The notes below the pieces were generated by a model. That model had not been told where the DNA came from. It made no database searches and saw nothing but the letters and a program-made list of their open reading frames with translations. From a virus (Duplodnaviria; Caudoviricetes): 64,000 nucleotides of DNA. The position numbers and the translations under genes were made by a program. Of this stretch, positions 1-64,000 are shown one piece after another; the first letter of the stretch is position 1, and each line of letters starts with the position of its first letter. The stretch is taken from IMG/VR virus record IMGVR_UViG_3300047375_000738; one strand, written 5' to 3'.

Positions 1-1080
1 ACAATCAAACTTAAAGATAGTGCAAATGTTGATCGTAATGTAATTGCAGCATATGCAGATGATTTTATTGTTGGAATAATTAGCGAGGCAGAATTTACAG
101 TAAATGCTACGCAACCTGAACTAAGTGATGAATGGTCATCGAGTGATTGGACTACTATCAAAGCAGGATATACACTAAGAGCAGTTGATGTTTCGGGTAA
201 ATCAAACACCGACTCAAGGGGTAATGTAAATTATTATTGGGGTACATCAAGCGCATCACTAAAACTTACTGACGGAACAAACACATACAGTCCAAGTGAT
301 TTTGTTCAGACTGGCTCGTTAAACTTTAGCAGCATTGCAAATTTTAGCGATGCTGGATTTACATTAGGCGATGGCACTGACTTAACAGTAAAAATTGGCG
401 CAGACAATGAAACACCAAGAATGCAAATGCATAGAGACGAAATACGTATCTCAAACAATGCTGATTCTGATCGTTGGATAATTACAGATACAGCAATTTT
501 TCCTGGAATTACAACTAGTACCATAGGCACATCATCTAACCCATTAGTTAATATGTATGCTACAACATTTACTGGAACAGCAACACAAGCAAATACACTA
601 GAAGTATCAGGAAATTATCGAAGTGCGTCGACTAGTGCAAATAATAATACAATTGCAGCCAGAGATGCAAGCGGTAATTTAACTGCAAATATTTTTACTG
701 GAACAGCAACACAGGCACGTTATGCTGATTTAGCAGAAAAGTATACAACAGCAGAAGAATTAATTCCTGGAACAGTAGTTTGTGTTTCTTCACACGAAGA
801 GTATGAAGTAGAAGCAACTAGTATGGGTTGTATAGCAATAGGTGTTGTATCAACTGACCCTGCAATTATGATGAATAGTGAAGCCGAAGGACAATACATT
901 GGTCTTAAAGGCCGTGTTCCGGTGCGTATTACTGGACCAGTTAAAAAAGGACAGGCAGTATATGTACACGATAATGGATGTGCAAATACTGCAATCAACG
1001 GTGGATCGTTAGTAGGTGTAGCATTAGAAACAAACAGCGACGAAGCCGAAAAATTAGTAGAGTGTATTTTAAAGGTATAA
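1..1080 (+). CDS. Tail fibre/baseplate appendage protein, 5'-truncated, with C-terminal peptidase G2-like intramolecular chaperone domain
   Basis: Frame 1 is open from base 1, so the ORF-track start at 421 is internal. Thr/Ser/Gly/Asn-rich beta-type sequence with two FTGTATQA repeats, ending in ARYADLAEKY...GVVSTDPA...GLKGRVPVRITGPVKKG, typical of phage fibre autocleavage/chaperone tails. Confidence 0.75.
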   Translation, partial: TIKLKDSANVDRNVIAAYADDFIVGIISEAEFTVNATQPELSDEWSSSDWTTIKAGYTLRAVDVSGKSNTDSRGNVNYYWGTSSASLKLTDGTNTYSPSDFVQTGSLNFSSIANFSDAGFTLGDGTDLTVKIGADNETPRMQMHRDEIRISNNADSDRWIITDTAIFPGITTSTIGTSSNPLVNMYATTFTGTATQANTLEVSGNYRSASTSANNNTIAARDASGNLTANIFTGTATQARYADLAEKYTTAEELIPGTVVCVSSHEEYEVEATSMGCIAIGVVSTDPAIMMNSEAEGQYIGLKGRVPVRITGPVKKGQAVYVHDNGCANTAINGGSLVGVALETNSDEAEKLVECILKV

Positions 1081-1083
1081 ATA
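1076..1083 (+). promoter_or_regulatory. T4-type late promoter box TATAAATA
   Basis: Exact TATAAATA, followed by AGGAG (1096-1100) and ATG 1107 of a structural gene. Confidence 0.65.
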
Positions 1084-1106
1084 TACACATAAAATAGGAG
1101 AATCGT

Positions 1107-2039
1107 ATGGCTGTCGGAGATATTATCTCTGTTGCAAGGTACAATCAAATACAAGCAAGAGCAAGCAAAGTATTGGGTATCGGATCAACAACATTTGGAT
1201 ATGGACAAGCTGTTTCAAGTAGTAGCTTGCCTACAAATGTAAATAATAGCCCAACTGTGGTTAATTCTACTCATATGCAAACTCTTAAAACTGATTTAAC
1301 AAAAGCATATGCACATCAAAATAATAGTCTTCCGGCGTTAACTGATATTGTTACAAGTGACGATATTACTGATAGTGTATACGCCGAATACGAATCAATT
1401 GCAGTTGACGTTGAAACCAATGCCTTAAGCTATAATATTAATCAAGTATCAACTGAATCTAAACTAGCAGTAAACCGCAGCACTGATTGGGGGCAGCCTG
1501 GAACTCCTGTCATTATACACGAATGGGAAGTAACTTTTAGTAATGCTGATCAGTTACGTGCATTTTTTAATAGTGGCGGCGAAGTAAGAACTCGCTCGTC
1601 AATATCTGATGGATCTGGTGCAAAATATTCAAACTGGAATAGCATCTGCACTACTGTAGGAGTTGTAAAGTTTAGTTATACAGATACAGTTGCTGGCTCT
1701 GGTACTGATTATAATATTGGTGCTTATGACTTGACACCAGGCGGAAACTATGTTAATATATGGTATTACGAACCAGGAGCAGGTGCATATGAAAATAATA
1801 ATATCACCTATCAAGCAAAAATGAATAGTACATCAACTAAAATAACTTTTAAAGTATCGTACACTGACGGAGAACCATTAGATCCAGGCAATGGTGCTTC
1901 TGGCATTGACGAACCAGTAGGCGGCACATTTAGAAGTATTGTAGAACAACAACGTGCAACTTATTCAAACGCATTATCAAGCGACTATGTTGAAGTTGTA
2001 TCTCCGGTTTATACAAATACACAAACACTAGGAGTATAG
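1107..2039 (+). CDS. Putative virion structural (tail/baseplate) protein, paralog A
   Basis: 310 aa, S/T/G/N/Y-rich, with SD and late box. Shares AYxHQNxSLPALT, FxxSGG, SGAKxxxW and DEPVxGT motifs with the next gene. Confidence 0.6.
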   Translation: MAVGDIISVARYNQIQARASKVLGIGSTTFGYGQAVSSSSLPTNVNNSPTVVNSTHMQTLKTDLTKAYAHQNNSLPALTDIVTSDDITDSVYAEYESIAVDVETNALSYNINQVSTESKLAVNRSTDWGQPGTPVIIHEWEVTFSNADQLRAFFNSGGEVRTRSSISDGSGAKYSNWNSICTTVGVVKFSYTDTVAGSGTDYNIGAYDLTPGGNYVNIWYYEPGAGAYENNNITYQAKMNSTSTKITFKVSYTDGEPLDPGNGASGIDEPVGGTFRSIVEQQRATYSNALSSDYVEVVSPVYTNTQTLGV

Positions 2040-2040
2040 C

Positions 2041-3075
2041 ATGGTAGCTGTCGGTGGATCAATTACAGCAGCAAACTACAATAGTATCAAAGACTCGGTT
2101 GATAATGTGTATGACACCTTGTACGGTCAGACAATACGTTGTGCTGATCAAGTAGACGATACTACTGTTGAAGATGATGAGCATGTTAATTTATTTTTAG
2201 ATCTAACCAGTGCATACGTGCATCAAAATGATAGCTTGCCTGCACTTACACCTCCGGCAACTGGACAAACAATTGGCGCAGATACTTCTTTAGCACATGA
2301 TCAATCTGATGGATCTCAAAGTGCAGTAGCAAACTCTGCACAAATGGGTTATAACGATTACGAAGCAGTAGCAACTAGCATTGAAGCATTTTCGTTTAGT
2401 GTTGATGCAGACCATCTAAGATTTCCTGATGCTAGTTTTGCTCTTGCTGCTAGTGCCGGCGCCGGAAGAACTTCAAATTGGGGTGTAGCTGCAAATAATG
2501 CTACACTGCATCACATTTTGACAATTAATTTTAGTACTGCAAATCGTATGCAAAAATGGATTGACAGCGGCGGACGCATTTATTTCAATCCTTCTCTCAC
2601 AGGCGCATCTGGAGCTAAGTCGTTAGACTGGGCTGATCTACTATCGGCCTGTGGTACAATTAAAATAGATAAATGCAATACTAGTGCCGATTCAGGAACA
2701 GTATACAGAGGGTTAAAAGACCTTTCAACAACTGAATACAGAATACTGTTTCGTAAAACGGGCAGTGGAGTATACTCAGATAACCGTTATGATATACTTG
2801 GATATTTTACTGCTGACAAACTACGTTTAAAAATTCGCTTTGTTGATGGCGATACTGGTACAGGTGGCCAAGGTGTTGATCCAGGCGGCGATGACGATCC
2901 AATTGACGAAACAGTAAACGGTACACTTAATAGTTCTGTAACTACATATGATGCTGACAGTTCATTTACTTACAATAGTGCAACCTATACTGCGGTAGAT
3001 AATACAGGTCCTGTAAATGGCACTAATATTACAAACATACACACACTCGAAGACGCAAATCCACAACCAGAATAA
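2041..3075 (+). CDS. Putative virion structural protein, paralog B
   Basis: 344 aa, colinear motifs with 1107..2039 (HQNDSLPALT, DSGGRIY, SGAKSLDW, DETVNGT). Confidence 0.6.
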   Translation: MVAVGGSITAANYNSIKDSVDNVYDTLYGQTIRCADQVDDTTVEDDEHVNLFLDLTSAYVHQNDSLPALTPPATGQTIGADTSLAHDQSDGSQSAVANSAQMGYNDYEAVATSIEAFSFSVDADHLRFPDASFALAASAGAGRTSNWGVAANNATLHHILTINFSTANRMQKWIDSGGRIYFNPSLTGASGAKSLDWADLLSACGTIKIDKCNTSADSGTVYRGLKDLSTTEYRILFRKTGSGVYSDNRYDILGYFTADKLRLKIRFVDGDTGTGGQGVDPGGDDDPIDETVNGTLNSSVTTYDADSSFTYNSATYTAVDNTGPVNGTNITNIHTLEDANPQPE

Positions 3076-3078
3076 TCG

Positions 3079-3107
3079 TTGACATTTGTTCATTTATCGT
3101 ATATAAT
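3079..3107 (+). promoter_or_regulatory. Consensus sigma70 promoter
   Basis: TTGACA (3079-3084), 17 nt, TATAAT (3102-3107). GGAG then ATG 3130. The -10 is flanked by inverted repeat TTATCGT (3094-3100)/ACGATAA (3111-3117). Confidence 0.8.
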
Positions 3108-3129
3108 AAAACGATAATGGAGATTTGTA

Positions 3130-3474
3130 ATGGACGAACGGCTACAAAAAGCACTTGAATTTAGTAATTATATGATTACTCTAGACAATCAGCGGCGCAT
3201 ATTAAAAGAAAAATATCAAGAAGATTTACTTTATTATTATAAAGGTGGAACTTTTACAGCTACGAAGGAGTTGATTACATTTTGTTATTCAATGAAAAAT
3301 TCTGGTCAAGACGAAATTGTAATTACTGACAATAATAACATTCCAGTAAATGTAGAAATTGATAATTTTCAAGAAGGTATTAGTAACACATACTTTCAAG
3401 CAAGCAACAAGTACTTTGTCGAATACGACAAACTTATATCAAATAGATCAGTTGAAGGTATTATCGAAACATGA
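3130..3474 (+). CDS. Hypothetical protein (114 aa)
   Basis: ORF with SD, first gene of a coupled operon, ATGA overlap with the next gene. Confidence 0.75.
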   Translation: MDERLQKALEFSNYMITLDNQRRILKEKYQEDLLYYYKGGTFTATKELITFCYSMKNSGQDEIVITDNNNIPVNVEIDNFQEGISNTYFQASNKYFVEYDKLISNRSVEGIIET

Positions 3475-4313
3475 GCAAAGGTGCTCTTTTAATTGCATGT
3501 AATAACAATCAAGTCGATTATATAAAACAAGCAATATTTTGTGCAGAACGAATAAAAAACTACTTAGAAATACCTGTTACTCTAGTTACAAGTAACAGTG
3601 GATATCTTTATGAAAATTATAAAGATAAAGTATCTGTGTTTGATAACATCGTTGAAATTGACAATTCTAGTATAAACAATTATAAAACATTTCGAGACGG
3701 TGCTCATACAGAATATAAGTTACAATGGAAAAATGCTAGTCGAGATAAAGTTTACGATCTGTCTCCTTATGACGAAACTATCGTAATGGACACTGATTAC
3801 ATATTATGTAATGATACACTAAAACATTGCTTCGAACAACATAATGATCTTTTGTTGTACAAAGATGCAGTTGATTTATCGGGTTGGCGAGATACTGCTG
3901 AATTTAATCACATTTCTCCTAACGGTATTGATTTTTATTGGGCAACTATTATCTATTTTAAAAAATCTCCAAAAACTAAAATGTACTTTAATTTAGTTAC
4001 ACATATAAAAGATAATTGGGCACACTATCGTAATCTATATAGAATACAATCATTAACATTTAGAAATGACTTTGCATTTAGTATTGCAGCACATATACTC
4101 AACGGACATATGTCAGGAAACTTTATTGGACAAATGCCTGGTAAAAAGTATTATTCAACTGATAAAGATGTATGTTATGAAATTAAGGATAATACTATTA
4201 AGTTATTGATGCAAAAGAAAGATAGAGTAGATTATTTTCCGCTTTACATAAAGGATTGTAATGTTCATATCATGAATAAATTTAGTTTGAATAGGATGAT
4301 TGATGAGTATTAA
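3471..4313 (+). CDS. GT-A fold glycosyltransferase-like protein (GT8-like), paralog 1
   Basis: DY(I)KQA N-terminus and PYDETIVMDTD DxD motif. Colinear with the next gene. Confidence 0.6.
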   Translation: MSKGALLIACNNNQVDYIKQAIFCAERIKNYLEIPVTLVTSNSGYLYENYKDKVSVFDNIVEIDNSSINNYKTFRDGAHTEYKLQWKNASRDKVYDLSPYDETIVMDTDYILCNDTLKHCFEQHNDLLLYKDAVDLSGWRDTAEFNHISPNGIDFYWATIIYFKKSPKTKMYFNLVTHIKDNWAHYRNLYRIQSLTFRNDFAFSIAAHILNGHMSGNFIGQMPGKKYYSTDKDVCYEIKDNTIKLLMQKKDRVDYFPLYIKDCNVHIMNKFSLNRMIDEY

Positions 4314-5142
4314 TTTTACAATGTTTGCACAAAATAGCGAAGTTGATTACGTACAACAAGCTAGTGTTGCAGCTATGAGCATTAAACTAACAAATCCAAA
4401 AAGTAAAATTGCACTAATTACAAACGACAAGATTCCAGAAAAATACAAACAGTTATTTGATCATGTTGTTGACATTCCGTGGAAAGACGAAGCTGAAAGC
4501 AGTCAATGGAAAATTGAAAATAGATGGAAAATATATCATGCGACTCCATTTGATGAAACAGTAGTAATTGATACTGATATGCTGGTGTTATCTGATATTT
4601 CACATTGGCACGATTTAATGAAAAACAAAGATTTGTATTTTGTAAATAAGGTGTTGACATACCGTGGCGATATAGCTGATAATACATATTACAGAAAAGC
4701 ATTTAGAAATCATCATTTGCCTAATATATATGTTGGGTGTCATTGGTTTAAAAAAAGCAATACTGCACATGAATTTTTTAAATTAGTTGAACTTATTATG
4801 CACAATTGGGAACTATTTTATGGGCAATATGCCGGCGGTAAGTATTTCCAAAAATGGCCAAGTATGGACGTCAGTTGTGCAATTGCTACAAAAATTTTAG
4901 GATGCGAACACAACGTTACACTAAACACAAGTTATCCTACGTTCACTCACATGAAATTACACAACCAAAATTGGGATAAATTATATGTCAACAACTGGCA
5001 ACAACAGCTAGGTGTTTACTTAAATAACAAGTGTCAACTAACAATTGGAAATTACACACAAAAAGGTATTTTTCATTATACAGAAGATAATTTTTGTAAT
5101 GAAAAAATTATAAAAACATACGAAACACAACTAGGAATATAA
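4303..5142 (+). CDS. GT-A fold glycosyltransferase-like protein (GT8-like), paralog 2
   Basis: PFDETVVIDTD DxD motif and FTHMK late His motif. ATG at 4303 preferred to TTG 4300. Confidence 0.6.
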   Translation: MSINFTMFAQNSEVDYVQQASVAAMSIKLTNPKSKIALITNDKIPEKYKQLFDHVVDIPWKDEAESSQWKIENRWKIYHATPFDETVVIDTDMLVLSDISHWHDLMKNKDLYFVNKVLTYRGDIADNTYYRKAFRNHHLPNIYVGCHWFKKSNTAHEFFKLVELIMHNWELFYGQYAGGKYFQKWPSMDVSCAIATKILGCEHNVTLNTSYPTFTHMKLHNQNWDKLYVNNWQQQLGVYLNNKCQLTIGNYTQKGIFHYTEDNFCNEKIIKTYETQLGI

Positions 5143-5714
5143 TGCTACAATTATCAACAACACGATATGTATATTTCGATGAAGAAGGCTCAATTACTCA
5201 AATTGGCAACAGTTTCAAGGAGGGTAGTAATTATATCAAAGTTGACTATGACGAAGTTGCTAATTTAATTACTGGCAAAGAAGTTGTAAGTAATTATGTT
5301 GTAATATTTGATAATTTAACAAAAGCACATAAATTAATGCATCGATTTATCGAAGACGAACATCGGTTTGATATTAACGATCAAATATATCAAATTCCAA
5401 ATATTTCCTTATCTCGTCCTGATATTACTATTACACAAGATATAAAAAATAGTTGTTGGCAAATAAAACTTGACGAAGCTATATCTGATAATTTACGCAA
5501 AGGTAAACTTGTATATAAAAGTCAGTTAGGATTTAGTATTACAAATAAAAATGATCCGCATGTACTGCATCAGTTTATTAGTGTTAACACAGCCGATTTA
5601 GCAAACGATGTTCTTAAATTTGAATTTTCAAGTGATTTAGAACTTGACGCAAATGCAATTAGCATTTATACTATAAAGAGATTCGAAGAATATTATCACG
5701 AGGTTTTACTATGA
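5142..5714 (+). CDS. Hypothetical protein (190 aa)
   Basis: ORF coupled at both ends (TAATG, ATGA). Confidence 0.7.
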   Translation: MLQLSTTRYVYFDEEGSITQIGNSFKEGSNYIKVDYDEVANLITGKEVVSNYVVIFDNLTKAHKLMHRFIEDEHRFDINDQIYQIPNISLSRPDITITQDIKNSCWQIKLDEAISDNLRKGKLVYKSQLGFSITNKNDPHVLHQFISVNTADLANDVLKFEFSSDLELDANAISIYTIKRFEEYYHEVLL

Positions 5715-6640
5715 GCAAATTCCGTATTTTAGATTATGATATCATTTATCTAAGTTATGACGAGCCAAATGCAGAAAAAAATTATGCAGATTTGTGTAGT
5801 AAAGTTCCTTGGGCTAAACGTGTGCATGGAGTCGAAGGCTCAGACGCTGCACACAAGGCTTGTGCCGAACTAAGCGAAACTGATCGCTTTATTACTATTG
5901 ATGGCGATAATATTGTTAATGCAGAGTTTCTTGGCAGAGAGTTTGATTTAGATTCACACGAAGATGCACATTGGAATAAGGCAATTAAGTTTGAAGACTG
6001 TGTAGTAAGTTGGAGTGCAAAAAACACTATCAACGGATTAATGTATGGCAATGGCGGTATTAAGTGTTGGCCTAAAGAAAAAGTGCTTAACATGCGCACA
6101 CATGAAAATGCAGACCCAAATAATCCACATGCACAAGTTGACTTTTGTTGGGATATGGAATATATCCAGATTAATCAGTGCCACAGTGAAATTATGAATA
6201 ATCATACACCACACCAAGCATGGCGTGCCGGATTTAGAGAAGGTGTTAAAATGGCACTTGATAGAGGCATGAAGCCTAGTGTAGATGCGTTTAAGAAAAA
6301 TCATTGGAAAAACTTACACCGATTGTATGTCTGGCTAATGATTGGCGCAGATGCAGAAAACGGACGTTGGGCAATATACGGTGCTAGAGAAGGCTTATAC
6401 AAAACAATGTGTACAGATTGGGACTTTGTAAATGTTCGTGACTTTGAATGGCTCAATCGGTATTGGGAATCGTTAGAAGTAACTGAAGAAAATCTAAATG
6501 AAACAATTGAAGAACTTGGAAGTATGTTAATTAACGAACTTGAAATTCCGATTGCCGAAGAATGTCTAAATGCACAGCAAAGTCATTTCTTTAAAACACT
6601 ATATCAAAATCCGTCAAGGATACCACGCAAAGGTCGATAA
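5711..6640 (+). CDS. GT-A (GT2-like) glycosyltransferase-like protein
   Basis: YDIIYLSYDEPNA...RVHGV...AH...FITIDGDN (DxD) and AWRAGFREG. Homologous to the C-terminal domain of 40327..42246. Confidence 0.6.
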   Translation: MSKFRILDYDIIYLSYDEPNAEKNYADLCSKVPWAKRVHGVEGSDAAHKACAELSETDRFITIDGDNIVNAEFLGREFDLDSHEDAHWNKAIKFEDCVVSWSAKNTINGLMYGNGGIKCWPKEKVLNMRTHENADPNNPHAQVDFCWDMEYIQINQCHSEIMNNHTPHQAWRAGFREGVKMALDRGMKPSVDAFKKNHWKNLHRLYVWLMIGADAENGRWAIYGAREGLYKTMCTDWDFVNVRDFEWLNRYWESLEVTEENLNETIEELGSMLINELEIPIAEECLNAQQSHFFKTLYQNPSRIPRKGR

Positions 6641-8025
6641 TGTCAAATCAAACAGATAGAGTAAAACACATTAATGATATTACTACTCGGCATTTTTCGC
6701 CGACTTTTTGTTTTGCAAAATGGTATCATACAACAATATATTTACAAACAGGTGAAACACATAGTTGTTATCATCCAGCACCACACAAGATCGATGTTGA
6801 CGAACTGTTAACCAATCCAAGTGCGTTACACAACACCAAACATAAAAAACAAGAACGCAAAGAGATGTTAGAAGGCAAGCAATGTGTTGGTTGTAACTAT
6901 TGCTGGAATATTGAAAATATGGGCGATGACTATATTAGTGATAGACACATTCGCAGTGGTAGTATCTATAACGAACAACGTTTGCAAGAAATTAAATTTA
7001 ATCCTTGGGACTTTAATGTAAATCCTGAGTATATTGAAGTTTCGTTTGGTAATGAGTGTAACTTCCGGTGTAGTTATTGTCATCCAAAAGCAAGCAGTCG
7101 CTTTCACCAAGAAATTAGACAACACGGTCCTTACGATATGGCAAAGAATCATAGATGCGATGTTGACTGGTTTAAAGTATATGAAGAAGACAGCAATCCA
7201 TATGTACGTGCATGGTGGAACTGGTGGCCTGAAGTTAGTAAAACACTAAACATTTTACGTGTTACAGGCGGTGAGCCTACGATGCAAAAAAGTACATATA
7301 GACTATTTGACGAACTTGAAAAAGAACCTAAGCCAAATCTTGAACTTAATGTAAACAGTAACTTTGGCGGCAAAGAACGTCAGCTGGCTAAGTTTACTGA
7401 TAGTGTGAACAGTTTGCTTACACAAAATAAAATTAAATCATTTAAGTTGTTTACAAGTTTAGACACATGGAACGAACGTGCTGAGTATATTAGAGACGGA
7501 CTTGATCTTAATGTGTTTGAACGCAACTTTGATTATTTTATGCAAAGCACAACAGCACCAGTAACATATATGATTACGTTTAGTTTGTTTAGTGTAACAA
7601 CATTTGAAACATTGCTAGAAAAAATATTAGAACAAAGACGTAAGTATAATAATGTAGATAGTGGACGTTGGCAGCGTATACACTTTGATACTCCTTATCT
7701 AAAAGAGCCTTTGCAGCACGATATTAATATTTTGCCTAAAGAAACGTATTTGCCGTACATGGAAAGTCATTTACAATTTATTAAAGATAACACCAAAGAA
7801 GGCAGTAAAGAACATTTTAGCGAAATGGAATATGAAAAGTTTCGCCGAGTAGTTGACTACATGAAAAATACAACTTATGATGTAAACAAAGTACGTGAAG
7901 GTCGCAAAGATTTTTGGAACTTTTTCAAGGAACATGATCGCAGACGCAATCTCGATTTTGAAAAAACATTTCCGGAAATGGCAGACTTCTTTGCGCTATG
8001 CAAGGAAGCAAATGATACCTTCTAA
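6640..8025 (+). CDS. Radical SAM protein with N-terminal twitch-like domain
   Basis: N-terminal FCFAKW..SCYH..CVGCNYC, CNFRCSYC, TGGEP, C-terminal DRRR..FPEM. Confidence 0.9.
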   Translation: MSNQTDRVKHINDITTRHFSPTFCFAKWYHTTIYLQTGETHSCYHPAPHKIDVDELLTNPSALHNTKHKKQERKEMLEGKQCVGCNYCWNIENMGDDYISDRHIRSGSIYNEQRLQEIKFNPWDFNVNPEYIEVSFGNECNFRCSYCHPKASSRFHQEIRQHGPYDMAKNHRCDVDWFKVYEEDSNPYVRAWWNWWPEVSKTLNILRVTGGEPTMQKSTYRLFDELEKEPKPNLELNVNSNFGGKERQLAKFTDSVNSLLTQNKIKSFKLFTSLDTWNERAEYIRDGLDLNVFERNFDYFMQSTTAPVTYMITFSLFSVTTFETLLEKILEQRRKYNNVDSGRWQRIHFDTPYLKEPLQHDINILPKETYLPYMESHLQFIKDNTKEGSKEHFSEMEYEKFRRVVDYMKNTTYDVNKVREGRKDFWNFFKEHDRRRNLDFEKTFPEMADFFALCKEANDTF

Positions 8026-9178
8026 AGATAATTCATATTGTTATTATCCTTTTAAACAACTTGCTATTAGTCATTGGAATAGCAAAGGTATTCAGTGTGT
8101 AAATCCTTGCTGCAATATGGCAAGTCCGTTGAACCCTGATCCGTTAAACACAGCAAAAGATATACACAATGATGTAGAGAAATTATTCGATCTACCGCAA
8201 CTGCAAAATATTCGTACACAAATGCTAAATGGAGAATATCCAAAGGCTTGCAATGGTTGCTATGAAGCAGAAAAGCACGGAACTAGTCCTAGACTAATGT
8301 TAGATACAAATGTAAACAATGAACTAGAATGGCTAGATATACACTTAGGTAATAAGTGCAATCTTAGATGTAGAATGTGTCATCCGGCATTGAGCAATCA
8401 ACTCAACAAAGATGCAGAAAAATTTAAACAAGATGGTTACAAATATTGGTGGGATAGTGTTCCTGATATTGCTCCGCATGATATTTCTGTGTTGTATCCT
8501 GTACTACACAAAATAACAAATATACGTGTCAGCGGTGGCGAGCCTTTGTTATCAAATGAATATTTAGAGTTGCTGGATTATTGTATAGAAAATAATCTAG
8601 CACATAATATTACTTTAGAACTACACACTAATGCTACAAAATTTAATAATGCTAATGTAGATAGATTAAGCAAGTTTAAACATGTAAATGTTACATTTAG
8701 TATTGACGGTGTACGTAAAATTTATGAATATGTGAGATACCCTTTTGCATTTCAAATATTAGAAAATAGCCTTAAGAATTTTTTTGACAAAGTAAAAAAA
8801 TATACAGCACAAATTAATTATGTAGTATCTATATATAATGTGTTAGATATACGCAACACACAGTATTGGGCAAAACAATATCCAATTAACAATTTTATAA
8901 TTACAAATGTTTTTCCTGCTAAACGTAATATTGATATATGTCATTTACCAATACCAATATTGCTTATGGCAAGAGAAATGATATTAGATACAGTTTATCA
9001 AACTGAAAATCTTGAAAACTACATAGTGCAATGCATGGAAGACAATAAGTACAATGACTACGATAAAGACAAATGGAAAGAAATTAAAGAAGAAGTAATG
9101 CAGTTTGATAAAAATAGAAATCAAAACTATCGAGATTATCTTAATTCTTATATTATTGATTGGTTGGACAAGATATGA
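8012..9178 (+). CDS. Radical SAM protein with N-terminal twitch domain
   Basis: Start reassigned to ATG 8012 (MIPSKDNSYC). YCYYPF..PCC..CNGC, CNLRCRMC, SGGEP. Confidence 0.9.
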   Translation: MIPSKDNSYCYYPFKQLAISHWNSKGIQCVNPCCNMASPLNPDPLNTAKDIHNDVEKLFDLPQLQNIRTQMLNGEYPKACNGCYEAEKHGTSPRLMLDTNVNNELEWLDIHLGNKCNLRCRMCHPALSNQLNKDAEKFKQDGYKYWWDSVPDIAPHDISVLYPVLHKITNIRVSGGEPLLSNEYLELLDYCIENNLAHNITLELHTNATKFNNANVDRLSKFKHVNVTFSIDGVRKIYEYVRYPFAFQILENSLKNFFDKVKKYTAQINYVVSIYNVLDIRNTQYWAKQYPINNFIITNVFPAKRNIDICHLPIPILLMAREMILDTVYQTENLENYIVQCMEDNKYNDYDKDKWKEIKEEVMQFDKNRNQNYRDYLNSYIIDWLDKI

Positions 9179-10392
9179 AGGAAGAACATTTAGGAAATGG
9201 AACGTTTTGCATGTTTCCTTGGCTACACTTAAATGTAACACCCAAGGGAGATGTATATCCGTGTTGTAGTAGCGACTATGTTGAACCTTTTGCTAATGTA
9301 AAAGACACAACATTAGAACAAGCATTTAATACTGAACGGATGAAACAGTTGCGACTCGATATGTTAGCTGGTCGTAAAAACGAAGCATGTACATTTTGTT
9401 ATAAACACGAAGAAAGTTCTCCTTACAGTTTTAGAAAATATAGTATTGAGAAATTTGCAGACAAGTACGAAGAATTAGTACCCTATACTAATCAAGACGG
9501 CAGCTTAGATAAATTTACAATGGCATATTACGATATACGCTTTAGTAACATTTGTAATTTTAAGTGTAGAACCTGTGGCAGTGAATTTAGTAGCAAGTGG
9601 GGACAAGAACACAAAGAACACGATGCGCCCCCTCCAGGATTTAAAGTTGTACAACATGCAGATAGTAGTGGCAAATTATTAGATCAAGTATTAGAACAGA
9701 TACCTAATATTGAATTAGCATACTTTGCTGGCGGCGAGCCACTTATTACAGACGAACACTATACAATACTCAATGAAATGATTGCTAATGGTAGTTGTAA
9801 AGATATTACATTACGCTACAATACAAACATGAGTAACTTTAGATACAAAAAATACGACATACTTGACATGTGGAGTAATTTTAAAGAAATTGAAGTTAGT
9901 GCTAGTTTAGATCACTTTGGTCCAAAGGCCGAATATATTCGCAACGGTACTCATTGGTTTACAGTAGAAAATAATTTACGTACAATTAGAGATGTTGATT
10001 TTATCAACTACCAATTCAATTGCGTATTGAGTAATTTAAATTATGTTACACTTGGTGACTTTTTTAGATATATGATTGATAAAGACTTATTACGTAAGCA
10101 CGATTACATTAGCATTTACCATTTGTTAAATCCTAGTTTTTACAGTGCGCAAAATCTTCCTTTAGAATTAAAAGAACAAGGCACACTTGGATTATTAAAA
10201 GTTATTAATGAAATTAAGGATGACTTTTGGTGTACACAGCATATACAAAATGCATTGAATTTTGCCAATAGCGATCATACCTGGGAACAAAACGGCAAAG
10301 AATTTATACATAATACTGTAAGAAGAGATAAAATACGAAATGAAAATTTTGTAGAAACATTTCCTGAACTGGCATCAATGATAAATGGATAA
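9175..10392 (+). CDS. Radical SAM protein with N-terminal twitch domain
   Basis: ATGA-coupled start 9175. FCMFPW..PCC..CTFC, CNFKCRTC, AGGEP, D..R..FPEL. Confidence 0.9.
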   Translation: MKEEHLGNGTFCMFPWLHLNVTPKGDVYPCCSSDYVEPFANVKDTTLEQAFNTERMKQLRLDMLAGRKNEACTFCYKHEESSPYSFRKYSIEKFADKYEELVPYTNQDGSLDKFTMAYYDIRFSNICNFKCRTCGSEFSSKWGQEHKEHDAPPPGFKVVQHADSSGKLLDQVLEQIPNIELAYFAGGEPLITDEHYTILNEMIANGSCKDITLRYNTNMSNFRYKKYDILDMWSNFKEIEVSASLDHFGPKAEYIRNGTHWFTVENNLRTIRDVDFINYQFNCVLSNLNYVTLGDFFRYMIDKDLLRKHDYISIYHLLNPSFYSAQNLPLELKEQGTLGLLKVINEIKDDFWCTQHIQNALNFANSDHTWEQNGKEFIHNTVRRDKIRNENFVETFPELASMING

Positions 10393-11668
10393 AGATAATT
10401 TACTAAAACGCAACAAAGCATTTTGTATTCTTCCGTGGATACATATGCACGCCTGGCCCGATGGCAGGGCAATGCCTTGCTGTATTGCGGATAGCGATCA
10501 GCCTTTTGGCAATGTTAAAGAAAATAGTATCAAAGAAGTTTGGAATAGTGACAAATACAAAGAACTACGTTTAGCAATGCTTAATGGTGAAAAACTAGAT
10601 TGTTGCAGACGTTGCTACGAACTCGAAGATAGTACTTACATCTGGACACTGCGTAAAAATCATAATCAGTGGTTCGGCGATAAACATTTTGATCTAGTTG
10701 AAAAAACAAACGCAGATGGCAGCATTGATGAAATGCGTATGGCGTATATGGATATACGATTTAGTAACATATGTAATATGAAGTGTAGAACATGTGGACC
10801 TGAATTGAGTAGTCTACACGCACAAGAACATGGCGAGCTATATGGAAAACATGAAGTTGCTAACATACTTAAAAATAATGGCAGTAATATTGTTAATGTA
10901 GCAAAGCACAAAGACTTTTGGAACGAACTACAGCAATACTTGCCAGATGTTGAAGAAGTATATTGGGCAGGCGGCGAGCCGCTTATTACAGACGAACATT
11001 ATAAAATATTAGATCATTGGATTGATATTGGTAAAACTGATGTGCGACTACGTTATACAACTAATTTTAGTAATCTAAGATTTAAACAAAAAAGCATTAT
11101 TGATTATTGGAAAGAGTTTCCAGATATTCAAGTTAGTGCAAGTTTAGATGCAATGGGTGCAAGAGCTGAGTTTATGCGGTTTGGCACAGTATGGGATACT
11201 GTTGAACGTAATAGACAAGAAATGCTTGAACACTTGCCTAATATTCATTTTGAACTAACACCAACAATAAGTATGTACAATGCTTGGAACTGGCCCGACT
11301 TCCATATGGATTGGGTTGAACGTGGATTGGTTGATATTGAAAATTGTAGATTAAACATGTTAACTGATCCAGATTTTATGCGTTTAGATAATATTCCAAA
11401 TGATTATAAGATTGAGTTACGTAGTAAATACATTGACTATAAAGCATGGGCATACGACAAAATTAAAGATCGCATAGCAAACAATCCAGCAGTAGTAAAA
11501 GATGTACTTGGTAAAATTGATAGTGTGATACAATTTATGAACACAGGCGAGTTAAACAAAGATAAATTAAAACAGTTCTTTGACAAAAATCATGGACTTG
11601 ATCAGCATCGTAAAGAAGACTTTTGGAGTACGTTTCCTGAACTAGAGTGGTTAAGAAAATATGTCTAA
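10385..11668 (+). CDS. Radical SAM protein with N-terminal twitch domain
   Basis: FCILPW..PCC..CRRC, CNMKCRTC, AGGEP. Close paralog of 9175..10392. Confidence 0.9.
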   Translation: MDKDNLLKRNKAFCILPWIHMHAWPDGRAMPCCIADSDQPFGNVKENSIKEVWNSDKYKELRLAMLNGEKLDCCRRCYELEDSTYIWTLRKNHNQWFGDKHFDLVEKTNADGSIDEMRMAYMDIRFSNICNMKCRTCGPELSSLHAQEHGELYGKHEVANILKNNGSNIVNVAKHKDFWNELQQYLPDVEEVYWAGGEPLITDEHYKILDHWIDIGKTDVRLRYTTNFSNLRFKQKSIIDYWKEFPDIQVSASLDAMGARAEFMRFGTVWDTVERNRQEMLEHLPNIHFELTPTISMYNAWNWPDFHMDWVERGLVDIENCRLNMLTDPDFMRLDNIPNDYKIELRSKYIDYKAWAYDKIKDRIANNPAVVKDVLGKIDSVIQFMNTGELNKDKLKQFFDKNHGLDQHRKEDFWSTFPELEWLRKYV

Positions 11669-12632
11669 CTTAACAAAAATTACTCCAATGGCAGAACCAT
11701 ATGCTACAATAACGTGGCAAGTAAACAACTTCTGTAATTTTCAATGTACATACTGCAATCCAGGTAATTGGGCAGGATCAAATCGTAACAACAGTAATCT
11801 TGATACATATATGAAAAATGTACGTGGCATATTTCAGCAGTATCAAGACAAAGGATACAAATACTTTAAGATATTTTACAGCGGCGGCGAACCTACACAC
11901 TGGGAAAACTTTATTCCTCTTACAGAATATTTAAAAGACGAATTAGGTGACAATCTTACAGTAGCAGTAAATACAAACTTATCACGTCCAGTAAGATATT
12001 GGGAAAAGCATTGTCACTTGTTTGACGATATTGTTGCTAGTTTTCATGTAGAATTTTGTAAGAAAGATCGTTATATTGAAAATGCACAATTTTTATGCAA
12101 CAAAGTTGACTATCTATGCACAAAGATGTTGATGCACGAAGAGCGCTTTTGGGAAGTAGTTGAATTTGGCAAACGTGTAAAAGCCGAAGTGCCTAATTAC
12201 AATTTAGAATGGACACCGTTGTTTGACGAAATGAGTGTTAATGCTGGTCCGTGGCAATACAAAGATCCTGATAAAGTAAAATTTTTAGAAGCTGCTCAGT
12301 TTGAAACTAAAATATCTATACCAAAGCCGTATAGACAAAACAAAGCAATTAGTAATAGCCATTATGATAACGGAACAATTGTGCCAACAAACAGCAACAC
12401 TATTATTGCTGATAGACAGAACTTCTTTACAGGATGGAAATGCTCTGTTGACGATGCATTGTTTATCAATCCAAGAGGAGAAATGTCAAGTGCAAGTTGC
12501 GGCGTTGGCAACACTCATGGAAATATTTTAGATAAAGACTTGACATTTGACATGAAACCTGTTATATGTAGTAAACAACACTGTCATTGCGGCACAGATA
12601 TTATTATACCAAAGGAACCAATTAATGCATAG
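11661..12632 (+). CDS. Radical SAM protein with C-terminal SPASM/twitch-like Cys cluster
   Basis: CNFQCTYC, SGGEP, GWKC..SC..ICSKQHCHCGTD. Confidence 0.9.
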   Translation: MSNLTKITPMAEPYATITWQVNNFCNFQCTYCNPGNWAGSNRNNSNLDTYMKNVRGIFQQYQDKGYKYFKIFYSGGEPTHWENFIPLTEYLKDELGDNLTVAVNTNLSRPVRYWEKHCHLFDDIVASFHVEFCKKDRYIENAQFLCNKVDYLCTKMLMHEERFWEVVEFGKRVKAEVPNYNLEWTPLFDEMSVNAGPWQYKDPDKVKFLEAAQFETKISIPKPYRQNKAISNSHYDNGTIVPTNSNTIIADRQNFFTGWKCSVDDALFINPRGEMSSASCGVGNTHGNILDKDLTFDMKPVICSKQHCHCGTDIIIPKEPINA

Positions 12633-13383
12633 TCATCTACTTGTAAACGGATGTAGTCATACCGCCGGTAGCGAAATCGAAGGCAGCGGAGTTGGTGAAG
12701 GCAATTATAATAGACAAAATTGTTATGCAGCACAAATTGCTAAAAAGTTAAATTGGGAATATACTAATATTGCCATGCCTGGCGGAAGTAACGATTATAT
12801 CAAACGTACTACTATGCTTTGGATACTTGATAATCCAGAACGTGCTAAAAATACACATTTTTTTATTAACTGGACTGGTGCCGAACGCACTGAATATTTT
12901 TATGATAATTGGGACAATAACAGATATAATTTAAATAAATTTATTCCTTATACTCCAGATAAAAAAGTACTGCATTTGCATCCTCAGCATTATCCTGATT
13001 GGGCACCCAAGGCTTGGCGCAAAAATTTAGATATACTAGGTGATCATTTGTTTATTAATCCGGTGCAGTGGCAGATTAATCGATACATGAATATTATTGA
13101 GTTACAAAGTTTTTTAAAAGCAAATAATTTTAGTTATACTTTTAGAAATAGTCTTCAAGCATGTTCAAATACAAAAAGATACAAGTACTATGCTAGTAAA
13201 ATTGATAAACAAAATTTCTTATACTGGGATGATGAAAGCTATAGCTTTTTTGAAAATTGTTTAGCACAAGGGCATAGTGTTGAAGGACAAATGTATTGGC
13301 ATCATCGATTACCGGCTCATACATATTGGGCAGATGAACTTTGGGAATCGAGTTTTAAGTTGTATTCGTCAAACCATTTATAA
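12625..13383 (+). CDS. SGNH hydrolase/acyltransferase-like protein
   Basis: Block I NGCSHT, NIAMPGGSN, WTGAER, and C-terminal His. Confidence 0.6.
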   Translation: MHSHLLVNGCSHTAGSEIEGSGVGEGNYNRQNCYAAQIAKKLNWEYTNIAMPGGSNDYIKRTTMLWILDNPERAKNTHFFINWTGAERTEYFYDNWDNNRYNLNKFIPYTPDKKVLHLHPQHYPDWAPKAWRKNLDILGDHLFINPVQWQINRYMNIIELQSFLKANNFSYTFRNSLQACSNTKRYKYYASKIDKQNFLYWDDESYSFFENCLAQGHSVEGQMYWHHRLPAHTYWADELWESSFKLYSSNHL

Positions 13384-14666
13384 GTGTGCTGCAATACTTC
13401 GTAGTTGTGCATTACTCGTGGTATTAATTTAACATACATTTTACGCAAATCTTTAATATCAAAGCTATTTACATACTTAATTGTATCGCATATAGAAACT
13501 AATCTGTCACTGGTGCATTTGATGTTGTCGTAGTCTTCGGGATAAAAATCATCAAATGTTTTAAAGCCCATAGTTTGCAAATATTTTAATGTACCTGGCG
13601 CAGCAACATGAATCATTGGTCGAAATGCCTTTATTGGATTCATTGTTTTTTCACTAATATTTGGCCATGGTTGTGTTACTCTTGTTTCATTAATAATAGC
13701 AACAAAACACCGCGAATATGTCCTGTTGGGATCTTGTGTTCGTCGTCTATTATATTGCCCAGGTGTATTATAATCAGGATCAGATTGTGTTATATCACAA
13801 GCCATTGGATTTTTTGTTTCAAAACTCAACGGAACTTGTGTTTGTAATATTTCATTACCTTCAATCAAATCACTTGCCATTTGCGGATGTCTTTTTTCAA
13901 ATTTTTTCCAGTCAAACCACATATTTGCTATCATATCGTCATTGCTAACTTTATGATAAAAACTAACTTCGTTCGATTGGGTAATTCCTTCTTTTGCTAA
14001 AAATGCATTGATAAAATGTCTAGTAGGATCGTATCGCCATGCTGCACTAAAAAACTTCTTAATAACTTTCTTGTGTTGAATAATAGGATATACATCACCG
14101 GGTATCATTCCGGCTCGGTTATATTCTTCTTGCATATTAAATCGTTGGCTAAACCAACTTACAAATAAGTCTAGAGAACGTAGTGTAATATTTGGATAGA
14201 TATCTTGATAGTACTCCCAACTTTTATGATCTGTACAATATACAACAAGATCTATATCGTGTTGTTTTGCCCATGCATTTAGCGTATCTAATTCATAACA
14301 ACGAATTTGTGACATTTTTTCAGGTTCGTTATCTATTTTTAAAATATGAGGTTCAAGTCTGCCATGCTTGTTTGGAATATAGTGTGTTAACACTTCAAAA
14401 AAGAAAAAATGTATAGTTTGGGTTTTTAGAATTTGAGTATGCTTATCTGATATAAAAAGTTTATCTAAATTTGGAATATTATGTGTGCCATTGTAGATTA
14501 TAGTAGGCTCGGTAAATTTTCCAATAAAACTTTCATTAGTTAAATCCATTAATCCTTCAATTTTACCAATCTGTGTTAATGGTGTTGTGTTACCATCATT
14601 TCGAATTAGTTCGGGCTTAGATTTATTTCGAGGTAAGAAATAAAGACAGTTAAACCAGTTATGCAA
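13317..14666 (-). CDS. Glycosyltransferase-like protein (GT10-like SEKT family)
   Basis: C-terminal INET..ISEKT..P..PM..GFKTFDDFYPEDYD motif shared by four genes. TTG start with GGAG. Confidence 0.5.
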   Translation of the reverse strand: MHNWFNCLYFLPRNKSKPELIRNDGNTTPLTQIGKIEGLMDLTNESFIGKFTEPTIIYNGTHNIPNLDKLFISDKHTQILKTQTIHFFFFEVLTHYIPNKHGRLEPHILKIDNEPEKMSQIRCYELDTLNAWAKQHDIDLVVYCTDHKSWEYYQDIYPNITLRSLDLFVSWFSQRFNMQEEYNRAGMIPGDVYPIIQHKKVIKKFFSAAWRYDPTRHFINAFLAKEGITQSNEVSFYHKVSNDDMIANMWFDWKKFEKRHPQMASDLIEGNEILQTQVPLSFETKNPMACDITQSDPDYNTPGQYNRRRTQDPNRTYSRCFVAIINETRVTQPWPNISEKTMNPIKAFRPMIHVAAPGTLKYLQTMGFKTFDDFYPEDYDNIKCTSDRLVSICDTIKYVNSFDIKDLRKMYVKLIPRVMHNYEVLQHTYKWFDEYNLKLDSQSSSAQYV

Positions 14667-14698
14667 AATACTACTCCAATTTTCGTTAAGTACGTATA

Positions 14699-14704
14699 TA
14701 TTTA
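14699..14704 (-). promoter_or_regulatory. TAAATA late-type box
   Basis: In the 53-bp divergent gap upstream of 14666(-). A TAAGTA variant (14687-14692) faces the other way. Confidence 0.35.
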
Positions 14705-14719
14705 GTAGGAGATTTTAAA

Positions 14720-15496
14720 ATGAACCTGTGTTTTAATAAAAACTATAATTTGTTAGTTGATAGACCTTTTGTAAATCAAACAGTAAATTTTTATTCTAGC
14801 GACGATCAAAAAACATTTAAATTTAATTGTAAAAAATTAAAAAACAAAGACTGGCAATATCACACAGAAACTATTGAATATAAGTTTAACAGTCTTGGTC
14901 ATCGCACAAAAGAAATAGAAAGTCTTGATAAAGATTTTTTACTAACATTCGGTTGTAGTTATACTGAGGGCGTAGGGTTAAATGTAGAGGATATATGGGC
15001 AAGTATGCTTGCAACAAATTTAAAATTAGATTTGTATAATTGTGCTAAACAATCAACTAGCCCTGAAGCGCAGTATATAAATGCATTGTTATGGAAAAGA
15101 AATAATTTACCAAAGCCTAAGCTAGTAGTCTGTCAATGGCCACAAATTGGCAGGAAAATGTTTGGTTTTACAAAGCAAGATGATATTGAAATAGCAGACA
15201 TGAGTGAAACTAAAACGCACGATGGAAGATGGTGGGAAAGACGCTATATTGTTGATAATGGTGAACGTGATAAATCTGTTATCCAGCAGATCGAAGGATT
15301 TAATTTAGTATGGGAAAGTTTGGGAGTACCAGTAATTAATTTTTCTTGGGAACCTATCGAGATTCCGCTGTTTACTAAGATACACGAAATCTCTCCAAAT
15401 ACTGGAAATCACGAAGCCCGAGACAGAGAACATGACGGGGTTAACTTTCATATCGAAACACAAAAGTATTTACAAACTTTATGTTTCTCTAATTAA
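14720..15496 (+). CDS. SGNH-like protein
   Basis: FGCSYTEG, QWP, C-terminal DREHDG (DxxH). AGGAG SD. Confidence 0.6.
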   Translation: MNLCFNKNYNLLVDRPFVNQTVNFYSSDDQKTFKFNCKKLKNKDWQYHTETIEYKFNSLGHRTKEIESLDKDFLLTFGCSYTEGVGLNVEDIWASMLATNLKLDLYNCAKQSTSPEAQYINALLWKRNNLPKPKLVVCQWPQIGRKMFGFTKQDDIEIADMSETKTHDGRWWERRYIVDNGERDKSVIQQIEGFNLVWESLGVPVINFSWEPIEIPLFTKIHEISPNTGNHEARDREHDGVNFHIETQKYLQTLCFSN

Positions 15497-16483
15497 ATCT
15501 AATGTACAACAATGGAAACACCCGCCGAGTGTACGTGCATGACGTAGTGGTAGCATAGCACATTCAATACCATGTGCTTCTAGTGCTTTACGTGTAGGTT
15601 CTTGGTGTTCCTCAAGTGCTACTAAATTAGGATTGACACTAAACAGGTTTACATTCCATGTCCAAATACTACTATTGCACAATCCTGGATAATGTCCAGC
15701 GTCTACTGCGTCTGGTGCCCAGATAATATCCCAGTCTTTGAACGGTCCTGGGAGATCGTCCTTGCTTTTGATACGGCTCGGATTAGCAAGCAATAGCCCT
15801 TCACGTAAAAAAGCAATAGTGCTGTCAATGTGCATATAACTATACACATCTTCTAGCGTATGTACTTTGAAGTTTCCAGGTTCGTCAAAACTACTAGCAG
15901 GTTTATTCATCCAGTCTTGCAAGTATGTAGCACCTGCTTTGTTTCCACTATTACTAACCAAATACATAATATCATCGTTTGCACGAATAGCATTTGCTGC
16001 ATCAAAACACGGAGCAGTTTCTGTTAGTGCTAGTTTGTCAGGATCGCCTACACACGACTCGTCATATAATCCAGTACGATCCGTACGATGTCCTACCTCA
16101 ATCGGTGCAACTCCAGGCATCAAGTGTTTCCATTCTTCGGCTCTTGCTTCAAGTGCCATAGGCGCAGCTAATGCTCGTTTGCCGTGTACAAACACAGTGT
16201 CTCTTGGACAGTAGTTGTAATACTTTACATCCTCTGTACGCTGCGGCCTTACAACCTCAACACTTTCGCCTTCGAGAAACTTTACAAATGTTTCAAGATC
16301 TTCGTTGCTTTCGTCAACTACTTGTTGTGGATACAATCCAGGAACAACATCGCTTACATCTTTTCTATCAGCGTAGTTGATAACTCTTAGACTTTCGTCC
16401 ATTTCGGGTATACGGCAGTAATCAGCAACGCCGACACAAACCTTCTTTAGTGGATCCCACTCATTGGTGCTATAAATACTCAT
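15479..16483 (-). CDS. Amidinotransferase (glycine / inosamine-phosphate amidinotransferase family)
   Basis: NEWDPLKKV, CPRD, PCFDAA (catalytic Asp), MHIDST (His), GGCFHCCTLDL (Cys). Confidence 0.9.
   Translation of the reverse strand: MSIYSTNEWDPLKKVCVGVADYCRIPEMDESLRVINYADRKDVSDVVPGLYPQQVVDESNEDLETFVKFLEGESVEVVRPQRTEDVKYYNYCPRDTVFVHGKRALAAPMALEARAEEWKHLMPGVAPIEVGHRTDRTGLYDESCVGDPDKLALTETAPCFDAANAIRANDDIMYLVSNSGNKAGATYLQDWMNKPASSFDEPGNFKVHTLEDVYSYMHIDSTIAFLREGLLLANPSRIKSKDDLPGPFKDWDIIWAPDAVDAGHYPGLCNSSIWTWNVNLFSVNPNLVALEEHQEPTRKALEAHGIECAMLPLRHARTLGGCFHCCTLDLIRET
16471..16478 (+). promoter_or_regulatory. TATAAATA late box inside the 5' end of the opposite-strand gene
   Basis: Exact TATAAATA, followed by AAGGA and ATG 16503. 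The intergenic gap is only 19 bp. Confidence 0.5.
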
Positions 16484-16487
16484 ACAG

Positions 16488-16493
16488 TATTTA
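16488..16493 (-). promoter_or_regulatory. TAAATA box 4 nt before ATG (leaderless-type)
   Basis: TAAATA-CTGT-ATG(16483), no SD. Confidence 0.5.
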
Positions 16494-16502
16494 AGGAATT
16501 AT

Positions 16503-17231
16503 ATGCGTAGATTATTTACTTTTGGTTGTAGCTTTACACATTATCTATGGCCCTGCTGGCCTGAAATTATACAAAAGCAACTGGAAAATCAAACCGAGGT
16601 GTATAATTATGGCATGGCTGGAATTGGTAATGTTGGTATAAGCTATCGTATCCTTGAAGCTAATATGATGCATAAATTTACACCCGAAGACAAAATTATT
16701 ATAATGTGGACTAGTTGGAATCGCGAAGATCGATTAATGGGCGGCAATTATTTACAGCATGGAAATATGTTTAGTGGCAATGGCGGCAGTACATGGAGCA
16801 AGTTTATGCGAGAATTTAATAGCCCAAGCCACGATGCATTAAAAAATATTACTGCAATGCATTATGTAAACAAAACATACGGGGATATGATTATGTACCA
16901 AGCGTGTGGATTTGATCAGCATTATGAAGATGCAGTTGTCGGTTTACCACTACTTGACCATTTTAAAGATTTTACTATTGATATGCTATACAAAAATTTA
17001 GAAACAGGAGATCCTAGTTTTGAAGGGTTGCACAACGATCCACATCCAGATATCCTTGCACATCTACAAATTGTAAAAGAACAAATGCCTATTGAAATAG
17101 ATAGAAAAACTGAACAGTATTGGATCGATATACAAAACACTTGTGTAAACGAATTACGCAAAGGTAGAAAAATTTATGAAGTACTAGATGAGTTAGGGTA
17201 TCCGTTTAATCCAAGAGAGTTTATGCAATGA
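16503..17231 (+). CDS. SGNH-like protein
   Basis: FGCSFT, NYGMAGIGN, WTSWNREDR, DPHPD. Confidence 0.65.
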   Translation: MRRLFTFGCSFTHYLWPCWPEIIQKQLENQTEVYNYGMAGIGNVGISYRILEANMMHKFTPEDKIIIMWTSWNREDRLMGGNYLQHGNMFSGNGGSTWSKFMREFNSPSHDALKNITAMHYVNKTYGDMIMYQACGFDQHYEDAVVGLPLLDHFKDFTIDMLYKNLETGDPSFEGLHNDPHPDILAHLQIVKEQMPIEIDRKTEQYWIDIQNTCVNELRKGRKIYEVLDELGYPFNPREFMQ

Positions 17232-18310
17232 TTCCGTTTCCAATAGATAACAATGGCACAGTTTGGTGGTTTGTGTGGAAACACGCCACAAGCGAGAAAA
17301 TGTTTCAAGATTTAAAGCGTACTATGGCACATCCAAATTGCAAACAAGTTATTATTGCATCGTTTGAAGAATACGAAGCAGTTTATATTTTTGATAGTGC
17401 AAAAACATGGAAGAAGTTTTCTAAATATGCATCTTCGGTTGATGTTAAAGTACACTTAATATCTCCGGCATACAAAGGCAGTTTAAATAATCGTTATTAT
17501 ATTAATGATGCAAGACAAACACCCTTGATGCATTTCTTTGCAAATATCTGTATTAGTCGACTAATACAACACAAACTTCCTTTGGCCACACACGAAACAA
17601 TTAATAAACTATTTGTATCAACAAACGGTAAAGGGCATCCACACAGGTGTATGTTTATTGACACTATGTACAAGTCTAAATTACAAGATTATGGACATGT
17701 ATCTTGGAACGCATATGAAGTTAGCAAAGATTATAAATTTGAACATTTTCCAAATCCAAAAAAACAAAGGATGTTAGACTGGAAAACAACATTTAGCGGA
17801 GATATATTTGTTCCACCACCGCATTATAAAAGCAGTCTGTTAAGTATAGTATGCGAAAGCAATCTTGAATGTATATTTACTACCGAAAAAACATATACGC
17901 CAATCATACACAAACGTCCTTTTATTATATATGGTGTACCAAATTTTCATACTGCATTACGAGAACTTGGATTTCAATTGTTTGATGAAATTTTTGATTA
18001 TAGTTTTGATACAATTGAAGATGATCAAGAACGTTGTGAAGCAATGTTTCAGCAAGTTGCAAAACACAAAGACAGTGATTATAACAATCTGTTAGAAAAA
18101 TGCAAACCTGCAATTGAACATAACTTTAATTTAATTTGTAGTAAGTATCTAAAAACGCCTAACGTGTTTGATGAAGAATTATTGCATTTACTTTCAACAA
18201 CACAAAATAGCCATTGGCACGAAAATTACAAAGAAAATGTTTTTACTGAAAAAGAACACTTTGATAATTGGCTCAAGGACAACAATTTAACATTTAAGGA
18301 AATATTATGA
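17228..18310 (+). CDS. Glycosyltransferase-like protein (GT10-like SEKT family)
   Basis: HPHR, IVCES..TEKT..P..RPF..GFQLFDEIFDYSFD. Confidence 0.5.
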   Translation: MIPFPIDNNGTVWWFVWKHATSEKMFQDLKRTMAHPNCKQVIIASFEEYEAVYIFDSAKTWKKFSKYASSVDVKVHLISPAYKGSLNNRYYINDARQTPLMHFFANICISRLIQHKLPLATHETINKLFVSTNGKGHPHRCMFIDTMYKSKLQDYGHVSWNAYEVSKDYKFEHFPNPKKQRMLDWKTTFSGDIFVPPPHYKSSLLSIVCESNLECIFTTEKTYTPIIHKRPFIIYGVPNFHTALRELGFQLFDEIFDYSFDTIEDDQERCEAMFQQVAKHKDSDYNNLLEKCKPAIEHNFNLICSKYLKTPNVFDEELLHLLSTTQNSHWHENYKENVFTEKEHFDNWLKDNNLTFKEIL

Positions 18311-19122
18311 GATTATTTGCATTTGGTTGTAGTTTTACAAAGTATTGTTGGCCAACATGGGCTGATATAATGGCAGTTGATCTTGGGTGTGAATATTATA
18401 ACTTAGGTATTGCTGGATTAGGTAATGTTGGAATTATGAGTCGAATGGTCGAAGCTGACTTAAAATGGAAATTTACACCCGAAGATAAAATAATTGTCTT
18501 ATGGTCAGGGTTTGAGCGTGAAGATCGAATAAACACGTTTGGCGAATGGGACAACTTTGGTAGTATCTTTCATGCACAACGAGGAAAAAGAGACTGGCAT
18601 GCAAAAAATTGGAACTTAGGAAACGACATTGTAAGAAATTCAACTGCAATTGCTGCTGCAAATAAAATGTACGGCGACAAAATACTTTGGCAGGCACATA
18701 GTTTTGATCCAATTAATGCTGAGCACGATTTAAAAGAAATTCCGTTAACTGACAACGAATATAATGTTGCTATGAATCTTGCAAAACTATATAATCCTTA
18801 TCTAAAAGATATTACAACTTGTTTATGGGATGATTATAATCCAGCATTTGGAAATTTAAATGATATTCATCCTGACACACGAAAGCATTTTAAATTATTA
18901 ATTGAGCATGTGTATAAACCGTTAGACATGAAAATGAAAAGATCAACCAAACAAACGTTTATGGATTTACAGCAAGAAATTACAGACAAATGTATACGTG
19001 AAAATATTAAAAATAATCAGCAAGTGCAAAATTGGATATATGACTTAATTAATACAAATGCAGACTACAACAGAATAGCCGATGTATTTAAACACTATTC
19101 TTTAAGCGATGATATACATTAG
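18307..19122 (+). CDS. SGNH-like protein, close paralog of 16503..17231
   Basis: FGCSFT, NLGIAGLGN, identical KFTPEDKII segment, REDR, DIHPD. Confidence 0.65.
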   Translation: MRLFAFGCSFTKYCWPTWADIMAVDLGCEYYNLGIAGLGNVGIMSRMVEADLKWKFTPEDKIIVLWSGFEREDRINTFGEWDNFGSIFHAQRGKRDWHAKNWNLGNDIVRNSTAIAAANKMYGDKILWQAHSFDPINAEHDLKEIPLTDNEYNVAMNLAKLYNPYLKDITTCLWDDYNPAFGNLNDIHPDTRKHFKLLIEHVYKPLDMKMKRSTKQTFMDLQQEITDKCIRENIKNNQQVQNWIYDLINTNADYNRIADVFKHYSLSDDIH

Positions 19123-19675
19123 GATAGTCTTCCCAAGTCCACATCTTTGCAGGAGTAGCAATTGCATTAGGCAATTTATCTAATCCTAACTGTGCAGTTT
19201 CGGGTGTCATGTAGTAATGATATCCTATACTATTAATATCTTGATCCATCCAACTACAATTACGATGCCTACCATCGTATCCTAATTTTATAAGTGCATC
19301 TCTGTCTTCTTTGCTATCAAGCAGTATTACACCACCTCGCCCTAAACTTAAATGTTTTCTAAATTGAAAACTCAAGCACATATAGCTGCCTGATACATAA
19401 CTGTTTGGTTTCCATAATACTGCTGCATCGTAAATATTGTTACCAAGATAATAATATTCAGACCATTTAGCATTAGTCCATTGAACATCGATGCCAAGTT
19501 TCTTTCCTGTCATTGGAATACTTAGATATGTGTGCTGCGGCACAGTTATACTTTTAGCATTTTTATAACGCAAACATAGTTCAACAGCATGAGTACAGCA
19601 ATCAGTGCTTACAGCATAAGGTGCACCAAAGAATTCTGCTATTTGTTTTTCAAAGTTATCTACTATATCGAACAT
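19088..19675 (-). CDS. Compact DegT/DnrJ/EryC1/StrS PLP aminotransferase-like protein
   Basis: FEKQIAEFFG..YAV, YDAA, SFQFRKHL (PLP Lys), GYHYYM. Start reassigned to ATG 19675. 195 aa. Confidence 0.8.
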   Translation of the reverse strand: MFDIVDNFEKQIAEFFGAPYAVSTDCCTHAVELCLRYKNAKSITVPQHTYLSIPMTGKKLGIDVQWTNAKWSEYYYLGNNIYDAAVLWKPNSYVSGSYMCLSFQFRKHLSLGRGGVILLDSKEDRDALIKLGYDGRHRNCSWMDQDINSIGYHYYMTPETAQLGLDKLPNAIATPAKMWTWEDYPNVYHRLKNSV

Positions 19676-19679
19676 AATG

Positions 19680-19685
19680 TATTTA
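19680..19685 (-). promoter_or_regulatory. TAAATA box 4 nt before ATG
   Basis: TAAATA-CATT-ATG(19675). Confidence 0.5.
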
Positions 19686-19721
19686 ACCACCAGATCTAAT
19701 AACTATATACTTAATGGATTG

Positions 19722-19727
19722 TAAATA
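19722..19727 (+). promoter_or_regulatory. TAAATA late-type box
   Basis: Followed by AGGAG (19733-19737) and ATG 19744. Confidence 0.45.
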
Positions 19728-19743
19728 CTGTAAGGAGTTAGAC

Positions 19744-20655
19744 ATGAAAATATTATTAACAGGATCAAGTGGATTTATAGGACAACATTTGTTGCCACGA
19801 CTACAAGCAATTGGAGAAGTACACGAATTAAAAACAGACTTAACACATCACACTGGTATTCAGCAAGAAGTAAAAGAAGTTAATCCAGATATTGTAGTTC
19901 ATTTAGCAGCACGTACAGAAGTGCAAAAAAGTTTTTATGAACAAGTTAGTTTTAGTGAAGTAAACTATGTTGGTACAGTTAATCTTATTGAAGCATGTAG
20001 ACAACTTAACACTTTACCGTATTTTGTGTTTGCAAGTACAATGGAAGTTTATGGCTGGCAACCTATTTCGGACGAAGTAGAACAAACCGGAACTTATAAA
20101 GACAGCGTTGCTTTTGACGAATATACTCAGCCAAATCCAAATGCTCCTTATGCTGTTGCTAAGTATGGATGTGAAAAGTACTTAGAGTATGCTGGCAGAG
20201 CATACGGTCTTCCGTGGGCAAGTTTTAGACAAACTAATAGTTACGGACGTAAAGACAACGACTTTTTTATTACAGAACAGATTATTGCACAGATGTTAAA
20301 AGGAGATACTTGTAATCTAGGCTATGCAGAGCCATATAGAAACTTTATTTACATCAGTGACTTGCTAGATGCGTGGATGGCTGTAATTGAAAATAGAGAT
20401 GCATGTAAAGGCAACTTCTATACTATTGGACCAGACGACCCACGTAAGATTAAAGATTGTGCTCATTATATCCAACAGCAATTAGGGTGGAATGGAACTA
20501 TCAACTGGGATACAAAAGATCCACGACATGGCGAAATTTGGTGGCTTAATAGTAATCACAACTTGCTTACAAGTAAGACTGGGTGGAAGCCTAAAGTGTC
20601 GTACGAAGAAGGTGTCGATAGGACAATTAGCCATTGGAAAACAATCATTACCTAA
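19744..20655 (+). CDS. NAD-dependent NDP-sugar epimerase/dehydratase (extended SDR)
   Basis: LTGSSGFIG, HLAA, ASTMEVYG, YAVAK (YxxxK), NFIYISD. Start at ATG 19744 with SD. Confidence 0.9.
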   Translation: MKILLTGSSGFIGQHLLPRLQAIGEVHELKTDLTHHTGIQQEVKEVNPDIVVHLAARTEVQKSFYEQVSFSEVNYVGTVNLIEACRQLNTLPYFVFASTMEVYGWQPISDEVEQTGTYKDSVAFDEYTQPNPNAPYAVAKYGCEKYLEYAGRAYGLPWASFRQTNSYGRKDNDFFITEQIIAQMLKGDTCNLGYAEPYRNFIYISDLLDAWMAVIENRDACKGNFYTIGPDDPRKIKDCAHYIQQQLGWNGTINWDTKDPRHGEIWWLNSNHNLLTSKTGWKPKVSYEEGVDRTISHWKTIIT

Positions 20656-21572
20656 CTGATCCACAAGGTCTTTTTAAGTTACCGCAAACCTTACAAAATG
20701 ATTCTAACACAACAATAGTTGTGGATGATACTTCTGAAGGGTCTCTTTATACATATTTTGAAAAGATTCACAAATTAAAATACCGCAATAAAATAATATA
20801 TAAATCAGCTAACTTGAACGGTGCAGAAATTTATCAGCAGTGGTGTAAACAAAATGATTGTATAGCTAAAATGCAAATAGTCTATAAAAATTCTCATTTC
20901 GAATCTATAAGGTCTTTTTATAAAAACAACGATATATATTTACATCGTGATTACAAAAGTAAATGGTTTTGCAATCTTAATAACAGACAGCACGAACATA
21001 GATGCGAGGCTTTAGCGTATCTCCATAATTTGAATCTAATTGATAAAGGAATTGTTAGTTTTAGAAGTTTAAAAAAAGACACACATACTAATTTTGTACA
21101 AAGGTGTAAAAATAGTCCTTTATCAAAAGAAAATCTGCAAGATACAGAAAAATTATTACCTTTGCATGTAGACCATGTAGAATCAACTAACCCAATAGAT
21201 TATAGTAAACCTAATGACTTTAATCCAAAAATTTATTCAGCTTTGATTAATTTAACAAGTGAAACGTTTTATAATGAACCGGGATTATTTTTAAGTGAAA
21301 AAACATGGAAGCCTATACTTGCAGGACAGATGTTTATAATTATTGGACAAAAGTACACTTTGAAAAGATTAAGAGATATTGGCTTTGAAACATTTGGGAA
21401 TATATTTGACGAGTCTTATGATACTATGGACAATGACAAAAGAATGTATGCAGCAATAGATCAATTGGATATATTATTAAAAAAGTACACACTAAAACAA
21501 TTAAATAAACTTACTCGCAAAATACGTAAGCATAATTTTGAATTAGCTATGGATTTAGTACAAGATGTATAG
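20634..21572 (+). CDS. Glycosyltransferase-like protein (GT10-like SEKT family)
   Basis: CNLNNRQHEHR, TSET..LSEKTWKP..GFETF..FDESYD. TTG start. Confidence 0.5.
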   Translation: MENNHYLTDPQGLFKLPQTLQNDSNTTIVVDDTSEGSLYTYFEKIHKLKYRNKIIYKSANLNGAEIYQQWCKQNDCIAKMQIVYKNSHFESIRSFYKNNDIYLHRDYKSKWFCNLNNRQHEHRCEALAYLHNLNLIDKGIVSFRSLKKDTHTNFVQRCKNSPLSKENLQDTEKLLPLHVDHVESTNPIDYSKPNDFNPKIYSALINLTSETFYNEPGLFLSEKTWKPILAGQMFIIIGQKYTLKRLRDIGFETFGNIFDESYDTMDNDKRMYAAIDQLDILLKKYTLKQLNKLTRKIRKHNFELAMDLVQDV

Positions 21573-22641
21573 TGATAAGAAACACAATAGATGTACTGAT
21601 CCTTTTGGATTACCTTACCTAGCTTACGAAAATTGGAACGGCGACGGAGAATATTATTTTATACGTTATTTTCGCGAGCGTGATAAATTTGAGTATATAG
21701 AAGAATTACAAAGACCTAATGTATTTTTAATACTGCATGATTTACTAGAAGGATATGCATATAGACGCTTTCCAAAAATTGACAGATTTGTTTGTGAAAA
21801 TAATTTGCAACACAAAGTTATATTTGCAACATCTTTATATAATGCAGAAAACGAATATGCAAAATGGACAGATAATCCAAACTTCAGAACTGTTTACTAT
21901 CCTGAGTGGTATCATAGAGTGTATGATAATTTAATAGATTATAATTTGCATAAAATAAAATATGACAGAGCAAATTATTTTTGTTGTTTGAACAACCGTC
22001 CGCACCCGCATCGTTTACAAACTGTAACATATATGGATTATTTAGGATTATTGGACAGAGGCACTGTTACTTGTTTAGACAAGCAATACGAAACATATGA
22101 AGAAGTGCCTACTATGTATGATAGTATTGTAATGAGCTACAAAAACTTTACAGAAGAAACATTTGATATTATAAATGAACAAAAAGAAATTACCAAACAC
22201 AAGTTGCCGTTGAATTTTGATACAGAAGATTTTTCAAGAGGCTCACGTCCACACGATTATAACAGATTAGTATATCAAGATAGTTTAATTAATGTAGTAA
22301 CAGAAACACATTACGAACCCCATTGGAATGTTCATGAACATATTTTCCTTAGCGAAAAAACTTGGAAGCCTATTGTATGTAAACAAGCATTTATTATTAT
22401 TGGACCAAAGCACACGCTTAAATATCTTAAAGAGTTAGGATTTAAAACATTTGATCATTTATGGGATGAAAGTTATGATGAAGCTGACCAAGAAAAAAGA
22501 CTTTACAAAGCAGTAAATTCGTTGTATAATACTATTAGTAACTACAGTCTTGAAGAATTGCAACGGGCTACACTTGATATACGTAAGCATAATTACAAGC
22601 ATTTTAAAAGCATCAAAGAAAGTATGATTAAAACATGTTAG
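21565..22641 (+). CDS. Glycosyltransferase-like protein (GT10-like SEKT family)
   Basis: CLNNRPHPHR, VTET..LSEKTWKP..GFKTFDHLWDESYD. Confidence 0.5.
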   Translation: MYSDKKHNRCTDPFGLPYLAYENWNGDGEYYFIRYFRERDKFEYIEELQRPNVFLILHDLLEGYAYRRFPKIDRFVCENNLQHKVIFATSLYNAENEYAKWTDNPNFRTVYYPEWYHRVYDNLIDYNLHKIKYDRANYFCCLNNRPHPHRLQTVTYMDYLGLLDRGTVTCLDKQYETYEEVPTMYDSIVMSYKNFTEETFDIINEQKEITKHKLPLNFDTEDFSRGSRPHDYNRLVYQDSLINVVTETHYEPHWNVHEHIFLSEKTWKPIVCKQAFIIIGPKHTLKYLKELGFKTFDHLWDESYDEADQEKRLYKAVNSLYNTISNYSLEELQRATLDIRKHNYKHFKSIKESMIKTC

Positions 22642-23237
22642 TAGATTTAGATGATGTAGCATTTTGGATGGACGCAGTACGTAACAGTGAAAATCACTAT
22701 GGCGTATTAGAAAGTTTCTGGAAAGGTCAACTAAAAAGTAAAGTATGGCTTGTAGAGCACCTGTATAATTCACACTGGCGTCAACAGAACATTGTAATTT
22801 TTGGTGGCTGGAACGGGGTATTATCTAGTTTATTATTTAATAGCAAACTACAAATAAATGACATACGTAGTATTGATATAGATTCAACTTGCGAAGAAGT
22901 TGCTAACATGATTTGCAAGAGACAAGAAATTGAAGGCAAATTTAATGCTGTCACTTGTGATATGTGTACATACGAATATGAATATGCACCAGACTTAGTA
23001 ATTAATACTAGTACCGAACATATTACACAAGAGCAATATGATACTTGGTTAGATCGTGTGCCTGTAGGAACTGCTATTGCAATACAAAATAATAATTATG
23101 TTGATATACCAGACCATATACGTTGTTATAATACTCTCGAAGAGTTTGAAAAAACTTGCGGACTAAGTAAAGTATATACTAGAGACACATTAGAGCTTCC
23201 CTTGTATAATAGATTTTTGTTAATAGGACGTAAATGA
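22635..23237 (+). CDS. Class I SAM-dependent methyltransferase-like protein
   Basis: Motif I VIFGGWNG, acidic SIDID, INTSTEH. Paralog of the C-terminus of 42233..43198. Confidence 0.6.
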   Translation: MLVDLDDVAFWMDAVRNSENHYGVLESFWKGQLKSKVWLVEHLYNSHWRQQNIVIFGGWNGVLSSLLFNSKLQINDIRSIDIDSTCEEVANMICKRQEIEGKFNAVTCDMCTYEYEYAPDLVINTSTEHITQEQYDTWLDRVPVGTAIAIQNNNYVDIPDHIRCYNTLEEFEKTCGLSKVYTRDTLELPLYNRFLLIGRK

Positions 23238-24613
23238 CAGATTTTGTAAATCTATTTAAACAGCAGCTTGCTGAACAAGCTACTCCGACGTTTTGTGCAT
23301 TGCCTTGGATACACTTGGCAACAAGGCCCAACGGCGATATGCGATTGTGTTGTAGTGCTAATGCTAGTGGTGCTGGCACTGATCATACTGTTGGTATTGT
23401 AAAAACAGATGCAGGGCAGCATTTAAACTTTGCAAAAAGTTCTCCTATGGAAGCCTGGAATAGTGAGTATATGCGTGGTGTAAGACGCACTATGATGGAT
23501 GGTAAAATACCTGCTAGTTGTACAAAGTGTTTTGAAGAAGAATCAAAGGGTGTTGTAAGTAAACGTGTATGGGAAACAGGAACATGGATGGAACGTGGAC
23601 TTGATGTTCCTCAATTACTCAACGATACTAAAGAAGATGGTAGATACAAAAACGAATTACAATATTTAGACTTGCGTTTAGGACACACTTGCAATATTAA
23701 GTGTGTTATGTGTAGCCCGCATGATAGCAGCAAGTGGGTAAAAGATTGGAAAGTATTAGAACCTCAGCTTGAAGATCCTGAAGTAAAGCGTCAAATGCAA
23801 TGGGACAAAGCAGAGTTTAATAATAAATGGCACGAAGAAGAAATATTCTGGCACGACTTGTATAAACAAATACCTAACTTACGTGAAGTGTATTTTGCTG
23901 GCGGCGAGCCATTAATGATTAAAGAGCACAAAAAGTTTATAGAAGAAATTATACGACAAGGATATAATACACGCATACGTTTACGCTACAACACCAACGG
24001 CATCTTAGTTGATGAAGAACTAATTGATCTATGGAAACACTTTGAACTTGTTAAAGTAGGAGTGAGTATGGATGCAGCTGGGCCACGCAACAATTATATA
24101 CGGTTTCCTACAGATTGGAATACTGTTGAAACTAATTTACACATGCTAGACAATACACCTGATAATATACGTCCTAGCATTGCTACTGCAATACAAATAT
24201 TTAATATCAAGCATCTTCCTGATTTTATACATTGGAAACTATCACAAAATTTCCGTAAAGTAAACACAGAAGAAATAAAAGGAATTAAAGCCGGAGGCGG
24301 CTTAATTAATATGCACTTGTTGTATATTCCAACATTTATGAGCATACAAATATTGCCCAAAGAAGATAAGCAACAAATACGAGAAACATTTTATAATTTT
24401 AAAGAGTACTTGTACGATCATTACACTAAAGATCCGGTGTTCTGGGAACAAAATCCTTATGGATGGCGCCGCTGGGAAGCTATACTTAATCACATGGATG
24501 CACAGGACAACAGTCACTTATTACCAGGGTTTAAAGAGTATGTAAACAAACTTGATACAATTAGGGGAGTAAACGCCAAGGATGTATTTCCTGAACTAAA
24601 ACATTTGTTATGA
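23234..24613 (+). CDS. Radical SAM protein with N-terminal twitch domain
   Basis: FCALPW..LCC..CTKC, CNIKCVMC, AGGEP, D..R..FPEL. Confidence 0.9.
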   Translation: MTDFVNLFKQQLAEQATPTFCALPWIHLATRPNGDMRLCCSANASGAGTDHTVGIVKTDAGQHLNFAKSSPMEAWNSEYMRGVRRTMMDGKIPASCTKCFEEESKGVVSKRVWETGTWMERGLDVPQLLNDTKEDGRYKNELQYLDLRLGHTCNIKCVMCSPHDSSKWVKDWKVLEPQLEDPEVKRQMQWDKAEFNNKWHEEEIFWHDLYKQIPNLREVYFAGGEPLMIKEHKKFIEEIIRQGYNTRIRLRYNTNGILVDEELIDLWKHFELVKVGVSMDAAGPRNNYIRFPTDWNTVETNLHMLDNTPDNIRPSIATAIQIFNIKHLPDFIHWKLSQNFRKVNTEEIKGIKAGGGLINMHLLYIPTFMSIQILPKEDKQQIRETFYNFKEYLYDHYTKDPVFWEQNPYGWRRWEAILNHMDAQDNSHLLPGFKEYVNKLDTIRGVNAKDVFPELKHLL

Positions 24614-25527
24614 TAAGCAGTATAAAAAATCTAGACACAGACTTTACATTAGAATTAGAACTAGGCAATGTTTGCAACTTTAAGTGTAGCTATTGTTTCC
24701 CTGGTGCTAACGCCGGTGATAGATTGTGGCCAGATTCTGACAAGTTGTCATCAGCATTACTGAGATATTTACGATCTCATAATAGACGTATACGACTGTA
24801 TCTAGTTGGCGGTGAAACTACTTTATGGAAAGACTTGCCAAAGTTTTGCAGAACACTTAAAGACGAGTTAGATATAATAATTACAGTAAGCACAAATGCA
24901 AGCAAAAGCATACGCTGGTGGAAAGAAAATTATAATATTTTTGATGCAGTTCATATTAGTTTACATCCTGAAGAAAGTAATGTTGAACATACAGTTGAAG
25001 TTGCAGATTTGTTATATAGAAAAGATATCGAAACAAACATAGATGTGTTAATGGATGCAAATAATTTTGAGAAGTCAAAGAAATTAGTTGAACGTTCAAA
25101 AGATAGTTTAAACAAATTTCCAGTTATTGCAAAAACTGTTATTATTGATGGCACACATCAGTATAATAAAGAACAACTAGAGTACTTGGAACAGCCTATA
25201 AAGCGTATACCTGACATGGAATGGTATAACCGTGTAAAGAAAAAAGCAACAACACAAGTTCTCGTTGATGGCGCAACTCTAGTTCATAATGGCAACTATT
25301 TTGTAAATAATAATCTTAATCAATTCGAAGGATGGATATGTCATTTAGGAGTTGATATTGCAAAAATAGATCATGCAGGATATGTAAGGGGAAATTGCGG
25401 ACATGAGATTGGACAAAACATCTACAGAGATCACACATTTAAAATTGCGCCTGTAATCTGTGATCAAATGGTTTGTAACTGCACTGGCGAAATGTGTACT
25501 ACGAAATGGAAAATAGATGAATTTTGA
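24610..25527 (+). CDS. Radical SAM protein, C-terminal SPASM/twitch-like
   Basis: CNFKCSYC, VGGET, GWIC..NC..ICDQMVCNC. Confidence 0.88.
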   Translation: MISSIKNLDTDFTLELELGNVCNFKCSYCFPGANAGDRLWPDSDKLSSALLRYLRSHNRRIRLYLVGGETTLWKDLPKFCRTLKDELDIIITVSTNASKSIRWWKENYNIFDAVHISLHPEESNVEHTVEVADLLYRKDIETNIDVLMDANNFEKSKKLVERSKDSLNKFPVIAKTVIIDGTHQYNKEQLEYLEQPIKRIPDMEWYNRVKKKATTQVLVDGATLVHNGNYFVNNNLNQFEGWICHLGVDIAKIDHAGYVRGNCGHEIGQNIYRDHTFKIAPVICDQMVCNCTGEMCTTKWKIDEF

Positions 25528-26551
25528 AACCTTGTATCCAGCAGAACAGCAACCTATGCAAATTGCATGGGAAAGTACATTAAAGTGTAACTTGGATTGC
25601 GGCTATTGTGGCGATGGGCATGATAATAGAACAGAGCATCCTTTAAAGTCTGAATGTTTAGATACTGTTGATTTTATATTTGAATACGTTAAGCGTAAAA
25701 ATATAAAACAAGCAAGTTTAAACATTCAAGGTGGCGAAAGTTTATTTCATCCTAATATATTAGACATTCTAAAATACATCAAGAATAAAAAAGAACAACA
25801 CCAGTTTTATATGGGTATAGCATTTATTACTAATGCTGTTGTTGGACGTAGGCAATGGGCTCGTGCTAGTGAATATGTTGATTTCTATACTATAAGCTAT
25901 CATGCCGAAGCAACAACTAAACAAAAAAATTTAGTTAGACAAAATATATTGTATTGTAAAGAAAAAGATAAAAACTTTCATGTAAGTATTATGATGCATC
26001 CAAAGTTATGGGACGATTGCATCAATATGGTTGATTGGTGTAAACAACACAATATAAAATACAATTGTAGGCAAATTGACCATCATTGGTTAGACATGCG
26101 GTGGAATTATAATGCAGAACAGAGTGAATATCTAATTGGCAGAAAGATAACAAACAAAGATAAACTTGCACACTTACTAGTAAAAGGGTTAAACATGAGT
26201 GCAACTGGGCGTAGCTGTTGTAGCAAACGTGATTTGTGTGCAGGCAGTTGTACTACTAATTTTGTCCAAAATAAATTTAAAGGATGGACTTGTAGTGTTG
26301 CTGACAACTTTCTTTATATAAGACAAACAACTGGCGAAGTGTTTACCAACAAAGATTGCAGAATGAACTACGAAGGCAATATTGGCCCAATAGGATATCT
26401 AAATGATGTAGACAGTATATACAACAGTATGCACAGTGATGGAATAGTCTGCAAAAAAAGTAGTTGCTGGTGCGGTATATGTGCGCCTAAAGCAAAAACT
26501 CGAGAACGGTTTAATGCCATGATGGCAGATCTAAATTCTCAAAATCAGTAA
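25517..26551 (+). CDS. Radical SAM protein, C-terminal SPASM/twitch-like
   Basis: CNLDCGYC, QGGES, CCSK..C..C, GWTC..C..CKKSSCWCGIC. Confidence 0.88.
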   Translation: MNFETLYPAEQQPMQIAWESTLKCNLDCGYCGDGHDNRTEHPLKSECLDTVDFIFEYVKRKNIKQASLNIQGGESLFHPNILDILKYIKNKKEQHQFYMGIAFITNAVVGRRQWARASEYVDFYTISYHAEATTKQKNLVRQNILYCKEKDKNFHVSIMMHPKLWDDCINMVDWCKQHNIKYNCRQIDHHWLDMRWNYNAEQSEYLIGRKITNKDKLAHLLVKGLNMSATGRSCCSKRDLCAGSCTTNFVQNKFKGWTCSVADNFLYIRQTTGEVFTNKDCRMNYEGNIGPIGYLNDVDSIYNSMHSDGIVCKKSSCWCGICAPKAKTRERFNAMMADLNSQNQ

Positions 26552-27659
26552 GTTGTAGATCTTTAACTAATCCTGTTTCTGCTCTCCAAGACTGTATTCC
26601 TTCAGCAGCACGTTGATCAAATATTATAGTAGCATCGCCTAGCTCTTGTTGTAATAGTGCAATCAGTTTATTTTCTTGCTGTACTCTATACTGTAAACTG
26701 TACATCATAGCAGTGCCCTCGTAACAGAATATGTTACTCATGTCAATTACTGTACCTTGCGGATCGTGTTTTGACAACCATTTAACAAAACTTTCTGGAT
26801 CGTTTATAGGATCGCAATGAAAGCCTCCGCCAACACTATCTAATGCTGTTTGATTATAATCGTAATACTTTACAAGTGCTGTTGGACTACGTAATTTAGC
26901 AGCATGTTTATTAGCAGGTGTTACTAATTCGTATACAGGTGTGTTATATGGACGTGGATAACTATTAGCCTTGCCCGTTGCAGTATCGTGTACATGTGTG
27001 GTTAAACAATAATTGTATTTCTGGTATACATAACTAGTTGTTTCGCCTTTTGTATATAGATAAAATTTATTTTCACGTACTTCAGCACTATAAGTTTCAA
27101 TATGTTTGTGTTTGTTAAGAAACGCACTAACAAGATTCCATCCTGGCAGTTTGTGTTTATATTTTCCTTCAATCTTTCCAGGTGAGACCCAAGTTGGTAG
27201 ATAGTCATCGTGTACATTATTGTACGAACGCATCGGATTTTTTTGTACATGACTTGAGAACGGTTCTTCGTTACCAAACTTTGGAGAACCTAAGTCGATA
27301 TAAGTTGTTAAGTTAATACTAAAACATTGCGGATGAATTCCGTAATACGCATCGCCACCATCAAGCATGTGTGCAATTAATTCATATTGCTTAGGATGAT
27401 TTTCAAAAAATGCATTGCCATTTATAAATTCTGTGCCTGCACTTATCACAATAGCATAATCGTATATAGCACTTACACGTTGCAATAGTTTATCTATGCT
27501 TGTATCTTCAAAAACATCATAACCTATTCCAGTAAGATTGCTTATAGTGTAATCTGCACGATTGATTACAATTTGCTTGTCTACTGAATAGTTTTTAACA
27601 TCGTTTACAATACATACGCATGTTTTTGATGCACTAAACTTGGCTTTGTATTTTTGCAT
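26511..27659 (-). CDS. Conserved unknown enzyme-like protein, paralog of 50346..51668
   Basis: YYGIHPQCF, HDDYLPTWVSPG, YYDYN, MSNIFCY. Start reassigned to ATG 27659. Confidence 0.65.
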   Translation of the reverse strand: MQKYKAKFSASKTCVCIVNDVKNYSVDKQIVINRADYTISNLTGIGYDVFEDTSIDKLLQRVSAIYDYAIVISAGTEFINGNAFFENHPKQYELIAHMLDGGDAYYGIHPQCFSINLTTYIDLGSPKFGNEEPFSSHVQKNPMRSYNNVHDDYLPTWVSPGKIEGKYKHKLPGWNLVSAFLNKHKHIETYSAEVRENKFYLYTKGETTSYVYQKYNYCLTTHVHDTATGKANSYPRPYNTPVYELVTPANKHAAKLRSPTALVKYYDYNQTALDSVGGGFHCDPINDPESFVKWLSKHDPQGTVIDMSNIFCYEGTAMMYSLQYRVQQENKLIALLQQELGDATIIFDQRAAEGIQSWRAETGLVKDLQLTDFENLDLPSWH

Positions 27660-28374
27660 GTTGTTTCTCGTAGCTATTAACAATAAGTTCGCAGAATTCT
27701 TTTCTTTTATTTCCAAGGTAGCAATGTGCTATCAAATGAATTCTATCCTTGCTGCTATTGTTTATTACACTATGGTCATTAAAAATATTAACCATAAATG
27801 CACTATGTGATTTAAATGGAACACACCCGTTATCTTTTATAGTCATATGACAATCGTTAGGATGATCAATAGCAATGTTAACCGGCAGTGGATAATCAAA
27901 TAAATTATCAATGTTTATCATCGGACTGTAATCGTTATGAGGAGAAATCCATCCACCTGCTGCTAGTTTCATAAAACGTATTCTAGCATATCTTTCTGCA
28001 GGAAACGTATTATTAAAAAAAGATTGTATGTTTTTAGTTTTGTTTCCTAGTTCTGTCCATTGATAGTCTGGCTCTGATTCATAACCGTAAGTTTGCCAAA
28101 CATTTGTTTTATCAGTATCGATGCCATGTAACGCACAACTACTCCAACCATAATGAGAGCCTTCTCCTGAAAAAATATCTCTATGTGCAACATAATAGTC
28201 ATCTGCATATGCACTTTCAGACAACCAATCTGGCATAGTAAAGTCAAACTCAACCCAATGATAGCCGTGTCCTGAGAATATCCATTTTACTTTGTCTTCT
28301 AAACTATAATCCGGCAAAGGCTTTGGGGTAATTTTAACGTCTTTGTAAGCGTTATAAAATTCTATCTGATCCAT
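27634..28374 (-). CDS. 2OG-Fe(II) oxygenase, aspartyl/asparaginyl beta-hydroxylase-like
   Basis: RIRFMKLAAGGWISPHND (HxD), HSVINNSSKDRIHL (distal His, Arg). Confidence 0.8.
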   Translation of the reverse strand: MDQIEFYNAYKDVKITPKPLPDYSLEDKVKWIFSGHGYHWVEFDFTMPDWLSESAYADDYYVAHRDIFSGEGSHYGWSSCALHGIDTDKTNVWQTYGYESEPDYQWTELGNKTKNIQSFFNNTFPAERYARIRFMKLAAGGWISPHNDYSPMINIDNLFDYPLPVNIAIDHPNDCHMTIKDNGCVPFKSHSAFMVNIFNDHSVINNSSKDRIHLIAHCYLGNKRKEFCELIVNSYEKQHAKIQSQV

Positions 28375-28378
28375 ATAG

Positions 28379-28386
28379 TATTTATA
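28379..28386 (-). promoter_or_regulatory. TATAAATA box 4 nt before ATG
   Basis: TATAAATA-CTAT-ATG(28374). Confidence 0.6.
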
Positions 28387-28400
28387 TCATTAACTGCGCA

Positions 28401-28408
28401 TATAAATA
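28401..28408 (+). promoter_or_regulatory. TATAAATA box 4 nt before GTG
   Basis: TATAAATA-GAAA-GTG(28413), back-to-back with the 28379-28386 box. Confidence 0.6.
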
Positions 28409-28412
28409 GAAA

Positions 28413-29441
28413 GTGTTTAGTATTAATCAATTACAAAGTATTCATGTTGAAATAAGCAATCGATGTCAAGCAAAATGTCCTATGTGTAGTAGGAATCATC
28501 ATGGTGGAATATCAAATCCGTTGCTTAAAGAATCAGACTGGACTATACAGCAATTTAAAAACATATTTACACCTGCAATAAAACGACAAATTAAAAAAAT
28601 TACGTTCTGTGGCAATTTTGGTGATCCGTTACTAAACTTTCATTTTGTAAAAATGTTAGACTACATAAAGGATGATAATATCTATGTAGATATACACACA
28701 AACGGTAGTTTACGATCTACACAATTTTGGAAAGATTTACCAAAGCATTTACCATTTGAACACAAGGTTGTGTTTGCTATAGATGGATTAGCCGACACTC
28801 ATAGTAGATATCGTGTTGGTACTGATTATAAAAAAATTATGAATAATGCAAGAGCATTTATTAATGCTGGCGGCACAGCAGAATGGAGTATGATACGTTT
28901 TGCACATAATGCACATCAAGTTGATGCTGCAAAAGAAGTTAGCAAGTATTATAAATTTAAATACTTTACTGTAAAAGACAGCAGCAGATTTGCATTGGAA
29001 AATACGTTTGATGTTTTAAATAGTTACGGACATATAGTCGATACTTTAGAACCACATATTCCAGAACAGAGTATTGATGTAGAACAAATACCTACTTTAG
29101 TAGATCAAAGCATTATAGATTGTTGGGCAAAAAAACAATTTGAAGTTTACATTGATGCACACTTAACACTTATGCCCTGCTGTTTTTTAGCAAGTATACC
29201 TTATAATTGGTATAATCGTAAAGACAAATTATACAATGCTAAAAAAACTGTGGAAGAACAATACAAAAATTTAATAGATGAATTAGGAGATACTAGTCTA
29301 CATAAAAATAGTATCGAGGATGTAATTTCAAAAACAAGCTATCAAACAGTTTGGACAAAATATTGGACTACGCAAAAATTATACACCTGTGCAAGGACTT
29401 GCGGCAATATAGTTAAAACCCCTCAGCAGCAATTTTCTTAA
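28413..29441 (+). CDS. Radical SAM protein with C-terminal twitch, paralog of 44117..45196
   Basis: CQAKCPMC, CGNFGDP, IDC..PCC..CARTC. Confidence 0.88.
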   Translation: MFSINQLQSIHVEISNRCQAKCPMCSRNHHGGISNPLLKESDWTIQQFKNIFTPAIKRQIKKITFCGNFGDPLLNFHFVKMLDYIKDDNIYVDIHTNGSLRSTQFWKDLPKHLPFEHKVVFAIDGLADTHSRYRVGTDYKKIMNNARAFINAGGTAEWSMIRFAHNAHQVDAAKEVSKYYKFKYFTVKDSSRFALENTFDVLNSYGHIVDTLEPHIPEQSIDVEQIPTLVDQSIIDCWAKKQFEVYIDAHLTLMPCCFLASIPYNWYNRKDKLYNAKKTVEEQYKNLIDELGDTSLHKNSIEDVISKTSYQTVWTKYWTTQKLYTCARTCGNIVKTPQQQFS

Positions 29442-30474
29442 ACATAGCTAGTGTTTTTGCTTTAGGCACACACATACCACATCCGCATCGTTGTTTTGGA
29501 CATGTAATAATTGCGTCTTTGTTTTCGTAAGCATATGCAAGTATACCTTCAGGATTAGATAATCTTCCAATCGGTCCAACACGTTCAGTAAATGTCGCTT
29601 GGCACGTTTGGTGATGATATACTTTACCGGTGTGTTCATCAATGTGCAAGAAATAGTTGTTTACATCGCAATACCAACCGTTAAAGTTTGTATTTACTGC
29701 TTCTATTTTGTTCCAACATCCATTACAACTGCCCTGTATACTTCTAGCGCCACAACATCCTCTTGGTAGTTCATACCCTCCGGCAACTTTTTCTGCCAAA
29801 TCTAAAGGTAATCCTTTTTCTTTAAGATACCATTGTTGTTGCTCAGTTGTGTATGCATGACTTGTTCTGCGTTGGCTACCGTCAGTGTCAGTAAACCAAT
29901 CAGTAAAACCAACATTGCCATCGCCTATCATTGTGGGTTTGCTATCAATGCCAGCTGCTACAAGTCTTTCGTGTGCATCAATACATTCATTCCAGTGATC
30001 TGTATGCATCATTACATTTGCAGTAACCCACATGCCTGCTTCTTTAATTAATTGTGCATTTTTTAACATACGTTCTTTACTAAAATACGGACCTTCGGCG
30101 TGATAGCTTAGTGTAACGCCTACAAAGTTCTTTTTAATGAAGTCAATATGCTTTTCGTGGAATGTACCGTTGGTTGTCATACCAACTTGAAAGTCTGTTT
30201 CCTTGTTTATTTTTTCAACAAGATCCCAAAATTCAGGATTAACAGTTGGCTCACCGCCAGTAAAGCCAATATTTGCATTTGGCTGATTGTATAACATTGT
30301 ATAATCTTGAATAAATTTTAGTGTATGTTCTAAATTATGTTTTGGAGTAGGTGGACTTACTGTGTCGTGTCTTGTGCTTTCGCAATACGTACAATCAAAG
30401 TTACAACGTCTTCCAATATCCCATGTTATCATCATAGGTTCTGGATTAGTTAATTTTATTGCGTTTACTTCCAT
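29413..30474 (-). CDS. Radical SAM protein, C-terminal SPASM/twitch-like, paralog of 25517..26551
   Basis: CNFDCTYC, TGGEP, CCGA..C..C, GWYC..C..CPKQRCGCGMC. Start reassigned to ATG 30474. Confidence 0.88.
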   Translation of the reverse strand: MEVNAIKLTNPEPMMITWDIGRRCNFDCTYCESTRHDTVSPPTPKHNLEHTLKFIQDYTMLYNQPNANIGFTGGEPTVNPEFWDLVEKINKETDFQVGMTTNGTFHEKHIDFIKKNFVGVTLSYHAEGPYFSKERMLKNAQLIKEAGMWVTANVMMHTDHWNECIDAHERLVAAGIDSKPTMIGDGNVGFTDWFTDTDGSQRRTSHAYTTEQQQWYLKEKGLPLDLAEKVAGGYELPRGCCGARSIQGSCNGCWNKIEAVNTNFNGWYCDVNNYFLHIDEHTGKVYHHQTCQATFTERVGPIGRLSNPEGILAYAYENKDAIITCPKQRCGCGMCVPKAKTLAMFKKIAAEGF

Positions 30475-31361
30475 TTCGTTATATTTACATCCGCTGCACA
30501 AGTACACCAATCTCTTGAACAAATTACTGCTACTTCGGGTCTTTCAAATGTATCTTTGTATATATTACCTAAACTACCGCCTACTCTACACGTAGCACGA
30601 TGTACATCTCCGTCCCAATTAATCATTAAACTTTCAATTCCTGCTTTACATTGCCATCCTTTAAACATATTTAATTTGTTTTTAAGTAAGTCATTTGTAT
30701 GTACTAAATCTTTACTATCAACAAGTGTGTTTGCTTTTGCTGTAGTTTGCACACTTTTAATCCACTCAAGGTCTTCTAGGTTATAGCGCATATCGTCAAA
30801 CCAGTCATGTCGTTCTGTCCAGCGTATACGTCTGAGACTAAATGGAATATTGTGTTCGATTAAAATTCTAGTTGCAAGTTTCACTTCATCCATGTAATCG
30901 TGGTGTGCCATAACCATAACATGGTAGTCTTTTGGGTGTTTACCACCACCTAATGTTCCTGCTAGAATTCTAATTGTTTCAACACGGTCATACCATTGCT
31001 TATCCTCAAAGTGTAAACTAAGTACAAGATAATTAACATCTAAATCTTGATAATATTCTGGCTTTCTTGTAATGTTTGTAGTTACACTCAACCAGTTTAT
31101 TTTAGGTCTAGCATAATTTACTAGTTCTTCAAACTGTGGGTGTACACACGGCTCGCCACCTGTGAAACTTATACGTACATTTTCAATTTCTGCAAGTGTA
31201 TCAACCGTTTTATACAGTGTTGATAAGTCTTTGTGACTGCTAAAATTGTCGTGTATTTCCGCAGGACAATATGTGCAATCTAAATTGCAACGCTTGCCTA
31301 AGTTCCACTCAACTTTAACACTATCTCTATAGTGCGGCCATCTATTTTCTACGCTAAACAT
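30465..31361 (-). CDS. Radical SAM protein, C-terminal SPASM/twitch-like
   Basis: CNLDCTYC, TGGEP, GWQCKAG..C..ICSRDWCTCAAD. Confidence 0.9.
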   Translation of the reverse strand: MFSVENRWPHYRDSVKVEWNLGKRCNLDCTYCPAEIHDNFSSHKDLSTLYKTVDTLAEIENVRISFTGGEPCVHPQFEELVNYARPKINWLSVTTNITRKPEYYQDLDVNYLVLSLHFEDKQWYDRVETIRILAGTLGGGKHPKDYHVMVMAHHDYMDEVKLATRILIEHNIPFSLRRIRWTERHDWFDDMRYNLEDLEWIKSVQTTAKANTLVDSKDLVHTNDLLKNKLNMFKGWQCKAGIESLMINWDGDVHRATCRVGGSLGNIYKDTFERPEVAVICSRDWCTCAADVNITKWK

Positions 31362-32599
31362 ACTTTTTCAAAAGGTCCTTGGCTGCGACTATTGTCTAGT
31401 CTGCGATTAAATGCAAGTGTATCATTCCATTTATCGCTTAAATCTTGTGCCTTTAAAAAATTAATGTTGTCTTGGATTTGTTGTATTGTCATTGGTAATA
31501 ATTGCGGATGCATAGACATGCATGACCAGTGTTCTACTATTGTTAGTAATTCTTCTAATTGTTGAATTACTTTATATTTATATTCTGTTGGCATGCATTG
31601 CGCACTTAGTACATTTGGATAGTTTACTCTATGCGAATAAAATACAATACCCATATTATTTAAGAAATAGTCAATAATTTTTGGTAATTGCATAACATTA
31701 CCTACTTGTACTGTACATGCACCTACAACATAATCTACATTTTTAAAACTTTGGAATACTTTTACATTTTCTTCTACTTCAGCAAAGTTGCCATTTCCTC
31801 TAATATAACTATAAACATCATGTAACCCATCAATGCTTACGTTTACACTAACTTTTTTAAACTTAGGCCAATAGTCGTGTATTGTCCTACCGCCCTTTAT
31901 ACCCGTCACTGTGCCGTTTGTAGCGTACTTTATTTCTATGTTGTCTCCGTATGGTGCTAACATATCTAATATTCGGTAATGAGTAGGATCCATCAACGGT
32001 TCACCACCTGCAAATTCAACTCTACGAAAGTAAGGTAGCAGTTTTTCTAAGTTTGACCAAAAGTTTTGGTCTTTTTCAAAGATGCCTATATAAGGGGCTT
32101 TGGTAAGTCCTAGTCCTCTTACAGCATCTACTAGATAGTTGCCTTCTTCTTTGTAAAACTCTTCAACTTCTTCCCAATCTTTCCATTGTGTACTATCTAA
32201 AGGATTGCACATGCGACATTTAAGATTACATAAGTTATTAATTTTAATTTCTATAGTTGGCAACTCAAAAGGCATTGTAAAATCGTCATTAAGAGTGTCC
32301 AACGCATTTGGATATAGATTTATTCTACTTTCAGGAAAGCTATCACGTATATGACGTTGACGTAAACTTTCAACGCCTTGTGCTTCTAAGTCAAAACACG
32401 GTACACATTCAGCAGGCATTTCGTTGTTTAGTACCTGCTGACGTACTCTACGCATGTTTTCATTGTTCCATGCACTTTCTAAGCTCTCATTTTGTATCCA
32501 TCCAATAGGTTGGCTACGGCAACACACTTTAATTGCACCATCTTCTCTAGTTGCTAGTCCTGTAAACGGGTGCATACAAAATGTTTTACTTGATTGCAT
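31349..32599 (-). CDS. Radical SAM protein with N-terminal twitch domain
   Basis: Start reassigned to ATG 32599 (MQSSKTFC). FCMHPF..VCC..CVPC, CNLKCRMC, AGGEP. Confidence 0.9.
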   Translation of the reverse strand: MQSSKTFCMHPFTGLATREDGAIKVCCRSQPIGWIQNESLESAWNNENMRRVRQQVLNNEMPAECVPCFDLEAQGVESLRQRHIRDSFPESRINLYPNALDTLNDDFTMPFELPTIEIKINNLCNLKCRMCNPLDSTQWKDWEEVEEFYKEEGNYLVDAVRGLGLTKAPYIGIFEKDQNFWSNLEKLLPYFRRVEFAGGEPLMDPTHYRILDMLAPYGDNIEIKYATNGTVTGIKGGRTIHDYWPKFKKVSVNVSIDGLHDVYSYIRGNGNFAEVEENVKVFQSFKNVDYVVGACTVQVGNVMQLPKIIDYFLNNMGIVFYSHRVNYPNVLSAQCMPTEYKYKVIQQLEELLTIVEHWSCMSMHPQLLPMTIQQIQDNINFLKAQDLSDKWNDTLAFNRRLDNSRSQGPFEKVCLA

Positions 32600-33281
32600 T
32601 TTGTATACCCCATTCACGTTCTTTACACCAAAAACATTTGCCACAAACTGGAACTTTCTCATATGGTGTGTATGTAGTATAGTCAATGCCTTCAAACTCG
32701 CCTTCGCAACTGCGTGTAATTTCTAAAAGTTCGCCTATGTTGTTATCTACATATTGTTTTATAATCCAGTCTTTGCGAACATTGGTAAAAGGATGACATA
32801 TAGATGCACCCATGTGTTTCATTTCAATTGGTAAACGTGCAGTTTCTCTATCATCAAGTTTGCCATCAAATTTTTCAGTTGGATTTAGTGTAACACCAGC
32901 ATACCATGCATCAAGTTTATACAAATGACCAATGTATTCGTTGTGTGAACGCAGTATAACACGATTGCCGGACTTCATTGATCCGTATTCATCTTTAATT
33001 AAGTACTCGGTTGGCTCTTCCATCTCTGGAGGTATAAATCCTTCAATGTGTTCTATACGATTATTAAATTTTTCTCGAAACCAACCAACAACATCCTTAG
33101 CAATCCATCGTTGCCACGGTCTAGTTTTCCACATACGTACTTGTGTTGTAAAATATATATCAGCATTTGTATTACTCAAGACAAGATATGCTAGTAGAGC
33201 GCTATCAGCACCGCCACTTAGACTAATACCTATTCTTTTCCATTCTTGTTCTAAAGGAATGTAAACATTATCGATCTTCAT
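32586..33281 (-). CDS. QueC-like PP-loop ATP pyrophosphatase (adenine nucleotide alpha hydrolase superfamily)
   Basis: ISLSGGADS PP-loop and TRSC...CGKCFWCKER Zn site. Orthology to true QueC is not shown. Confidence 0.7.
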   Translation of the reverse strand: MKIDNVYIPLEQEWKRIGISLSGGADSALLAYLVLSNTNADIYFTTQVRMWKTRPWQRWIAKDVVGWFREKFNNRIEHIEGFIPPEMEEPTEYLIKDEYGSMKSGNRVILRSHNEYIGHLYKLDAWYAGVTLNPTEKFDGKLDDRETARLPIEMKHMGASICHPFTNVRKDWIIKQYVDNNIGELLEITRSCEGEFEGIDYTTYTPYEKVPVCGKCFWCKEREWGIQNAIK

Positions 33282-33286
33282 GCTGT

Positions 33287-33314
33287 ATTATAACACATTT
33301 TAGTAATGTGTCAA
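33287..33314 (-). promoter_or_regulatory. Sigma70 promoter, extended -10, leaderless
   Basis: TTGACA, 16 nt, TGn-TATAAT, then 5 nt to ATG 33281. Confidence 0.7.
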
Positions 33315-34106
33315 GTGTCCTATGCCAATACGCTCTTTGAACTCTTTTGTAAATTTACAATCAATACGTAACCCGTATTCTTGTTCCATACTAAATTCTC
33401 CACCATGCCAATCTTGATCATTAAAAAAACATGCATGACTGTTTATGTAGTGTTTGCGTTTATGTTCTGGATCCCACACATAGAATCCACGTTTTGTATT
33501 AGGACGAATATGTATAAATTCGATATTATGATCTGTGTAATCTTGTGTATCAGCATCGAGATCTCTATGTTCAAAAGGCTTACTACTTCCAGAACTTACA
33601 AAAAATATTACCCGGCCTGTGTATTCAACTATACCGTCGTCTTTTAATTTATTAACCCATTGCATTACATTAGGAAAGTATGCCGACTCTGGAGTTGCAT
33701 CTCTTTCTTCGTTTGCACGGTCTTTCATATTTGTGCCTTCTTCTTTTAGTACATAATAAATGTAAGGATCGTATGCACCTAATGTGGTTGTTAGATAACG
33801 CACAAATATATTACGTTGTTTATAATCATTAAAGTCTTTAGGAAATATTTTATCACCTTCGATGCGTATTGGATCATTAGCTTCTAATTGCTGGTATTCT
33901 TCAAATGCTTGATATACAGGCTTCCAGTTTGCAATATAGCTCATATCGTCAAAGTTAAATCCTGGCTTCATCCAAGTACCTTCTTTGGCAAACTCACGTG
34001 CTTGTGCCATTCCGCTTGCAATCTCGGCGTGTAGATTTTGAAATCCAGTAATATCTAAAAATGGATCTAAATTAATATACGGTAAGTTTTCGAATCCTCT
34101 TATCAT
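33300..34106 (-). CDS. Divergent 2OG-Fe(II)/cupin oxygenase-like protein
   Basis: GRVIFF..FEHRD (HxD)..FFNDQDWHGG..LRID. Confidence 0.55.
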   Translation of the reverse strand: MIRGFENLPYINLDPFLDITGFQNLHAEIASGMAQAREFAKEGTWMKPGFNFDDMSYIANWKPVYQAFEEYQQLEANDPIRIEGDKIFPKDFNDYKQRNIFVRYLTTTLGAYDPYIYYVLKEEGTNMKDRANEERDATPESAYFPNVMQWVNKLKDDGIVEYTGRVIFFVSSGSSKPFEHRDLDADTQDYTDHNIEFIHIRPNTKRGFYVWDPEHKRKHYINSHACFFNDQDWHGGEFSMEQEYGLRIDCKFTKEFKERIGIGHLTHY

Positions 34107-34122
34107 ACAATTACTTATCTAG

Positions 34123-34128
34123 TAAATA
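34123..34128 (+). promoter_or_regulatory. TAAATA box 4 nt before ATG
   Basis: TAAATA-CAGT-ATG(34133). The opposite strand has TAAGTA-N5-ATG(34106). Confidence 0.5.
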
Positions 34129-34132
34129 CAGT

Positions 34133-34789
34133 ATGATTACTAACACTGAATTCACAACAACTCCTGCTAAACTTTCAGAAGCTCTTATGATGTGTCAATC
34201 CATGACTGGCAAAAGTGTACTTAACAAGCCGACCAACGATTTCTTTTATGACACTTGGGAAATACTACCAGAGTATAAAGGTACAGTATTTGACGAATTA
34301 CTTGCACCGTTAGAGAATATCGGCGAAGCAAGGATTATAAAACAAGAGTCGGGAACATGTTATTTTGCACACACTGATGTTGATAATCGTTATCATTTAA
34401 ACATCAGCGGCGATTGTGCTTCATTAATTGATTTAGATGCAAACAAAATGTATCCTCTTAAAGCTGATGGCAAATACTATTCAATGTATGCTGGCAAAAG
34501 TCATAGTGCTGCTAACTTTGGACAGTATCCTCGATACCAATTAGTAGTTAGGCAGTTATTAACACGATCTCTATGGGTGTATAAAGATATCTCAATATAC
34601 CCTGGAGGTGAAAATCCTCGTTATATGTTTGATAAATTTATTAGTCCAATACTAAATCAAATGGATTATCGTAACGTGATGAATAACTTTGAAGTATTAG
34701 AAACAGGTGTACGACTTACAACAAATCAACACTGGGCAAAATCAATTAAAGACATTTTGCCTATTGGATTTAAGATAGTCGAGCACTAA
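34133..34789 (+). CDS. AspH-like 2OG-Fe(II) oxygenase with C-terminal extension
   Basis: ARIIKQESGTCYFAHTD..RYHL..HSAANFG..RYQL. Confidence 0.7.
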   Translation: MITNTEFTTTPAKLSEALMMCQSMTGKSVLNKPTNDFFYDTWEILPEYKGTVFDELLAPLENIGEARIIKQESGTCYFAHTDVDNRYHLNISGDCASLIDLDANKMYPLKADGKYYSMYAGKSHSAANFGQYPRYQLVVRQLLTRSLWVYKDISIYPGGENPRYMFDKFISPILNQMDYRNVMNNFEVLETGVRLTTNQHWAKSIKDILPIGFKIVEH

Positions 34790-36157
34790 TTGTTTTTCTT
34801 CTTTGGAACTATTATTTCCGTATTTGTCTAAGTTACAATCCCACCCAATTGCTAAATGTGCCCACATATAATCAGGAAATAATGTTTTCCAATTTGAACT
34901 TTTCATGAACGTATTGTTCTTATATTTTTTATATACTAGGTCTTCGTGATTATTTTTTATGCCTAAGTTACGCATATCTTTCCAAAACTTGCCATTTCCT
35001 TTTTTACAAAGTGTATAATGGGCAAGAATAAAAAATGCTGCATCATCAAAACATTGTGGAATAATATTGTCAAATAACTTATCATTTTGAAAATTTATTG
35101 TATCTACAGCTCTATAAATTGTAGCAAGTGTTAAATACAATGCATTAGCTTCCATAGGTTCAATAAATCCTGCTGCTAATCCTATTGCAAAAACATTACC
35201 TGATCTAGGATTTTTCATTCTGGCAGGTGTCCACTTTAAAACTCTTGGTTCTAGTAAATTGTCTTTCTCGTTTTGTAGTAAATAATTCTTTACTTCTTCG
35301 TCTGTAAAATATTCATCACTAAATGTAATTCCTGTTCCAGTCCTATGTTGTAATGCAATTTTGAATTGCCATCCAAACTCGTTGCGTATTGTTCTTGTAA
35401 AAACTTTTTCATTTTTGTTTTTAATAGGCATAACTATAGTGGTATTAGGTTTATTGTCTTTATACAAAGCAAGTTCGTCCGAAACACTGTTTATCAATAG
35501 TCTTGAAAATCCTGTGCAATCTAGCCAGTAATCGCTTTCTATTTCTGCACCATCTACTGTAACACTTTTAATACCATTGCTGCTACATGTAACGTTTGAA
35601 ACTTTACCTTCGATAAAGTTTATACCTAAGGGCACAGATATATTATTAATTACCCAGTTTGCCATTTCGTTAGCATCTATATGATGCGATAATACATATG
35701 ACTGTTTTGTTGATTTTGGTATTTGATTTTGCAAAACTGAGTCATACAACTCATAGTAAGTTTCTTGGAAACTATTTACATCTTTATCTTTATATAAATC
35801 AATACAAACATCTAAGTAGTTAGGTTTTCTACAATCTAAATATGTATTTAAATCGTAACTATACAACTTGTCTATTGGTTTATTAAGTGTAAACCCAAAG
35901 TGCTGATCTTCGTCGGCCCAATTCTCAAAACAGTTTGTTAATTTTGTTGTACAATTTACATTTTTTATCCATTTTGATTGATCAACGCCAAACTGTTCTA
36001 AAAACGCCCATATATGTGGAGTAACACTTTCGCCGACACCAATTGTTGGAATATTTTTGCTATAAATTTGTACAACTTCTGCATCAGGAAAATTTTTCTT
36101 AGCCCAAGCACCAGCAAACGCACCTGCTGTTCCTGCACCTACTACTGTAATTTTCAT
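34742..36157 (-). CDS. Tryptophan-halogenase-family flavoprotein
   Basis: GAGTAG, IGVGES, TTKL..F.NW (catalytic-Lys region), DCTGF, GWQFKIA, GFIEPMEANA. Confidence 0.85.
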   Translation of the reverse strand: MKITVVGAGTAGAFAGAWAKKNFPDAEVVQIYSKNIPTIGVGESVTPHIWAFLEQFGVDQSKWIKNVNCTTKLTNCFENWADEDQHFGFTLNKPIDKLYSYDLNTYLDCRKPNYLDVCIDLYKDKDVNSFQETYYELYDSVLQNQIPKSTKQSYVLSHHIDANEMANWVINNISVPLGINFIEGKVSNVTCSSNGIKSVTVDGAEIESDYWLDCTGFSRLLINSVSDELALYKDNKPNTTIVMPIKNKNEKVFTRTIRNEFGWQFKIALQHRTGTGITFSDEYFTDEEVKNYLLQNEKDNLLEPRVLKWTPARMKNPRSGNVFAIGLAAGFIEPMEANALYLTLATIYRAVDTINFQNDKLFDNIIPQCFDDAAFFILAHYTLCKKGNGKFWKDMRNLGIKNNHEDLVYKKYKNNTFMKSSNWKTLFPDYMWAHLAIGWDCNLDKYGNNSSKEEKQLVLDYLKSNRQNVFN

Positions 36158-37122
36158 ATTGTTTGCGTCCTATCAATTTTACGCAGGTTATTATCTACTT
36201 TGATTTCTTTAACTTGTTTCATTACAGCAGAATGAGACAATTGATCTAAAACGTTTTGTTCGTCAATTGTGCCTGTGTAGTAAATTATACATTTGTCATT
36301 AACATTCCGACAAAGTGCAAGATCGGCACCTGCCTTTACAGTTATCATTTCCACTTGTTCTGGGTATACTCTAACTCCACACTCGCCTAACTTGAACATA
36401 TTTAGTTTACGTCCTACAAGTTTATATCCATCGTCTGTTTCTTCAACTAAATCTCCGCTTTGCCACCAATCGCCTTGTATTTTCCAACGTGCATGTATTT
36501 CGTTATCAACAATTTTAACATCAACATTAGGATTACCTTCTAGTGTATATGTGTTTGGTATTTCGCTCATTAGCACGTTTGGCGGAACTTCGGTTGCACC
36601 ATAAACATTGTAAACTTTTTGTGCACCTTTGTTGCGTAAATCCTCTAAGCACCCAACAGCAGTGTAGTCACTGCCTATAATACACTGCTCATAGCTACTT
36701 AGGTCCAAGTCATTCCAACGTCGATGCTTGTGTAATACTCTCCACATATTAGGAAGTATCAAACCGTGTGTAGGACGTATCTCATGCACCCTGTCTACAA
36801 ACCTTGGACCAACTTCGGTTTCTATGTAAAGCTCACTGTTAGCTAATAAACAAGGATACAAACTCATTACGGTAAATGCAATACCTCTTGTGCTGTAAAG
36901 ACTGAGCATCTTACTAGATTCTTTTAAACCAAACCACTCTGCATTAAATTCGCTAATGTGTCTTGTGACTTCCTTACTATGTGTGACGCTACGTGGATAT
37001 CCTGTAGTGCCGCTAGTGTTTACAGTAACTTCCCATTCTTCAATTTTGTCAATTACATGAGAACGCATTATATCATTGTCGCTTTCAGTATACAGAATAC
37101 CGTCAATAAAAATTTTATACAT
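36154..37122 (-). CDS. Compact adenylate-forming (ANL/acyl-CoA ligase-like) enzyme
   Basis: TSGTTGYP P-loop, YGATE, SGDL, GRK..K...RVYP..VE, C-terminal RKIDR Lys. 322 aa. Confidence 0.8.
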   Translation of the reverse strand: MYKIFIDGILYTESDNDIMRSHVIDKIEEWEVTVNTSGTTGYPRSVTHSKEVTRHISEFNAEWFGLKESSKMLSLYSTRGIAFTVMSLYPCLLANSELYIETEVGPRFVDRVHEIRPTHGLILPNMWRVLHKHRRWNDLDLSSYEQCIIGSDYTAVGCLEDLRNKGAQKVYNVYGATEVPPNVLMSEIPNTYTLEGNPNVDVKIVDNEIHARWKIQGDWWQSGDLVEETDDGYKLVGRKLNMFKLGECGVRVYPEQVEMITVKAGADLALCRNVNDKCIIYYTGTIDEQNVLDQLSHSAVMKQVKEIKVDNNLRKIDRTQTI

Positions 37123-37715
37123 TACATATCCTCCGCTAAAAATTCAGCTTCTTTCCAAAGATTGTTTTTCCAATTTTGTAAATAAAATTCTGTATTTAAT
37201 TTCCAAAAATCTTGAAAGTTGTTTCTATAATCTAATTCAATGGGATCTTCTAAATATCCTAGTTTGTTCATAATAGTTGCCCAAGTCCTATGAACTTTAA
37301 TTTGTGCACCTGCTTCATTGTCGTTAGTGCTTATATATAATGGCTTATCAGAACCACAATATTTAATACAAATTGGTAGTAAAAATTGACTAGTATAATG
37401 ATTCATAGGAGCACGCCTATAATTTTGCACTAACAATGCTTTAGGACCATCTATTAAATGGCTCAACATACATGTTCGTACGCCAATGCGATAAGCATTA
37501 TCACCTAATATGTTTAGTTCTTCAAGACTATGTAAACATACACTTCCTACTACATCCTTATTCCAATATAGAAGATATGTTTTATAATCATTTAAATGTT
37601 TCATATTATCATGTAACACTTTTTGATTACAGTTGTTGTAGTACCCTCTTTCTTTGGCATTGTTATAAAAACTTGTTAAGTCGAGATCTTCTGAAAACTC
37701 CTTAATACTAAACAT
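37122..37715 (-). CDS. GNAT-like acyltransferase (tentative)
   Basis: LLYWNKDVVGSVCLH..YRIGVRTC beta-strand pattern. Start reassigned to ATG 37715. Confidence 0.4.
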   Translation of the reverse strand: MFSIKEFSEDLDLTSFYNNAKERGYYNNCNQKVLHDNMKHLNDYKTYLLYWNKDVVGSVCLHSLEELNILGDNAYRIGVRTCMLSHLIDGPKALLVQNYRRAPMNHYTSQFLLPICIKYCGSDKPLYISTNDNEAGAQIKVHRTWATIMNKLGYLEDPIELDYRNNFQDFWKLNTEFYLQNWKNNLWKEAEFLAEDM

Positions 37716-38388
37716 ATATTTCTTTAGCCCTTTCAATAAAGCTATCTGGGTAGTTTGATTTAAAACTTTCTAAGCAAATTTGTGCATACGTACTCCAAGG
37801 TGCGCTATCTGTTACTTTTATATTCTTAGCATCTAAATATTTTAGTAGTTTGTCTTTTCGGTCATTGCTTATATGATCTAAAACTTCAGTAATTGCTACA
37901 TGTTCTTCGTTGTCGTTATAGCAGAAAAAATGATTAATATTTTTTAGTTTACCGTCTACAACAAAAAAGCTACTTGGATGTAAGCTATATTTCCATATAC
38001 CTGCACGTCTGTAATTTTTTAAGATACTAATTATTTGATCCTGCCAACCAGGCAAAATGTTATTATAGTTTTCTTGATTACAGTTTGCTAGTTGCCAAAA
38101 GTCATCTCCTTCGATATTAAAAATAATCTCTCTAGTATCCATGTCAATGTGCTGTATTTCTAAAACATGTTCAGGAAAAGATTTAAGCATTTGTTTGGTA
38201 AATTTTATTTCTCTTTGCCATCTTGTCTCGAGTGCATCTTCAGATAAACATTTGTTCATATGATACATTTGATCATACTTATAGTGTACACTAAAAAGTT
38301 TGTTTTGTCTATCTATTTTACTAGTGTATACTAAATTATTTCTACACAAGCCAACACCTGGCACATGATTATAATAGTATTCAAACAT
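37708..38388 (-). CDS. Protein-kinase-like fold protein with altered catalytic motifs (tentative pseudokinase)
   Basis: REIKF helix and KYSLHPSSFFVVDGKLKNIN, resembling HxDLHPxN...ID. Confidence 0.4.
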   Translation of the reverse strand: MFEYYYNHVPGVGLCRNNLVYTSKIDRQNKLFSVHYKYDQMYHMNKCLSEDALETRWQREIKFTKQMLKSFPEHVLEIQHIDMDTREIIFNIEGDDFWQLANCNQENYNNILPGWQDQIISILKNYRRAGIWKYSLHPSSFFVVDGKLKNINHFFCYNDNEEHVAITEVLDHISNDRKDKLLKYLDAKNIKVTDSAPWSTYAQICLESFKSNYPDSFIERAKEIYV

Positions 38389-40253
38389 TAACTATACAAC
38401 GGAATAAATTTTGTCTCGCCATTTACTGTTGCCTGTAACCAGCTATCTGGTGTGCTTGTATTACTTGGTGTTACACCTGTTTCGCCTGATACTTTAAATT
38501 CATTAAGTGTAGTAGCTAGTTTACCTTCGCTGTCGAGGATCATATAATTTACACTATAATCTTGTGCTTGTGTTTGAAAAACAAGTTCGCCTGGTGCCCC
38601 ACGCTGATCTCCAGCATTTACATCAAAAGTTGCTCCATCAGGAATTCTGCCATATATGTTTGCAACAAGAGCAAATTTCTCACCTCCCTCCATGTTATCC
38701 ATTGTACTATCTTCGTAGTCTTCGTTAACATCAATTGCTGCTGCCCAGCCAATTGAAGGTAGTTTATGTCCAGCTTCAACGGATTCAGGCGCAAGCCATG
38801 TTCCGCCTACTGCTTCGAGACGTACTCCTTGCTGAATCCAATCCGGAATGTTTGGACTAACATTTCTAAAAAACTTACCACTCAAGCAAGGATTACTATA
38901 TATTGATTCAACTACAACTGATATACCATCAGATTTAATTTGTACACTATCCATGTCGATGTCAGTACATATAACATTGTCTGAGTATAGTGTACGAGTT
39001 GATAGTGTGTTTGCACTTGGGTCAAATACTTCCAATCCGTTGTTGTCAAACAAATATCCAGTTAAACTTACATTTGACCAATGTTTTGTTGTTGCATCAA
39101 ACAATGTTCCGTCGTTGTGTGTAATATTACCAGCAAAGGATCCATCTAGATGACCAAACAGTTCTGTTGCTCTTACTCTACGCGAACTCCACATATCAGA
39201 ACTAGCGTCATACGCATAAGTCTGATCTTCGTTAAGTATGTTACCAGTAAAGTTACCGTATACATTTGCAGTAATAGGTTGTTCAAATTCACCTCTAACT
39301 ACGTCAAAAATAGTGTCTTGTGTGTTTGGATGAATAATATTACCAGCAAGCGAAGTAGCCACTGAATTATTCACTACGCCGTAAAATATACCAGTGTTAT
39401 AATCTAATAGTACAGCTCCGTGAGCATCGAGAATATTAGCTTTTACTTTTGGATTAGTGATACTAGTTGACAATATTGTATTTCCGGCTTCATCAGAAAT
39501 ATTGCCAACAAAAGTTCCGTAAAAACTTTCACTGTCGTTATTATATAGTATGTCTCCGCTATTTCTTCCAATAATATTACCAACTAAGTCGCCACGGTAT
39601 TGTCCGTTGGTTTGATCAATAAGTAAACTGCCGTCTGACATACTACGTATGCTACCACTAAATACTCCGTGAAACGTTCCGTTGTCGTGGTCGAGAAGTA
39701 CAGCACCACTTGGGTCAATTATATCGCCTTGTAAACTTGCATTTTTAAATAATCGATCAGCAGTATTAAATACTTGAGCACCATTAGATGCATACATATT
39801 TCCGCTTAATGATGCACGTAATACAGGTTCGTCTGCATCCATAGCAAGTATAACAGAGTCTAGACTATCTTTAAGGTCGCCATGAAAGTTGCCTTTGAAC
39901 GTGCGTGTTTCTAAATCAAATCCGACATATCCGTTAGCTCCGATAATGTTTGCTTGGAGAGGTACATTAACTGATTGACTGTCAATGATAGTATCGCCAA
40001 ATGTATCTATCATTGAACCTCGTAGTTTTCCAGAAAACTGTCTAGTATCTGGATCGTATGCAATATTATTTGTACTATCAAAAACTGATCCAACTAATGA
40101 TCCGTAAAATTTAGCTGCTTCAGTATCGACAACAATTGTGTCTACACTGTTTGAAAGGCTTGCACTAATTCTTCCTGTATTGCTATCTACAATAATTGAG
40201 CTATCTGCTCCAACAATATCGATTCTATATTGTCCACCTTCGTATAATTCCAT
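38388..40253 (-). CDS. Repetitive trimeric fibre-like virion protein (621 aa)
   Basis: Many ~22-25 aa GxF/LxGxLxGxIxD repeats, C-terminal WLQATVNGETKFIPLYS cap. Preceded by TATAAATA and AGGAG. Confidence 0.6.
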   Translation of the reverse strand: MELYEGGQYRIDIVGADSSIIVDSNTGRISASLSNSVDTIVVDTEAAKFYGSLVGSVFDSTNNIAYDPDTRQFSGKLRGSMIDTFGDTIIDSQSVNVPLQANIIGANGYVGFDLETRTFKGNFHGDLKDSLDSVILAMDADEPVLRASLSGNMYASNGAQVFNTADRLFKNASLQGDIIDPSGAVLLDHDNGTFHGVFSGSIRSMSDGSLLIDQTNGQYRGDLVGNIIGRNSGDILYNNDSESFYGTFVGNISDEAGNTILSTSITNPKVKANILDAHGAVLLDYNTGIFYGVVNNSVATSLAGNIIHPNTQDTIFDVVRGEFEQPITANVYGNFTGNILNEDQTYAYDASSDMWSSRRVRATELFGHLDGSFAGNITHNDGTLFDATTKHWSNVSLTGYLFDNNGLEVFDPSANTLSTRTLYSDNVICTDIDMDSVQIKSDGISVVVESIYSNPCLSGKFFRNVSPNIPDWIQQGVRLEAVGGTWLAPESVEAGHKLPSIGWAAAIDVNEDYEDSTMDNMEGGEKFALVANIYGRIPDGATFDVNAGDQRGAPGELVFQTQAQDYSVNYMILDSEGKLATTLNEFKVSGETGVTPSNTSTPDSWLQATVNGETKFIPLYS

Positions 40254-40270
40254 GGCACTCTCCTATACAT

Positions 40271-40278
40271 TATTTATA
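40271..40278 (-). promoter_or_regulatory. T4-type late promoter TATAAATA
   Basis: Exact box, followed by AGGAGAG and ATG 40253. Confidence 0.65.
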
Positions 40279-40291
40279 GGTTTTTTTGGAC

Positions 40292-40320
40292 TTGACATAC
40301 CGTTTAGAATCATATATAAT
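40292..40320 (+). promoter_or_regulatory. Consensus sigma70 promoter, leaderless
   Basis: TTGACA, 17 nt, TATAAT, then 6 nt to ATG 40327. Confidence 0.8.
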
Positions 40321-40326
40321 GTAATT

Positions 40327-42246
40327 ATGTTTGATATTGTATTTGTAGGAACCAACGAAGAACAGTTTAACAAACTCAAGCAAAAAGTCTTTATTGCAAA
40401 AAAAGCCGATAGTGTTGAAAAAGCACAGCAAATTAGCCTAACTAAATTTCTTTGGATTGTGTATGACGATTTAGAAATTGCAAATGACTTTGAGTTTGAT
40501 TACACTCCTGACGACTGGAGTCAAGATGTTGCACATGTTTTTTTAAATGGCAAAGACTACGATGGTATATCTCTTATACCCAAGCATATAAAATTTAATG
40601 TAAAAGAAACACAGCATAGATTTTATGTACAAAGTAAAAAAGTTGAAGTACTAGCAAGTAATCCTGTTGCATATGATCATTTCTATGTAGATACATACGA
40701 AGAATATTTACATGCAATGCAAACATCAAAAACAGAAATGTTTTGGATAGATAGTCGTAATATTAAATCTACATTACCGGACATTTATTTTACACACCAC
40801 GACACATACAATCGAAAGGAAAATCATGCATTTATACATGATGTTAATGAGCGGAGAATATACAACGGCTTATTTTTATGTTCAAGACAAAAATCACTCA
40901 GTGAAAAAGAAATAAACTTTAGACATTTGGTAAGTCGTAAAGAATGGGATATAGTTGGTTCGACTGCAACAACTTATGATGTTTTTGAAATAGATACATA
41001 CGATGACTATTTGTATGCACTTGAAAATAGTAAAACAGAAATGTTTTGGATGAGTAGTGCAAATATTAGCGTTGACCTTCCTGATATATATTTTACACAT
41101 GACAATGCGTATGACAGAATGACTAACCACTCTTTCTTACACGTTAACAATAAACGCAATGGTTTGTTTTTGTTGTCAAAGCACAAGCAAGTGACCAAGC
41201 GAGAAATAGAGCACCGGCACATAGTTGGTTGTAAAGAATGGGATATAGTCGGTAGTGGACCGATTGAGTATGCAAAGTACTATCCTAAAGTATACGAAGA
41301 CTATCTTGATGCGTTACAAAATTCGCCCACTGAAATGTTTTGGATTATTCCACCTTATGTAAATCCAACAGCACGTTTTGCATTTGACACTTACTTTACA
41401 CACGATCAAACATATGACAGAAAAATTAACCATGCATATCTTAATGGAAAGTATCATGACGGCATAGTATTGTGTAGTAAGAACGGCAAGTTTAGTAGGC
41501 GAGAGTTTGACTATAAGTTTATTGCAAACAAAAAAGAAGTAAACATTGCAATTAGTACACCCAAGCCATATGATATAGTTTTTATTAGTTACCAAGAACC
41601 AAATGCTGATGAAAATTATGAACGTATACTTCAACGCTTTCCTCGATGTAAACGTGTACATGGAGTAAAAGGTATCCACCAAGCACATATTGCAGGCGCA
41701 AAATTATGCAACACAGAGTTGTTTTGGATTATTGATGGAGATGCAACTATTGTAGATGACTTTAACTTTGATTACCAAGTTGCACGTTGGGACAAAGAAA
41801 TGGTACATGTATGGCGCAGTCAAAATCCAATCAATGATATGGTATATGGGTATGGCGGTGTAAAACTATTTCCAACTGACTTGACTATCAATATGGATAC
41901 TAGCAAGCCTGACATGACAACTAGTATTAGTACTAAGTTCAAAGCAGTGCATGACATAAGCAACATTACTGCATTCAATACAGATGCATTTAATAGTTTT
42001 AAAAGTGCATTTAGAGAATGTACAAAACTTAGTAGTAAAGTAATTGATAGGCAAAAGAACGAAGAAACAGAAGAACGTTTGCGTATTTGGACAACAGTAG
42101 GAAAAGATCGTCCTTATGGAGAGGATGCTATTAGAGGTGCAAGAGAAGGCGCAGCATATGGCATGGCCAATCAAGGCAACACCGAAGCTCTCAAAAAGAT
42201 AAACGACTTTGATTGGTTAAAGGAGCAATTTGATGGAAACATTTGA
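40327..42246 (+). CDS. Multi-repeat GT-A glycosyltransferase-like protein
   Basis: Start reassigned to ATG 40327 from the promoter position. Four degenerate ~100-aa units, then an intact YDIVFISYQEPNA..RVHGV..WIIDGDA domain. Confidence 0.7.
   Translation: MFDIVFVGTNEEQFNKLKQKVFIAKKADSVEKAQQISLTKFLWIVYDDLEIANDFEFDYTPDDWSQDVAHVFLNGKDYDGISLIPKHIKFNVKETQHRFYVQSKKVEVLASNPVAYDHFYVDTYEEYLHAMQTSKTEMFWIDSRNIKSTLPDIYFTHHDTYNRKENHAFIHDVNERRIYNGLFLCSRQKSLSEKEINFRHLVSRKEWDIVGSTATTYDVFEIDTYDDYLYALENSKTEMFWMSSANISVDLPDIYFTHDNAYDRMTNHSFLHVNNKRNGLFLLSKHKQVTKREIEHRHIVGCKEWDIVGSGPIEYAKYYPKVYEDYLDALQNSPTEMFWIIPPYVNPTARFAFDTYFTHDQTYDRKINHAYLNGKYHDGIVLCSKNGKFSRREFDYKFIANKKEVNIAISTPKPYDIVFISYQEPNADENYERILQRFPRCKRVHGVKGIHQAHIAGAKLCNTELFWIIDGDATIVDDFNFDYQVARWDKEMVHVWRSQNPINDMVYGYGGVKLFPTDLTINMDTSKPDMTTSISTKFKAVHDISNITAFNTDAFNSFKSAFRECTKLSSKVIDRQKNEETEERLRIWTTVGKDRPYGEDAIRGAREGAAYGMANQGNTEALKKINDFDWLKEQFDGNI
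40672..41568 (+). repeat. Three ~100-aa intragenic tandem repeats
   Basis: Units start at 40672, 40975 and 41269 (Y..Y..A...S.TEMFW...YFTH...Y.R..NH...KEWDIVGS). Confidence 0.85.
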
Positions 42247-43198
42247 ATTACTAGATAGATTTGAATTACTCTATCCGACTAATTCAAAGTTATCAGATCT
42301 ACGCAGAGTATATATTGATCATGATTTAAGTAGTTTATTTAGATTGTTAAATGCAGATGAAGAATTGCGCAAAGCAATAATGGAAGAAAACTTGCACAGT
42401 ATTTTTAGAACTATAGATAGTCACGATACTGAAGATCTACGCAAAGCTGTTATAGAAAAAAATTTACATAGCATTTTTAGAATTCTTGGTGATGATGATT
42501 TGCGCAAACTTGTATTAGAAGATAACATATATAAGTTATGGCCAATTCTTGATAGATATGTAAATACACAATTTACAGCAGCCTTTAAAAACTTTTTTGT
42601 AAACGAAACAGAAATATGGAATGATTGTTTTAGTAGAGGGCAGCTAGAAAGTAAATTATGGCTAGTAAATGAACTTGACAAGTTGGATGTAGAACTAGGA
42701 ACAGTGTTTTTATGTGCAGGATGGTATGCTACACTTGCAGTAATGTTATTTGAAAGTAACATTAAGTTAGATAATGTTAGATCTTTCGACATAGATCCAA
42801 GATGTGTAGATATTGCAGAAGTGTTTAACAAGCCTTGGGTAATGAAAGATTGGAAATTTAAATCATCAATACAAGACATATATAATATAAATTATAATCA
42901 ACATACATATGCTGTCAAACGCAGCGACGGTAGTCAGGTAAATTTAACAGACTCTCCTAATACTGTTATAAACACAAGTTGCGAACATATTGAAAACTTT
43001 GAAGAATGGTATGCAAAGATTCCTACTGGTAAATTAGTTGTATTACAAAGTAATAATTATTATGAAGTGCAAGAACATGTTAATTGTGTTAGAAGTATAG
43101 AAGAGTTTGCAGTAAAAGCACCTATGAATAATATTTTATATAGTGGCGAATTAGAACTGCCCAAGTACAAGAGGTTTATGTTAATTGGATATAAGTAA
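42233..43198 (+). CDS. SAM-dependent methyltransferase-like protein with N-terminal helical repeats
   Basis: AGGAG plus ATG 42233. LCAGWY, SFDID, INTSCEH. Confidence 0.6.
   Translation: METFELLDRFELLYPTNSKLSDLRRVYIDHDLSSLFRLLNADEELRKAIMEENLHSIFRTIDSHDTEDLRKAVIEKNLHSIFRILGDDDLRKLVLEDNIYKLWPILDRYVNTQFTAAFKNFFVNETEIWNDCFSRGQLESKLWLVNELDKLDVELGTVFLCAGWYATLAVMLFESNIKLDNVRSFDIDPRCVDIAEVFNKPWVMKDWKFKSSIQDIYNINYNQHTYAVKRSDGSQVNLTDSPNTVINTSCEHIENFEEWYAKIPTGKLVVLQSNNYYEVQEHVNCVRSIEEFAVKAPMNNILYSGELELPKYKRFMLIGYK
42290..42541 (+). repeat. Four ~20-aa repeats (D/E)LRKAxxExNLHSIFR
   Basis: Visible in the translation, units 2 and 3 nearly identical. Confidence 0.75.
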
Positions 43199-43415
43199 TT
43201 TAACACTAAGAGAAATGCAACTAGAAAGTGCTAGAGCATTAAGCACCATGGAAGCTACTAACAATAACATATGGATGTTCAATAAAGAAGCACATCATAA
43301 CAGTCATAACTGGTACTTGGCAGTTGTGCATTGGTATATTAATGAGTATGGTGATCTGCCTAGCAAAACAGGACCTGGTAAAGAAGTAAAGTTGGTATTA
43401 GATGATAGTAGATAA
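43185..43415 (+). CDS. Small hypothetical protein (76 aa)
   Basis: Overlaps both neighbours by 14 nt and fills the gap exactly. Confidence 0.7.
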   Translation: MDISNLTLREMQLESARALSTMEATNNNIWMFNKEAHHNSHNWYLAVVHWYINEYGDLPSKTGPGKEVKLVLDDSR

Positions 43416-44124
43416 TTTGCCATTTTTTGCAGTAAGGGACTCAGAAGAATACACCTTTGAATCTAGAAGTGAAAAACAAAATTGGAAAAAATTAAAAAAA
43501 TCATTAGGCCCTGCATGGAAATATTATGACTCTAAAACATATCCTATTGTTACAACAATTAACAAACTAGGGTATAGGAGTAAAACAGTTTATCCTACTG
43601 ACGAATACTATGTTGCACTAGGATGTAGTAATACATTTGGACAATATCTGCATGAAGAAGACCGATACAGTAATATTATCGAAAGAAAAACAGGTATACC
43701 CGTTATTAATTTAGGAATATGCGGCGGATCATCTACTTGTGTATTTACAAATTTGATCAAGTTACTGTTTAGCAAATACCCTAATCCGAAAGCAGCAATT
43801 ATACAATGGCCAGAGCAAAATAGAATATCTTTGCATGGTGAAAAGGGAATTGATGTAGTACATGCACGAATTCCTGATCAATCTGTATTTGAGTTTTTTG
43901 TAAAAGATAATAGTCTAGAAGTAATGTCTAAATTTTTCTATGACTTAACGCACAAAATATGCGATATACCTATTATTGAATTTGCATTAAATGATTGGGT
44001 AGCTGATTTTTATGGAGTGGATGAAATTGCTCGAGTAGATAAAGCAAGAGATAATCGGCACTGTGGTACAAAAACTAATGAAGCAATTGCTAAGTACACA
44101 TTAAAGAGATTAGAAAATGTATAA
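43402..44124 (+). CDS. SGNH-like protein, paralog of 14720..15496
   Basis: NKLGYRS, LGCSNTFG, NLGICGGS, QWP, DNRHCG. Confidence 0.65.
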   Translation: MIVDNLPFFAVRDSEEYTFESRSEKQNWKKLKKSLGPAWKYYDSKTYPIVTTINKLGYRSKTVYPTDEYYVALGCSNTFGQYLHEEDRYSNIIERKTGIPVINLGICGGSSTCVFTNLIKLLFSKYPNPKAAIIQWPEQNRISLHGEKGIDVVHARIPDQSVFEFFVKDNSLEVMSKFFYDLTHKICDIPIIEFALNDWVADFYGVDEIARVDKARDNRHCGTKTNEAIAKYTLKRLENV

Positions 44125-45196
44125 CTATAAAGATATTAAAACAATTCATTTAGAAAACACACAGAACTGTCAAGCTAGTTGTCCAATGTGTGATCGCAAT
44201 CAAAACGGCGGTGCAGTAAATCCACATATTGATCTCAGTGAACTTACACTTGAAGATTGTAAACGTATTTTTGAGCCAGAATTTATTAAGCAGTTAAAAA
44301 CAATATATATGTGTGGTAACTTGGGTGATCCTATTGTTGCAAGAGACACATTAGAAATATTCCGTTACTTTAGAGAGCATAACAAAGACATGTGGCTGAG
44401 TATGAATACTAATGCAGGAGCAAGAGATGAAGCGTGGTGGAGTGAATTGGCCCAAGTCTTTGGTAGAATGGGCACTGTTATTTTCAGTGTGGACGGTCTT
44501 AGTGACACTAATCATATTTACAGGCAGGGTGTTAGCTGGGATGCAGTAGAACGGGCTATGAAAAGTTTTATTGCTGCTGGCGGTAGAGCTCGTTGGGACT
44601 TTTTGATCTTTGAACACAATCAGCATCAAGTAGATGAAGCAGAAGCACTCAGCAAAGAGATGGGCTTTGAAAGGTTTCAAGCAAAGAAAACTGGAAGATT
44701 TGTTACTGCTAAAACTGAAAAGAAAGAATCGCATCAAGCAGTTGACAAAAAGGGCAACAAAACTGCCGAACTTAAAAAACCAGATGAAAAATATCTCAAC
44801 AAAGCACTAAGCAAACAGGATGCACTGTTAGAAAAATACGGTAGCATGGATGCATACTATGATGTTGTACCTATCAACTGCAAAGTAAAAGATGAAGGCA
44901 ACTTGTTTATTACAGCAGAAGGATTGGCACTTCCTTGTTGCTGGACTGCTGGAAGAATGTACAAGTGGTGGAACAAAGATTATAGACAAGAACAGATATG
45001 GGATTTTATAGATGCTGTTGGAGGCAAAGATGCGTTGAATGCAAAAACACACGGCTTGAAAGCAGTATTTGAAACAGGCATCTTTGATGATATTGAACGC
45101 AGTTGGAACAAATCAAGTTGTGCTGATGGTAAACTTAAAGTGTGTAGCATGAAATGCGGAATCGAGTTTGATCCTTTTGCAGAACAGTTCAAATAA
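44117..45196 (+). CDS. Radical SAM protein with C-terminal twitch
   Basis: CQASCPMC, CGNLGDP, INC..PCC..CSMKC. Confidence 0.9.
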   Translation: MYNYKDIKTIHLENTQNCQASCPMCDRNQNGGAVNPHIDLSELTLEDCKRIFEPEFIKQLKTIYMCGNLGDPIVARDTLEIFRYFREHNKDMWLSMNTNAGARDEAWWSELAQVFGRMGTVIFSVDGLSDTNHIYRQGVSWDAVERAMKSFIAAGGRARWDFLIFEHNQHQVDEAEALSKEMGFERFQAKKTGRFVTAKTEKKESHQAVDKKGNKTAELKKPDEKYLNKALSKQDALLEKYGSMDAYYDVVPINCKVKDEGNLFITAEGLALPCCWTAGRMYKWWNKDYRQEQIWDFIDAVGGKDALNAKTHGLKAVFETGIFDDIERSWNKSSCADGKLKVCSMKCGIEFDPFAEQFK

Positions 45197-45206
45197 GTAT
45201 TATATA

Positions 45207-45758
45207 ATGGAAAATCTAACTACCTATAAAAGTAATAAAAAATTTTTAGAAGAAAGGTACAATCTAATAGCCAGTGGCACTAATAAAAAAGTTTATTACA
45301 ACGGTAATAATAATATTGTTTTCAAACTATTTGAAAATCCTAATATATTGGAAGGCGAAATAGTAAGATACCAAATACTAATTGAGAACAATATAAACTT
45401 TTTTACACCAAAATTAAAAATTGTTAATAAATTTGTTTGTGTAAGTCAATTTGCTGCACCAATAAAATTAAAAGATAACCACCGAGTTGCTTACAATTAT
45501 AATATAGCTATTATGGATCCTCAACTTGTATTTCTCAAAACAGATCCAATTAAAAACACAATGTGGAAGAATGTTTGCAATGAAACAGTAGATAGTAAAG
45601 GACTTACTCCTATCTATAATTGGGGAATTAGGAATAACAAAATATTGCTTTTAGATATAGAAACAATTTTGCATAATAAGGTAGTTGATTTTTTCAAGGA
45701 TAGTCAAATTATTGATAAATTTAGAGAAGTAATGCGAGCAGATCAATACTATGAATAA
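45207..45758 (+). CDS. Kinase-like hypothetical protein (tentative)
   Basis: IASGTNKKVY..VFKL and NWG..ILLLDIE. Very AT-rich. Start reassigned to ATG 45207. Confidence 0.4.
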   Translation: MENLTTYKSNKKFLEERYNLIASGTNKKVYYNGNNNIVFKLFENPNILEGEIVRYQILIENNINFFTPKLKIVNKFVCVSQFAAPIKLKDNHRVAYNYNIAIMDPQLVFLKTDPIKNTMWKNVCNETVDSKGLTPIYNWGIRNNKILLLDIETILHNKVVDFFKDSQIIDKFREVMRADQYYE

Positions 45759-47157
45759 TAAAGTAAGTGATACATTTTGTTTATTACCCTGGGTGCATCT
45801 AAGCACAAGACCAGATGGTAGTATGCGAGTATGTTGTACAGCAAATGCAAGTTCAGTTGGCCCTACCAACGATAAAGCACACGGCGGGCAAGTAGGTATT
45901 CTTAAAGATGATGAAGGAAGACCTAACAACTTAAACGTTAGTGATTTTCAAACAGCATGGAATAGCGAGTATATGAAAAATGTTCGCAAGCAAATGCTCA
46001 ACGGAGAAAAGCCGCCAAGTTGCTTGAAGTGCTACAAAGAAGAAGCTGCTGGACATCGCAGCAAACGCATGTGGGAAACACACTATTGGAGTGAGCGTGT
46101 AGATGTAGATAAAATACTACAAGAAACAAACGAGGACGGCAGTGTTCCGCCTAACTTAGCATATATTGATTTGCGGTTTGGCACAAAGTGTCAGTTAGCA
46201 TGTGTAATGTGTAGTCCACATGACAGTAGTGGCTGGATAAAGGATTATAAAAAGATTTTTCCTGAAGTAAAAAATGAATCACTCAAAGAGATTATGCAGT
46301 GGGACAACAAAGGCAGCACTAATGGCAGTAGTTATAATTGGCACAAGCAAAATCCTGTATTCTGGCAACAGTTTTATGAACAGATGCCTAGTATGCAACA
46401 AATTTATTTTGCTGGTGGTGAAAGTCTTATTATTGAAGAACACTATGAAATACTTGAACATGCAATTAAAATGGGTTATGCAAAAGATCTTGAACTGCGA
46501 TATAACTCAAACGGAGTTGAGTGGAGAGAGGATTTATTTGATCTGTGGAAAGAATTCAAATTAGTACGATTCCACTATTCAATAGACAGCATTAAAGAGA
46601 TGAACGATTACATTCGTTATCCAAGTGAATGGAAACGACAAGAAGAAGTATTTCACATTCTTGATACACAAACTACAGATAATGTTGAAATCACTATAGC
46701 GTGTGCAGTACAAGCACTTAATGTATATTACTTGCCAGACTTTATTCAATGGAAGCTAGAGAAGAAGTTTAAAAAGATTAACATGTGGCCATTTGGCGCA
46801 GGCGGTATTAGTCAGCACTTTGTATATTGGCCTGCACATCTAAATGTCAAGAGCTTGCCTGCAGACTTCAAAGCTAAGTGCAGAGCAAAATACGAAGCAT
46901 GGTATCCCTGGTGGGAAGCTAATTGGGAGCTAGGTATTCCGGATTGGCACAAAGGTAAAGTAGAGTACGAACAGTGGCGAAGTGCTGAATATGGTATTAA
47001 AAGACTAAATGGTATTCTCAGTTTTATGGAAAGCGAAGACTGGAGCCAACGCTTGCCCGAGATGAAAGAGTTTTTAGGATTATGTGATCGGCAACGTGGA
47101 AACAGTTTCGATGAAACATTTCCAGAGATGAAAGATATTTTTAAGGATATAGAATGA
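45751..47157 (+). CDS. Radical SAM protein with N-terminal twitch domain, close paralog of 23234..24613
   Basis: FCLLPWVHLSTRPDG..CCTANAS, CQLACVMCSPHDSS, AGGES. Confidence 0.9.
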   Translation: MNNKVSDTFCLLPWVHLSTRPDGSMRVCCTANASSVGPTNDKAHGGQVGILKDDEGRPNNLNVSDFQTAWNSEYMKNVRKQMLNGEKPPSCLKCYKEEAAGHRSKRMWETHYWSERVDVDKILQETNEDGSVPPNLAYIDLRFGTKCQLACVMCSPHDSSGWIKDYKKIFPEVKNESLKEIMQWDNKGSTNGSSYNWHKQNPVFWQQFYEQMPSMQQIYFAGGESLIIEEHYEILEHAIKMGYAKDLELRYNSNGVEWREDLFDLWKEFKLVRFHYSIDSIKEMNDYIRYPSEWKRQEEVFHILDTQTTDNVEITIACAVQALNVYYLPDFIQWKLEKKFKKINMWPFGAGGISQHFVYWPAHLNVKSLPADFKAKCRAKYEAWYPWWEANWELGIPDWHKGKVEYEQWRSAEYGIKRLNGILSFMESEDWSQRLPEMKEFLGLCDRQRGNSFDETFPEMKDIFKDIE

Positions 47158-48500
47158 GTAAATGTACTTTTTGTCCGCTGCCGTGGAATAGCATAAATCT
47201 ACGTAATAATGGTGACCTAAGGATTTGCTGTAATACAAATAGTTACAGTCCGCAGCGTGGTATTATGCGCAAAGAAAATGGCACTCCATACAATGCTGGC
47301 AAAGACGATTGGAACGAAGCAAGAAATGCTGAATTACTCAAAGAAGTGCGAGCTAGTATGTTAAAAGGAGAATGGCATCCTGAATGCGAACGTTGTAGAC
47401 AAGAAGAAAAAAACGGAATACGCAGCCGCCGAGAGTACGAAAACGAAGACTGGGGTAAGTGGTTTGGAGATGTTAGTCTAGAAAAAATGGCACCTATCAC
47501 ACAAGAAGACGGAACAATAGATACAAGCAAACAAGATATAGAGTTTATTGATATAAGATACGGAAACTTTTGCAACCTTAAATGTAGAATGTGCGGTCCT
47601 ACTGACAGTCACACATGGTATGACGACTTTGTTAAACTACATGGTAGAACACATTACAAAGATACTCACGATAAAATTCAATTAACAAAAAATGCAAAAG
47701 GTCGTTGGAGCACAGATCAATATGATTGGTTTCAAAACAGCAATAGATATTGGGACAACTTTGAAAAGTATGCACCAAACAGCAAAAAAATATACATTGT
47801 TGGTGGAGAACCTTTAATTATTGATGAACACACTGAAAGTTTAGAAAGACTTGTTGCAAGTGGCAAGTCAAAAAATGTAAGATTGGAGTACAACACAAAT
47901 CTAACCATGGTACCTAATAAACTTGTACACTTATGGGAGCAGTTTAAACAGGTAAGAATTGGAGTAAGCATTGATGGCGTGGGAGATGTATTTGACTATC
48001 AAAGAACTCCAGCTAAATGGAGTGCTGTATATCGCAATATGCAAAAGCTAGAAGAAGCAGATATAAATCTCAAAGCATGGTATGCATTTACAGTAACACC
48101 TTATAATGTGTTTCATTTTCCTGAATTTATGAAATGGAAATTAGAAGATAGCGGATTAGATAGTTACAATCCTATTACTGGTCCTCGTCCTATTGTAACA
48201 CATCATATGTGTCATAGTCCTAAGTATTTTAATGTAAAAGTTTTACCACCTGAGCTAAAGGCACAAGTTTCAGAATATTATAAAATCTTTAGAGAATGGA
48301 TTAGAACTACTGAATACAGCGACCATATAAAACAAAACTTTGAAAAACTACTTGACGGAGTTGAAAAATTTATGTTAAGTGAAGACTACAGTGAAGAATG
48401 GTTAGGTCATTTTGTTGATCAAACAAAAAAACTAGACGAAATACGAAATCAAAATGTATTAGATATTGTACCACAATACAAGGATTTATTTAATGGATAG
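47154..48500 (+). CDS. Radical SAM protein with N-terminal twitch domain
   Basis: FCPLPW..ICC..CERC, CNLKCRMC, VGGEP. Confidence 0.9.
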   Translation: MSKCTFCPLPWNSINLRNNGDLRICCNTNSYSPQRGIMRKENGTPYNAGKDDWNEARNAELLKEVRASMLKGEWHPECERCRQEEKNGIRSRREYENEDWGKWFGDVSLEKMAPITQEDGTIDTSKQDIEFIDIRYGNFCNLKCRMCGPTDSHTWYDDFVKLHGRTHYKDTHDKIQLTKNAKGRWSTDQYDWFQNSNRYWDNFEKYAPNSKKIYIVGGEPLIIDEHTESLERLVASGKSKNVRLEYNTNLTMVPNKLVHLWEQFKQVRIGVSIDGVGDVFDYQRTPAKWSAVYRNMQKLEEADINLKAWYAFTVTPYNVFHFPEFMKWKLEDSGLDSYNPITGPRPIVTHHMCHSPKYFNVKVLPPELKAQVSEYYKIFREWIRTTEYSDHIKQNFEKLLDGVEKFMLSEDYSEEWLGHFVDQTKKLDEIRNQNVLDIVPQYKDLFNG

Positions 48501-49650
48501 CTTCTGTCCTTATATCGACAAGGCATTAAGATTTGAGTTTAGCACAAATCAAGACAATGATCTAGTTTTTAGGACTAGACCTTGTTGTCATATGCATGGA
48601 GGAAAGTTTGATAACCAGTATAAGAAATGGCAAGTTTGTAATACATGGCAAGACTTAGAATCTCACGACAATAGATTATATTTTTTAGATTGGCAAAAAA
48701 ATACTGACAAATTGCACGATGCATGTCATCCTTGTATAGAAGTAGAAAAACATAACCCTACAAAAAGTCCTAGATTTATTTTTCCTAAAGAAACTGTGCT
48801 AGACTATCATATTTTAGATGTTGTAGTTGGCAACACTTGTAATTTAGCCTGTCCTTTTTGTGCTCCAAATGTTAGTAGCCTTATAGAAAAAATTACATCG
48901 GGTTATAAAGATAGATCTAAACTTCCTGGTAAATGGAGTCACGATCCTGAAGTAAATGGCAATCCTTCTAAGGTTGCTAAAGTAGTTGCAGATTTTTTAA
49001 AAAATAGGAATATAGGCGAACTTAAAATTATTGGCGGCGAACCTCTATTGGCAGAAAACTGGACAGAAATAGGCAAAGTTATAGATCAAGGATTGTGTTC
49101 TGACACAACACTTGTATTTACTACAAATGGTACAGTAATGAATGAAAAGATTATCAAAAATTTAAAACAGGTAAAAGATTCTAAAGTAACAGTGAGCATA
49201 GATAGTATAGGGTCTAACTATGACTTTATCCGTTGGCCTTATAAGTACAACAAGGTGCAACAAAATGTAGATTACCTTATCGATCAAAAACCAAATAGCA
49301 CATGGGTAAATGTTGATGGCTTAGTCACTATAATTAATTTTGAATTTTTACCTGATATTATAGAAGAGTTTAAACGTTGGCCGAGTTTTAGTTTTATGTT
49401 TGATTTAAAACCAGATGGTAGTGAACTTGATTATAAGGTTTTATCAAAGGATATCATTAATCAAGTTTATAAAAATATAAATTTTGATAATGTAAAAAAA
49501 CAATTAGAATTTACATTAGATAACTACGACGATCTAAATATGAGTTATTTAAAATCCAAGACTAAAAATAGTTTAGAATGGTTTTTAAAACAACGCAGAA
49601 TGGATAAAACTGTCTTAGGAGAAAATACTTTAAAGTATTTAGGCATGTAG
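48493..49650 (+). CDS. Radical SAM protein with N-terminal twitch domain (divergent)
   Basis: Start ATG 48493. FCPY..PCC..CHPC, CNLACPFC, IGGEP. Confidence 0.85.
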   Translation: MDSFCPYIDKALRFEFSTNQDNDLVFRTRPCCHMHGGKFDNQYKKWQVCNTWQDLESHDNRLYFLDWQKNTDKLHDACHPCIEVEKHNPTKSPRFIFPKETVLDYHILDVVVGNTCNLACPFCAPNVSSLIEKITSGYKDRSKLPGKWSHDPEVNGNPSKVAKVVADFLKNRNIGELKIIGGEPLLAENWTEIGKVIDQGLCSDTTLVFTTNGTVMNEKIIKNLKQVKDSKVTVSIDSIGSNYDFIRWPYKYNKVQQNVDYLIDQKPNSTWVNVDGLVTIINFEFLPDIIEEFKRWPSFSFMFDLKPDGSELDYKVLSKDIINQVYKNINFDNVKKQLEFTLDNYDDLNMSYLKSKTKNSLEWFLKQRRMDKTVLGENTLKYLGM

Positions 49651-50319
49651 TTTGTAACTATTCCATAATCTATCGGGCCACGTTGTACCTTTTTTTCCGT
49701 GTACAATCAAATGATATCTATCATCGTTACTATTATTGTACACACAATGTTTATTATAAAGATTAAGCATAATAACACTTCCTTGTTGAAAAGGTAGATA
49801 TCCTATATCTTCCATATAAAACTTGCAATCTTCTGGGTTGTTTAACGCAATATTAATAGGACCTAATCTTGCTTCGTCTAAATCAAATACATCTTGATGT
49901 AAATCTATATAACCACCTGGACGCAATTTCATAATTCTTATTCTGTCATACAAGTTGTACCCAAATGACTTTTTAAAAAAACGTGTTATTGTTGGACAGA
50001 AGTTACTTATATCAGTCCATTTATAAGGCGCATTGTTTCTATCAGGAAATCCATACCGAGAATGATGATCAGTGTGTACACTACTTAATCCATGTATACA
50101 TAAACTTTGCCACCCATCACTTTCTTTTGCTCTATGTGTAACATATTGATCGCTTAATGATTTAGCTTCTTTTAGCATTTTCTCCCATTTAGCATTTTCA
50201 AATCCTGCTATAGGAAGAAACGGTATGTTCTTTGCCTTATACAATTTATCGATGCTATCGATGTTTTTATCATATACTTGTTTTGCAGGATAGTTGTATT
50301 GTTCGATAAATTTATCCAT
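49639..50319 (-). CDS. AspH-like 2OG-Fe(II) oxygenase, paralog of 27634..28374
   Basis: GWQSLCIHG, RIRIMKLRPGGYIDLHQD, HCVYNNSNDDRYHL. Confidence 0.8.
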   Translation of the reverse strand: MDKFIEQYNYPAKQVYDKNIDSIDKLYKAKNIPFLPIAGFENAKWEKMLKEAKSLSDQYVTHRAKESDGWQSLCIHGLSSVHTDHHSRYGFPDRNNAPYKWTDISNFCPTITRFFKKSFGYNLYDRIRIMKLRPGGYIDLHQDVFDLDEARLGPINIALNNPEDCKFYMEDIGYLPFQQGSVIMLNLYNKHCVYNNSNDDRYHLIVHGKKGTTWPDRLWNSYKLHA

Positions 50320-50332
50320 TGTAAGATCCTTT

Positions 50333-50340
50333 TATAAATA
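50333..50340 (+). promoter_or_regulatory. TATAAATA box 5 nt before ATG
   Basis: TATAAATA-TAAAC-ATG(50346). Confidence 0.55.
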
Positions 50341-50345
50341 TAAAC

Positions 50346-51668
50346 ATGGTACTTAATAAATATTTAGTCATCTTTCTAAACAACACCGCAGAAATTAAAA
50401 ACAATAAAATTAAGACTTATTGTCAAAATTTATTGCAATACTGGGCTTTAGAAATCAGTGTTCAAGTAAAAGTCAAAGTCTTTACATACATGGAGTCAGC
50501 ATTAGATTTTGTTGAAAATTGGAGTGACCACAAGCATGTAGTAATTATTGATATTGGAAATGATTTAGAAGTAAATGGACAGTTTATTTCAAAACTAATA
50601 GAAAATATTAATGATGACGATGTGCTAGTAGGACATATATTAGATAAACAAGATAGATACTATGAATTACACAATCAATGTTTCTATTTTAATGCAGATG
50701 TTTGGAAAAGTATAGGATGCCCCGAATATGGTCATAAAGAAAAAAAATTGTTATGCAATGTGCCTTTGAGATCTAAACAGAATCATCATGACGATTACAC
50801 TCCTTATTGGATTGCTCCTGGCACACAAGAGAAGCTTTACACTGATTTAAAACAAGGATACAATTTTATTAAATCGTTTTTAGATGCAGGCTTTACTATT
50901 AAAAGTTTTAACAAAAGTATTCGAGATAGCAAGGCATATTCTTATCCATATGAAATTGACGATCAGTTTCAAAATATTATTGATTTTAATTTTATTAAAA
51001 AATATTATCTATATAACACAGAAAAACAAAGATTGGAACAAATTCCAAATAAAAAAATAAAAAGATTTGCAACAGTTTGTGCAGGACTCAATCATTTAAA
51101 AGTTTTAAAAGATAAAGGATTTGACAGCGATACAAAATTGCTGTTTTATGATTGGGATGAGTTTAGTGTAGAAATGATGAAAGCTATATATTATCAATGG
51201 AACGGAATAGATTACGAAAATTTTGTAAAAGACACTGCAACTAAATTAAAATACACTGGAACTATTGTTGAAGATTGTAATAGAGAAAAAGAGTTTTTTG
51301 ATTTTTTTGGAGGCGAAAAACAATTTCAATCATGGTTTGCTGAACTAAGAGAAACAGTAACTTTTGATTTCAAACACATAGACATTATGCAATACAATGA
51401 AAACACTTTTGAAAAATTCTTTAATGCAAAAGGATTTAAATTATTTTGGTTAAGTAATATTTTCCATTACAAGCCTACAAGTATAATATATAATTTAGAA
51501 CAAAGAGCAAAAATACAAGATAGAGTAATTACAGCATTACCCAAGGAAAAGAATATGTTTGTTTTTTCTGATAGTTGTATATTAGATCAGTCTAAGATTT
51601 TTTCAACACTAGATTACAAAGAGAAAATTATAAATGCAAAACAGACACAGGAAGAGATATTAGTATGA
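50346..51668 (+). CDS. Conserved unknown enzyme-like protein, paralog of 26511..27659
   Basis: YYELHNQCF, HDDYTPYWIAPG, LFYDWD, LSNIFHY. Confidence 0.65.
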   Translation: MVLNKYLVIFLNNTAEIKNNKIKTYCQNLLQYWALEISVQVKVKVFTYMESALDFVENWSDHKHVVIIDIGNDLEVNGQFISKLIENINDDDVLVGHILDKQDRYYELHNQCFYFNADVWKSIGCPEYGHKEKKLLCNVPLRSKQNHHDDYTPYWIAPGTQEKLYTDLKQGYNFIKSFLDAGFTIKSFNKSIRDSKAYSYPYEIDDQFQNIIDFNFIKKYYLYNTEKQRLEQIPNKKIKRFATVCAGLNHLKVLKDKGFDSDTKLLFYDWDEFSVEMMKAIYYQWNGIDYENFVKDTATKLKYTGTIVEDCNREKEFFDFFGGEKQFQSWFAELRETVTFDFKHIDIMQYNENTFEKFFNAKGFKLFWLSNIFHYKPTSIIYNLEQRAKIQDRVITALPKEKNMFVFSDSCILDQSKIFSTLDYKEKIINAKQTQEEILV

Positions 51669-52417
51669 AAGTAAACTTTGGAAATCACAACATAGATAAA
51701 ATTGATTTAAATTTTCACAAAACAAACTTTGAAAAAATATTAAAGTCTAAAAATGCAAAAATTACAGGTGCAAATGACCTTAATAGATTTTGTAAAATCG
51801 AACCGCATGAAGAAAATAAAAAATTAAAGAACTTTTTTAATGAGTGCTTTGATGTAAATTTAGATTGGGGATTAGAATATTTTCATAGTGGCGAGCCTGC
51901 AGGTTTGCATACTGATTATGACAGACAATATTATAATAAGGCTGACTGCTGGGAAGGCCGAAATGGAGAAATGACACATTACAATGAAATTGTATTAGGT
52001 GTTATAATACCCTTAGATTGGAATAGTAGACAACCTTATACTATAAATTATGACAAAATAGCTACTGAGCCTCGAAAGCTCATGTACCGACAAGGGGAAA
52101 TGCGTTATAAAGATACAAATGAAGTTGTTGATTATCGAGGATCGCCGAATTGGTGGGAATGGAAATATGATCAGGAAGTTTTAAAATACAATCCCATTGG
52201 AAGCGGATATGTTGGAGAGTATGCAAATTTAAAAGTTGATAGTGTTTATAAATGGGAATTAGGAACAATGATGTTGTTTGATCCAGCAAGGTGGCACAGT
52301 AGTAGTTGGTTCTTATCAACAAGAAAAATACCAGACAATTTTGAATCATCGGTAGAATATAAAAGAGCAATAATAGGGTTTGGTACTAAGAATGTTGAAA
52401 TAGGTACAAAGAAGTAA
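51665..52417 (+). CDS. 2OG-Fe(II) oxygenase-like protein (second subfamily)
   Basis: GLHTD, VIIPL, WELGTMMLFDPARWHSS. Confidence 0.6.
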   Translation: MKVNFGNHNIDKIDLNFHKTNFEKILKSKNAKITGANDLNRFCKIEPHEENKKLKNFFNECFDVNLDWGLEYFHSGEPAGLHTDYDRQYYNKADCWEGRNGEMTHYNEIVLGVIIPLDWNSRQPYTINYDKIATEPRKLMYRQGEMRYKDTNEVVDYRGSPNWWEWKYDQEVLKYNPIGSGYVGEYANLKVDSVYKWELGTMMLFDPARWHSSSWFLSTRKIPDNFESSVEYKRAIIGFGTKNVEIGTKK

Positions 52418-52427
52418 GAAAAGTAGA

Positions 52428-52448
52428 TCTGGCCCAAATTGAGCCAGA
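52428..52448. terminator. Candidate hairpin terminator between convergent genes
   Basis: TCTGGC/GCCAGA stem in the only non-overlapping convergent junction. U-rich runs follow on both strands but are imperfect. Confidence 0.35.
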
Positions 52449-52474
52449 AATATGTTTTTATGTTAACAACTAAT

Positions 52475-53110
52475 TTATCTGTGGTAATGTACTGTAATAG
52501 GTTCTTTGACAAAACTGTGCAGCATTCTACCAGTTTTATGATGTACTTTACGATCCAAACTGTCGTCTTTAATGCCAACGCCGATCATTAGTTCGATACT
52601 GTTATTTGAACCAATGATTTCCTGTATAGGTTCATTAATAAAACATGCACAATAACCAGTTCTGTAATCTAGTTGACTTGCAATTATATTTACATAACCA
52701 GCTGCAATTCCAATCGCCATATGTTGATCTCGAATCCAATTTTTTTCTAATTCACCATCGTGATTTTTCCACTTTTCTATGTACTTGGGTGATCTAACTG
52801 TATCAGTAAAAATAAATAAACTATGTGCAAGAACTTGACTATTTGTAGTAAATTCTGCATTGCCAGTTTCTTCATTTGTGATACCTAAACCATTGGTGTT
52901 CTTGTGAATTTCTTCAATACTATTTCTATTTGTAATTACATGTAAATCATAAAATTTAAAGTTTTGTTTACTTGGGCAATTAGTTGCAGCATGAACAAGA
53001 AGATCTATATCACCCTGGTGCATTTCTTGACTTAGGTCCCAATTTCTTTGAACATGCTGGCTGCGAATAACAGCTTTTTTGATATTTGTACTAGCGTCAT
53101 CTAAAAACAT
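52475..53110 (-). CDS. Nitroreductase-family flavoprotein
   Basis: IRSQHVQRNW, CPSKQN, MAIGIAAG..ASQLDYRTGYC, IGVG. Confidence 0.75.
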   Translation of the reverse strand: MFLDDASTNIKKAVIRSQHVQRNWDLSQEMHQGDIDLLVHAATNCPSKQNFKFYDLHVITNRNSIEEIHKNTNGLGITNEETGNAEFTTNSQVLAHSLFIFTDTVRSPKYIEKWKNHDGELEKNWIRDQHMAIGIAAGYVNIIASQLDYRTGYCACFINEPIQEIIGSNNSIELMIGVGIKDDSLDRKVHHKTGRMLHSFVKEPITVHYHR

Positions 53111-53134
53111 CTGGTTCTCCTGATATGTTAATAG

Positions 53135-53142
53135 TATTTATG
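53135..53142 (-). promoter_or_regulatory. CATAAATA late-type box
   Basis: Followed by AGGAG and ATG 53110. The same variant precedes the paralogous nitroreductase. Confidence 0.45.
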
Positions 53143-53211
53143 GGTAATAAGTAAAGTAAAAGAGATTTTTATCAAGAAGTTGCTTATACCAATATTCAAC
53201 ACTTAAATATA

Positions 53212-53240
53212 TTGACAGAACACAAAACGGATGCTATAAT
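53212..53240 (+). promoter_or_regulatory. Consensus sigma70 promoter with extended -10, leaderless
   Basis: TTGACA, 17 nt, TGc-TATAAT, then 5 nt to ATG 53246. No SD. Confidence 0.85.
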
Positions 53241-53245
53241 ATAAT

Positions 53246-54358
53246 ATGACAGAAGATTTAAAATGGTCAAATTATGACTTTACAAAAATACCCTTTGACG
53301 ACATTGTTAGTGTTGGTCAGCGTACCCTGTTGTATCGTGATATATTTACTGTTAGTTGGCTCCTTGGAAGGTTCTGTAATTACAAATGCTCCTACTGCTG
53401 GCCTTATGCCCGCAGCGACCGTAAGGATCACCGTCCTACCGAACTATGCACACGGACCATAGATGAAATAAAGAGGCAAGCACGTGAAAACGGATTTAAT
53501 AGTTATCATTTTAGTCTTAGTGGCGGTGAGCCTACTTTCCATCCTGGCTACTTGGACATTCTACAGCATCTGGCTGATGACGTAGACAATACTAACTATA
53601 CCAGCGTACACATGACTAGTAACTGTAGTCGTAACATGCGTTGGTTTGAGCAGTATGTAGAAGCAGTAAAGCCGTTCCACCGTGCAAGCATTACAGCAAG
53701 TTTGCACACAGAGCACTTAAATACAAAGGAGAAGATGCAGGAGTTCGCAGACAAATTAATCCTGTGTCAAGAACACGATGTACAAGTTACAATTAATATG
53801 GTTATGGTTCCAGACTGGTTTGAACGAGATTGGGAAAATGCCCTGTTCTTCCACGAGCAAGGAATCAACGTCACACTCAAGCCGCAATCAGACCCTACTG
53901 CTAGTAGGGTGGTTGATGGATACAAACCGGAGGACCTAAAACGTTTACACAACGGCATGCCACAACGTGCGTACACAGAAAGCAAACGCAAGTGGGAAGG
54001 TCGTCCTAAACCAACATTTGAAATACCTACAGGTGTTGATGGAAAGCTGGACACTACTATACCGTGGCACATGCAAATTGAAATGAAAGATGCTAACGGC
54101 AAAAACTGGTATATGGATCAAGCAGAACGTTTTAATGCATTTAACTTCAACAACTTTAAAGGTTGGAGTTGTAATGCAGGATATCAGGGTATTATTATTA
54201 GAGAACCTGATGGCAGTGTTAAACGCAGTTATAGTTGTCACGATGTACCACTTGGGAATATTGAAACAGGATTTAAACTGTTTGATAAAGCTATGCCTTG
54301 TATAACAGGTAGTTGTGTCAGCAGTGCTGATAGCAAAATTCCTAAAAGGAAGTTATAA
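53246..54358 (+). CDS. Radical SAM protein, C-terminal SPASM/twitch-like
   Basis: CNYKCSYC, SGGEP, GWSCNAG..SC..PCITGSCVSSAD. Confidence 0.9.
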   Translation: MTEDLKWSNYDFTKIPFDDIVSVGQRTLLYRDIFTVSWLLGRFCNYKCSYCWPYARSDRKDHRPTELCTRTIDEIKRQARENGFNSYHFSLSGGEPTFHPGYLDILQHLADDVDNTNYTSVHMTSNCSRNMRWFEQYVEAVKPFHRASITASLHTEHLNTKEKMQEFADKLILCQEHDVQVTINMVMVPDWFERDWENALFFHEQGINVTLKPQSDPTASRVVDGYKPEDLKRLHNGMPQRAYTESKRKWEGRPKPTFEIPTGVDGKLDTTIPWHMQIEMKDANGKNWYMDQAERFNAFNFNNFKGWSCNAGYQGIIIREPDGSVKRSYSCHDVPLGNIETGFKLFDKAMPCITGSCVSSADSKIPKRKL

Positions 54359-55782
54359 TGGCAAACTTTATTATCTTTGCAGGAATGCAGGAACCAGAAC
54401 ATTATGCTGTACGTTCCGGCGGACAATATCAACTTGCCTCGTGGTTACGTTCTTTTGGGTATACTGTAAAAGTAATAGACTTTTGTTTTAAGATTAGCCC
54501 TAACATTTTAGAAGAAATAGCTAACAAACATGTTGACGAGAATACACTTGCATTTGGAGTAAGTACTACTTTTTGGAATATTGACGTAGTTGTACATGAT
54601 GGAGTAAAAATCGGCGGCATTTGTTGTCCTAAATGGGTAACACATTTAAAAGAAAAGTTTCAACAAACACATCCTAATATAAAATGGGCACTTGGAGGAT
54701 CAAACTCGTATTCTAGTGTAATAGACGATAACGACTGGATTCGTATACATCAGTTTGCAGAAGATGAAACACTTGCAATGTTAGATACCTTATCAAACAA
54801 AATAGAAGTGCGTCCACTATTTAATATACAAAATTTTACACGAAAGTATCACAATGATGATGCTATTCAGCCCTATGAAACATTAAGTATTGAAATAAGC
54901 AGAGGGTGTATATTTAAATGTAAGTTTTGTCAGTTTCCTTTAATCGGTCGAAAAAAAGGAACTAATATAAGGCGTGAAGAAGATATTCGTACAGAGTTAT
55001 TACAAAACTATCAGCAGTTTGGTACTACCAAATATTATTTTAGCGATGATACATTTAATGAAAGTTTGGATAAAGTACAAATGATTCATCGTATTAGTAA
55101 GTCTTTGCCATTTGAGTTAGAATATGTTGCTTATTTAAGAATAGACTTATTAGCAGCTAATCCTGAAATGATAACTTTACTTCCTGAATCTGGATTGCGC
55201 AGTGCTTTTTTTGGCATTGAAACTTTTCAAACACAGGGTGCAAAAGCAATAGGAAAAGGATGGAACGGACAAAACGCAAAAGCCTTTTTGTTAGAACTAA
55301 AAAAAGAATGGAAAGATAAAACAAACTGGTGGATGGGAATGATTGTAGGTTTACCAGGGTGGAATAAAGAACAAGAAGAAATAGATTTACAATGGATGAT
55401 AGATAATGATATGAGTTGCTGGTGGCATTGGGCATTATACATTAATCCTATTAATGTCGAAGACGGCTCTCCGTTTGTAAGCGAGTTTGAAAAAAACTAT
55501 GAAAAGTATGGATACCAGTTCACAGATGATAATCTTGTTAACTGGGTAAATGGTGATTTAGTACATACTGAGTTAGTTCAAGTAGCACTTGATTTAAACG
55601 ACAAGTCTTTTCAGTACAAAAAAGTTGCTGGATTTCGAATAGGAGAATTTAGTACGTCTTTACAATGCTCAATGGCAGATCTTGTAAATGTATACGAGAT
55701 AGACGTATCCTACGATTTGTTATTGAATAATACAAAACAGTTTGTAAATAAATATATCGAATGCCAGTTGCAGGAAACCTAA
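54358..55782 (+). CDS. B12-binding-domain radical SAM protein (class B methylase-like)
   Basis: N-terminal G.Y.LAS.LR..G..V.VID..GVSTT..GGS Rossmann-like domain, EISRGCIFKCKFC, DDTF, GIET, IVGLPG. Confidence 0.8.
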   Translation: MANFIIFAGMQEPEHYAVRSGGQYQLASWLRSFGYTVKVIDFCFKISPNILEEIANKHVDENTLAFGVSTTFWNIDVVVHDGVKIGGICCPKWVTHLKEKFQQTHPNIKWALGGSNSYSSVIDDNDWIRIHQFAEDETLAMLDTLSNKIEVRPLFNIQNFTRKYHNDDAIQPYETLSIEISRGCIFKCKFCQFPLIGRKKGTNIRREEDIRTELLQNYQQFGTTKYYFSDDTFNESLDKVQMIHRISKSLPFELEYVAYLRIDLLAANPEMITLLPESGLRSAFFGIETFQTQGAKAIGKGWNGQNAKAFLLELKKEWKDKTNWWMGMIVGLPGWNKEQEEIDLQWMIDNDMSCWWHWALYINPINVEDGSPFVSEFEKNYEKYGYQFTDDNLVNWVNGDLVHTELVQVALDLNDKSFQYKKVAGFRIGEFSTSLQCSMADLVNVYEIDVSYDLLLNNTKQFVNKYIECQLQET

Positions 55783-55783
55783 A

Positions 55784-56509
55784 ATGTATTATTCTAAAGA
55801 ACTAATGAAGGCTCAAAACAAAACAATGTTTCCTTCTGAGTTGTTTGAAAACTTTTTTAGTACCAGCGAGTTTGACAAAATAAAAACTATAGCAGCCGAG
55901 CTTGAAGAAAACGATCCTGTTGTACATTCAGGACAACAGTATACTAAGTTTAACTATTATGAAAGTACGCTTGATAGTCTACTTAGCGACCGCATAAAAG
56001 ATATAATAGGACCTCACAATGTATATCTATCAGTAGTTTCAAACACACTTGGTAATCCTGTTCCAACGCATACTGATCATAACTTAGCTGATGTTAGAGA
56101 AAATGCGTTACCCTATGCAACACTGTGTATTCCTTTAGATGTTGTAAGTGAGGATAGTAATTGGGGAACAGCATCTACTATAACATTTGACCAATATTAT
56201 TTTCCTGATCAAGACTGGGAACAACGCCGTCATATTTTTACAGGTTTCTTAAAACCTAACACAATAAAAAACTCACAAGGATTTATAAAAGAAACTACTA
56301 TTACACAGGAATATTATAATCGGTATTTAAATCAACATGAAGATTACAGTTTTTTTGAAGGAATGAGTATTGAAAAAATAATAGAATGGAAGAAAAATAG
56401 TCTTATGCTATGGCATCAATGTAGATTTCATTGTAGCGATTCATATAAAAGTTCGGGTACTAAAAACAAGAAAAGTATAATACTATGGACCACAAAGGAA
56501 AGTCAGTGA
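55784..56509 (+). CDS. 2OG-Fe(II) oxygenase-like protein (second subfamily)
   Basis: PTHTD, LCIPL, TITFDQ, WKKNSLMLWHQCRFHCS. Confidence 0.6.
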   Translation: MYYSKELMKAQNKTMFPSELFENFFSTSEFDKIKTIAAELEENDPVVHSGQQYTKFNYYESTLDSLLSDRIKDIIGPHNVYLSVVSNTLGNPVPTHTDHNLADVRENALPYATLCIPLDVVSEDSNWGTASTITFDQYYFPDQDWEQRRHIFTGFLKPNTIKNSQGFIKETTITQEYYNRYLNQHEDYSFFEGMSIEKIIEWKKNSLMLWHQCRFHCSDSYKSSGTKNKKSIILWTTKESQ

Positions 56510-57078
56510 ACTTTATTGAACTCAGCAACCTTCCTGTATACGATTTGTATACAGAATTTTTAAGACTTCTTGATGAAAAAAAAATATGGTGGCATCATGA
56601 TGTAAACGATCAGATTTGTTTAAACGCAACCAAAGCTGATCCGTCAAACTGTTTAACAGGCAGAGGAAGTTTGTTTTTAGATTGGGATAGCTGTTACACA
56701 AACGAACACGGCAAACTAATAGTACCTCCTAGAAAAGTTCCTTTAAAGGAAGATAGCTTTGAGGTACTTTGTACAGGGTTTAAAGATTCATTATTTGAAG
56801 ATGTGTATAATAGTGTAACTAAAAAATATAAAGTAGGCAGAATTCGCATAATGAATTCTAGGCCTAAAACTTGTTTAACTTGGCACAATGATGATACTCC
56901 TAGATTACATTATCCAATAAAAACACAAGACGGGTGTTTTATGGTTATTGAAAACAAAAGTAAGCATCTAAAACAAAATCAGTGGTACTGGACAAACACA
57001 GTTGTTCCTCATACTGCATTTAACGGTAGTACAGATGAAAGACTTCATTTGGTAGTTACAATATTGGGTGATAAATGA
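56506..57078 (+). CDS. AspH-like 2OG-Fe(II) oxygenase
   Basis: GTGA-coupled start 56506. RIRIMNSRPKTCLTWHND..RLHYPI..HTAFNGSTDERLHL. Confidence 0.8.
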   Translation: MNFIELSNLPVYDLYTEFLRLLDEKKIWWHHDVNDQICLNATKADPSNCLTGRGSLFLDWDSCYTNEHGKLIVPPRKVPLKEDSFEVLCTGFKDSLFEDVYNSVTKKYKVGRIRIMNSRPKTCLTWHNDDTPRLHYPIKTQDGCFMVIENKSKHLKQNQWYWTNTVVPHTAFNGSTDERLHLVVTILGDK

Positions 57079-57569
57079 AATACGCAATAACAGGACATAC
57101 ATCTGGTATAGGAAAAGCTATATCTGAATCAGTCACAAACTTTATTGGATTTAGTAAAAGCACAGGATATAATATCAATGAACACATTGATAGAAAACAT
57201 ATTATTAAACAATGCAATGATGTTGATATTTTTATAAACAATGCACATGATGGGTTTGGGCAAACTTATATGTTGTTAGATCTGTTCCATGCGTTTAAAG
57301 ATACTAATAAAACAATAATCAATGTTGGTAGTGTAATAGCAGAAGACGAAACAATATTAAAAAACTATGAACATTTGTTAGAATATCAAATACAGAAAAA
57401 ATCATTGCGTGTTTTACACAACGATTTGATTAAGTTAGATACAACTTTGAATTTAAAATATACTCAGTTTGGGTATGTAGGAACTGAACGCATATTACAA
57501 AAGTATCCCAACATGGCTACTACAGAATATATTACAGTAGACAACGCAGTTGACATAATACTGTCATAA
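57075..57569 (+). CDS. Compact short-chain dehydrogenase/reductase
   Basis: ITGHTSGIG, FINNA, NVGS, YQIQK (YxxxK). 164 aa. Confidence 0.75.
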   Translation: MKYAITGHTSGIGKAISESVTNFIGFSKSTGYNINEHIDRKHIIKQCNDVDIFINNAHDGFGQTYMLLDLFHAFKDTNKTIINVGSVIAEDETILKNYEHLLEYQIQKKSLRVLHNDLIKLDTTLNLKYTQFGYVGTERILQKYPNMATTEYITVDNAVDIILS

Positions 57570-57572
57570 ATA
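57565..57572 (+). promoter_or_regulatory. CATAAATA late-type box
   Basis: Followed by GAGGAG and ATG 57592. Confidence 0.45.
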
Positions 57573-57591
57573 CATTGAGGAGAATTTATTG

Positions 57592-58242
57592 ATGAACCAT
57601 ACAGAAGTAAAAAAAGCAATTATTAGAAGTCAGCATTGTCAACGCAACTGGGATTTACAAAAACAGATTCCGCAGGATGACATTGATTTAATAGTCCATA
57701 GTGTAACAAACTGTCCTAGCAAACAGAATATTTCCTTTTATAAAGTTCATGTAATTACCAATAGACAAGTTATTGAAAATATTCATGACACTACTTCAGG
57801 TTTTTTAAATTACGAAACAGGAAAGAATGAAACCAACAGTCAAGTACTAGCAAACTTAGTATTAGCATTTGAAGTTGAAGATTATATGAGTAGACATACT
57901 ACTGATACAGTACATCGAAATGACGAAATGTGGGCACATGATGATGGTAAACTAACGGCTGCTCAAAAGGAAAATTTAGAAAAAGATGCACACATGGCAA
58001 TTGGTATTGCAGCAGGATATGCAAATCTTATTTCTAGTATGCTACACTACGGAACAGGGTGTTGTGCATGTTTTGACGCAACAGAAGTTGCAACTATAGT
58101 TGGTGCTAAAAATCCAATCAAACTGTTAATGGGGATTGGCTTCAAAAATAAATCAAGACCACGCAGAGAGCATCATAGCAAACCTGAATTTGTTTTTCCA
58201 ACCAAATCTAAGCAAGAGATACAAGTAAATCATATAAAATAA
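57592..58242 (+). CDS. Nitroreductase-family flavoprotein, paralog of 52475..53110
   Basis: KKAIIRSQHCQRNWDL, CPSKQN, MAIGIAAGY, MGIG. Confidence 0.75.
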   Translation: MNHTEVKKAIIRSQHCQRNWDLQKQIPQDDIDLIVHSVTNCPSKQNISFYKVHVITNRQVIENIHDTTSGFLNYETGKNETNSQVLANLVLAFEVEDYMSRHTTDTVHRNDEMWAHDDGKLTAAQKENLEKDAHMAIGIAAGYANLISSMLHYGTGCCACFDATEVATIVGAKNPIKLLMGIGFKNKSRPRREHHSKPEFVFPTKSKQEIQVNHIK

Positions 58243-58245
58243 TAT

Positions 58246-58908
58246 ATGACAGTTAAAATGTATAAATCTGTGTTGTCTGCCCACGTAGTAGATAACCTTC
58301 TCGATTTCTTTAATAATAATACACATCTACACTATGACACAATGGGAATGACTAAAATTGGACAGCCCTGGAGTCATATACAACACATACTTGAACCTAT
58401 TTTAAAAAAATATATACCTGTTGACAAAAACTTAGGTGATAATTTTTATAAGCACGACTTTCCTTACTTTACACATATAGATAGCGGAAACAATAAAAAT
58501 AGTTACAATATTTTAATCCCACTTTATGTAAGTGATAATGCAGAACAAAAGTTTGTTGTGTTTGATCAGCATTGTACTGATTACAGTGGTGCAACATGGT
58601 TAGGTGATATATGGAAACCTGAACAAGATTTTAACCTTAATAAAAAACGTGACTTTCCATACAAAGACCCAACAGTAATTGGCTGTACCGATCAGCCTAT
58701 TTCTGACGATATGTATGAAATATTAAAATATGATTATCGCAATGAAGAACAGTTTTACGGTTTAACTGGTACTGCATATGATTATAAGCCAGGCAACATA
58801 CTTGTATTTCCTAGCAATCAGTTACACTGCACAGGTCGTATGGATTGTGATTATAAAATAGGGCTAAGTTTGCGGTTTGAAATACTTGACAAAACTGTAT
58901 TTCTGTAA
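58246..58908 (+). CDS. 2OG-Fe(II) oxygenase-like protein (second subfamily)
   Basis: FTHID, ILIPL, VFDQ, PGNILVFPSNQLHCT. Confidence 0.65.
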   Translation: MTVKMYKSVLSAHVVDNLLDFFNNNTHLHYDTMGMTKIGQPWSHIQHILEPILKKYIPVDKNLGDNFYKHDFPYFTHIDSGNNKNSYNILIPLYVSDNAEQKFVVFDQHCTDYSGATWLGDIWKPEQDFNLNKKRDFPYKDPTVIGCTDQPISDDMYEILKYDYRNEEQFYGLTGTAYDYKPGNILVFPSNQLHCTGRMDCDYKIGLSLRFEILDKTVFL

Positions 58909-58914
58909 TATAAT
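58886..58914 (+). promoter_or_regulatory. Consensus sigma70 promoter, leaderless
   Basis: TTGACA, 17 nt, TATAAT, then 6 nt to ATG 58921. Confidence 0.8.
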
Positions 58915-58920
58915 AAAGAT

Positions 58921-59901
58921 ATGAAACCACAAGATAAACAATCAATTCTTTTGAGTTTGGCTCAGTTTATTGAAGATAATCAAGAATATATTCTACAACT
59001 AGAACCTACTGCTCTTATTAATATCAGTGTTGATATTTGTAGATATTATGCTGGTGCAGCTCGAAACCTAATAGCCGTGCCTGAATATGAATACTTTAAG
59101 ACATGCACTAGTAGTATGAGATGGGAATCAAAAGGACACTGTTTAGGTGTTGTTCCTTGGAACTATCCATTGGTTATAGCATTATGGAAAATAGCGCCGG
59201 CACTAGCAGCTGGATGCACTATTGATATTAAACTAAATGATGGTAATGTAGGTGCCTTGCCTTGGATATTAGATAACTGGAAAAACAAATACAATAGTGT
59301 AAAAATAGTCAACAATATAAATTTACAAGAGTATGACTTTGTTGATATAACAGGCAGCAAGAAAACAGCAGATTATTTTAAATCAAACCACCATGATGTA
59401 AACGCAGATGTAGGCGGAGCAAGTATAGCAGTTGTTAACGATGGTAATTCGGCATTTATATTAGAAAATCTTGAATGGAGTGTTAAGTACAATCTTGGAG
59501 CAGATTGCACAGCACCTAAACATATTTTTGTTGTTGAAAAACTACTTGATACTGTAACAAAAATTGACGGTGTTACCTTAGGAGAGTGCAATGATATTGA
59601 TCACTTTTCTCCTACAGCAACAGTAAGCACATATACAAATATCAAAGATCTTGTAAAACAAATAAACCAACTTCCTAATAGATTAGGATTGCATTTATAC
59701 ACCAAAGATTTAGCAACCAAACGTTATGTAGTTGAACATGCACGTTGGGGAACTATCTTTGTAAACAAACCATTAACTGTGCCAGTTGAAATGCCACACA
59801 GTGGAATGGCTTCTAGCGGCAATACATTCAATCAAAGTTTTTTTAAAATATATCAATATCTTGTACCCAAACATATTGTTGTAGGAGATCAGATTGATTG
59901 A
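58921..59901 (+). CDS. Compact aldehyde dehydrogenase (aminobutyraldehyde dehydrogenase-like motifs)
   Basis: PWNYPL..WKIAPALAAGC, ITGS, DVGG, GADCTA (catalytic Cys), EMPHSG..SSG. 326 aa. Confidence 0.8.
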   Translation: MKPQDKQSILLSLAQFIEDNQEYILQLEPTALINISVDICRYYAGAARNLIAVPEYEYFKTCTSSMRWESKGHCLGVVPWNYPLVIALWKIAPALAAGCTIDIKLNDGNVGALPWILDNWKNKYNSVKIVNNINLQEYDFVDITGSKKTADYFKSNHHDVNADVGGASIAVVNDGNSAFILENLEWSVKYNLGADCTAPKHIFVVEKLLDTVTKIDGVTLGECNDIDHFSPTATVSTYTNIKDLVKQINQLPNRLGLHLYTKDLATKRYVVEHARWGTIFVNKPLTVPVEMPHSGMASSGNTFNQSFFKIYQYLVPKHIVVGDQID

Positions 59902-60337
59902 ATACATTACATTTTTAGACATACAAGAAATTTGGAAAAAACATCTCTGGCCTAACAGAAAAGAAATATTGCCAATGAGTAATATGAGATATGAGGATAT
60001 ACCTTATACTAGTATAAGTAAAAAATATACTCCGACTTTTTTTGCTTATATTGTCGATGGCGAAATAGCAGGAGTTAATAGCGGACATTGCAGTAGTAGA
60101 TTTCACTATAGGAGTAGAGGGTTGTTTGTATTTCCTCAATATAGAAAAAAAGGAATTGGCACAAAGTTGTTGAAACATGCTTGTTATCTTGGACGCAACG
60201 CAGAAATGGTTTACTGTTGGAGCCTGCCAAGGAAAGTTGCATTAGAAACTTATTTAAATGCTGGTTTTGAACAAACAAGCAAGTTTTTTGAAACTGAAAC
60301 TAGCGAACAGAACTGTTATGTGATTAAACCAACATGA
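59894..60337 (+). CDS. GNAT acetyltransferase
   Basis: RGLFVFPQYRKKGIGTKLL acetyl-CoA motif A, YLNAGF. TTG start with AGGAG. Confidence 0.85.
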   Translation: MIEYITFLDIQEIWKKHLWPNRKEILPMSNMRYEDIPYTSISKKYTPTFFAYIVDGEIAGVNSGHCSSRFHYRSRGLFVFPQYRKKGIGTKLLKHACYLGRNAEMVYCWSLPRKVALETYLNAGFEQTSKFFETETSEQNCYVIKPT

Positions 60338-61857
60338 TTTATGATGTAGTGCTATTTACAGAATGCAATGGTAGTATAGGTTGGGGCAGAGATGCAGGCG
60401 CCTACACAGTTGCCAGCAGACTACGTGAAACAGGACACAACGTTAAAGTTATAGATTTCTTTAGTCATTTTACTGAAGAACGGTTTAAACGTGCTATAGA
60501 TTTATATGTAAGCAAACAAACAAAGTTTCTAGGATTTAGTAGTACACATTTTAGTACACTAATGCCAGAAGACTGGGAAACACATTGGAGTGCAGATAGT
60601 AGAACACGCAAAAGTAATATGTGGAATGTATACTTTCCTTTTTCACCAGAAGAAGTTTCTAAATGGTTTGATAATGCAAAAGCCAAATATCCTAATATAA
60701 AGATAGTTGTAGGTGGCCAGAAGGTTGCACAAAAAAGAGCATTGCAAAAAAAGTATCCTATGGTAGACTTATGGGTAGGAGGTATGGCCGATAAAAGTGT
60801 GTTAGGATTAATGGAACAGTTTCCTGACACCAACTTTGTTAAGTCAGAACTTGATTATGGTAGCATGACAGAGCAAGAGTTTAGGTATAGTAAAATACAT
60901 TGGACTGACGATGACTATATATTTCCACATGAAGCACTACCATTAGAAATCAGTAGAGGTTGTCCCTTTAACTGTGCCTTTTGTGACTACCCTAAAAAAG
61001 CAGTAAACAGTTGGACCTTGGACGAAACACATTTGCGAGATGTACTAATAGAAAACTACGAACGTTTTGGTACACAGCACTACATGATTACCGATTATCA
61101 GCTCAACGAAAACATGCGAAAGATGAGTCTAATACACAATGTATTTACTAACCTACCTTTTGATATTACATGGAGTGGTTTTGGCAGACTTGATTTGTTA
61201 TACCAAAAGCCTGAAATGATTAGTATGATACAAGAAAGTGGCTGCCGCAGTATACAATGGGGAATAGAAACAGTTACAGATCAGGTAGGGCCTCTTATAG
61301 GCAAAGTAACCAAACGTTATATTATCGAAAGTGCATTAGAACAATGTAAAAGTGCATGGGGAGATAGTATAGTACAAGGCAGCGGATTCATACTAGGATT
61401 ACCAGGAGAAACAAAGTCTAGTTGTATTGAACTAGTAGATTGGATTAGTACACAGCCATGGCTTGATGCTTGGGAGATAACTCCTCTATATATTGGCGGA
61501 TATGATCCTAACAAAGAATATACTATTGATTATAGTAGAATACAACGCAATCCTGAAAAATACGGATACACAGTTACACTTGAAAAGAATGCAAACGGCA
61601 TATATGTTGAAGACTGGAAAAACGGTGACATGACAAAGTCAGACATGATAAATATTATCGAGCAAGCACAAAAAGGTACTGCTTGGCAAAAACGTATTAT
61701 GACATCATATTTAGGATACAGTCGTGCTAGTAATTTAAGATTTACACACAGTGAGATTATTAGTGCAGATAAAAATAATACCACATGGATTAGACAACAC
61801 GCTAATAATTATAATCAACTAGCAAATGAATATTTAAGGAAAAATAACTTATTATGA
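60334..61857 (+). CDS. B12-binding-domain radical SAM protein
   Basis: GAYTVASRLR..VKVIDF..GFSST..GG, EISRGCPFNCAFC, GIET, ILGLPGE. Confidence 0.8.
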   Translation: MIYDVVLFTECNGSIGWGRDAGAYTVASRLRETGHNVKVIDFFSHFTEERFKRAIDLYVSKQTKFLGFSSTHFSTLMPEDWETHWSADSRTRKSNMWNVYFPFSPEEVSKWFDNAKAKYPNIKIVVGGQKVAQKRALQKKYPMVDLWVGGMADKSVLGLMEQFPDTNFVKSELDYGSMTEQEFRYSKIHWTDDDYIFPHEALPLEISRGCPFNCAFCDYPKKAVNSWTLDETHLRDVLIENYERFGTQHYMITDYQLNENMRKMSLIHNVFTNLPFDITWSGFGRLDLLYQKPEMISMIQESGCRSIQWGIETVTDQVGPLIGKVTKRYIIESALEQCKSAWGDSIVQGSGFILGLPGETKSSCIELVDWISTQPWLDAWEITPLYIGGYDPNKEYTIDYSRIQRNPEKYGYTVTLEKNANGIYVEDWKNGDMTKSDMINIIEQAQKGTAWQKRIMTSYLGYSRASNLRFTHSEIISADKNNTTWIRQHANNYNQLANEYLRKNNLL

Positions 61858-63611
61858 GTAGAGTAATTATATTAAATGATATTTATGATGTTAGAGGCAC
61901 CGGAGGTGTGAAGTTTCGCCAACATTTTTGCACCGACGAAGAACGTGAAGATATGGTTGAAAAGCATGTGTTTGATAAGAGTGTTGAAAAAGAATTAAAC
62001 AACACTGCACCTGCTAATGGAAACTATACCAGTGGACGATATGAAGGAAATAGCAAGTACAACTTTTGGTCTCGTTATATGGGTCCATACTGTGTAGCAA
62101 ATAGCATTCGAGAAAATTGTCCTCAAATGGATGTTGTTGTTTTAGATTATTTTACAAAACTAGATAACTTTTTTGAAGTATTTGAACAACTAGTAACACC
62201 TGATACTGAATACGTTGCACTTAGTGTAACATTTTTAAATAATCCATTTAATCCAAAACAAAAAGATTTTAACCTATGGCACTTTAGTCAAGAAGAATGT
62301 TTAGATTGGTTCCAACGTGTAAAAGAAATTGCTCCTAAAGCACAGATTATAATAGGTGGCGCTATTGTAGATACTATCTATAAACAACAAATAGTACAGA
62401 AAAAAAAGATGCCTATGGCGCCTGTAATATTAAAGTATGTTGATTATATGTTTCATGGTTATAGTGAAAATACCATTGTTGATTTTTTTAATAATAATCT
62501 AGATCCAAGTCAAGTAATTGAAAAAGACAGTGTAATTTTTATCAATGAACCTGCACTTGCTGGCAGAGGCGCTGTAGTAAATCAAACCAAATGGTCAGTA
62601 AAAGATTGTGTACAACCGGGAGAATGGTTGCCGTTAGAAATATCAAAAGGCTGTAGATTTGGTTGTAAGTTTTGTTTTTATGATACACATGGTACAGTTA
62701 TTAAAAGTCCCGAATGTTTGAAACAAGAACTACTGTATAACTATGAGCACTTTGGAACTACAGGTTACCAACTTACTGACGATACAGTAAATGATAGTTT
62801 AGAAAAAATTGAAATGATGCATAGTGTAATTACTAGTTTACCATTTAAGATTGAATGGATAAGTTATGCTAGACCTGATATGTTTCATAAGTATCCCCAA
62901 ATGCTACCATTGATGTTAGAAATGGGATGTAGAGGAATGTTTTTAGGTATTGAAACTTTGAATCATACAGCAGGTAAAATATGTGGAAAAGGATTAGATC
63001 CACAAAAAATTAAAGGCATAATAAAATGGATAAGAGAAACAGCAGGTGAGGAAGTATTTTTAACAGGCAGTTTCATTATTGGTCTTGTAGGTGAAACTGA
63101 AGAAAGCCTTATGGACACAGCAAGTTGGCTGAAAGAACAACAATATTTAAATAAAGCACAATATGAAATATTGTTTATAGCAGATGACGGTGGCCGAACA
63201 AGTAATCAGTTTAGTGAATCACAAGGCAAATATGGTATACATGAATTAAGATGGAACCCTGAATATTATTGGAAACATGCTACAATGGATTTAATAAGAG
63301 CAAAAGAAATAGCATTACAATGGGAAGATATGTTATCGGATCATTCATATACTGGGTTTGAACGTCATGCAGATTACAATACTAGTTTTTGGGCGTATCC
63401 TAGATTGCGTAGTTTTGGCCTCAACCATAATACAGCAACTAAGGTTTTAAGTTCTACACAGATTCCTGATATAGTTTATGACAAAAATCTTGAATGGATT
63501 TCAAAATATCATTCAGATATTATTAACACAAATCAACTTAGTGTTGAAGCTAAGTTGGTAGACTTATCACCTAATAATATGCGAGCATCATTTGGTCATA
63601 CCGGAGCATAA
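61854..63611 (+). CDS. B12-binding-domain radical SAM protein
   Basis: GPYCVANSIR..ALSVTF..IIGG, EISKGCRFGCKFC, DDT, GIET, IIGLVGE. Confidence 0.8.
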   Translation: MSRVIILNDIYDVRGTGGVKFRQHFCTDEEREDMVEKHVFDKSVEKELNNTAPANGNYTSGRYEGNSKYNFWSRYMGPYCVANSIRENCPQMDVVVLDYFTKLDNFFEVFEQLVTPDTEYVALSVTFLNNPFNPKQKDFNLWHFSQEECLDWFQRVKEIAPKAQIIIGGAIVDTIYKQQIVQKKKMPMAPVILKYVDYMFHGYSENTIVDFFNNNLDPSQVIEKDSVIFINEPALAGRGAVVNQTKWSVKDCVQPGEWLPLEISKGCRFGCKFCFYDTHGTVIKSPECLKQELLYNYEHFGTTGYQLTDDTVNDSLEKIEMMHSVITSLPFKIEWISYARPDMFHKYPQMLPLMLEMGCRGMFLGIETLNHTAGKICGKGLDPQKIKGIIKWIRETAGEEVFLTGSFIIGLVGETEESLMDTASWLKEQQYLNKAQYEILFIADDGGRTSNQFSESQGKYGIHELRWNPEYYWKHATMDLIRAKEIALQWEDMLSDHSYTGFERHADYNTSFWAYPRLRSFGLNHNTATKVLSSTQIPDIVYDKNLEWISKYHSDIINTNQLSVEAKLVDLSPNNMRASFGHTGA

Positions 63612-63614
63612 AAT

Positions 63615-64000
63615 ATGGCAGACGCAAAGTTTATAGAACCTTTATTTGATACTCAATATTTCAAACAGTTATTCTTTTCAAAAATCAATCAGCATGTACA
63701 AACTGAATTAAGCTCAGTGATAAATGACTGGATTATGATTAATCTTTACAACCCAACACAAGAGTATCACGAAACACAAACTGGAAGTGAATTTGTTTGG
63801 ACGAACGATTATCACTGTATGGATAAGCAAGTATTCACATCAGTTTTGCATATGGCACAAGATGGAACAATACTCTTTGAAGACGGATACAAAAATATTC
63901 CTGTACATATTTTTGATCATGACAGCATAGCAGATAACTCTTATTATTATGATCAGTGTAAAAACAAAAAATTCAAATATCTTTGGTATAGTATTCACAA
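63615..64000 (+). CDS. Hypothetical protein, 3'-truncated by the window end
   Basis: ATG 63615 (MADAKFIEPLFDTQ...), frame open to base 64000. Not in the ORF track. Confidence 0.65.
   Translation, partial: MADAKFIEPLFDTQYFKQLFFSKINQHVQTELSSVINDWIMINLYNPTQEYHETQTGSEFVWTNDYHCMDKQVFTSVLHMAQDGTILFEDGYKNIPVHIFDHDSIADNSYYYDQCKNKKFKYLWYSIH

Follow-up and report, generated by a model that had tools for sequence, protein, structure and literature searches.

We analysed a 64,000-nt stretch of viral DNA, referred to here as the window, and found in it a genuine phage-borne island of enzyme genes beside virion genes. The DNA comes from a 170-kb IMG/VR contig that represents about half of the genome (about 350 kb) of an uncultured T4-like marine jumbo myovirus. 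The island spans 62 kb, is hypervariable and sits within the tail-fibre (host-recognition) region; it is a conserved fibre-adjacent core operon that has become hypertrophied by duplication and accretion. As for its function, we lean, tentatively, towards nucleotide sugars being tailored in the cytoplasm and built into a glycan on a protein that the phage encodes.

Setting and gene content of the island

The viral origin was checked on the flanks. The contig carries gp23 at its end, and upstream of the island it encodes tail proteins and a virion structural protein of 4581 aa. The window opens with the 3' end of a tail-fibre gene (1..1080, + strand), whose 497-aa product matches a PHROG tail fibre and Pfam Phage_cement_2/Peptidase_G2, its C-terminus resembling tail-fibre and intramolecular-chaperone-like families. 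Two paralogous virus-only proteins follow (1107-2039 and 2041-3075, +), described here from predicted fold and synteny. Each has a predicted N-terminal three-helix bundle and C-terminal beta-sandwich (pLDDT 88), with weak PDB matches to galectin, CBM and fibre tips (Z 5-6.5), and both are candidates for a fibre tip, an adhesin or an acceptor. Downstream of these late-transcribed tail-fibre genes, 64 close-packed ORFs extend from 3130 to 64000, and the island continues for about 1.3 kb past the window end, via an aminotransferase-like gene, up to G000 58642.

A first-pass annotation of this DNA had described about 59 of the 64 genes as modifying enzymes. The block is indeed dominated by enzymes, with a somewhat lower count of about 54 (44 with tool support and about 10 by motif); about 10 others are without assignment or not enzymes, among them the repetitive fibre-like protein of 38388-40253 and the small protein of 3130-3474. 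The 20 radical SAM proteins of that annotation were recovered exactly (Pfam Radical_SAM in 20 window ORFs, CxxxCxxC in all 20), as were the eight glycosyltransferase-like genes (two GT8, four GT-B and two GT2-like by profile, fold and cluster names). The aminotransferase, halogenase, adenylase, ALDH, GNAT and nitroreductases that it listed correspond to DegT, Trp-halogenase, AMP-binding, ALDH, GNAT and two nitroreductase proteins, and a member of the epimerase/dehydratase family is also tool-supported. Other classes held in part. Three of the eight proposed HxD oxygenases are Asp/Asn beta-hydroxylases and one is Cpz10-like, the other four showing the motif or weak matches; the five SGNH-like proteins were recognised through a 'GCSxT' motif, DUF6071 and DUF6473 matches and a profile match to a GDSL protein (E 0.004); and the QueC-like protein through an SGGxDS motif and PF06508 (E 0.03). 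The SDR claim comes down to one short SDR-like protein with a weak or motif-level match, and two methyltransferase-like proteins are assigned at the same level.

The composition matches no characterised pathway, as had been remarked. Domain searches of the window found no PKS, NRPS, carrier, terpene synthase or transporter domain, and no RRE, PqqD-like domain, leader or precursor peptide or protease was found in its ORFs, in line with the absences first reported. The intergenic total is 494 nt, so that there is no space for an unannotated precursor-peptide gene; together, these observations argue against a peptide or polyketide pathway. Given that no credible membrane segment was found in any of the 64 ORFs, the island's products appear to be cytoplasmic and soluble. 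The genes are also likely to be functional, because dN/dS was 0.05-0.19 in 18 of 18 genes tested (purifying selection), the 20 radical SAM motifs are intact and the phage itself encodes metK.

A conserved core module

The core module has the order small protein, GT8, GT8, 190-aa protein, GT2-like, twitch radical SAM, GT2-like and methyltransferase. It is present in more than 100 marine viral contigs, one of them with 25 radical SAM genes, and a nine-gene core of the island occurs in the cultured soil Ralstonia phage RsoM2USA, at 32-44% identity. The first gene (3130..3474, +) encodes a conserved 114-aa protein with homologs in marine contigs and in RsoM2USA (ORF354). It is followed by two paralogous, glycogenin-like GT8 genes with DxD motifs (3471-4313 and 4300-5142, +; glycogenin E 6e-6, profile against PDB), the 190-aa protein (5142..5714, +), whose position is kept in relatives and RsoM2USA and which gave no family match, and a GT2-like gene (5711..6640, +; GT-A, DGD motif) that is 44% identical to ORF350. 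The GT2-like assignment comes from the nearest Atlas clusters, named 'Glycosyltransferase 2-like' (score 0.98). Further downstream, a block at 40330..43198 contains a multi-repeat protein with a terminal GT2-like domain (probable start 40330, +; paralog of 5711) and, at its end, a methyltransferase-like gene (42230, +; paralog of 22635), homologs of RsoM2USA ORF348/347.

The 114-aa protein is a predicted binding partner of the first GT8. The modelled complex reached an ipSAE of 0.83, as against 0.00 for the best control. Of 80 solved complexes, 58 attained the former value, as did 2 of 110 mismatched pairs; the runs agreed in at least 98% of contacts, and the partner pLDDT was at least 89.

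Marine contigs and RsoM2USA share the gene order giant virion protein, fibres, 1107-like protein, core module. The 1107-type homolog always lies immediately upstream of the core, even though it is only 29-30% identical in the marine contigs with this order. This synteny, a fibre-like gene embedded in the island and five late promoters (below) link the island to fibre proteins, although the synteny could reflect no more than an insertion-tolerant region. The remaining glycosyltransferases are four paralogous GT-B proteins (13317, -; 17228, 20634 and 21565, +); one was folded, and its top 50 Foldseek matches were all GT-B glycosyltransferases.

Promoters and timing

A T4-type late promoter, TATAAATA (1076..1083, +), lies 24 nt upstream of gene 1107 and is kept upstream of its homolog in L088. 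The island itself starts with a perfect sigma70 promoter (TTGACA-N17-TATAAT; 3079..3107, +) that is kept in L075, L079 and L088 despite differing spacers, which implies early expression of the core module. The contig has 12 perfect sigma70 sites against 0.3 expected; a second one in the window (53212..53240, +) serves a leaderless gene at 53246, its -10 box ending 5 nt before the ATG. Another sigma70 promoter precedes the 40330 gene (ending at 40320, +). Late promoters were located at 16471, upstream of 50346 (50333) and at 40271-40278 (-), the last being the fibre-like gene's own copy of TATAAATA; promoters in the radical SAM cassette described below lie at 28379/28401 and 33287.

Early expression suits virion decoration no better than it suits DNA modification or remodelling of the host surface. 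We considered remodelling of the host envelope, in which LPS-core, O-chain or capsule precursors would be made or altered on the cytoplasmic face and exported by host flippases, so that the changed surface would exclude superinfecting phages or stop progeny from re-adsorbing to debris. This is the published reading of glycosyltransferase-rich host-recognition clusters in pelagimyophages, with GT8 as LPS enzymes (PMC7029224), and it agrees with the conserved early promoters of the core, the linkage to receptor-binding genes and a hypervariability like that of O-antigen loci. However, the island encodes no initiating membrane glycosyltransferase, flippase, polymerase, ligase or other membrane protein, two small proteins conserved in its core are non-enzymatic, and 20 oxygen-sensitive Fe-S enzymes seem costly for exclusion during a lytic cycle. 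Moreover, the core is kept across unrelated hosts (marine bacteria and Ralstonia), which speaks for an acceptor carried along by the phage itself. We consider this explanation rather unlikely.

Early expression would also fit transfer of tailored sugars onto a modified base of the phage DNA, as in T4 glucosyl-hmC or arabinosyl-hydroxycytosine, evading restriction and other nucleic-acid defences. T4 beta-glucosyltransferase is among the fold matches of the island GT-B, one HxD protein faintly matches Tet_JBP (E 0.08), a cationic guanidino sugar would suit DNA, and diversification is compatible with an arms race. Yet searches of the 170-kb contig, the island included, detected neither a hydroxymethylase/ThyA-like nor a TGT/DpdA gene; known DNA glycosylation takes one to three glycosyltransferases, not eight (PMC13326640); and neither the GT8 nor the GT2-like enzymes of the core are known to glycosylate DNA. 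Given that the strict fibre-gene synteny and the embedded fibre gene are also left unexplained, DNA hypermodification seems improbable.

Radical SAM enzymes

Eighteen of the 20 radical SAM proteins scored above the Pfam gathering cut-off. The two below it are 10385, which reached 393 bits on NCBIfam NF033640, and its paralog 6640. Nine belong to the NCBIfam 'N-terminal twitch' class, eight are small proteins with a C-terminal Cys cluster and three are B12-class. Four genes of the first class stand in tandem (6640, 7895, 9160 and 10385, within 6640..11668, +; Pfam, NF033640); in these, Pfam SPASM lies N-terminal to Radical_SAM, and four N-terminal Cys are invariant in addition to CxxxCxxC. The other twitch genes are at 23234 (+; Pfam), 31349 (-; Pfam) and 45751, 47154 and 48466 (+). 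The small proteins are at 11661..12632 (+), 24610, 25517 and 28413 (+; Pfam), 29413 and 30465 (-; Pfam), 44117 (+) and 53246 (+; Pfam), and the B12-class proteins at 54358, 60334 and 61854 (+; Pfam).

None of the 20 gave a specific functional match. NCBIfam matches of the B12-class proteins were of PhpK, RiPP and hopanoid type, all weak and far under cut-offs, and the small proteins showed weak likeness only to nucleotide-acting viperin, MoaA and QueE. Among solved structures, the twitch profile matched BlsE, a sugar-nucleoside enzyme, as well as the twitch domain of BtrN, and SkfB was the best match of the family. SPASM/twitch enzymes are mostly peptide maturases, Asp/Asn beta-hydroxylase family members modify proteins and the island adjoins very large structural proteins. 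It is thus conceivable that radical SAM enzymes, beta-hydroxylases and the halogenase act directly on virion proteins (the fibres or the 4581-aa protein, for example), by RiPP-like cross-linking, epimerisation, methylation or hydroxylation and with no glycan involved. We regard this as the least probable explanation: the RRE, PqqD-like domain, leader peptide and protease are missing from the window, this reading has no role for the eight glycosyltransferases and the NDP-sugar enzymes, and, in the loci examined, cellular twitch homologs had no peptide genes beside them, one such array instead adjoining a sulfotransferase and a GDSL enzyme.

Tailoring genes

The stretch 12625..22641 is an amino-/guanidino-sugar and GT-B block. 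It contains a DUF6071 SGNH-like gene (12625, +), three further SGNH-like genes (14720, 16503 and 18307, +), an amidinotransferase, as first annotated, that matches StrB1 over its full length (15479-16483, -; E 3e-58), a DegT aminotransferase (19088, -) and an NDP-sugar epimerase/dehydratase (19714, +; epimerase/GDP-mannose-dehydratase family, E 3e-38). The most widely conserved radical SAM cassette, 22635..34789, is present in 70-80 of 80 related IMG/VR loci and includes a methyltransferase-like gene (22635, +), a 401-aa protein (26511, -), an Asp/Asn hydroxylase (27634, -), the QueC-like PP-loop protein (32586, -), a protein without assignment (33300, -) and the Cpz10-like beta-hydroxylase (34133, +; profile E 4e-14 to 7v4f). 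Next come a flavin-dependent halogenase (34742, -; Trp_halogenase E 1e-65), with 28-30% identity to the Syn10 and HTVC008M halogenases, an N-terminally short AMP-binding adenylase (36154, -; E 2e-16), two conserved proteins without assignment (37122 and 37708, -) and the 621-aa fibre-like protein (38388..40253, -), which has sequence repeats and no family match.

Beyond the 40330 block lie a DUF6473 SGNH-like gene (43402, +), a protein without assignment (45168, +), Asp/Asn hydroxylases (49639, -; 56485, +), a paralog of 26511 (50346, +), HxD proteins (51665, 55784 and 58246, +), nitroreductases (52475, -; 57589, +), the short SDR-like protein (57075, +), a short ALDH (58921, +), a GNAT (59894, +) and a protein without assignment that continues past the window end (63615, +).

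This repertoire also raises the possibility of a free aminoglycoside-, aminocyclitol- or nucleoside-like metabolite, which would act in the infected cell or after lysis on competing phages, the host or grazers. The StrB1-like amidinotransferase, a hydroxylase of nucleoside-antibiotic pathway type, the DegT, dehydratase, B12-class and twitch radical SAM proteins as in aminoglycoside pathways, and the halogenase, adenylase, nitroreductases and ALDH are all consistent with it. However, searches of the window gave no cyclitol/scaffold synthase, resistance gene or exporter, eight glycosyltransferases exceed the need of any such metabolite, and the conserved fibre-adjacent core with its small protein partners points to a protein-linked product. 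A small-molecule product is therefore improbable in about the same degree as DNA hypermodification.

Proposed assembly of a glycan on a phage protein

The eight glycosyltransferases, the epimerase/dehydratase, DegT, the StrB1 and Cpz10 likenesses and the radical SAM matches point to sugar or glycan chemistry. The analysis shows the gene content, solubility, promoters, purifying selection, conservation and synteny; sugar substrates, a glycan product and a phage-protein acceptor are our inference. In the proposed mechanism, soluble proteins expressed from early (sigma70) and late promoters within the island would act in the cytoplasm of the infected cell and convert host nucleotide sugars into deoxy, amino and guanidino sugars, probably further C-methylated, epimerised, oxidised, acylated or halogenated. 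The tailoring set would comprise the dehydratase/epimerase, DegT, the StrB1-like amidinotransferase, the 20 radical SAM enzymes, 2OG hydroxylases, SGNH-like and GNAT acyl enzymes and methyltransferases. The eight glycosyltransferases would then join the tailored sugars into a complex glycan on a phage protein, most likely a fibre-associated protein encoded next door, and the 114-aa GT8-binding protein may take part in priming. As the tailoring set varies among related phages, each lineage would have a glycan of its own.

Against glycan assembly, the maturation of peptides or cofactors is the commoner role of radical SAM/twitch enzymes, no sugar-activating nucleotidyltransferase was found in the window, and the ORFs without assignment number about 10.

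Comparison with known systems

The closest solved relatives of the non-radical-SAM tailoring enzymes use small sugar, cyclitol or nucleoside substrates. StrB1 is an inosamine-phosphate amidinotransferase, a small-substrate enzyme, and Cpz10, the closest relative of hydroxylase 34133, is a uridine-antibiotic hydroxylase that acts on a uridine-linked small molecule. The first-pass annotation had placed the substrate in a macromolecule made elsewhere. This is plausible; but given these relatives, the NDP-sugar and DegT families and the eight glycosyltransferases, much of the chemistry probably takes place on nucleotide-activated sugars before transfer, and not on the finished macromolecule.

That annotation had missed the published precedents for such islands and the widespread conserved core module. 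Host-recognition clusters of pelagimyophages have been described to contain islands of this kind with 'radical SAM cassettes' (PMC7029224), and 12 radical SAM genes have been reported from a T4-like marine genome (PMC5332604), but the islands noted there were never characterised. When cluster content was compared across related records, as had been proposed, radical SAM counts were hypervariable (6, 6, 9, 13 and 25), and related islands additionally carried a carbamoyltransferase and a full-length DegT. Mass spectrometry of RsoM2USA virions covered 10 abundant gel bands only; module products were not among them, and glycosylation was outside its scope (PMC8504454). RsoM2USA, which is culturable and carries the core, opens the function of the module to experiment.

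Viral origin and borders of the island

The window corresponds to the minus strand of positions 59925-123924 in a single 170,115-bp IMG/VR virus contig with a GC content of 36%. CheckV estimated this contig to be 48% complete, and a syntenic relative lies on a 362.8-kb contig flagged as circular; together, these values indicate a jumbo phage of approximately 350 kb. Its structural proteins are similar to those of T4-like cyanophages, and some of its other genes to those of PA5oct/RaK2-type jumbo phages. We also searched for psbA as a check on cyanophage origin and did not find it in the 170-kb contig.

Viral origin, which the first-pass annotation had proposed to confirm from the flanks, was supported by them. 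The start of the gp23 major capsid gene lies at the contig end, and upstream of the island we found a 4581-aa virion structural protein (phrog_10938; contig positions 128952-142697, and 5031-18773 on the minus strand of locus L004), situated just upstream of the fibre genes, together with two tail proteins and a tail fibre whose C-terminus is chaperone-like. The counterpart of the 4581-aa protein in relatives has 5017 aa and shows faint FG-GAP and CBM_5_12 matches. Past the end of the window, the island continues for two genes, the second of which is aminotransferase-like, and is then followed by convergent baseplate/fibre-like genes. A cellular chromosome or a prophage was rejected as the source, given gp23, the virion proteins, the IMG/VR record and the lack of any close relative among 185,579 cellular genomes. 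Between 3130 and 64000 there are 64 ORFs, and intergenic DNA in the window amounts to 494 nt.

Three groups of radical SAM genes

A Radical_SAM domain (PF04055) was detected in exactly 20 ORFs, the number counted at first reading, and the CxxxCxxC motif is intact in all 20. Eighteen of these score above the Pfam cut-off, and the two below it were rescued via NF033640 or by paralogy. All-against-all BLAST divided the radical SAM (rSAM) proteins into three groups. The first comprises nine proteins of 394-468 aa in which a SPASM/twitch-like Cys domain precedes the core; all nine share four invariant N-terminal Cys, and the Pfam SPASM match is N-terminal in six. Two of the nine, which are named here by their ORF starts, were scored against NF033640 (‘twitch domain-containing radical SAM protein’; cut-off, 170 bits) and reached 393 bits (10385) and 396 bits (23234), and the other seven were assigned as paralogs with the four invariant N-terminal Cys. 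An alternative code or a frameshift was considered as an explanation for SPASM preceding Radical_SAM and was rejected, since adjacent genes lie in different frames and an N-terminal twitch is a defined NCBIfam architecture. The second group consists of eight small proteins (~300-370 aa) with a C-terminal Cys cluster. The third group, which is putatively B12-class, consists of 54358, 60334 and 61854; they match class-B NCBIfam families only, far below every cut-off, and a B12-binding Pfam match was seen in 60334 only, at a sub-threshold 22 bits. Weak affinities of the rSAM proteins point to nucleotide- or sugar-acting enzymes, namely viperin, MoaA, QueE, BlsE and the twitch domain of BtrN. With nine NF033640 paralogs, eight small twitch-like proteins and three putative B12-class proteins, the island is a dense reservoir of uncharacterised rSAM chemistry, and its potential for new enzymology is unusually high.

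NF033640 has the architecture of the nine island proteins but is itself a family without assigned function. In cells, it is represented by isolated genes or short arrays (Bdellovibrionota, Bacteroidota and Elusimicrobia), in contrast to the nine paralogs in this one island. For the twitch rSAM 23234, IMG/VR contigs yielded 111 close relatives (62-97% identity) and the 185,579 cellular genomes none, and 10385 has more than 5,000 homologs among metagenomic proteins (E<=1e-10). Cellular twitch-rSAM homologs had no consistent genomic neighbourhood, and no substrate could be read from the loci examined. Tandem arrays of 3-4 twitch-type plus small rSAM genes were seen in Bdellovibrionota and Crocinitomicaceae MAGs (L096, L115 and L151), with a sulfotransferase and a GDSL-like enzyme interleaved in L151; these arrays may be a counterpart or a source of the phage cassettes. 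Another locus (L102; PBLX01000002.1, a 42.7-kb contig of a ‘Legionellales MAG’) carries homologs of 5711 and 6640 and seven tandem twitch-rSAM genes, without membrane or cellular-looking genes, and seems to be phage sequence that was assigned to a bacterial MAG during binning.

Among the genes of the phage is one for an S-adenosylmethionine synthetase, MetK (contig positions 41634-42734; E 2e-59), ~17 kb from the island, which fits a high SAM demand. Fe-S assembly genes (HesB/ATC) were not found in the 170-kb contig.

A soluble set of transferases and tailoring enzymes

The earlier estimate of about 59 modifying enzymes among the 64 genes was somewhat high: 44 have tool support and about ten are recognised by motif only, while about ten ORFs are non-enzymatic or without assignment. 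Among these last is a repetitive, fibre-like protein of 621 aa that has a late promoter to itself. For ten ORFs without a family, Pfam searches at E up to 10 gave nothing useful.

The eight glycosyltransferase (GT)-like genes noticed at first reading were all retained, as two GT8, four GT-B paralogs and two GT2-like genes. The putative GT8 pair aligns with glycogenin by profile (E 6e-6, positions 5-104) and has an invariant DxD motif (D107, D109), with no Pfam match. For the GT-B group, all of the 50 best Foldseek matches were GT-B transferases (probability 0.99-1.0, TM 0.35-0.43), and the two GT2-like proteins were recognised by Atlas cluster names (score 0.98). The protein of 40138 (40330-42246) carries three internal ~110-aa repeats (‘...Y(E/D)(E/D)YL.A...S.TEMFW...DIYFTH...’) ahead of a GT2-like C-terminal domain. 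The amidinotransferase is a full-length StrB1-type enzyme (profile E 3e-58 to 1bwd, residues 5-332) whose C-terminal GGCFHC motif is invariant in nine homologs. Also tool-supported are a DegT aminotransferase, an NDP-sugar epimerase/dehydratase, a Trp-halogenase-family enzyme, a short AMP-binding protein, a short ALDH, a GNAT and two nitroreductases. Eight HxD oxygenases had been proposed, of which three Asp/Asn beta-hydroxylases stood, as did a fourth hydroxylase, with Cpz10 of caprazamycin biosynthesis as its closest match (E 4e-14); the other four HxD proteins are recognised by motif only. Support is likewise weak or motif-only for five ‘GCSxT’ SGNH-like proteins, a QueC-like PP-loop protein, two methyltransferase-like proteins and a short SDR. 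Direct HMM tests for GT10 and GDSL on the contig gave no match, and profile searches of the PDB returned nothing for the families of 5711, the GT-B group, the methyltransferase-like proteins, 33300 and 26511.

Several enzymes are shorter than their family models, namely DegT (19088-19690, minus strand; 200 aa), AMP-binding (36154-37122, minus strand; 322 aa), ALDH (58921-59901; 326 aa) and the SDR-like protein (57075-57569; 164 aa). Relatives with 63-96% identity have the same DegT length, so that these proteins may be working enzymes of minimal size and not fragments.

Consistent with the first-pass annotation, which had reported neither a scaffold enzyme nor a transporter, PKS, NRPS, carrier, terpene synthase, transporter and peptidase families had no Pfam match in the 64 ORFs. 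We also found no credible membrane segment in any of them; of the three segments that were flagged, one is probably a false N-terminal extension, one a Rossmann strand and one internal to ALDH. These results bear on two familiar roles for such enzymes. A classical O-antigen or capsule pathway, Wzx/Wzy- or ABC-dependent, would account for NDP-sugar enzymes (epimerase/dehydratase and DegT) occurring with eight GT-like genes. However, neither an initiating membrane transferase, nor a flippase or ABC transporter, nor a polymerase or ligase was found by Pfam and transmembrane checks, and we disfavour this pathway because every membrane component is missing. A RiPP-type role, in which the rSAM enzymes would be expected to modify a peptide, is also disfavoured, since there is no precursor, RRE or protease: Pfam gave no PqqD/RRE, peptidase or ABC match, and there is no small variable ORF, with 494 nt of intergenic DNA and a 114-aa protein conserved from end to end.

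A conserved core module in related phages

We compared the cluster content across related phage contigs, as had been suggested at first reading, and found a recurrent core order with variable tailoring sets. The recurrent neighbourhood begins with a protein like 1107, which together with its paralog 2041 precedes the core, and continues with a 114-aa protein (3130), two GT8 genes, a ~190-aa protein, a GT2-like gene, a twitch rSAM and a second GT2-like gene. Small rSAMs, a methyltransferase, a twitch rSAM, further small rSAMs, another twitch rSAM, the QueC-like gene and a hydroxylase then follow. Where the 1107 homologs have 29-30% identity, the gene order is the same and comes after the 5017-aa protein and the fibres; the tailoring set behind them is another one, with a full-length DegT, a nitroreductase and a carbamoyltransferase among its members. 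As read from gene order, the island is an expansion of this conserved core. Five related records contain 6, 6, 9, 13 and 25 Radical_SAM matches, as compared with 21 in the contig studied here, so that the 20 rSAM genes of the island are extreme but not unique. The record with 25 matches, more than in this window, is IMGVR_UViG_3300044701_002822 (76.8 kb), which may hold the richest rSAM island of the lineage.

Among 50,697 deposited phage genomes, the sole match was the Ralstonia jumbo phage RsoM2USA (MG752970), whose host is a soil and plant bacterium. Its ORF354-346 show the same nine-gene core order at 32-44% identity (across ORF346-354: a 3130-like protein, GT8, GT8, a 184-aa protein, GT2-like, twitch rSAM, GT2-like and methyltransferase), all annotated as hypothetical. 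This core stands directly after a fibre-like gene whose N-terminus is common with the fibres of our phage and whose C-terminus is common with 2041, and which follows a giant protein confirmed in virions (PMC8504454). In contrast to the island, RsoM2USA has a single rSAM and no tailoring blocks. The presence of the nine-gene core in a culturable phage makes an observation on uncultured viruses testable.

Two proteins of this neighbourhood were modelled. The 114-aa protein, which is conserved over its whole length, was predicted to form a complex with the first GT8 (ipSAE 0.83 versus 0.00 for the best control), a score that 58 of 80 solved complexes attained, as did 2 of 110 mismatched pairs; at least 98% of contacts are common to the runs, with a partner pLDDT of 89 or more. 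The 1107 protein was predicted as a helical bundle plus a beta-sandwich (pLDDT 88) and otherwise has only viral relatives; its fold had no informative PDB or Atlas relative, and its resemblance to galectins, CBMs and fibre tips is faint.

Promoters, selection and occurrence

The contig contains 12 perfect TTGACA-N16-18-TATAAT sites in 170 kb, versus 0.3 expected from shuffled sequences, most of them directly upstream of genes. The exact host sigma70 consensus appears to be used for phage early genes. Five perfect sites lie directly upstream of the island genes 3130, 32586 (minus strand), 40138, 53246 and 58921, and the one before 3130 is kept in three relatives with differing spacers. In four cases (promoter plus ATG at 53212-53248, 58886-58923 and 40292-40332 on the plus strand and 33281-33316 on the minus strand), the perfect promoter ends 5-9 nt before the ATG, which implies that 53246, 58921, 40138 (with its start at 40330) and 32586 would have leaderless early mRNAs. 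Gene 3130, by contrast, has a 23-nt leader with a GGAG ribosome-binding site. Of the seven occurrences of the late-promoter motif TATAAATA in the window, six are just upstream of gene starts, namely 1107, 16503, 27634 (minus strand), 28413, 38388 (minus strand) and 50346; the motif before 1107 suggests that this fibre-side gene is late. Thus, the enzyme island opens with a predicted early promoter and also holds putative late promoters.

The conserved early promoter before the core fits DNA modification or remodelling of the host surface, which speaks against a fibre-associated protein as the acceptor. As regards DNA hypermodification, for which a base-modifying enzyme (dCMP/dUMP hydroxymethylase or hydroxylase, or DpdA/TGT) would be expected beside the transferases, there was no PF00303 or PF01702 match in the 170-kb contig, which represents ~48% of the genome and in which distant DpdA homologs could be missed.

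In 18 island genes with orthologs at 77-96% amino-acid identity, dN/dS ranged from 0.05 to 0.19 (median 0.07). Judged from such ratios, the island genes are under strong purifying selection and are functional; decay into pseudogenes was rejected on the same values and on the intact motifs. The central 10 kb (22635-32600) was represented by 99-100% of sampled words in 14 public seawater runs from 13 studies (2018-2025), one of them labelled freshwater. The exact genotype thus recurs in at least 14 seawater metagenomes and is widespread and stable. Identical island pieces of 150-780 nt were also scattered in three RNA-seq libraries from two studies, in which DNA carry-over is possible, so that they hint only weakly at expression.

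Possible product and acceptor

Carbohydrate chemistry on activated sugars is favoured by the eight transferases together with the dehydratase/epimerase, the aminotransferases and the amidinotransferase, whose nearest solved relative guanidinylates an aminocyclitol phosphate. It is also favoured by the hydroxylase whose nearest solved relative acts on a uridine-linked substrate, by the acyl- and methyl-transfer candidates and by the weak rSAM affinities. On this evidence, we consider it likely that the island tailors sugars and assembles a glycan, whatever the acceptor.

As for the acceptor, we favour a phage-encoded, fibre-associated protein, because phages of unrelated hosts have the core module alongside fibre genes, because two small conserved proteins in this module are non-enzymatic, because its 114-aa protein is predicted to bind the first GT8 and because the island harbours a fibre-like late gene. 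The fibre synteny may, however, partly reflect an insertion-tolerant region. The full proposal, in which nucleotide sugars would be tailored in the cytoplasm and the glycan assembled on such a protein, is in our judgement a real possibility with slightly less than an even chance of being correct. If glycan assembly is indeed the function, then marine jumbo phages devote a sixth of their genome to a private carbohydrate factory attached to their host-recognition genes, and a chemical layer would be added to phage-host specificity in the ocean.

We also considered a more specific and rather improbable form, a protein-primed viral glycoconjugate system. Here, GT8 would hold the conserved 114-aa protein as a primer or carrier in the manner of glycogenin, and on this protein, or else on the adjacent fibre-tip protein, the eight transferases would assemble a glycan. 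Up to 20-25 rSAMs would rewrite the sugars, which could be C-methylated, epimerised, deoxygenated, guanidinylated or halogenated, giving a lineage-specific ‘phage glycocalyx’ on the host-recognition apparatus. If this is true, it would represent virion chemistry and rSAM carbohydrate enzymology not yet described in bacteriophages.

Comparison with known systems

The fibril glycans of Mimivirus and the capsid glycans of chloroviruses are made by clade-specific virus-encoded clusters, in which soluble cytoplasmic sugar-nucleotide enzymes and GT-A/GT8-type transferases decorate virion proteins. These are viruses of eukaryotes, and their acceptors and glycans were determined experimentally. We know of no radical SAM expansion in their glycosylation clusters.

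Aminoglycoside and nucleoside-antibiotic clusters (StrB1, BtrN, Cpz10, BlsE) share with the island the enzyme types amidinotransferase, twitch rSAM, 2OG beta-hydroxylase, DegT and dehydratase and, putatively, the methylase-like B12-class rSAM. However, their transferases are GT1, whereas those of the island are GT8, GT2-like and orphan GT-B, and the island sits in a phage structural module. In addition, none of the 64 ORFs matched a Pfam family for cyclitol-forming scaffold enzymes (2-deoxy-scyllo-inosose or inositol-phosphate synthase) or for resistance or export.

A close likeness is to the host recognition cluster (HRC) of pelagimyophages and cyanomyophages, a hypervariable island after VrlC and the fibres (PMC7029224, Zaragoza-Solas et al. 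2020). Both are large non-syntenic islands in the structural module behind a giant VrlC-type protein and tail fibres, with GTs and rSAM cassettes, and both vary gradually between related phages, as in the rSAM counts of 6-25 found here. Phage-family kinship aside, the island agrees with an HRC in position, content and variation, with the 4581-aa virion protein and tail proteins upstream and a baseplate/fibre-like gene beyond. In HTVC008M, the corresponding place is taken by four 2OG oxygenases, and this phage also has a homolog of the halogenase. Unlike in pelagimyophages, the far border is not gp14, and the island spans 62 kb, as compared with an HRC mean of 44.6 kb, nearly all of it enzymes, with 20 rSAM genes in a ~350-kb jumbo phage. 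The HRC study gave no gene-level analysis of rSAM cassettes, described no core module and offered no mechanism beyond ‘host O-chain modification’. Unusual rSAM multiplicity has also been described in the marine T4-like viral genome TARA_ERS488813_N000010, whose 12 radical SAM genes, here compared by description, were placed in a context of Fe-S cluster supply (PMC5332604, Nishimura et al. 2017); they were only counted there and not connected with glycosyltransferases, fibre genes or a product. Islands of this kind have thus been described before, and the function is uncharacterised. What is new here is the scale, the three-way rSAM family structure, the conserved core and its presence in a culturable phage, as well as the promoter architecture, the soluble-only system, the StrB1-like and Cpz10-like enzymes and the predicted complex between GT8 and a small protein.

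Follow-up and report, generated by a model that had tools for sequence, protein, structure and literature searches.

Most SPASM/twitch enzymes of the radical SAM superfamily modify proteins or peptides. The archetypal twitch enzyme is BtrN (PDB 4M7T), the 2-deoxy-scyllo-inosamine dehydrogenase of butirosin biosynthesis. A family with the domain order of every studied SPASM/twitch enzyme reversed is catalogued in NCBIfam as NF033640 (N_Twi_rSAM, "twitch domain-containing radical SAM protein"; curated cut-off 170 bits for the whole protein). NF033640 is an annotation model only; membership gives architecture, not function. A literature search found no functional study of any member, and no paper dedicated to the N-terminal twitch family or to radical SAM arrays in Bdellovibrio. 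Among viruses, the "host recognition cluster" of the pelagimyophages, which are marine T4-like phages, has cassettes of radical SAM, glycosyltransferase and Asp/Asn-hydroxylase genes; the N-terminal twitch architecture is not described there and paralogs are not counted (PMC7029224). A cyanophage trio encoding a DegT-family AHBA_syn protein, an inosamine amidinotransferase and a radical SAM maturase has been termed antibiotic genes (PMC12801897).

The DNA analysed here, referred to as the window, is a 64-kb stretch from a giant marine phage. The carrier is a jumbo myovirus of the T4 superfamily, with a portal protein nearest to those of Phosso, Atu_ph07 and PA5oct (51–54% identity); it is a jumbo relative and not itself a pelagimyophage. 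The genes of interest occupy an island exceeding 60 kb that follows directly on the tail-fibre genes, with tail and virion genes immediately upstream. Twenty radical SAM genes lie in the window. An initial annotation had singled out nine in which an auxiliary Cys motif precedes the radical SAM core. All nine reading frames were confirmed, with stop-free translation from the assigned starts, and their alignment bears out the unusual motif order in every copy (Table 1). A tenth, short family copy lies on the contig beyond the window.

Table 1. Coordinates and properties of the N-twitch genes and selected neighbours in the window.
Feature	Position	Strand	Properties
GT8 (glycogenin)-like glycosyltransferase	4300..5142	+	profile vs glycogenin chains E 2.6e-4; homologs in 56 viral loci
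GT2-like protein	5711..6640	+	coupled to head of four-gene array; homologs in 70/79 viral loci
N-twitch paralog 1	6640..8025	+	461 aa; CNFRCSYC; single Cys replaces CC; FPEM tail; NF033640 299.3 bits
N-twitch paralog 2	8012..9178	+	388 aa; CNLRCRMC; without FPE tail; NF033640 229.9 bits
N-twitch paralog 3	9175..10392	+	405 aa; CNFKCRTC; FPEL tail; NF033640 377 bits
N-twitch paralog 4	10385..11668	+	427 aa; CNMKCRTC; FPEL tail; NF033640 393 bits; modelled copy
Radical SAM gene without twitch domain	11661..12632	+	PF04055; overlaps array end; homologs in 58 viral and 8 cellular loci
StrB1 (inosamine-phosphate amidinotransferase) homolog	15479..16483	-	phmmer vs 1BWD, E 5e-52, full length
Short DegT/DnrJ/EryC1-type aminotransferase-like protein	19088..19690	-	PF01041; 51% identical homolog in Bdellovibrio cluster
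NAD-dependent NDP-sugar epimerase/dehydratase	19714..20655	+	PF01370 132 bits, PF16363 126 bits
N-twitch paralog 5	23234..24613	+	459 aa; CNIKCVMC; FPEL tail; NF033640 395.7 bits
N-twitch paralog 6	31349..32599	-	416 aa; CNLKCRMC; NF033640 316.4 bits
N-twitch paralog 7	45751..47157	+	468 aa; CQLACVMC; FPEM tail; NF033640 421.9 bits
N-twitch paralog 8	47154..48500	+	448 aa; CNLKCRMC; VPQY tail; NF033640 371.8 bits
Divergent ninth relative	48493..49650	+	385 aa; CNLACPFC; four N-terminal Cys; NF033640 134.5 bits, below cut-off
Accessory protein	50346..51668	+	C-terminal half resembles class-I methyltransferase fold; four homologs in 13-copy Bdellovibrionia cluster

Judged by their sequences, the nine genes are intact members of one already catalogued family, NF033640, the ninth falling below the cut-off. 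The other eight pass it with end-to-end matches, and they share with the model its four-Cys module at the N-terminus, the motifs of the core and the tail at the C-terminus. When the nine copies are aligned, C10, C28, C91 and C94 (numbering of P0007) are invariant and lie N-terminal of the core, which carries C147/C151/C154 followed by GGE at 222–224. The spacing of the N-terminal residues, C-x13-G-x4-C(C) ... CxxC, is that of the first half of the SPASM motif. Part of the motif given earlier, CxxPW/F..CC..CxxC, needs correction: four of its cysteines are kept in all nine copies, but conservation does not extend to the second residue of the "CC". The four cysteines and the core motifs also hold in 100 diverse family members; across these and the nine copies no other Cys of the auxiliary domain is invariant, and a second CxxCx5Cx3C set is absent. 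The four invariant cysteines should be ligands of one fully ligated auxiliary [4Fe-4S] cluster.

The remaining sequence claims held up as well. Met or Thr replaces the usual aromatic residue of CxxxCxxC in seven of the nine copies, and the D..R...FPE(L/M) tail is found in five (6640, 9175, 10385, 23234 and 45751), being degenerate in the other four. Neither trait is peculiar to this phage; both belong to the family as a whole. Among 222 family representatives the aromatic position is occupied by T (64), Y (54), M (44), S (35), I (13), G (8) and F (4), while D406, R409, P418 and E419 are each at least 90% conserved across the 100 diverse members.

A profile comparison supports the assignment to radical SAM proteins and the genuine twitch character of the N-terminal domain: positions 6–74 of the family profile match the C-terminal twitch of BtrN (residues 186–257) with E 2e-5. 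Pfam gives the same order, with PF13186 (SPASM) at residues ~8–99 and PF04055 (Radical_SAM) after it; in paralog 3 the two span 12–75 and 122–290. The PF13186 match is above cut-off in five copies and below it in the 47154 copy (17.4 bits). The 6640 and 8012 copies have no Pfam SPASM match, yet the same four cysteines are present, as they are in the 48493 copy, the most divergent of the nine. The homologous auxiliary domain with a single Cys set agrees with the BtrN-type twitch class, whereas the C-terminal placement typical of that class is not seen, the twitch domain occupying residues ~10–100 and the core starting at ~120–150.

Each protein consists of an N-terminal twitch domain, a radical SAM barrel that belongs to the SPASM/twitch clade and bears CxxxCxxC and GGE, and a C-terminal four-helix domain that carries the conserved D..R...FPE tail. 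In an AlphaFold2 model of paralog 4 (pLDDT 95.7), the nearest solved folds to the core are CteB, BlsE, anSME, SkfB and MoaA at Z 11–12. For CteB (5WGG), anSMEcpe (4K36), SkfB (6EFN) and BlsE (7VOB) the match covers model residues ~118–390 at Z 11.4–12.2, but sequence identity is 13–17%, the full-length architecture is unmatched (TM 0.3–0.37), and the auxiliary domains of these enzymes are C-terminal. BtrN resembles the phage proteins in its homologous twitch domain, in a four-Cys set for a single auxiliary cluster (predicted here), and in being encoded among aminosugar or aminocyclitol genes that include a DegT-type aminotransferase. It differs in that its twitch domain follows the barrel instead of preceding it, and in lacking the C-terminal helical domain.

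By sequence, the PDB entry that the core matches best is viperin (E 5e-8); MoaA is among the matches too, and several Arg, Asp and Glu residues are invariant. These observations could suggest viperin- or MoaA-like enzymes with free nucleotides as substrates, whose modified products would serve to modify DNA or to interfere with the host. Such a role is very unlikely. With the viperin model NF038283 (cut-off 180 bits) the nine copies score at best 37.9 bits, an N-terminal twitch domain is absent from viperins and MoaA, and the island contains no genes for DNA modification or nucleotide metabolism.

Phages had been proposed as a main reservoir of the family, and this is supported in part. Viral metagenomic contigs are rich in it: confirmed matches to near-identical peptide patterns number at least 531 in IMG/VR vs. 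59 in 185,579 GTDB species genomes, and the nearest ESM Atlas clusters are 97–100% viral. Paralog 7 alone has 2906 homologous protein clusters at E ≤ 1e-10. Of 50,697 deposited phage genome records only 19 match at all, and a megablast search of positions 40000–64000 against deposited phages gave no match. Marine metatranscriptome libraries from three studies contain short contigs that match the array exactly or almost exactly, and these may stem from transcripts or from carried-over DNA. Bona fide cellular chromosomes, however, carry the family too. The contrary outcome considered in the initial annotation, homologs mostly on cellular chromosomes, is partly realized: 79 of 301 Bdellovibrionota species genomes are carriers, with up to 19 copies. 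The highest number above cut-off is in a 4.5-Mb Bdellovibrionia genome, and an isolate Bdellovibrio has seven. In predatory Bdellovibrio-like bacteria, expansion of the family on the chromosome is no smaller than in the phage. One bacterial array of eight copies adjoins rplU, rpmA and obg. Cultured carriers are Ralstonia phage RsoM2USA, Vibrio phage K566 and Bdellovibrio sp. HCB2-146; the KVP40 group gives distant matches only and contains candidate carriers.

The nine copies had been described as an expansion, which is not what the phylogeny indicates. Their pairwise identities are 22–45%. In the tree they require at least seven separate placements and are interleaved with bacterial copies, which means that the phage itself did not diversify them. 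Monophyly of the phage copies was rejected by the AU test (p 2.96e-7, log-likelihood difference 1324). These copies represent ancient subtypes and did not arise by local duplication; each clusters with its own subtype, common to other phages and Bdellovibrionota. The clade of paralog 1 includes viral copies together with copies from Bdellovibrio HCB2-146 and UBA6144 (41–42% identity). Paralog 5 is sister to paralog 7 and to an HCB2-146 copy, and paralog 7 shares 57–59% identity with a gene from a 2.2-Mb contig of that strain. The closest relative of paralog 6 is a chromosomal copy from Bdellovibrionia (31–34% identity). Paralog 2 is found in some related phage contigs only, and the ninth relative has the longest branch in the tree. 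The suggestion that the paralogs serve different substrates or sites fits such old, individually conserved copies, but the diversification was not the work of this phage. The set would have been inherited or exchanged as ready-made subtypes, shared with other phages and with Bdellovibrionota, and not formed by duplication within the phage.

Most ORFs of the island have no match in Pfam or PHROGs, and searches of the PDB with profiles and phmmer gave none for the 5711, 20634 and 50346 families or for 42230 and 26511. The nearest Atlas clusters of the 5711 protein are named "Glycosyltransferase 2-like" (score 0.98), and a paralogous domain forms residues 478–694 of the protein encoded at 40138–42246. 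A GT10-like assignment in the window is a weak lead only. Residues 219–417 of the 50346 model resemble CheR and other methyltransferases at Z 7–10, with a whole-model pLDDT of only 56. Since the phage copies sit among sugar-handling genes, the family probably edits sugars, and the StrB1, DegT-like, epimerase/dehydratase, GT8-like and GT2-like neighbours support this reading.

An independent cellular parallel for the sugar context is a cluster in Bdellovibrio sp. HCB2-146 (contig JBLEQP010000001, ~1.858–1.895 Mb), with six N-twitch genes and other radical SAM genes. It contains five GT2 genes, a UDP-glucose/GDP-mannose dehydrogenase, an epimerase/dehydratase and a GNAT, and homologs of at least ten window genes at 29–59% identity, including a 40% identical counterpart of the StrB1 homolog. 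It differs from the phage locus in being chromosomal, in a predatory bacterium, and in lacking the phage-specific GT2-like and GT8-like families. A 13-copy Bdellovibrionia cluster is flanked by UDP-sugar pyrophosphorylase. Against the sugar reading, some bacterial arrays have no recognizable sugar genes, namely the eight-copy array by ribosomal protein genes and a two-copy locus in Halobacteriovoraceae. In a search of limited sensitivity, a GT2 match within ~8 kb was found at only three of 15 multi-copy cellular loci. A general link to fibre genes in bacteria was also considered and set aside: a Peptidase_S74 fibre gene adjoins the HCB2-146 cluster only, and four other N-twitch-rich genomes had no match.

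The window further encodes a tryptophan halogenase, nitroreductases, an AMP-binding enzyme and three proteins resembling Asp/Asn hydroxylases, a set that suits a small-molecule or peptide product as well as it does a glycan. The closest solved structures, CteB, anSME and SkfB, which belong mostly to peptide and protein modifiers, likewise count against sugars. With SuiB as a further structural neighbour, tail-fibre genes directly ahead of the island, bacterial arrays lacking sugar genes, and Asp/Asn beta-hydroxylase-like proteins both in the window and in the Bdellovibrionia cluster, they would fit maturases whose subtypes carry out cross-linking, epimerization or oxidation of the formylglycine type, with either a ribosomal peptide or a virion protein, for instance the fibres, as the target. 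We consider this unlikely. No conserved small ORF was found beside the arrays, and the small neighbours at two bacterial loci have no homologs at other loci. CHxS-repeat/RGRR and serine-leader motifs were not found in the window, and Pfam and NCBIfam detected no RRE-type peptide-binding domain. The conserved partners are instead glycosyltransferase-like, these families standing beside two to seven N-twitch copies in 76 of 77 related viral loci.

The StrB1-type inosamine amidinotransferase and DegT-like aminotransferase, with a twitch domain nearest to that of BtrN, could also belong to a pathway for a free aminoglycoside- or aminocyclitol-like metabolite, in which the N-twitch enzymes would be BtrN-like tailoring steps and no glycan would be attached. 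The halogenase, AMP-binding enzyme and nitroreductases, along with an aldehyde dehydrogenase and a GNAT, are in keeping with this, as is the cyanophage trio of the same gene types. No cyclitol synthase, exporter or resistance gene was recognized, however, and the many GT-like genes, the site behind the tail-fibre genes and the five GT2 genes in homologous bacterial clusters are better suited to a polymer or glycoconjugate. We regard a free small molecule as quite improbable.

The reading that best joins these observations, to which we assign a probability of about 0.5, is that the nine proteins are diverged NF033640 subtypes carrying out radical editing of sugars or aminocyclitols, acquired ready-made. 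Each subtype would cleave SAM to yield the 5'-deoxyadenosyl radical, which would abstract hydrogen at a single position of the target unit, whether sugar, nucleotide-sugar or aminocyclitol. The electron may then pass to the auxiliary cluster, as proposed for BtrN, leaving a keto or otherwise rearranged sugar. Neighbouring enzymes could then tailor the product by transamination (DegT-like), amidination (StrB1-like), methylation, acylation or hydroxylation. GT2-, GT8- and possibly GT10-like transferases would attach the edited sugar to the virion or to the host envelope.

A bolder version of the sugar reading is conceivable, although we doubt it strongly. The N-twitch subtypes would be modular BtrN-like radical oxidases that, with DegT-type and StrB1-type enzymes and private glycosyltransferases, assemble amino or guanidino sugars of a hypermodified kind. 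The toolkit would pass between jumbo phages and predatory Bdellovibrionota, and both would use it to decorate their attack structures, the fibres or virion of the phage and the surface of the predator, affecting recognition of prey or protection.

The window is a further example with a cleaner evolutionary reading, not a new kind of system. Very high densities of the family occur in two kinds of bacterial predator, this phage with its 20 radical SAM genes in 64 kb and the Bdellovibrionia with up to 19 family copies per genome. The cultured carriers make the family testable. One solved reaction would provide an opening to a block of radical chemistry in the large NF033640 family, and would also help to account for the large hypervariable islands that abundant marine phages carry behind their tail-fibre genes.

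The window corresponds to the minus strand of positions 59925–123924 of a 170,115-bp IMG/VR viral record. Its nine N-twitch genes, in which an auxiliary twitch/SPASM-type Cys domain precedes the radical SAM core, all translate cleanly (9/9) from the starts proposed in the initial annotation. The N-terminal position of the Cys motif was upheld by Pfam, which places PF13186 (SPASM) at the N-terminus, above the cut-off in five copies and just under it in a sixth, followed by PF04055 (Radical_SAM). An alignment of the nine shows invariance at four N-terminal Cys, at the CxxxCxxC triad and a GGE motif, and at a few other residues; the N-terminal Cys are spaced C-x13-G-x4-C followed by CxxC, like the SPASM motif in its first half. 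The statement that Met or Thr replaces the aromatic residue of the triad in seven of the nine copies was exact; five carry an FPE(L/M) tail. Neighboring genes in the tandem blocks 6640–12632 and 45751–49650 are translationally coupled, since they overlap by 4–14 bases. Marine metatranscriptome libraries of three studies contain short contigs identical or nearly identical to window 5711–12632; DNA carry-over is possible there.

This architecture, predicted to contain two clusters and with a true twitch domain relocated to the N-terminus of a radical SAM protein, has already been catalogued as NCBIfam NF033640 (N_Twi_rSAM; cut-off 170 bits). Eight window proteins match it end to end at 230–422 bits, and the ninth, the 48493 copy, scores 134.5 bits. 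A tenth, short relative elsewhere on the contig, without the C-terminal helical domain, falls exactly on the cut-off (170.0 bits). A profile built from 100 diverse members shows invariance at the four twitch Cys, R62, the core Cys, GGE, N227, S253, D255, R265 and P329, and at least 90% conservation in the D..R...PE tail. Positions 6–74 of this profile match the C-terminal twitch of BtrN (residues 186–257, E 2e-5). An AlphaFold2 model of the 10385 copy (pLDDT 95.7) had no match to its full architecture among solved chains (TM 0.3–0.37). The residue at the aromatic position in 222 family representatives is T in 64, Y in 54, M in 44, S in 35, I in 13, G in 8 and F in 4; a non-aromatic residue is a trait of the whole family. 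Two IMG/VR contigs carry two N-twitch units fused in one ORF of about 820 aa (L129:7944-10430 and L132:7980-10445), and one ESM Atlas cluster of 851-aa proteins represents such a double enzyme, with TM 0.91 to the 10385 model.

The expansion of nine paralogs named in the initial annotation did not arise within the phage. The nine copies are only 22–45% identical to one another, and in both a FastTree phylogeny of 222 representatives and an IQ-TREE phylogeny of 78 sequences they are spread over separate, well-supported subtype clades, and most of these clades also include copies from Bdellovibrionota or other viral contigs. Constraining the nine to one clade cost 1324 log-likelihood units (AU p 3e-7). 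The 45751 copy shares 57–59% identity with a Bdellovibrio sp. HCB2-146 gene, and the 6640 copy 41–42% with genes of two Bdellovibrionota genomes. The N-twitch subtypes are ancient, and each has been conserved individually.

A search for near-identical peptide patterns in 185,579 GTDB species genomes gave 59 confirmed matches, mostly in Bdellovibrionota with some in Flavobacteriales, and at least 531 in IMG/VR. All 79 viral loci fetched (79/79) have 2–7 copies within 17 kb; cellular loci have 1–8. A 333-kb phage, 92% complete, carries four copies, the isolate HCB2-146 seven, a Bacteriovoracaceae MAG eight, and one 4.5-Mb Bdellovibrionia genome 19 over the cut-off, of which 13 lie in a stretch of about 30 kb. 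The eight-copy array is chromosomal, since it adjoins rplU, rpmA, obg and rsfS. Carriers made up 79 of 301 sampled Bdellovibrionota genomes versus 3 of 301 Bacteroidota. The ESM Atlas clusters closest by fold are 97–100% viral. A search of 50,697 deposited phage genomes yielded just 19 matching records: Vibrio phages (the KVP40 group, K566, VS1/VS2 and others), Ralstonia phage RsoM2USA and one marine single-virus record. RsoM2USA gene 202, at 305 bits, and two K566 genes, at 202 and 193 bits, are true family members. The suggestion that phages may be a main reservoir thus holds in part: phages of this kind are a rich reservoir in metagenomes, but bacterial chromosomes are equally a home of the family. 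A 3.5-kb contig of a 'Thermoplasmata archaeon' MAG has genes 46–67% identical to window genes 23234, 28413, 29413 and 30465, and most likely comes from a related phage and was misbinned into that MAG.

The contig bears the beginning of a gp23-type capsid gene and a T4-type portal (366 bits), which is closest to those of the jumbo phages Phosso, Atu_ph07 and PA5oct (51–54% identity). Immediately upstream of the window are a 4589-aa virion protein and, after it, three proteins with a common N-terminal module and C-termini of tail, tail-collar or tail-fiber type; the island starts right behind these. In pelagimyophages, radical SAM cassettes, GT8 genes and Asp/Asn hydroxylases likewise adjoin tail-fiber genes (PMC7029224).

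Features of the island and its surroundings (window positions; G000:C1, the phage's whole contig)
Feature	Position	Strand	Remarks
Eleven radical SAM genes without N-twitch	11661-12632, 24610-26551, 28413-31361, 44117-45196, 53246-55782, 60334-63611		
Four paralogs, TEK-type motif	13317-14666 (-), 17228-18310, 20634-21572, 21565-22641		phage-only family
StrB1-type inosamine-phosphate amidinotransferase homolog	15479-16483	-	full-length; E 5e-52 to PDB 1BWD
Second paralog pair	16503-17231, 18307-19122		
DegT-like protein	19088-19690		short
Tryptophan halogenase and adjoining short AMP-binding enzyme	34742-37122	-	halogenase 223 bits
GT2-like protein	head of array		paralogous domain in 702-aa protein at 40138
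NDP-sugar epimerase/dehydratase	window		
GT8/glycogenin-like protein	window		
Three Asp/Asn-hydroxylase-like proteins, two nitroreductases, aldehyde dehydrogenase, GNAT	window		
Tenth N-twitch relative	G000:C1:37927-38889	+	about 300 aa; CDLTCDGC; about 21 kb past right end of window
Virion structural protein, 4589 aa	G000:C1:128955-142721	-	PHROG 10938, 1091 bits

Besides the nine N-twitch genes, the 20 radical SAM genes in the 64-kb window comprise eight short ones that lack a twitch and three long ones, among them one with a weak match to a B12-binding domain. Several of these eleven have homologs 44–59% identical in the HCB2-146 cluster. In 76 of 77 viral loci the arrays have glycosyltransferase-like families beside them, and the TEK-motif paralogs gave a weak ESM Atlas lead to GT10 fucosyltransferases. 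The C-terminal half of one window protein resembles a class-I methyltransferase (weak model). The halogenase and its AMP-binding neighbor, unusual for a phage, had no homolog in any related locus fetched.

The HCB2-146 cluster combines six N-twitch genes and other radical SAM genes with five GT2 genes, a UDP-glucose/GDP-mannose dehydrogenase, an epimerase/dehydratase, a fatty-acid-hydroxylase-type protein and a GNAT, and it has homologs of at least 10 window genes, those for the amidinotransferase and DegT-like protein among them. The 13-copy Bdellovibrionia cluster, flanked by a UDP-sugar pyrophosphorylase, has four homologs of the protein encoded at window 50346 and two of the Asp/Asn-hydroxylase-like protein. 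No recognizable sugar genes were found near some other bacterial arrays, so the link to sugars is good for phages and some bacteria but is not universal. The short Bacteroidota form lies behind polA and a PLP-enzyme gene; in Marinigracilibium pacificum (L145:9042-11068) it is a single copy of 355 aa (351 bits) that overlaps the end of a PLP-dependent (PALP) enzyme gene just past polA. This context, unlike that of the arrays, suggests a separate function for the short-form subfamily.

Sugar editing is the function we favor for the family, with a probability of about 0.5. The predicted auxiliary cluster, fully ligated by Cys, would be suited to transferring electrons, not to ligating the substrate, as has been proposed for BtrN and anSME. 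In the simplest scheme, proposed because of the DegT-like and StrB1-like neighbors, radical oxidation would convert hydroxyls of a sugar or cyclitol to ketones, which would be aminated and then amidinated, and private glycosyltransferases would transfer the product. The core of the family profile matches viperin, SkfB, GDGT-MAS, MoaA and BlsE, and that of the 10385 model is closest to CteB, BlsE, anSME, SkfB and MoaA (Z 11–12). Maturation of a protein or peptide is an unlikely alternative role for the family, and nucleotide chemistry the most doubtful of those considered. The amidinotransferase, which escaped Pfam detection at E 1e-3, has homologs within both Bdellovibrionota clusters examined; StrB1 is the inosamine-phosphate amidinotransferase of streptomycin biosynthesis. 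That the product is a free aminoglycoside-like metabolite seems slightly less probable than peptide maturation. A literature search found no published test of any NF033640 member. The value of the find lies in the biochemistry of the family and in the cultured carriers, which make it testable.

Follow-up and report, generated by a model that had tools for sequence, protein, structure and literature searches.

The DNA analysed here, called the window below, is a 64,000-nt stretch of a viral genome, and the locus under study is a block of five genes on its minus strand. Read 5' to 3', these genes encode proteins of 621 aa (40253-38388), 226 aa (38388-37708), 197 aa (37715-37122), 322 aa (37122-36154) and 471 aa (36157-34742). 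The length of the 197-aa protein was counted from an ATG, and the list of open reading frames also offers a TTG start farther upstream. The block is preceded by an exact copy of the T4-type late promoter box TATAAATA (40271-40278, minus strand) and by a Shine-Dalgarno sequence, AGGAG (40260-40264, minus strand), which was read from the sequence and is followed after 6 nt by the ATG at 40253. The first gene ends and the second begins within TAATG, the second and third share the 8 nt ATGTTTAG, the third and fourth again meet in TAATG, and the fourth and fifth overlap in ATGA. The promoter, the AGGAG, the five reading frames and all four junctions had been given in a preliminary description of this DNA, and we confirmed each of them. 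On the minus strand, the five-gene unit contains neither terminator-like sites nor strong sigma70-like promoters, and the reading of the block as one unit is supported by its sequence.

The box TATAAATA is rarer than expected in the window (7 copies, 13.6 expected), and six of the seven copies lie 5-30 nt upstream of the first open reading frame of a gene block, which is the behaviour of a genuine T4-type late promoter. It heads most gene blocks of the genomic island in which the unit lies, including the five-gene unit itself. Two island operons carry sigma70-type (early) promoters, and the island is therefore not purely late. A sigma70-type promoter, TTGACA-17-TATAAT (40292-40320, plus strand; 12/12 match), serves the gene that diverges from the unit. 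The window contains no tRNA genes. Translational coupling of the five genes had also been proposed. The overlapping junctions are present, and coupling is what we infer from them, not a special feature of this block, because start/stop overlaps are the norm throughout the tightly packed window. Contigs from RNA libraries of separate studies span the junctions between the first and second and between the second and third genes. This evidence consists of assembled contigs, from which strand, transcript ends and levels are not readable, and DNA carry-over is possible; most of the fourth gene is uncovered by them, a gap that carries no conclusion. Near-identical DNA was present in 14 runs, every one of them flagged as a possible source sample and thus not independent support.

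The 621-aa protein (38388-40253, minus strand) is very probably a homotrimeric all-beta fibre, as judged from its homologues, alignments, repeats, a three-copy model and its C-terminal cap. It begins with a conserved anchor (MELYEG..YRIDI), continues as a shaft of beta repeats about 24-25 residues long up to about residue 420, and closes with a C-terminal domain ending in the conserved cap W-L-x4-V-N-G-x4-I-P-L-Y-S; the secondary structure is all-beta and periodic. An AF2 monomer model (pLDDT 52) was too poor for a fold search. When residues 330-621 were modelled in three copies, the score was 0.85, compared with 0.00 for the best of three controls; agreement between runs was 93% or more of contacts, with a partner pLDDT of 84 or higher. 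Among proteins of solved structure, 20 of 30 one-chain pairs and 1 of 23 single chains attained the 0.85 mark, counts that were obtained with two copies and the proteins' own alignments and hold only roughly for the three-copy model. The predicted trimer, which could lean on remembered fibre folds, is intertwined along all 292 residues tested, with the final strand on the three-fold axis (contacts 617-617 and 618-618).

A profile of the C-terminal region matched 174 representative proteins, and the same cap ends 81 of the best 150 of these. Among 66 full-length ones, at least 34 begin with an RRGT-type N-terminus, and of ten sampled for the Pfam domain Mtd_N, four proved to carry it. In a distant homologue of the fibre, the repeat tract matches cyanophage genes named 'structural protein'. 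The 621-aa protein itself gave no Pfam or PHROG match, and no relative in cultured phages was found among 50,697 phage records by megablast of the 6.5-kb region or by tblastn of the fibre. A search with the C-terminal 190 aa at E values up to 10 returned chance matches to Mannheimia spanins only. Neither the fibre nor its cap has a paralogue in the 170-kb contig, and none of ten cap-bearing protein clusters carried an informative name. The cap-bearing protein P0114 matched cultured phages (tblastn) only by its N-terminal Mtd-like start and one tail-fibre repeat. Plant LRR receptors, which appeared as a PDB match to the fibre profile (E 3e-7), were rejected, as the match reflects mimicry via a common 24-residue period and not homology. 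By these searches, the 621-aa fibre represents a family without previous annotation.

T4 fibritin is a trimeric phage fibre with a C-terminal trimerisation cap, the foldon. Like fibritin and the Mtd-type fibres (Bordetella phage BPP-1, PF18454), the 621-aa protein is predicted to be an obligate homotrimer with a repeat-built beta shaft, and its cap is also found on proteins that start with Mtd_N. However, no similarity to fibritin, gp12, gp34 or gp37 could be detected in its sequence, and its N-terminal anchor is of its own type. The preliminary description of a repetitive fibre-like gene behind a late promoter is borne out by the repeats, the three-copy model and the shared cap, and the trimer prediction that it had suggested gave the result above. 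A different reading, in which the protein is non-structural, for example a scaffold or a very large precursor acted on by the radical-SAM and oxygenase enzymes of the island, is highly improbable. The motif [DN]-x5-[FY]-x-G occurs seven times at about 24-residue spacing (0.85 expected) and loosely recalls the targets of Asp/Asn hydroxylases, the island holds several PF05118 and radical-SAM/SPASM genes, cultured phages offer no homologue, and the N-terminus is unlike those of three canonical fibre paralogues encoded upstream. The intertwined trimer prediction, the cap common to Mtd_N-bearing proteins, the cyanophage matches of the distant homologue and the late promoter ahead of the gene nevertheless argue for a structural protein.

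The last gene of the unit (34742-36157, minus strand) encodes a 471-aa protein that belongs, by family, to the flavin-dependent halogenases of the Trp-halogenase type. PF04820 matched residues 2-440 (E 1e-65, 222.8 bits, cut-off 21) and phrog_2928 matched with an E value of 8e-79; the PDB matches were 9luq (1e-42), RebH (9e-40) and VirX1 (9e-27). The GxGxxG motif is kept as VVGAGTAG, the catalytic-type Lys (K79 in PrnA) is represented by that of ...TTKLTNCFENW, which pairs with the 9luq Lys in the alignment, and the conserved Glu is present in GFIEPMEAN. The protein thus resembles VirX1, RebH, PrnA and Thal in fold family, FAD motif, Lys and Glu, and VirX1 is a viral precedent. In contrast to the Trp-family enzymes, which are about 510-550 aa long, it is shorter and its WxWxIP motif is degenerate (W-Q-F-K-I-A), and its similarity to VirX1 is weak relative to the best PDB match. 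The variant GWxFx[IV] is common to all five phage relatives examined.

The 322-aa protein (36154-37122, minus strand) is an N-terminally truncated adenylating enzyme of the ANL type. Its PF00501 match (E 1.7e-16, 60.4 bits, cut-off 29.9) begins at residue 36 of 322 and covers profile positions 170-359 only, so that about the first 170 positions of the AMP-binding profile, corresponding to the N-terminal subdomain, are absent. The PDB matches are acyl-CoA ligases and NRPS A domains, which are entered at about residues 150-330 of those chains. The core motifs TSGTTGYPR, YGATE, SGDLVE and GRK..KLGE are present and are also kept in an allele from a related lineage (L004) that is 42% identical, in a locus where the flanking genes are 92-94% identical. 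The same truncation is seen in an unrelated phage contig (L016), in which a halogenase again lies beside the truncated ANL gene.

The 226-aa protein (37708-38388, minus strand) has a kinase-like fold with substituted catalytic residues, as indicated by AF2, Foldseek, VIA-align and a profile alignment. Its model (pLDDT 95.3) has the bilobal kinase fold, and all of the best 50 Foldseek matches listed are kinases. VIA-align matched it to Rio1 (Z 12.7, rmsd 3.3, 166 residues aligned) and to the IRAK3 pseudokinase (Z 12.1). It shares a compact fold of about 220 residues with RIO1/RIO2, Bud32/PRPK and the IRAK3 pseudokinase domain (Z 11.8-12.7, rmsd 3.3-3.6, 160-185 residues aligned), but unlike these it has Ser135 in place of the catalytic Asp of HRD, Ser140 in place of the metal-binding loop Asn and Asn152 in place of the Asp of DFG, and the profile alignment to TTK revealed no VAIK Lys in the beta3 region. 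These replacements are invariant across 25 homologues, which suggests a conserved non-kinase function; the protein would be a pseudokinase or a repurposed enzyme. By language-model features, the nearest families are of the RIO and LPS-kinase (Kdo/WaaP) types, and in other phage proteins the kinase-like domain is fused to GT25. The labels 'halogenase', 'adenylase' and 'pseudokinase' had been assigned before this analysis and hold for these three proteins. The label 'GNAT' for the 197-aa protein (37122-37715, minus strand) is a weak lead. In Atlas features, the protein scored 0.94 to a cluster whose members carry PF00583 in 15%; among its homologues, three of six matched FeeM (PF21926) with E values of 0.05-0.14 and one matched PF00583 with an E value of 0.1, all under the cut-off, and a profile search gave no PDB match. 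It is described here as a possible GNAT/FeeM-like acyltransferase.

The linkage of the five genes was surveyed from the kinase-like gene, which occurs in 412 viral contigs; the best 80 of these were dereplicated into 49 lineages, with 7-kb flanks, so a fibre gene farther off would escape the counts. The fibre gene lies directly upstream of the kinase-like gene in 7 of the 49 lineages, a GNAT-like gene lies downstream of it in 35, and an ANL gene lies within 7 kb in 4. Ten lineages have a halogenase gene within 7 kb, three of them with the fibre and seven without a fibre in the fetched flanks, and the kinase-like/GNAT-like pair is present at nine of these ten loci. The full set of five is confined to relatives whose kinase-like protein is at least 70% identical, where the gene order is kept (L004, L005, L011/L023 and L024). 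At 51% identity or more, the fibre and kinase-like genes are adjacent, usually overlapping, in every lineage, and a functional link between these two is therefore possible in that clade. Fibres at 43-48% identity are followed by the kinase-like gene alone, and more distant fibres stand alone. Judged from these neighbourhoods, the four enzyme genes are mobile modules, most often found apart from the fibre.

These data bear on the proposal that the unit is a dedicated cassette, in which a halogenated acyl group is adenylated and transferred to residues of the co-expressed fibre as the substrate. Five co-oriented, overlapping genes behind one late promoter, an order that is intact among the closest relatives, and the RNA-library contigs that bridge two junctions, subject to carry-over, are consistent with such a cassette. 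Trp halogenases directed at peptides and proteins also exist; SrpI is a peptide brominase that brominates a C-terminal Trp and is a precedent for a protein-bound Trp substrate (PMC10286304, PMC10858898). The fibre cap offers an invariant Trp605. However, Trp605 is equally invariant in the fibres at 43-48% identity, which have no 197-aa, ANL or halogenase gene beside them. Halogenase-bearing fibre lineages were represented by a single one, too few to single out Trp residues specific to them. Seven of the ten halogenase-bearing lineages are devoid of a fibre within 7 kb, and nine of the ten loci have the kinase-like/GNAT-like pair. The ANL is 58% different in phages that share 85-94% identity in the fibre, kinase-like and halogenase proteins, which is a misfit with one fixed fibre chemistry. 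The five genes proved largely unlinked among relatives, contrary to what the cassette proposal called for, and we regard a dedicated fibre-modification cassette as not supported and distinctly improbable.

The phage is an uncultured marine jumbo phage of the T4-like kind, and the surroundings of the unit place it in a hypervariable island with tail-fibre genes on its flanks. The upstream flank encodes a 4581-aa protein (phrog_10938, virion structural protein) and the three fibre paralogues, the downstream flank encodes a protein resembling a baseplate/tail-fibre connector, and the gene content of the island differs between relatives. The convergent 218-aa gene (34133-34789, plus strand), which belongs to the island core, is overlapped by 48 nt by the 3' end of the halogenase gene and marks the place at which the accessory genes were inserted; in relatives without these three, the kinase-like gene directly abuts it. 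On the other side, the divergent 639-aa gene (40327-42246, plus strand) encodes four degenerate N-terminal repeats and a C-terminal domain that is possibly GT-A-like. In L008, the corresponding protein has more repeats (1143 aa) and is 65% identical. The product of the 639-aa gene gave no Pfam match, and its Atlas scores for a glycosyltransferase (0.82-0.87) are below reliable thresholds, so this identity is a lead only. Genes of this type adjoin the fibre in those fibre-bearing loci that reach far enough upstream, and the steady neighbour of the fibre is this divergent, repeat-bearing, GT-like gene, not the halogenase set.

A search of the literature found no paper on this operon or island. 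The island resembles the host recognition cluster of pelagimyophages and cyanomyophages, a large hypervariable island that follows a giant VrlC-type gene in the structural part of the genome and mixes tail-fibre genes, glycosyltransferases and radical-SAM cassettes gained and lost between close relatives (PMC7029224). Both lie within the structural region beside a giant VrlC-type gene and tail fibres, but the present one has many more enzymes, with 21 radical-SAM matches in the contig and, in addition, a halogenase, a mini-ANL and a pseudokinase, and this fibre family and its co-transcription with enzymes are absent from that study; no cultured phage has this fibre. The glycosyltransferase-rich clusters have been read as modifying the host surface (PMC7029224), and a corresponding view of the present enzymes would have them unrelated to the virion, remodelling the host envelope, for instance to keep other phages out, or making a soluble halogenated metabolite, with the fibre as a mere neighbour in a recombination-prone island. 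The resemblance of the kinase-like fold to RIO and LPS-kinase types, the existence of viral halogenases such as VirX1 whose natural substrate is unknown (PMC8407142), the early-type promoters on two island operons and the free shuffling of modules among contigs are compatible with this view. We consider it unlikely, while leaving it an appreciable share of the probability, since the late box heads most island blocks and late expression is more in keeping with virion components than with superinfection exclusion, fibre and baseplate genes surround the island, and the unit contains no transporter or export gene.

The explanation that we favour, with a probability of about 0.6 for the whole, is that portable enzyme modules lie beside a new trimeric fibre family and act on a product of the island rather than on a residue of this fibre. 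The kinase-fold and 197-aa proteins would form a portable two-gene module of the island, usually placed opposite a 268-aa core gene, with the 218-aa, QueC-like and radical-SAM core genes close by; it would have come to sit behind the fibre gene in one clade. The truncated ANL and halogenase genes would be accessory add-ons inserted between the module and the convergent 218-aa gene. The halogenase would halogenate an aromatic, indole-type acid, the mini-ANL would activate an acid as an acyl-adenylate, the 197-aa protein, if GNAT/FeeM-like, would pass the acyl group to an amine, and the catalytically altered kinase-fold protein would bind or present the acceptor. Since the island core and the module travel together, the common product of the island is the most likely acceptor, and a residue of this particular fibre is not favoured. 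The favoured product would be a tailored decoration of the glycan type that is produced late in infection and may reach virion fibres; the GT25 fusions of the kinase-like fold and the possible glycosyltransferase beside the fibre are a lead to glycan chemistry only.

Decoration of the virion by the island is possible on this explanation. Mimivirus carries gene clusters for glycosylation of its fibrils. Glycans on mycobacteriophage capsids and tail tubes are another case of virus-encoded decoration (Freeman et al. 2023, PMC10527164, as cited in PMC12619734). As in such systems, structural-protein genes here adjoin putative viral sugar-tailoring enzymes, an arrangement that would produce a virion with a decorated surface, but the halogenase, the adenylase and about 20 radical-SAM enzymes have no counterpart there. 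A stronger version, in which the island is a virion-decoration factory that late in infection builds a tailored, maybe halogenated and amide-linked group and puts it on this trimeric fibre, with the mini-ANL and the GNAT-like gene as swappable specificity determinants, is improbable. If it were true, the phage surface that serves receptor binding or immune evasion would change through the swapping of enzyme cassettes and not of the fibre sequence.

In summary, if the enzymes decorated the fibre, it would be the first phage receptor-binding protein with halogenated or acyl modifications and would offer a chemical route to host-range change. The evidence points to a more ordinary case, a new fibre family in a hypervariable tail-fibre island with enzyme modules recombined beside it. 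The widespread C-terminal cap could nevertheless aid the recognition of fibres in marine viromes. The locus also brings to light a large viral family of putative pseudokinases in which one small protein is the usual partner, a truncated adenylating enzyme with sharp differences among phages that are otherwise nearly identical, and a clade of predicted phage halogenases with an altered signature motif.

A late promoter box (TATAAATA, 40278-40271, minus strand) is followed by AGGAG (40264-40260, minus) and by the ATG start of the 621-aa ORF (40253, minus). Five co-oriented ORFs lie downstream of the box, encoding proteins of 621 (fibre), 226 (kinase-like), 197 (ATG at 37715), 322 (ANL) and 471 aa (halogenase). 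Their junctions are, in order, TAATG, an 8-nt overlap (ATGTTTAG), TAATG and ATGA. Read from the sequence, the promoter, AGGAG, ORFs and overlapping junctions were all as the preliminary description had them. Neither a terminator-like hairpin nor a strong sigma70-type promoter was found within the block on the minus strand. The box occurs 7 times in 64 kb, compared with 13.6 copies expected, and 6 of the 7 immediately precede the leading ORF of a gene block; therefore, it behaves as a late promoter that is used and otherwise avoided. Translational coupling of the five genes would be plausible, yet unremarkable, because stop/start overlaps are the rule across the window. The 3' end of the halogenase gene shares 48 nt with the convergent 218-aa gene.

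Contigs from four RNA libraries cover portions of the fibre, kinase-like, 197-aa, halogenase and divergent genes and span the fibre/kinase-like and kinase-like/197-aa junctions; these contigs show neither strand nor transcript ends, and DNA carry-over is possible. Three sigma70-type promoters with a perfect 12/12 match lie within 11 kb: one heads the QueC-like/radical-SAM operon (33287-33314, minus), one heads the divergent GT-like gene (40292-40320, plus), and one is antisense inside a 322-aa gene at coordinates outside the ANL ORF (42891-42918, minus). A 152-aa antisense ORF (42879-42421) begins 12 nt downstream of the last.

The 621-aa protein has no Pfam or PHROG family match, and no relative was found in cultured phages. 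Nineteen metagenomic homologues (25–97% identity) start with the same near-invariant N-terminus (MELYEG..YRIDI) and finish in a C-terminus that is almost invariant, and the repeat region between the two varies. The repeat period is 24–25 residues, and the motif [DN]-x5-[FY]-x-G occurs seven times at a spacing of ~24 residues between residues 43 and 292 (window ~39378-40127), against 0.85 copies expected. In a 780-aa homologue (25% identity), the repeat tract also matches cyanophage 'structural protein' genes. A weak match to plant LRR receptors in the PDB was set down to the common repeat period. The motif loosely resembles the target consensus of Asp/Asn beta-hydroxylases, and PF05118 hydroxylase-family genes are present in the surrounding enzyme-rich island at 27634-28374 and 49639-50319.

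The AF2 monomer model of the 621-aa protein was all-beta and periodic, with low confidence (pLDDT 52). A three-copy model of residues 330–621 scored 0.85 (three controls were run, the best scoring 0.00) and showed ~1,230 inter-chain contacts over its whole length, contact agreement of at least 93% between runs and a pLDDT of 84–88. Contacts of residues 617 and 373 with their own counterparts place the chain on a three-fold axis in this model. Of 30 proteins whose solved structures are one-chain pairs, 20 passed the tool's mark, as did 1 of 23 known as single chains, but this calibration used two copies and its own alignments, so the counts hold only roughly; a pass in the three-copy test may also come from remembered fibre folds.

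A profile of the C-terminal 197 residues matched 174 representative proteins among 1.84 billion, and 81 of the best 150 of these matches end in a conserved cap, W-[LIM]-x4-V-N-G-x4-I-P-L-Y, which in the window occupies the last 50 fibre residues (38388-38540). The cap-bearing proteins (at least 81 representatives) range from 200 to 1650 aa and have at least three N-terminal types: Mtd_N-like RRGT, MELYEG..YRINI and MANRYPL. Among the 66 full-length ones, at least 34 start with an RRGT-type N-terminus, assigned by Pfam to Mtd_N in 4 of 10 sampled, and 14 carry the N-terminus of the 621-aa protein. The tail-fibre protein of the Bordetella phage begins with Mtd_N. Marine phage fibres in general may use the cap as a module for trimerisation or as a tip. 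The repeats, the predicted trimer and a cap common to Mtd_N-bearing proteins support the original naming of this gene as a fibre, and we put at about 85% the probability that its product represents a new family of trimeric phage fibres.

Among the labels given to the downstream enzymes, pseudokinase, ANL and halogenase were supported. The AF2 model of the 226-aa protein (pLDDT 95.3) retrieved protein kinases throughout the top 50 Foldseek matches listed, and VIA-align ranked Rio1 (Z 12.7), the IRAK3 pseudokinase domain (12.1), Rio2 and Bud32 in that order. In a profile alignment with TTK, the HRD Asp is replaced by Ser135, the loop Asn by Ser140 and the DFG Asp by Asn152, and the beta3 Lys is absent; these substitutions justify the label 'pseudokinase'. 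All four features are invariant in 25 homologues, which suggests a conserved new function. The 322-aa protein is an ANL adenylating enzyme that keeps all core motifs but is missing roughly 170 positions at the start of the profile. The 471-aa protein is a Trp-family flavin halogenase (PF04820, 1e-65), with 9luq and RebH as its best PDB relatives and VirX1 more distant; the FAD motif, Lys and Glu are retained, and WxWxIP reads W-Q-F-K-I-A, a variant also present in 5 of 5 phage relatives examined. The 197-aa protein gave weak GNAT/FeeM signals, and its GNAT label is a lead.

The preliminary description suggested that the unit is a dedicated fibre-modification cassette, in which, for example, a halogenated acyl group would be adenylated and transferred to the co-expressed fibre, and proposed synteny as a check. 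The full five-gene order is conserved in the related loci L004, L005, L011/L023 and L024 (kinase-like identity at least 70%); in L025 (70%), neither ANL nor halogenase was seen. Behind fibres at 43–48% identity (L001-L003 and 16 further loci) there is just the kinase-like gene, which in these loci directly adjoins the convergent 218-aa gene; the 197-aa gene is present as well in L033 and L058, and L033 also has a halogenase without ANL. Fibres at ~27–32% identity have no kinase-like gene behind them.

The kinase-like gene is present in 412 viral contigs, and the best 80 of these 412 loci form 49 lineages at 90% identity. In 7 of the 49 lineages the kinase-like gene has the fibre immediately upstream, and in 35 it has the 197-aa gene downstream. 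Ten lineages carry a halogenase within 7 kb, three of them with a fibre and seven without, and four carry an ANL gene within 7 kb. In the layout seen most frequently, the kinase-like and 197-aa pair is faced by a 268-aa gene, and 218-aa, QueC-like and radical-SAM genes lie nearby. On the unrelated contig L016, a halogenase is followed by a similarly truncated ANL. The enzyme genes are mobile relative to the fibre, and the comparative evidence gives no support to a dedicated fibre-modification cassette. In many related contigs, two or three copies of the kinase-like gene lie within 14 kb and frequently flank the 268-aa gene (L044, L045, L054, L055, L057, L061, L083, L089 and others); therefore, the family has expanded inside the island.

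Between the window and L004, protein identity is 85% for the fibre, 94% for the kinase-like protein, 92% for the halogenase and 42% for the ANL, and along the 197-aa protein it drops from 93% to 41%. Within the 197-aa/ANL stretch (36154-37715 vs L004:4829-6491), this looks like a swapped specificity sub-cassette of ~1.3 kb. The steady neighbour of the fibre gene is a divergent 639-aa gene (40327-42246), whose product has degenerate N-terminal repeats and a C-terminal domain that is possibly GT-A-like. The number of N-terminal repeats varies: the protein has 639 aa in the window and 737–851 aa in further relatives, and the version in L008 (L008:1122-4553) has 1143 aa. The C-terminal domain is 65% identical between the window and L008 and also matches a hypothetical protein of the Ralstonia jumbo phage RsoM2USA.

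The window comes from the minus strand of an IMG/VR viral contig of 170 kb (CheckV completeness 48%). Given a gp23 major-capsid match at the contig end and 21 radical-SAM matches in the contig, the majority within the window, the contig belongs, on sequence grounds, to an uncultured T4-like jumbo phage; a related contig has a length of 357,559 bp. Upstream on the same contig (123925-143900, before window position 1), the gene for a 4581-aa virion structural protein precedes a 202-aa gene; then come three fibre-like paralogues (698, 617 and 497 aa), of which the third runs into window 1-1080. These paralogues have a common N-terminal domain with a GQ[LI]WYD motif, unlike the N-terminus of the 621-aa protein. 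Past the opposite window end is a 967-aa protein with baseplate/tail-fibre-connector features. The giant structural gene, fibre paralogues and connector-like protein match the host recognition cluster of marine T4-like myophages, in which fibres, glycosyltransferases and radical-SAM cassettes are mixed and variable (PMC7029224). Several island radical-SAM proteins (31349-32695, 23234-24613 and 45751-47157) have an N-terminal SPASM-type Cys-rich domain before the radical-SAM core, the reverse of the usual order.

In summary, the unit is an operon behind a late promoter, with the predicted trimeric fibre as its first product, and it is improbable that the four enzymes modify this fibre directly. 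The kinase-like and 197-aa pair would instead be a portable tailoring module of the island core, with the halogenase and truncated ANL as accessories to it. Together, the enzymes probably make an activated, possibly halogenated, aromatic acyl group and transfer it onto the island's common product. A viral ESM Atlas cluster of 175 proteins of ~567 aa joins a kinase-like-fold domain (TM 0.63) to a GT25 LPS-type glycosyltransferase, a fusion which hints at a role in glycan chemistry for the pseudokinase family. Because most island operons carry the late box and the kinase-like fold is fused to GT25 in other phage proteins, we favour a late-made virion decoration as the common product, with fibres maybe as carriers.
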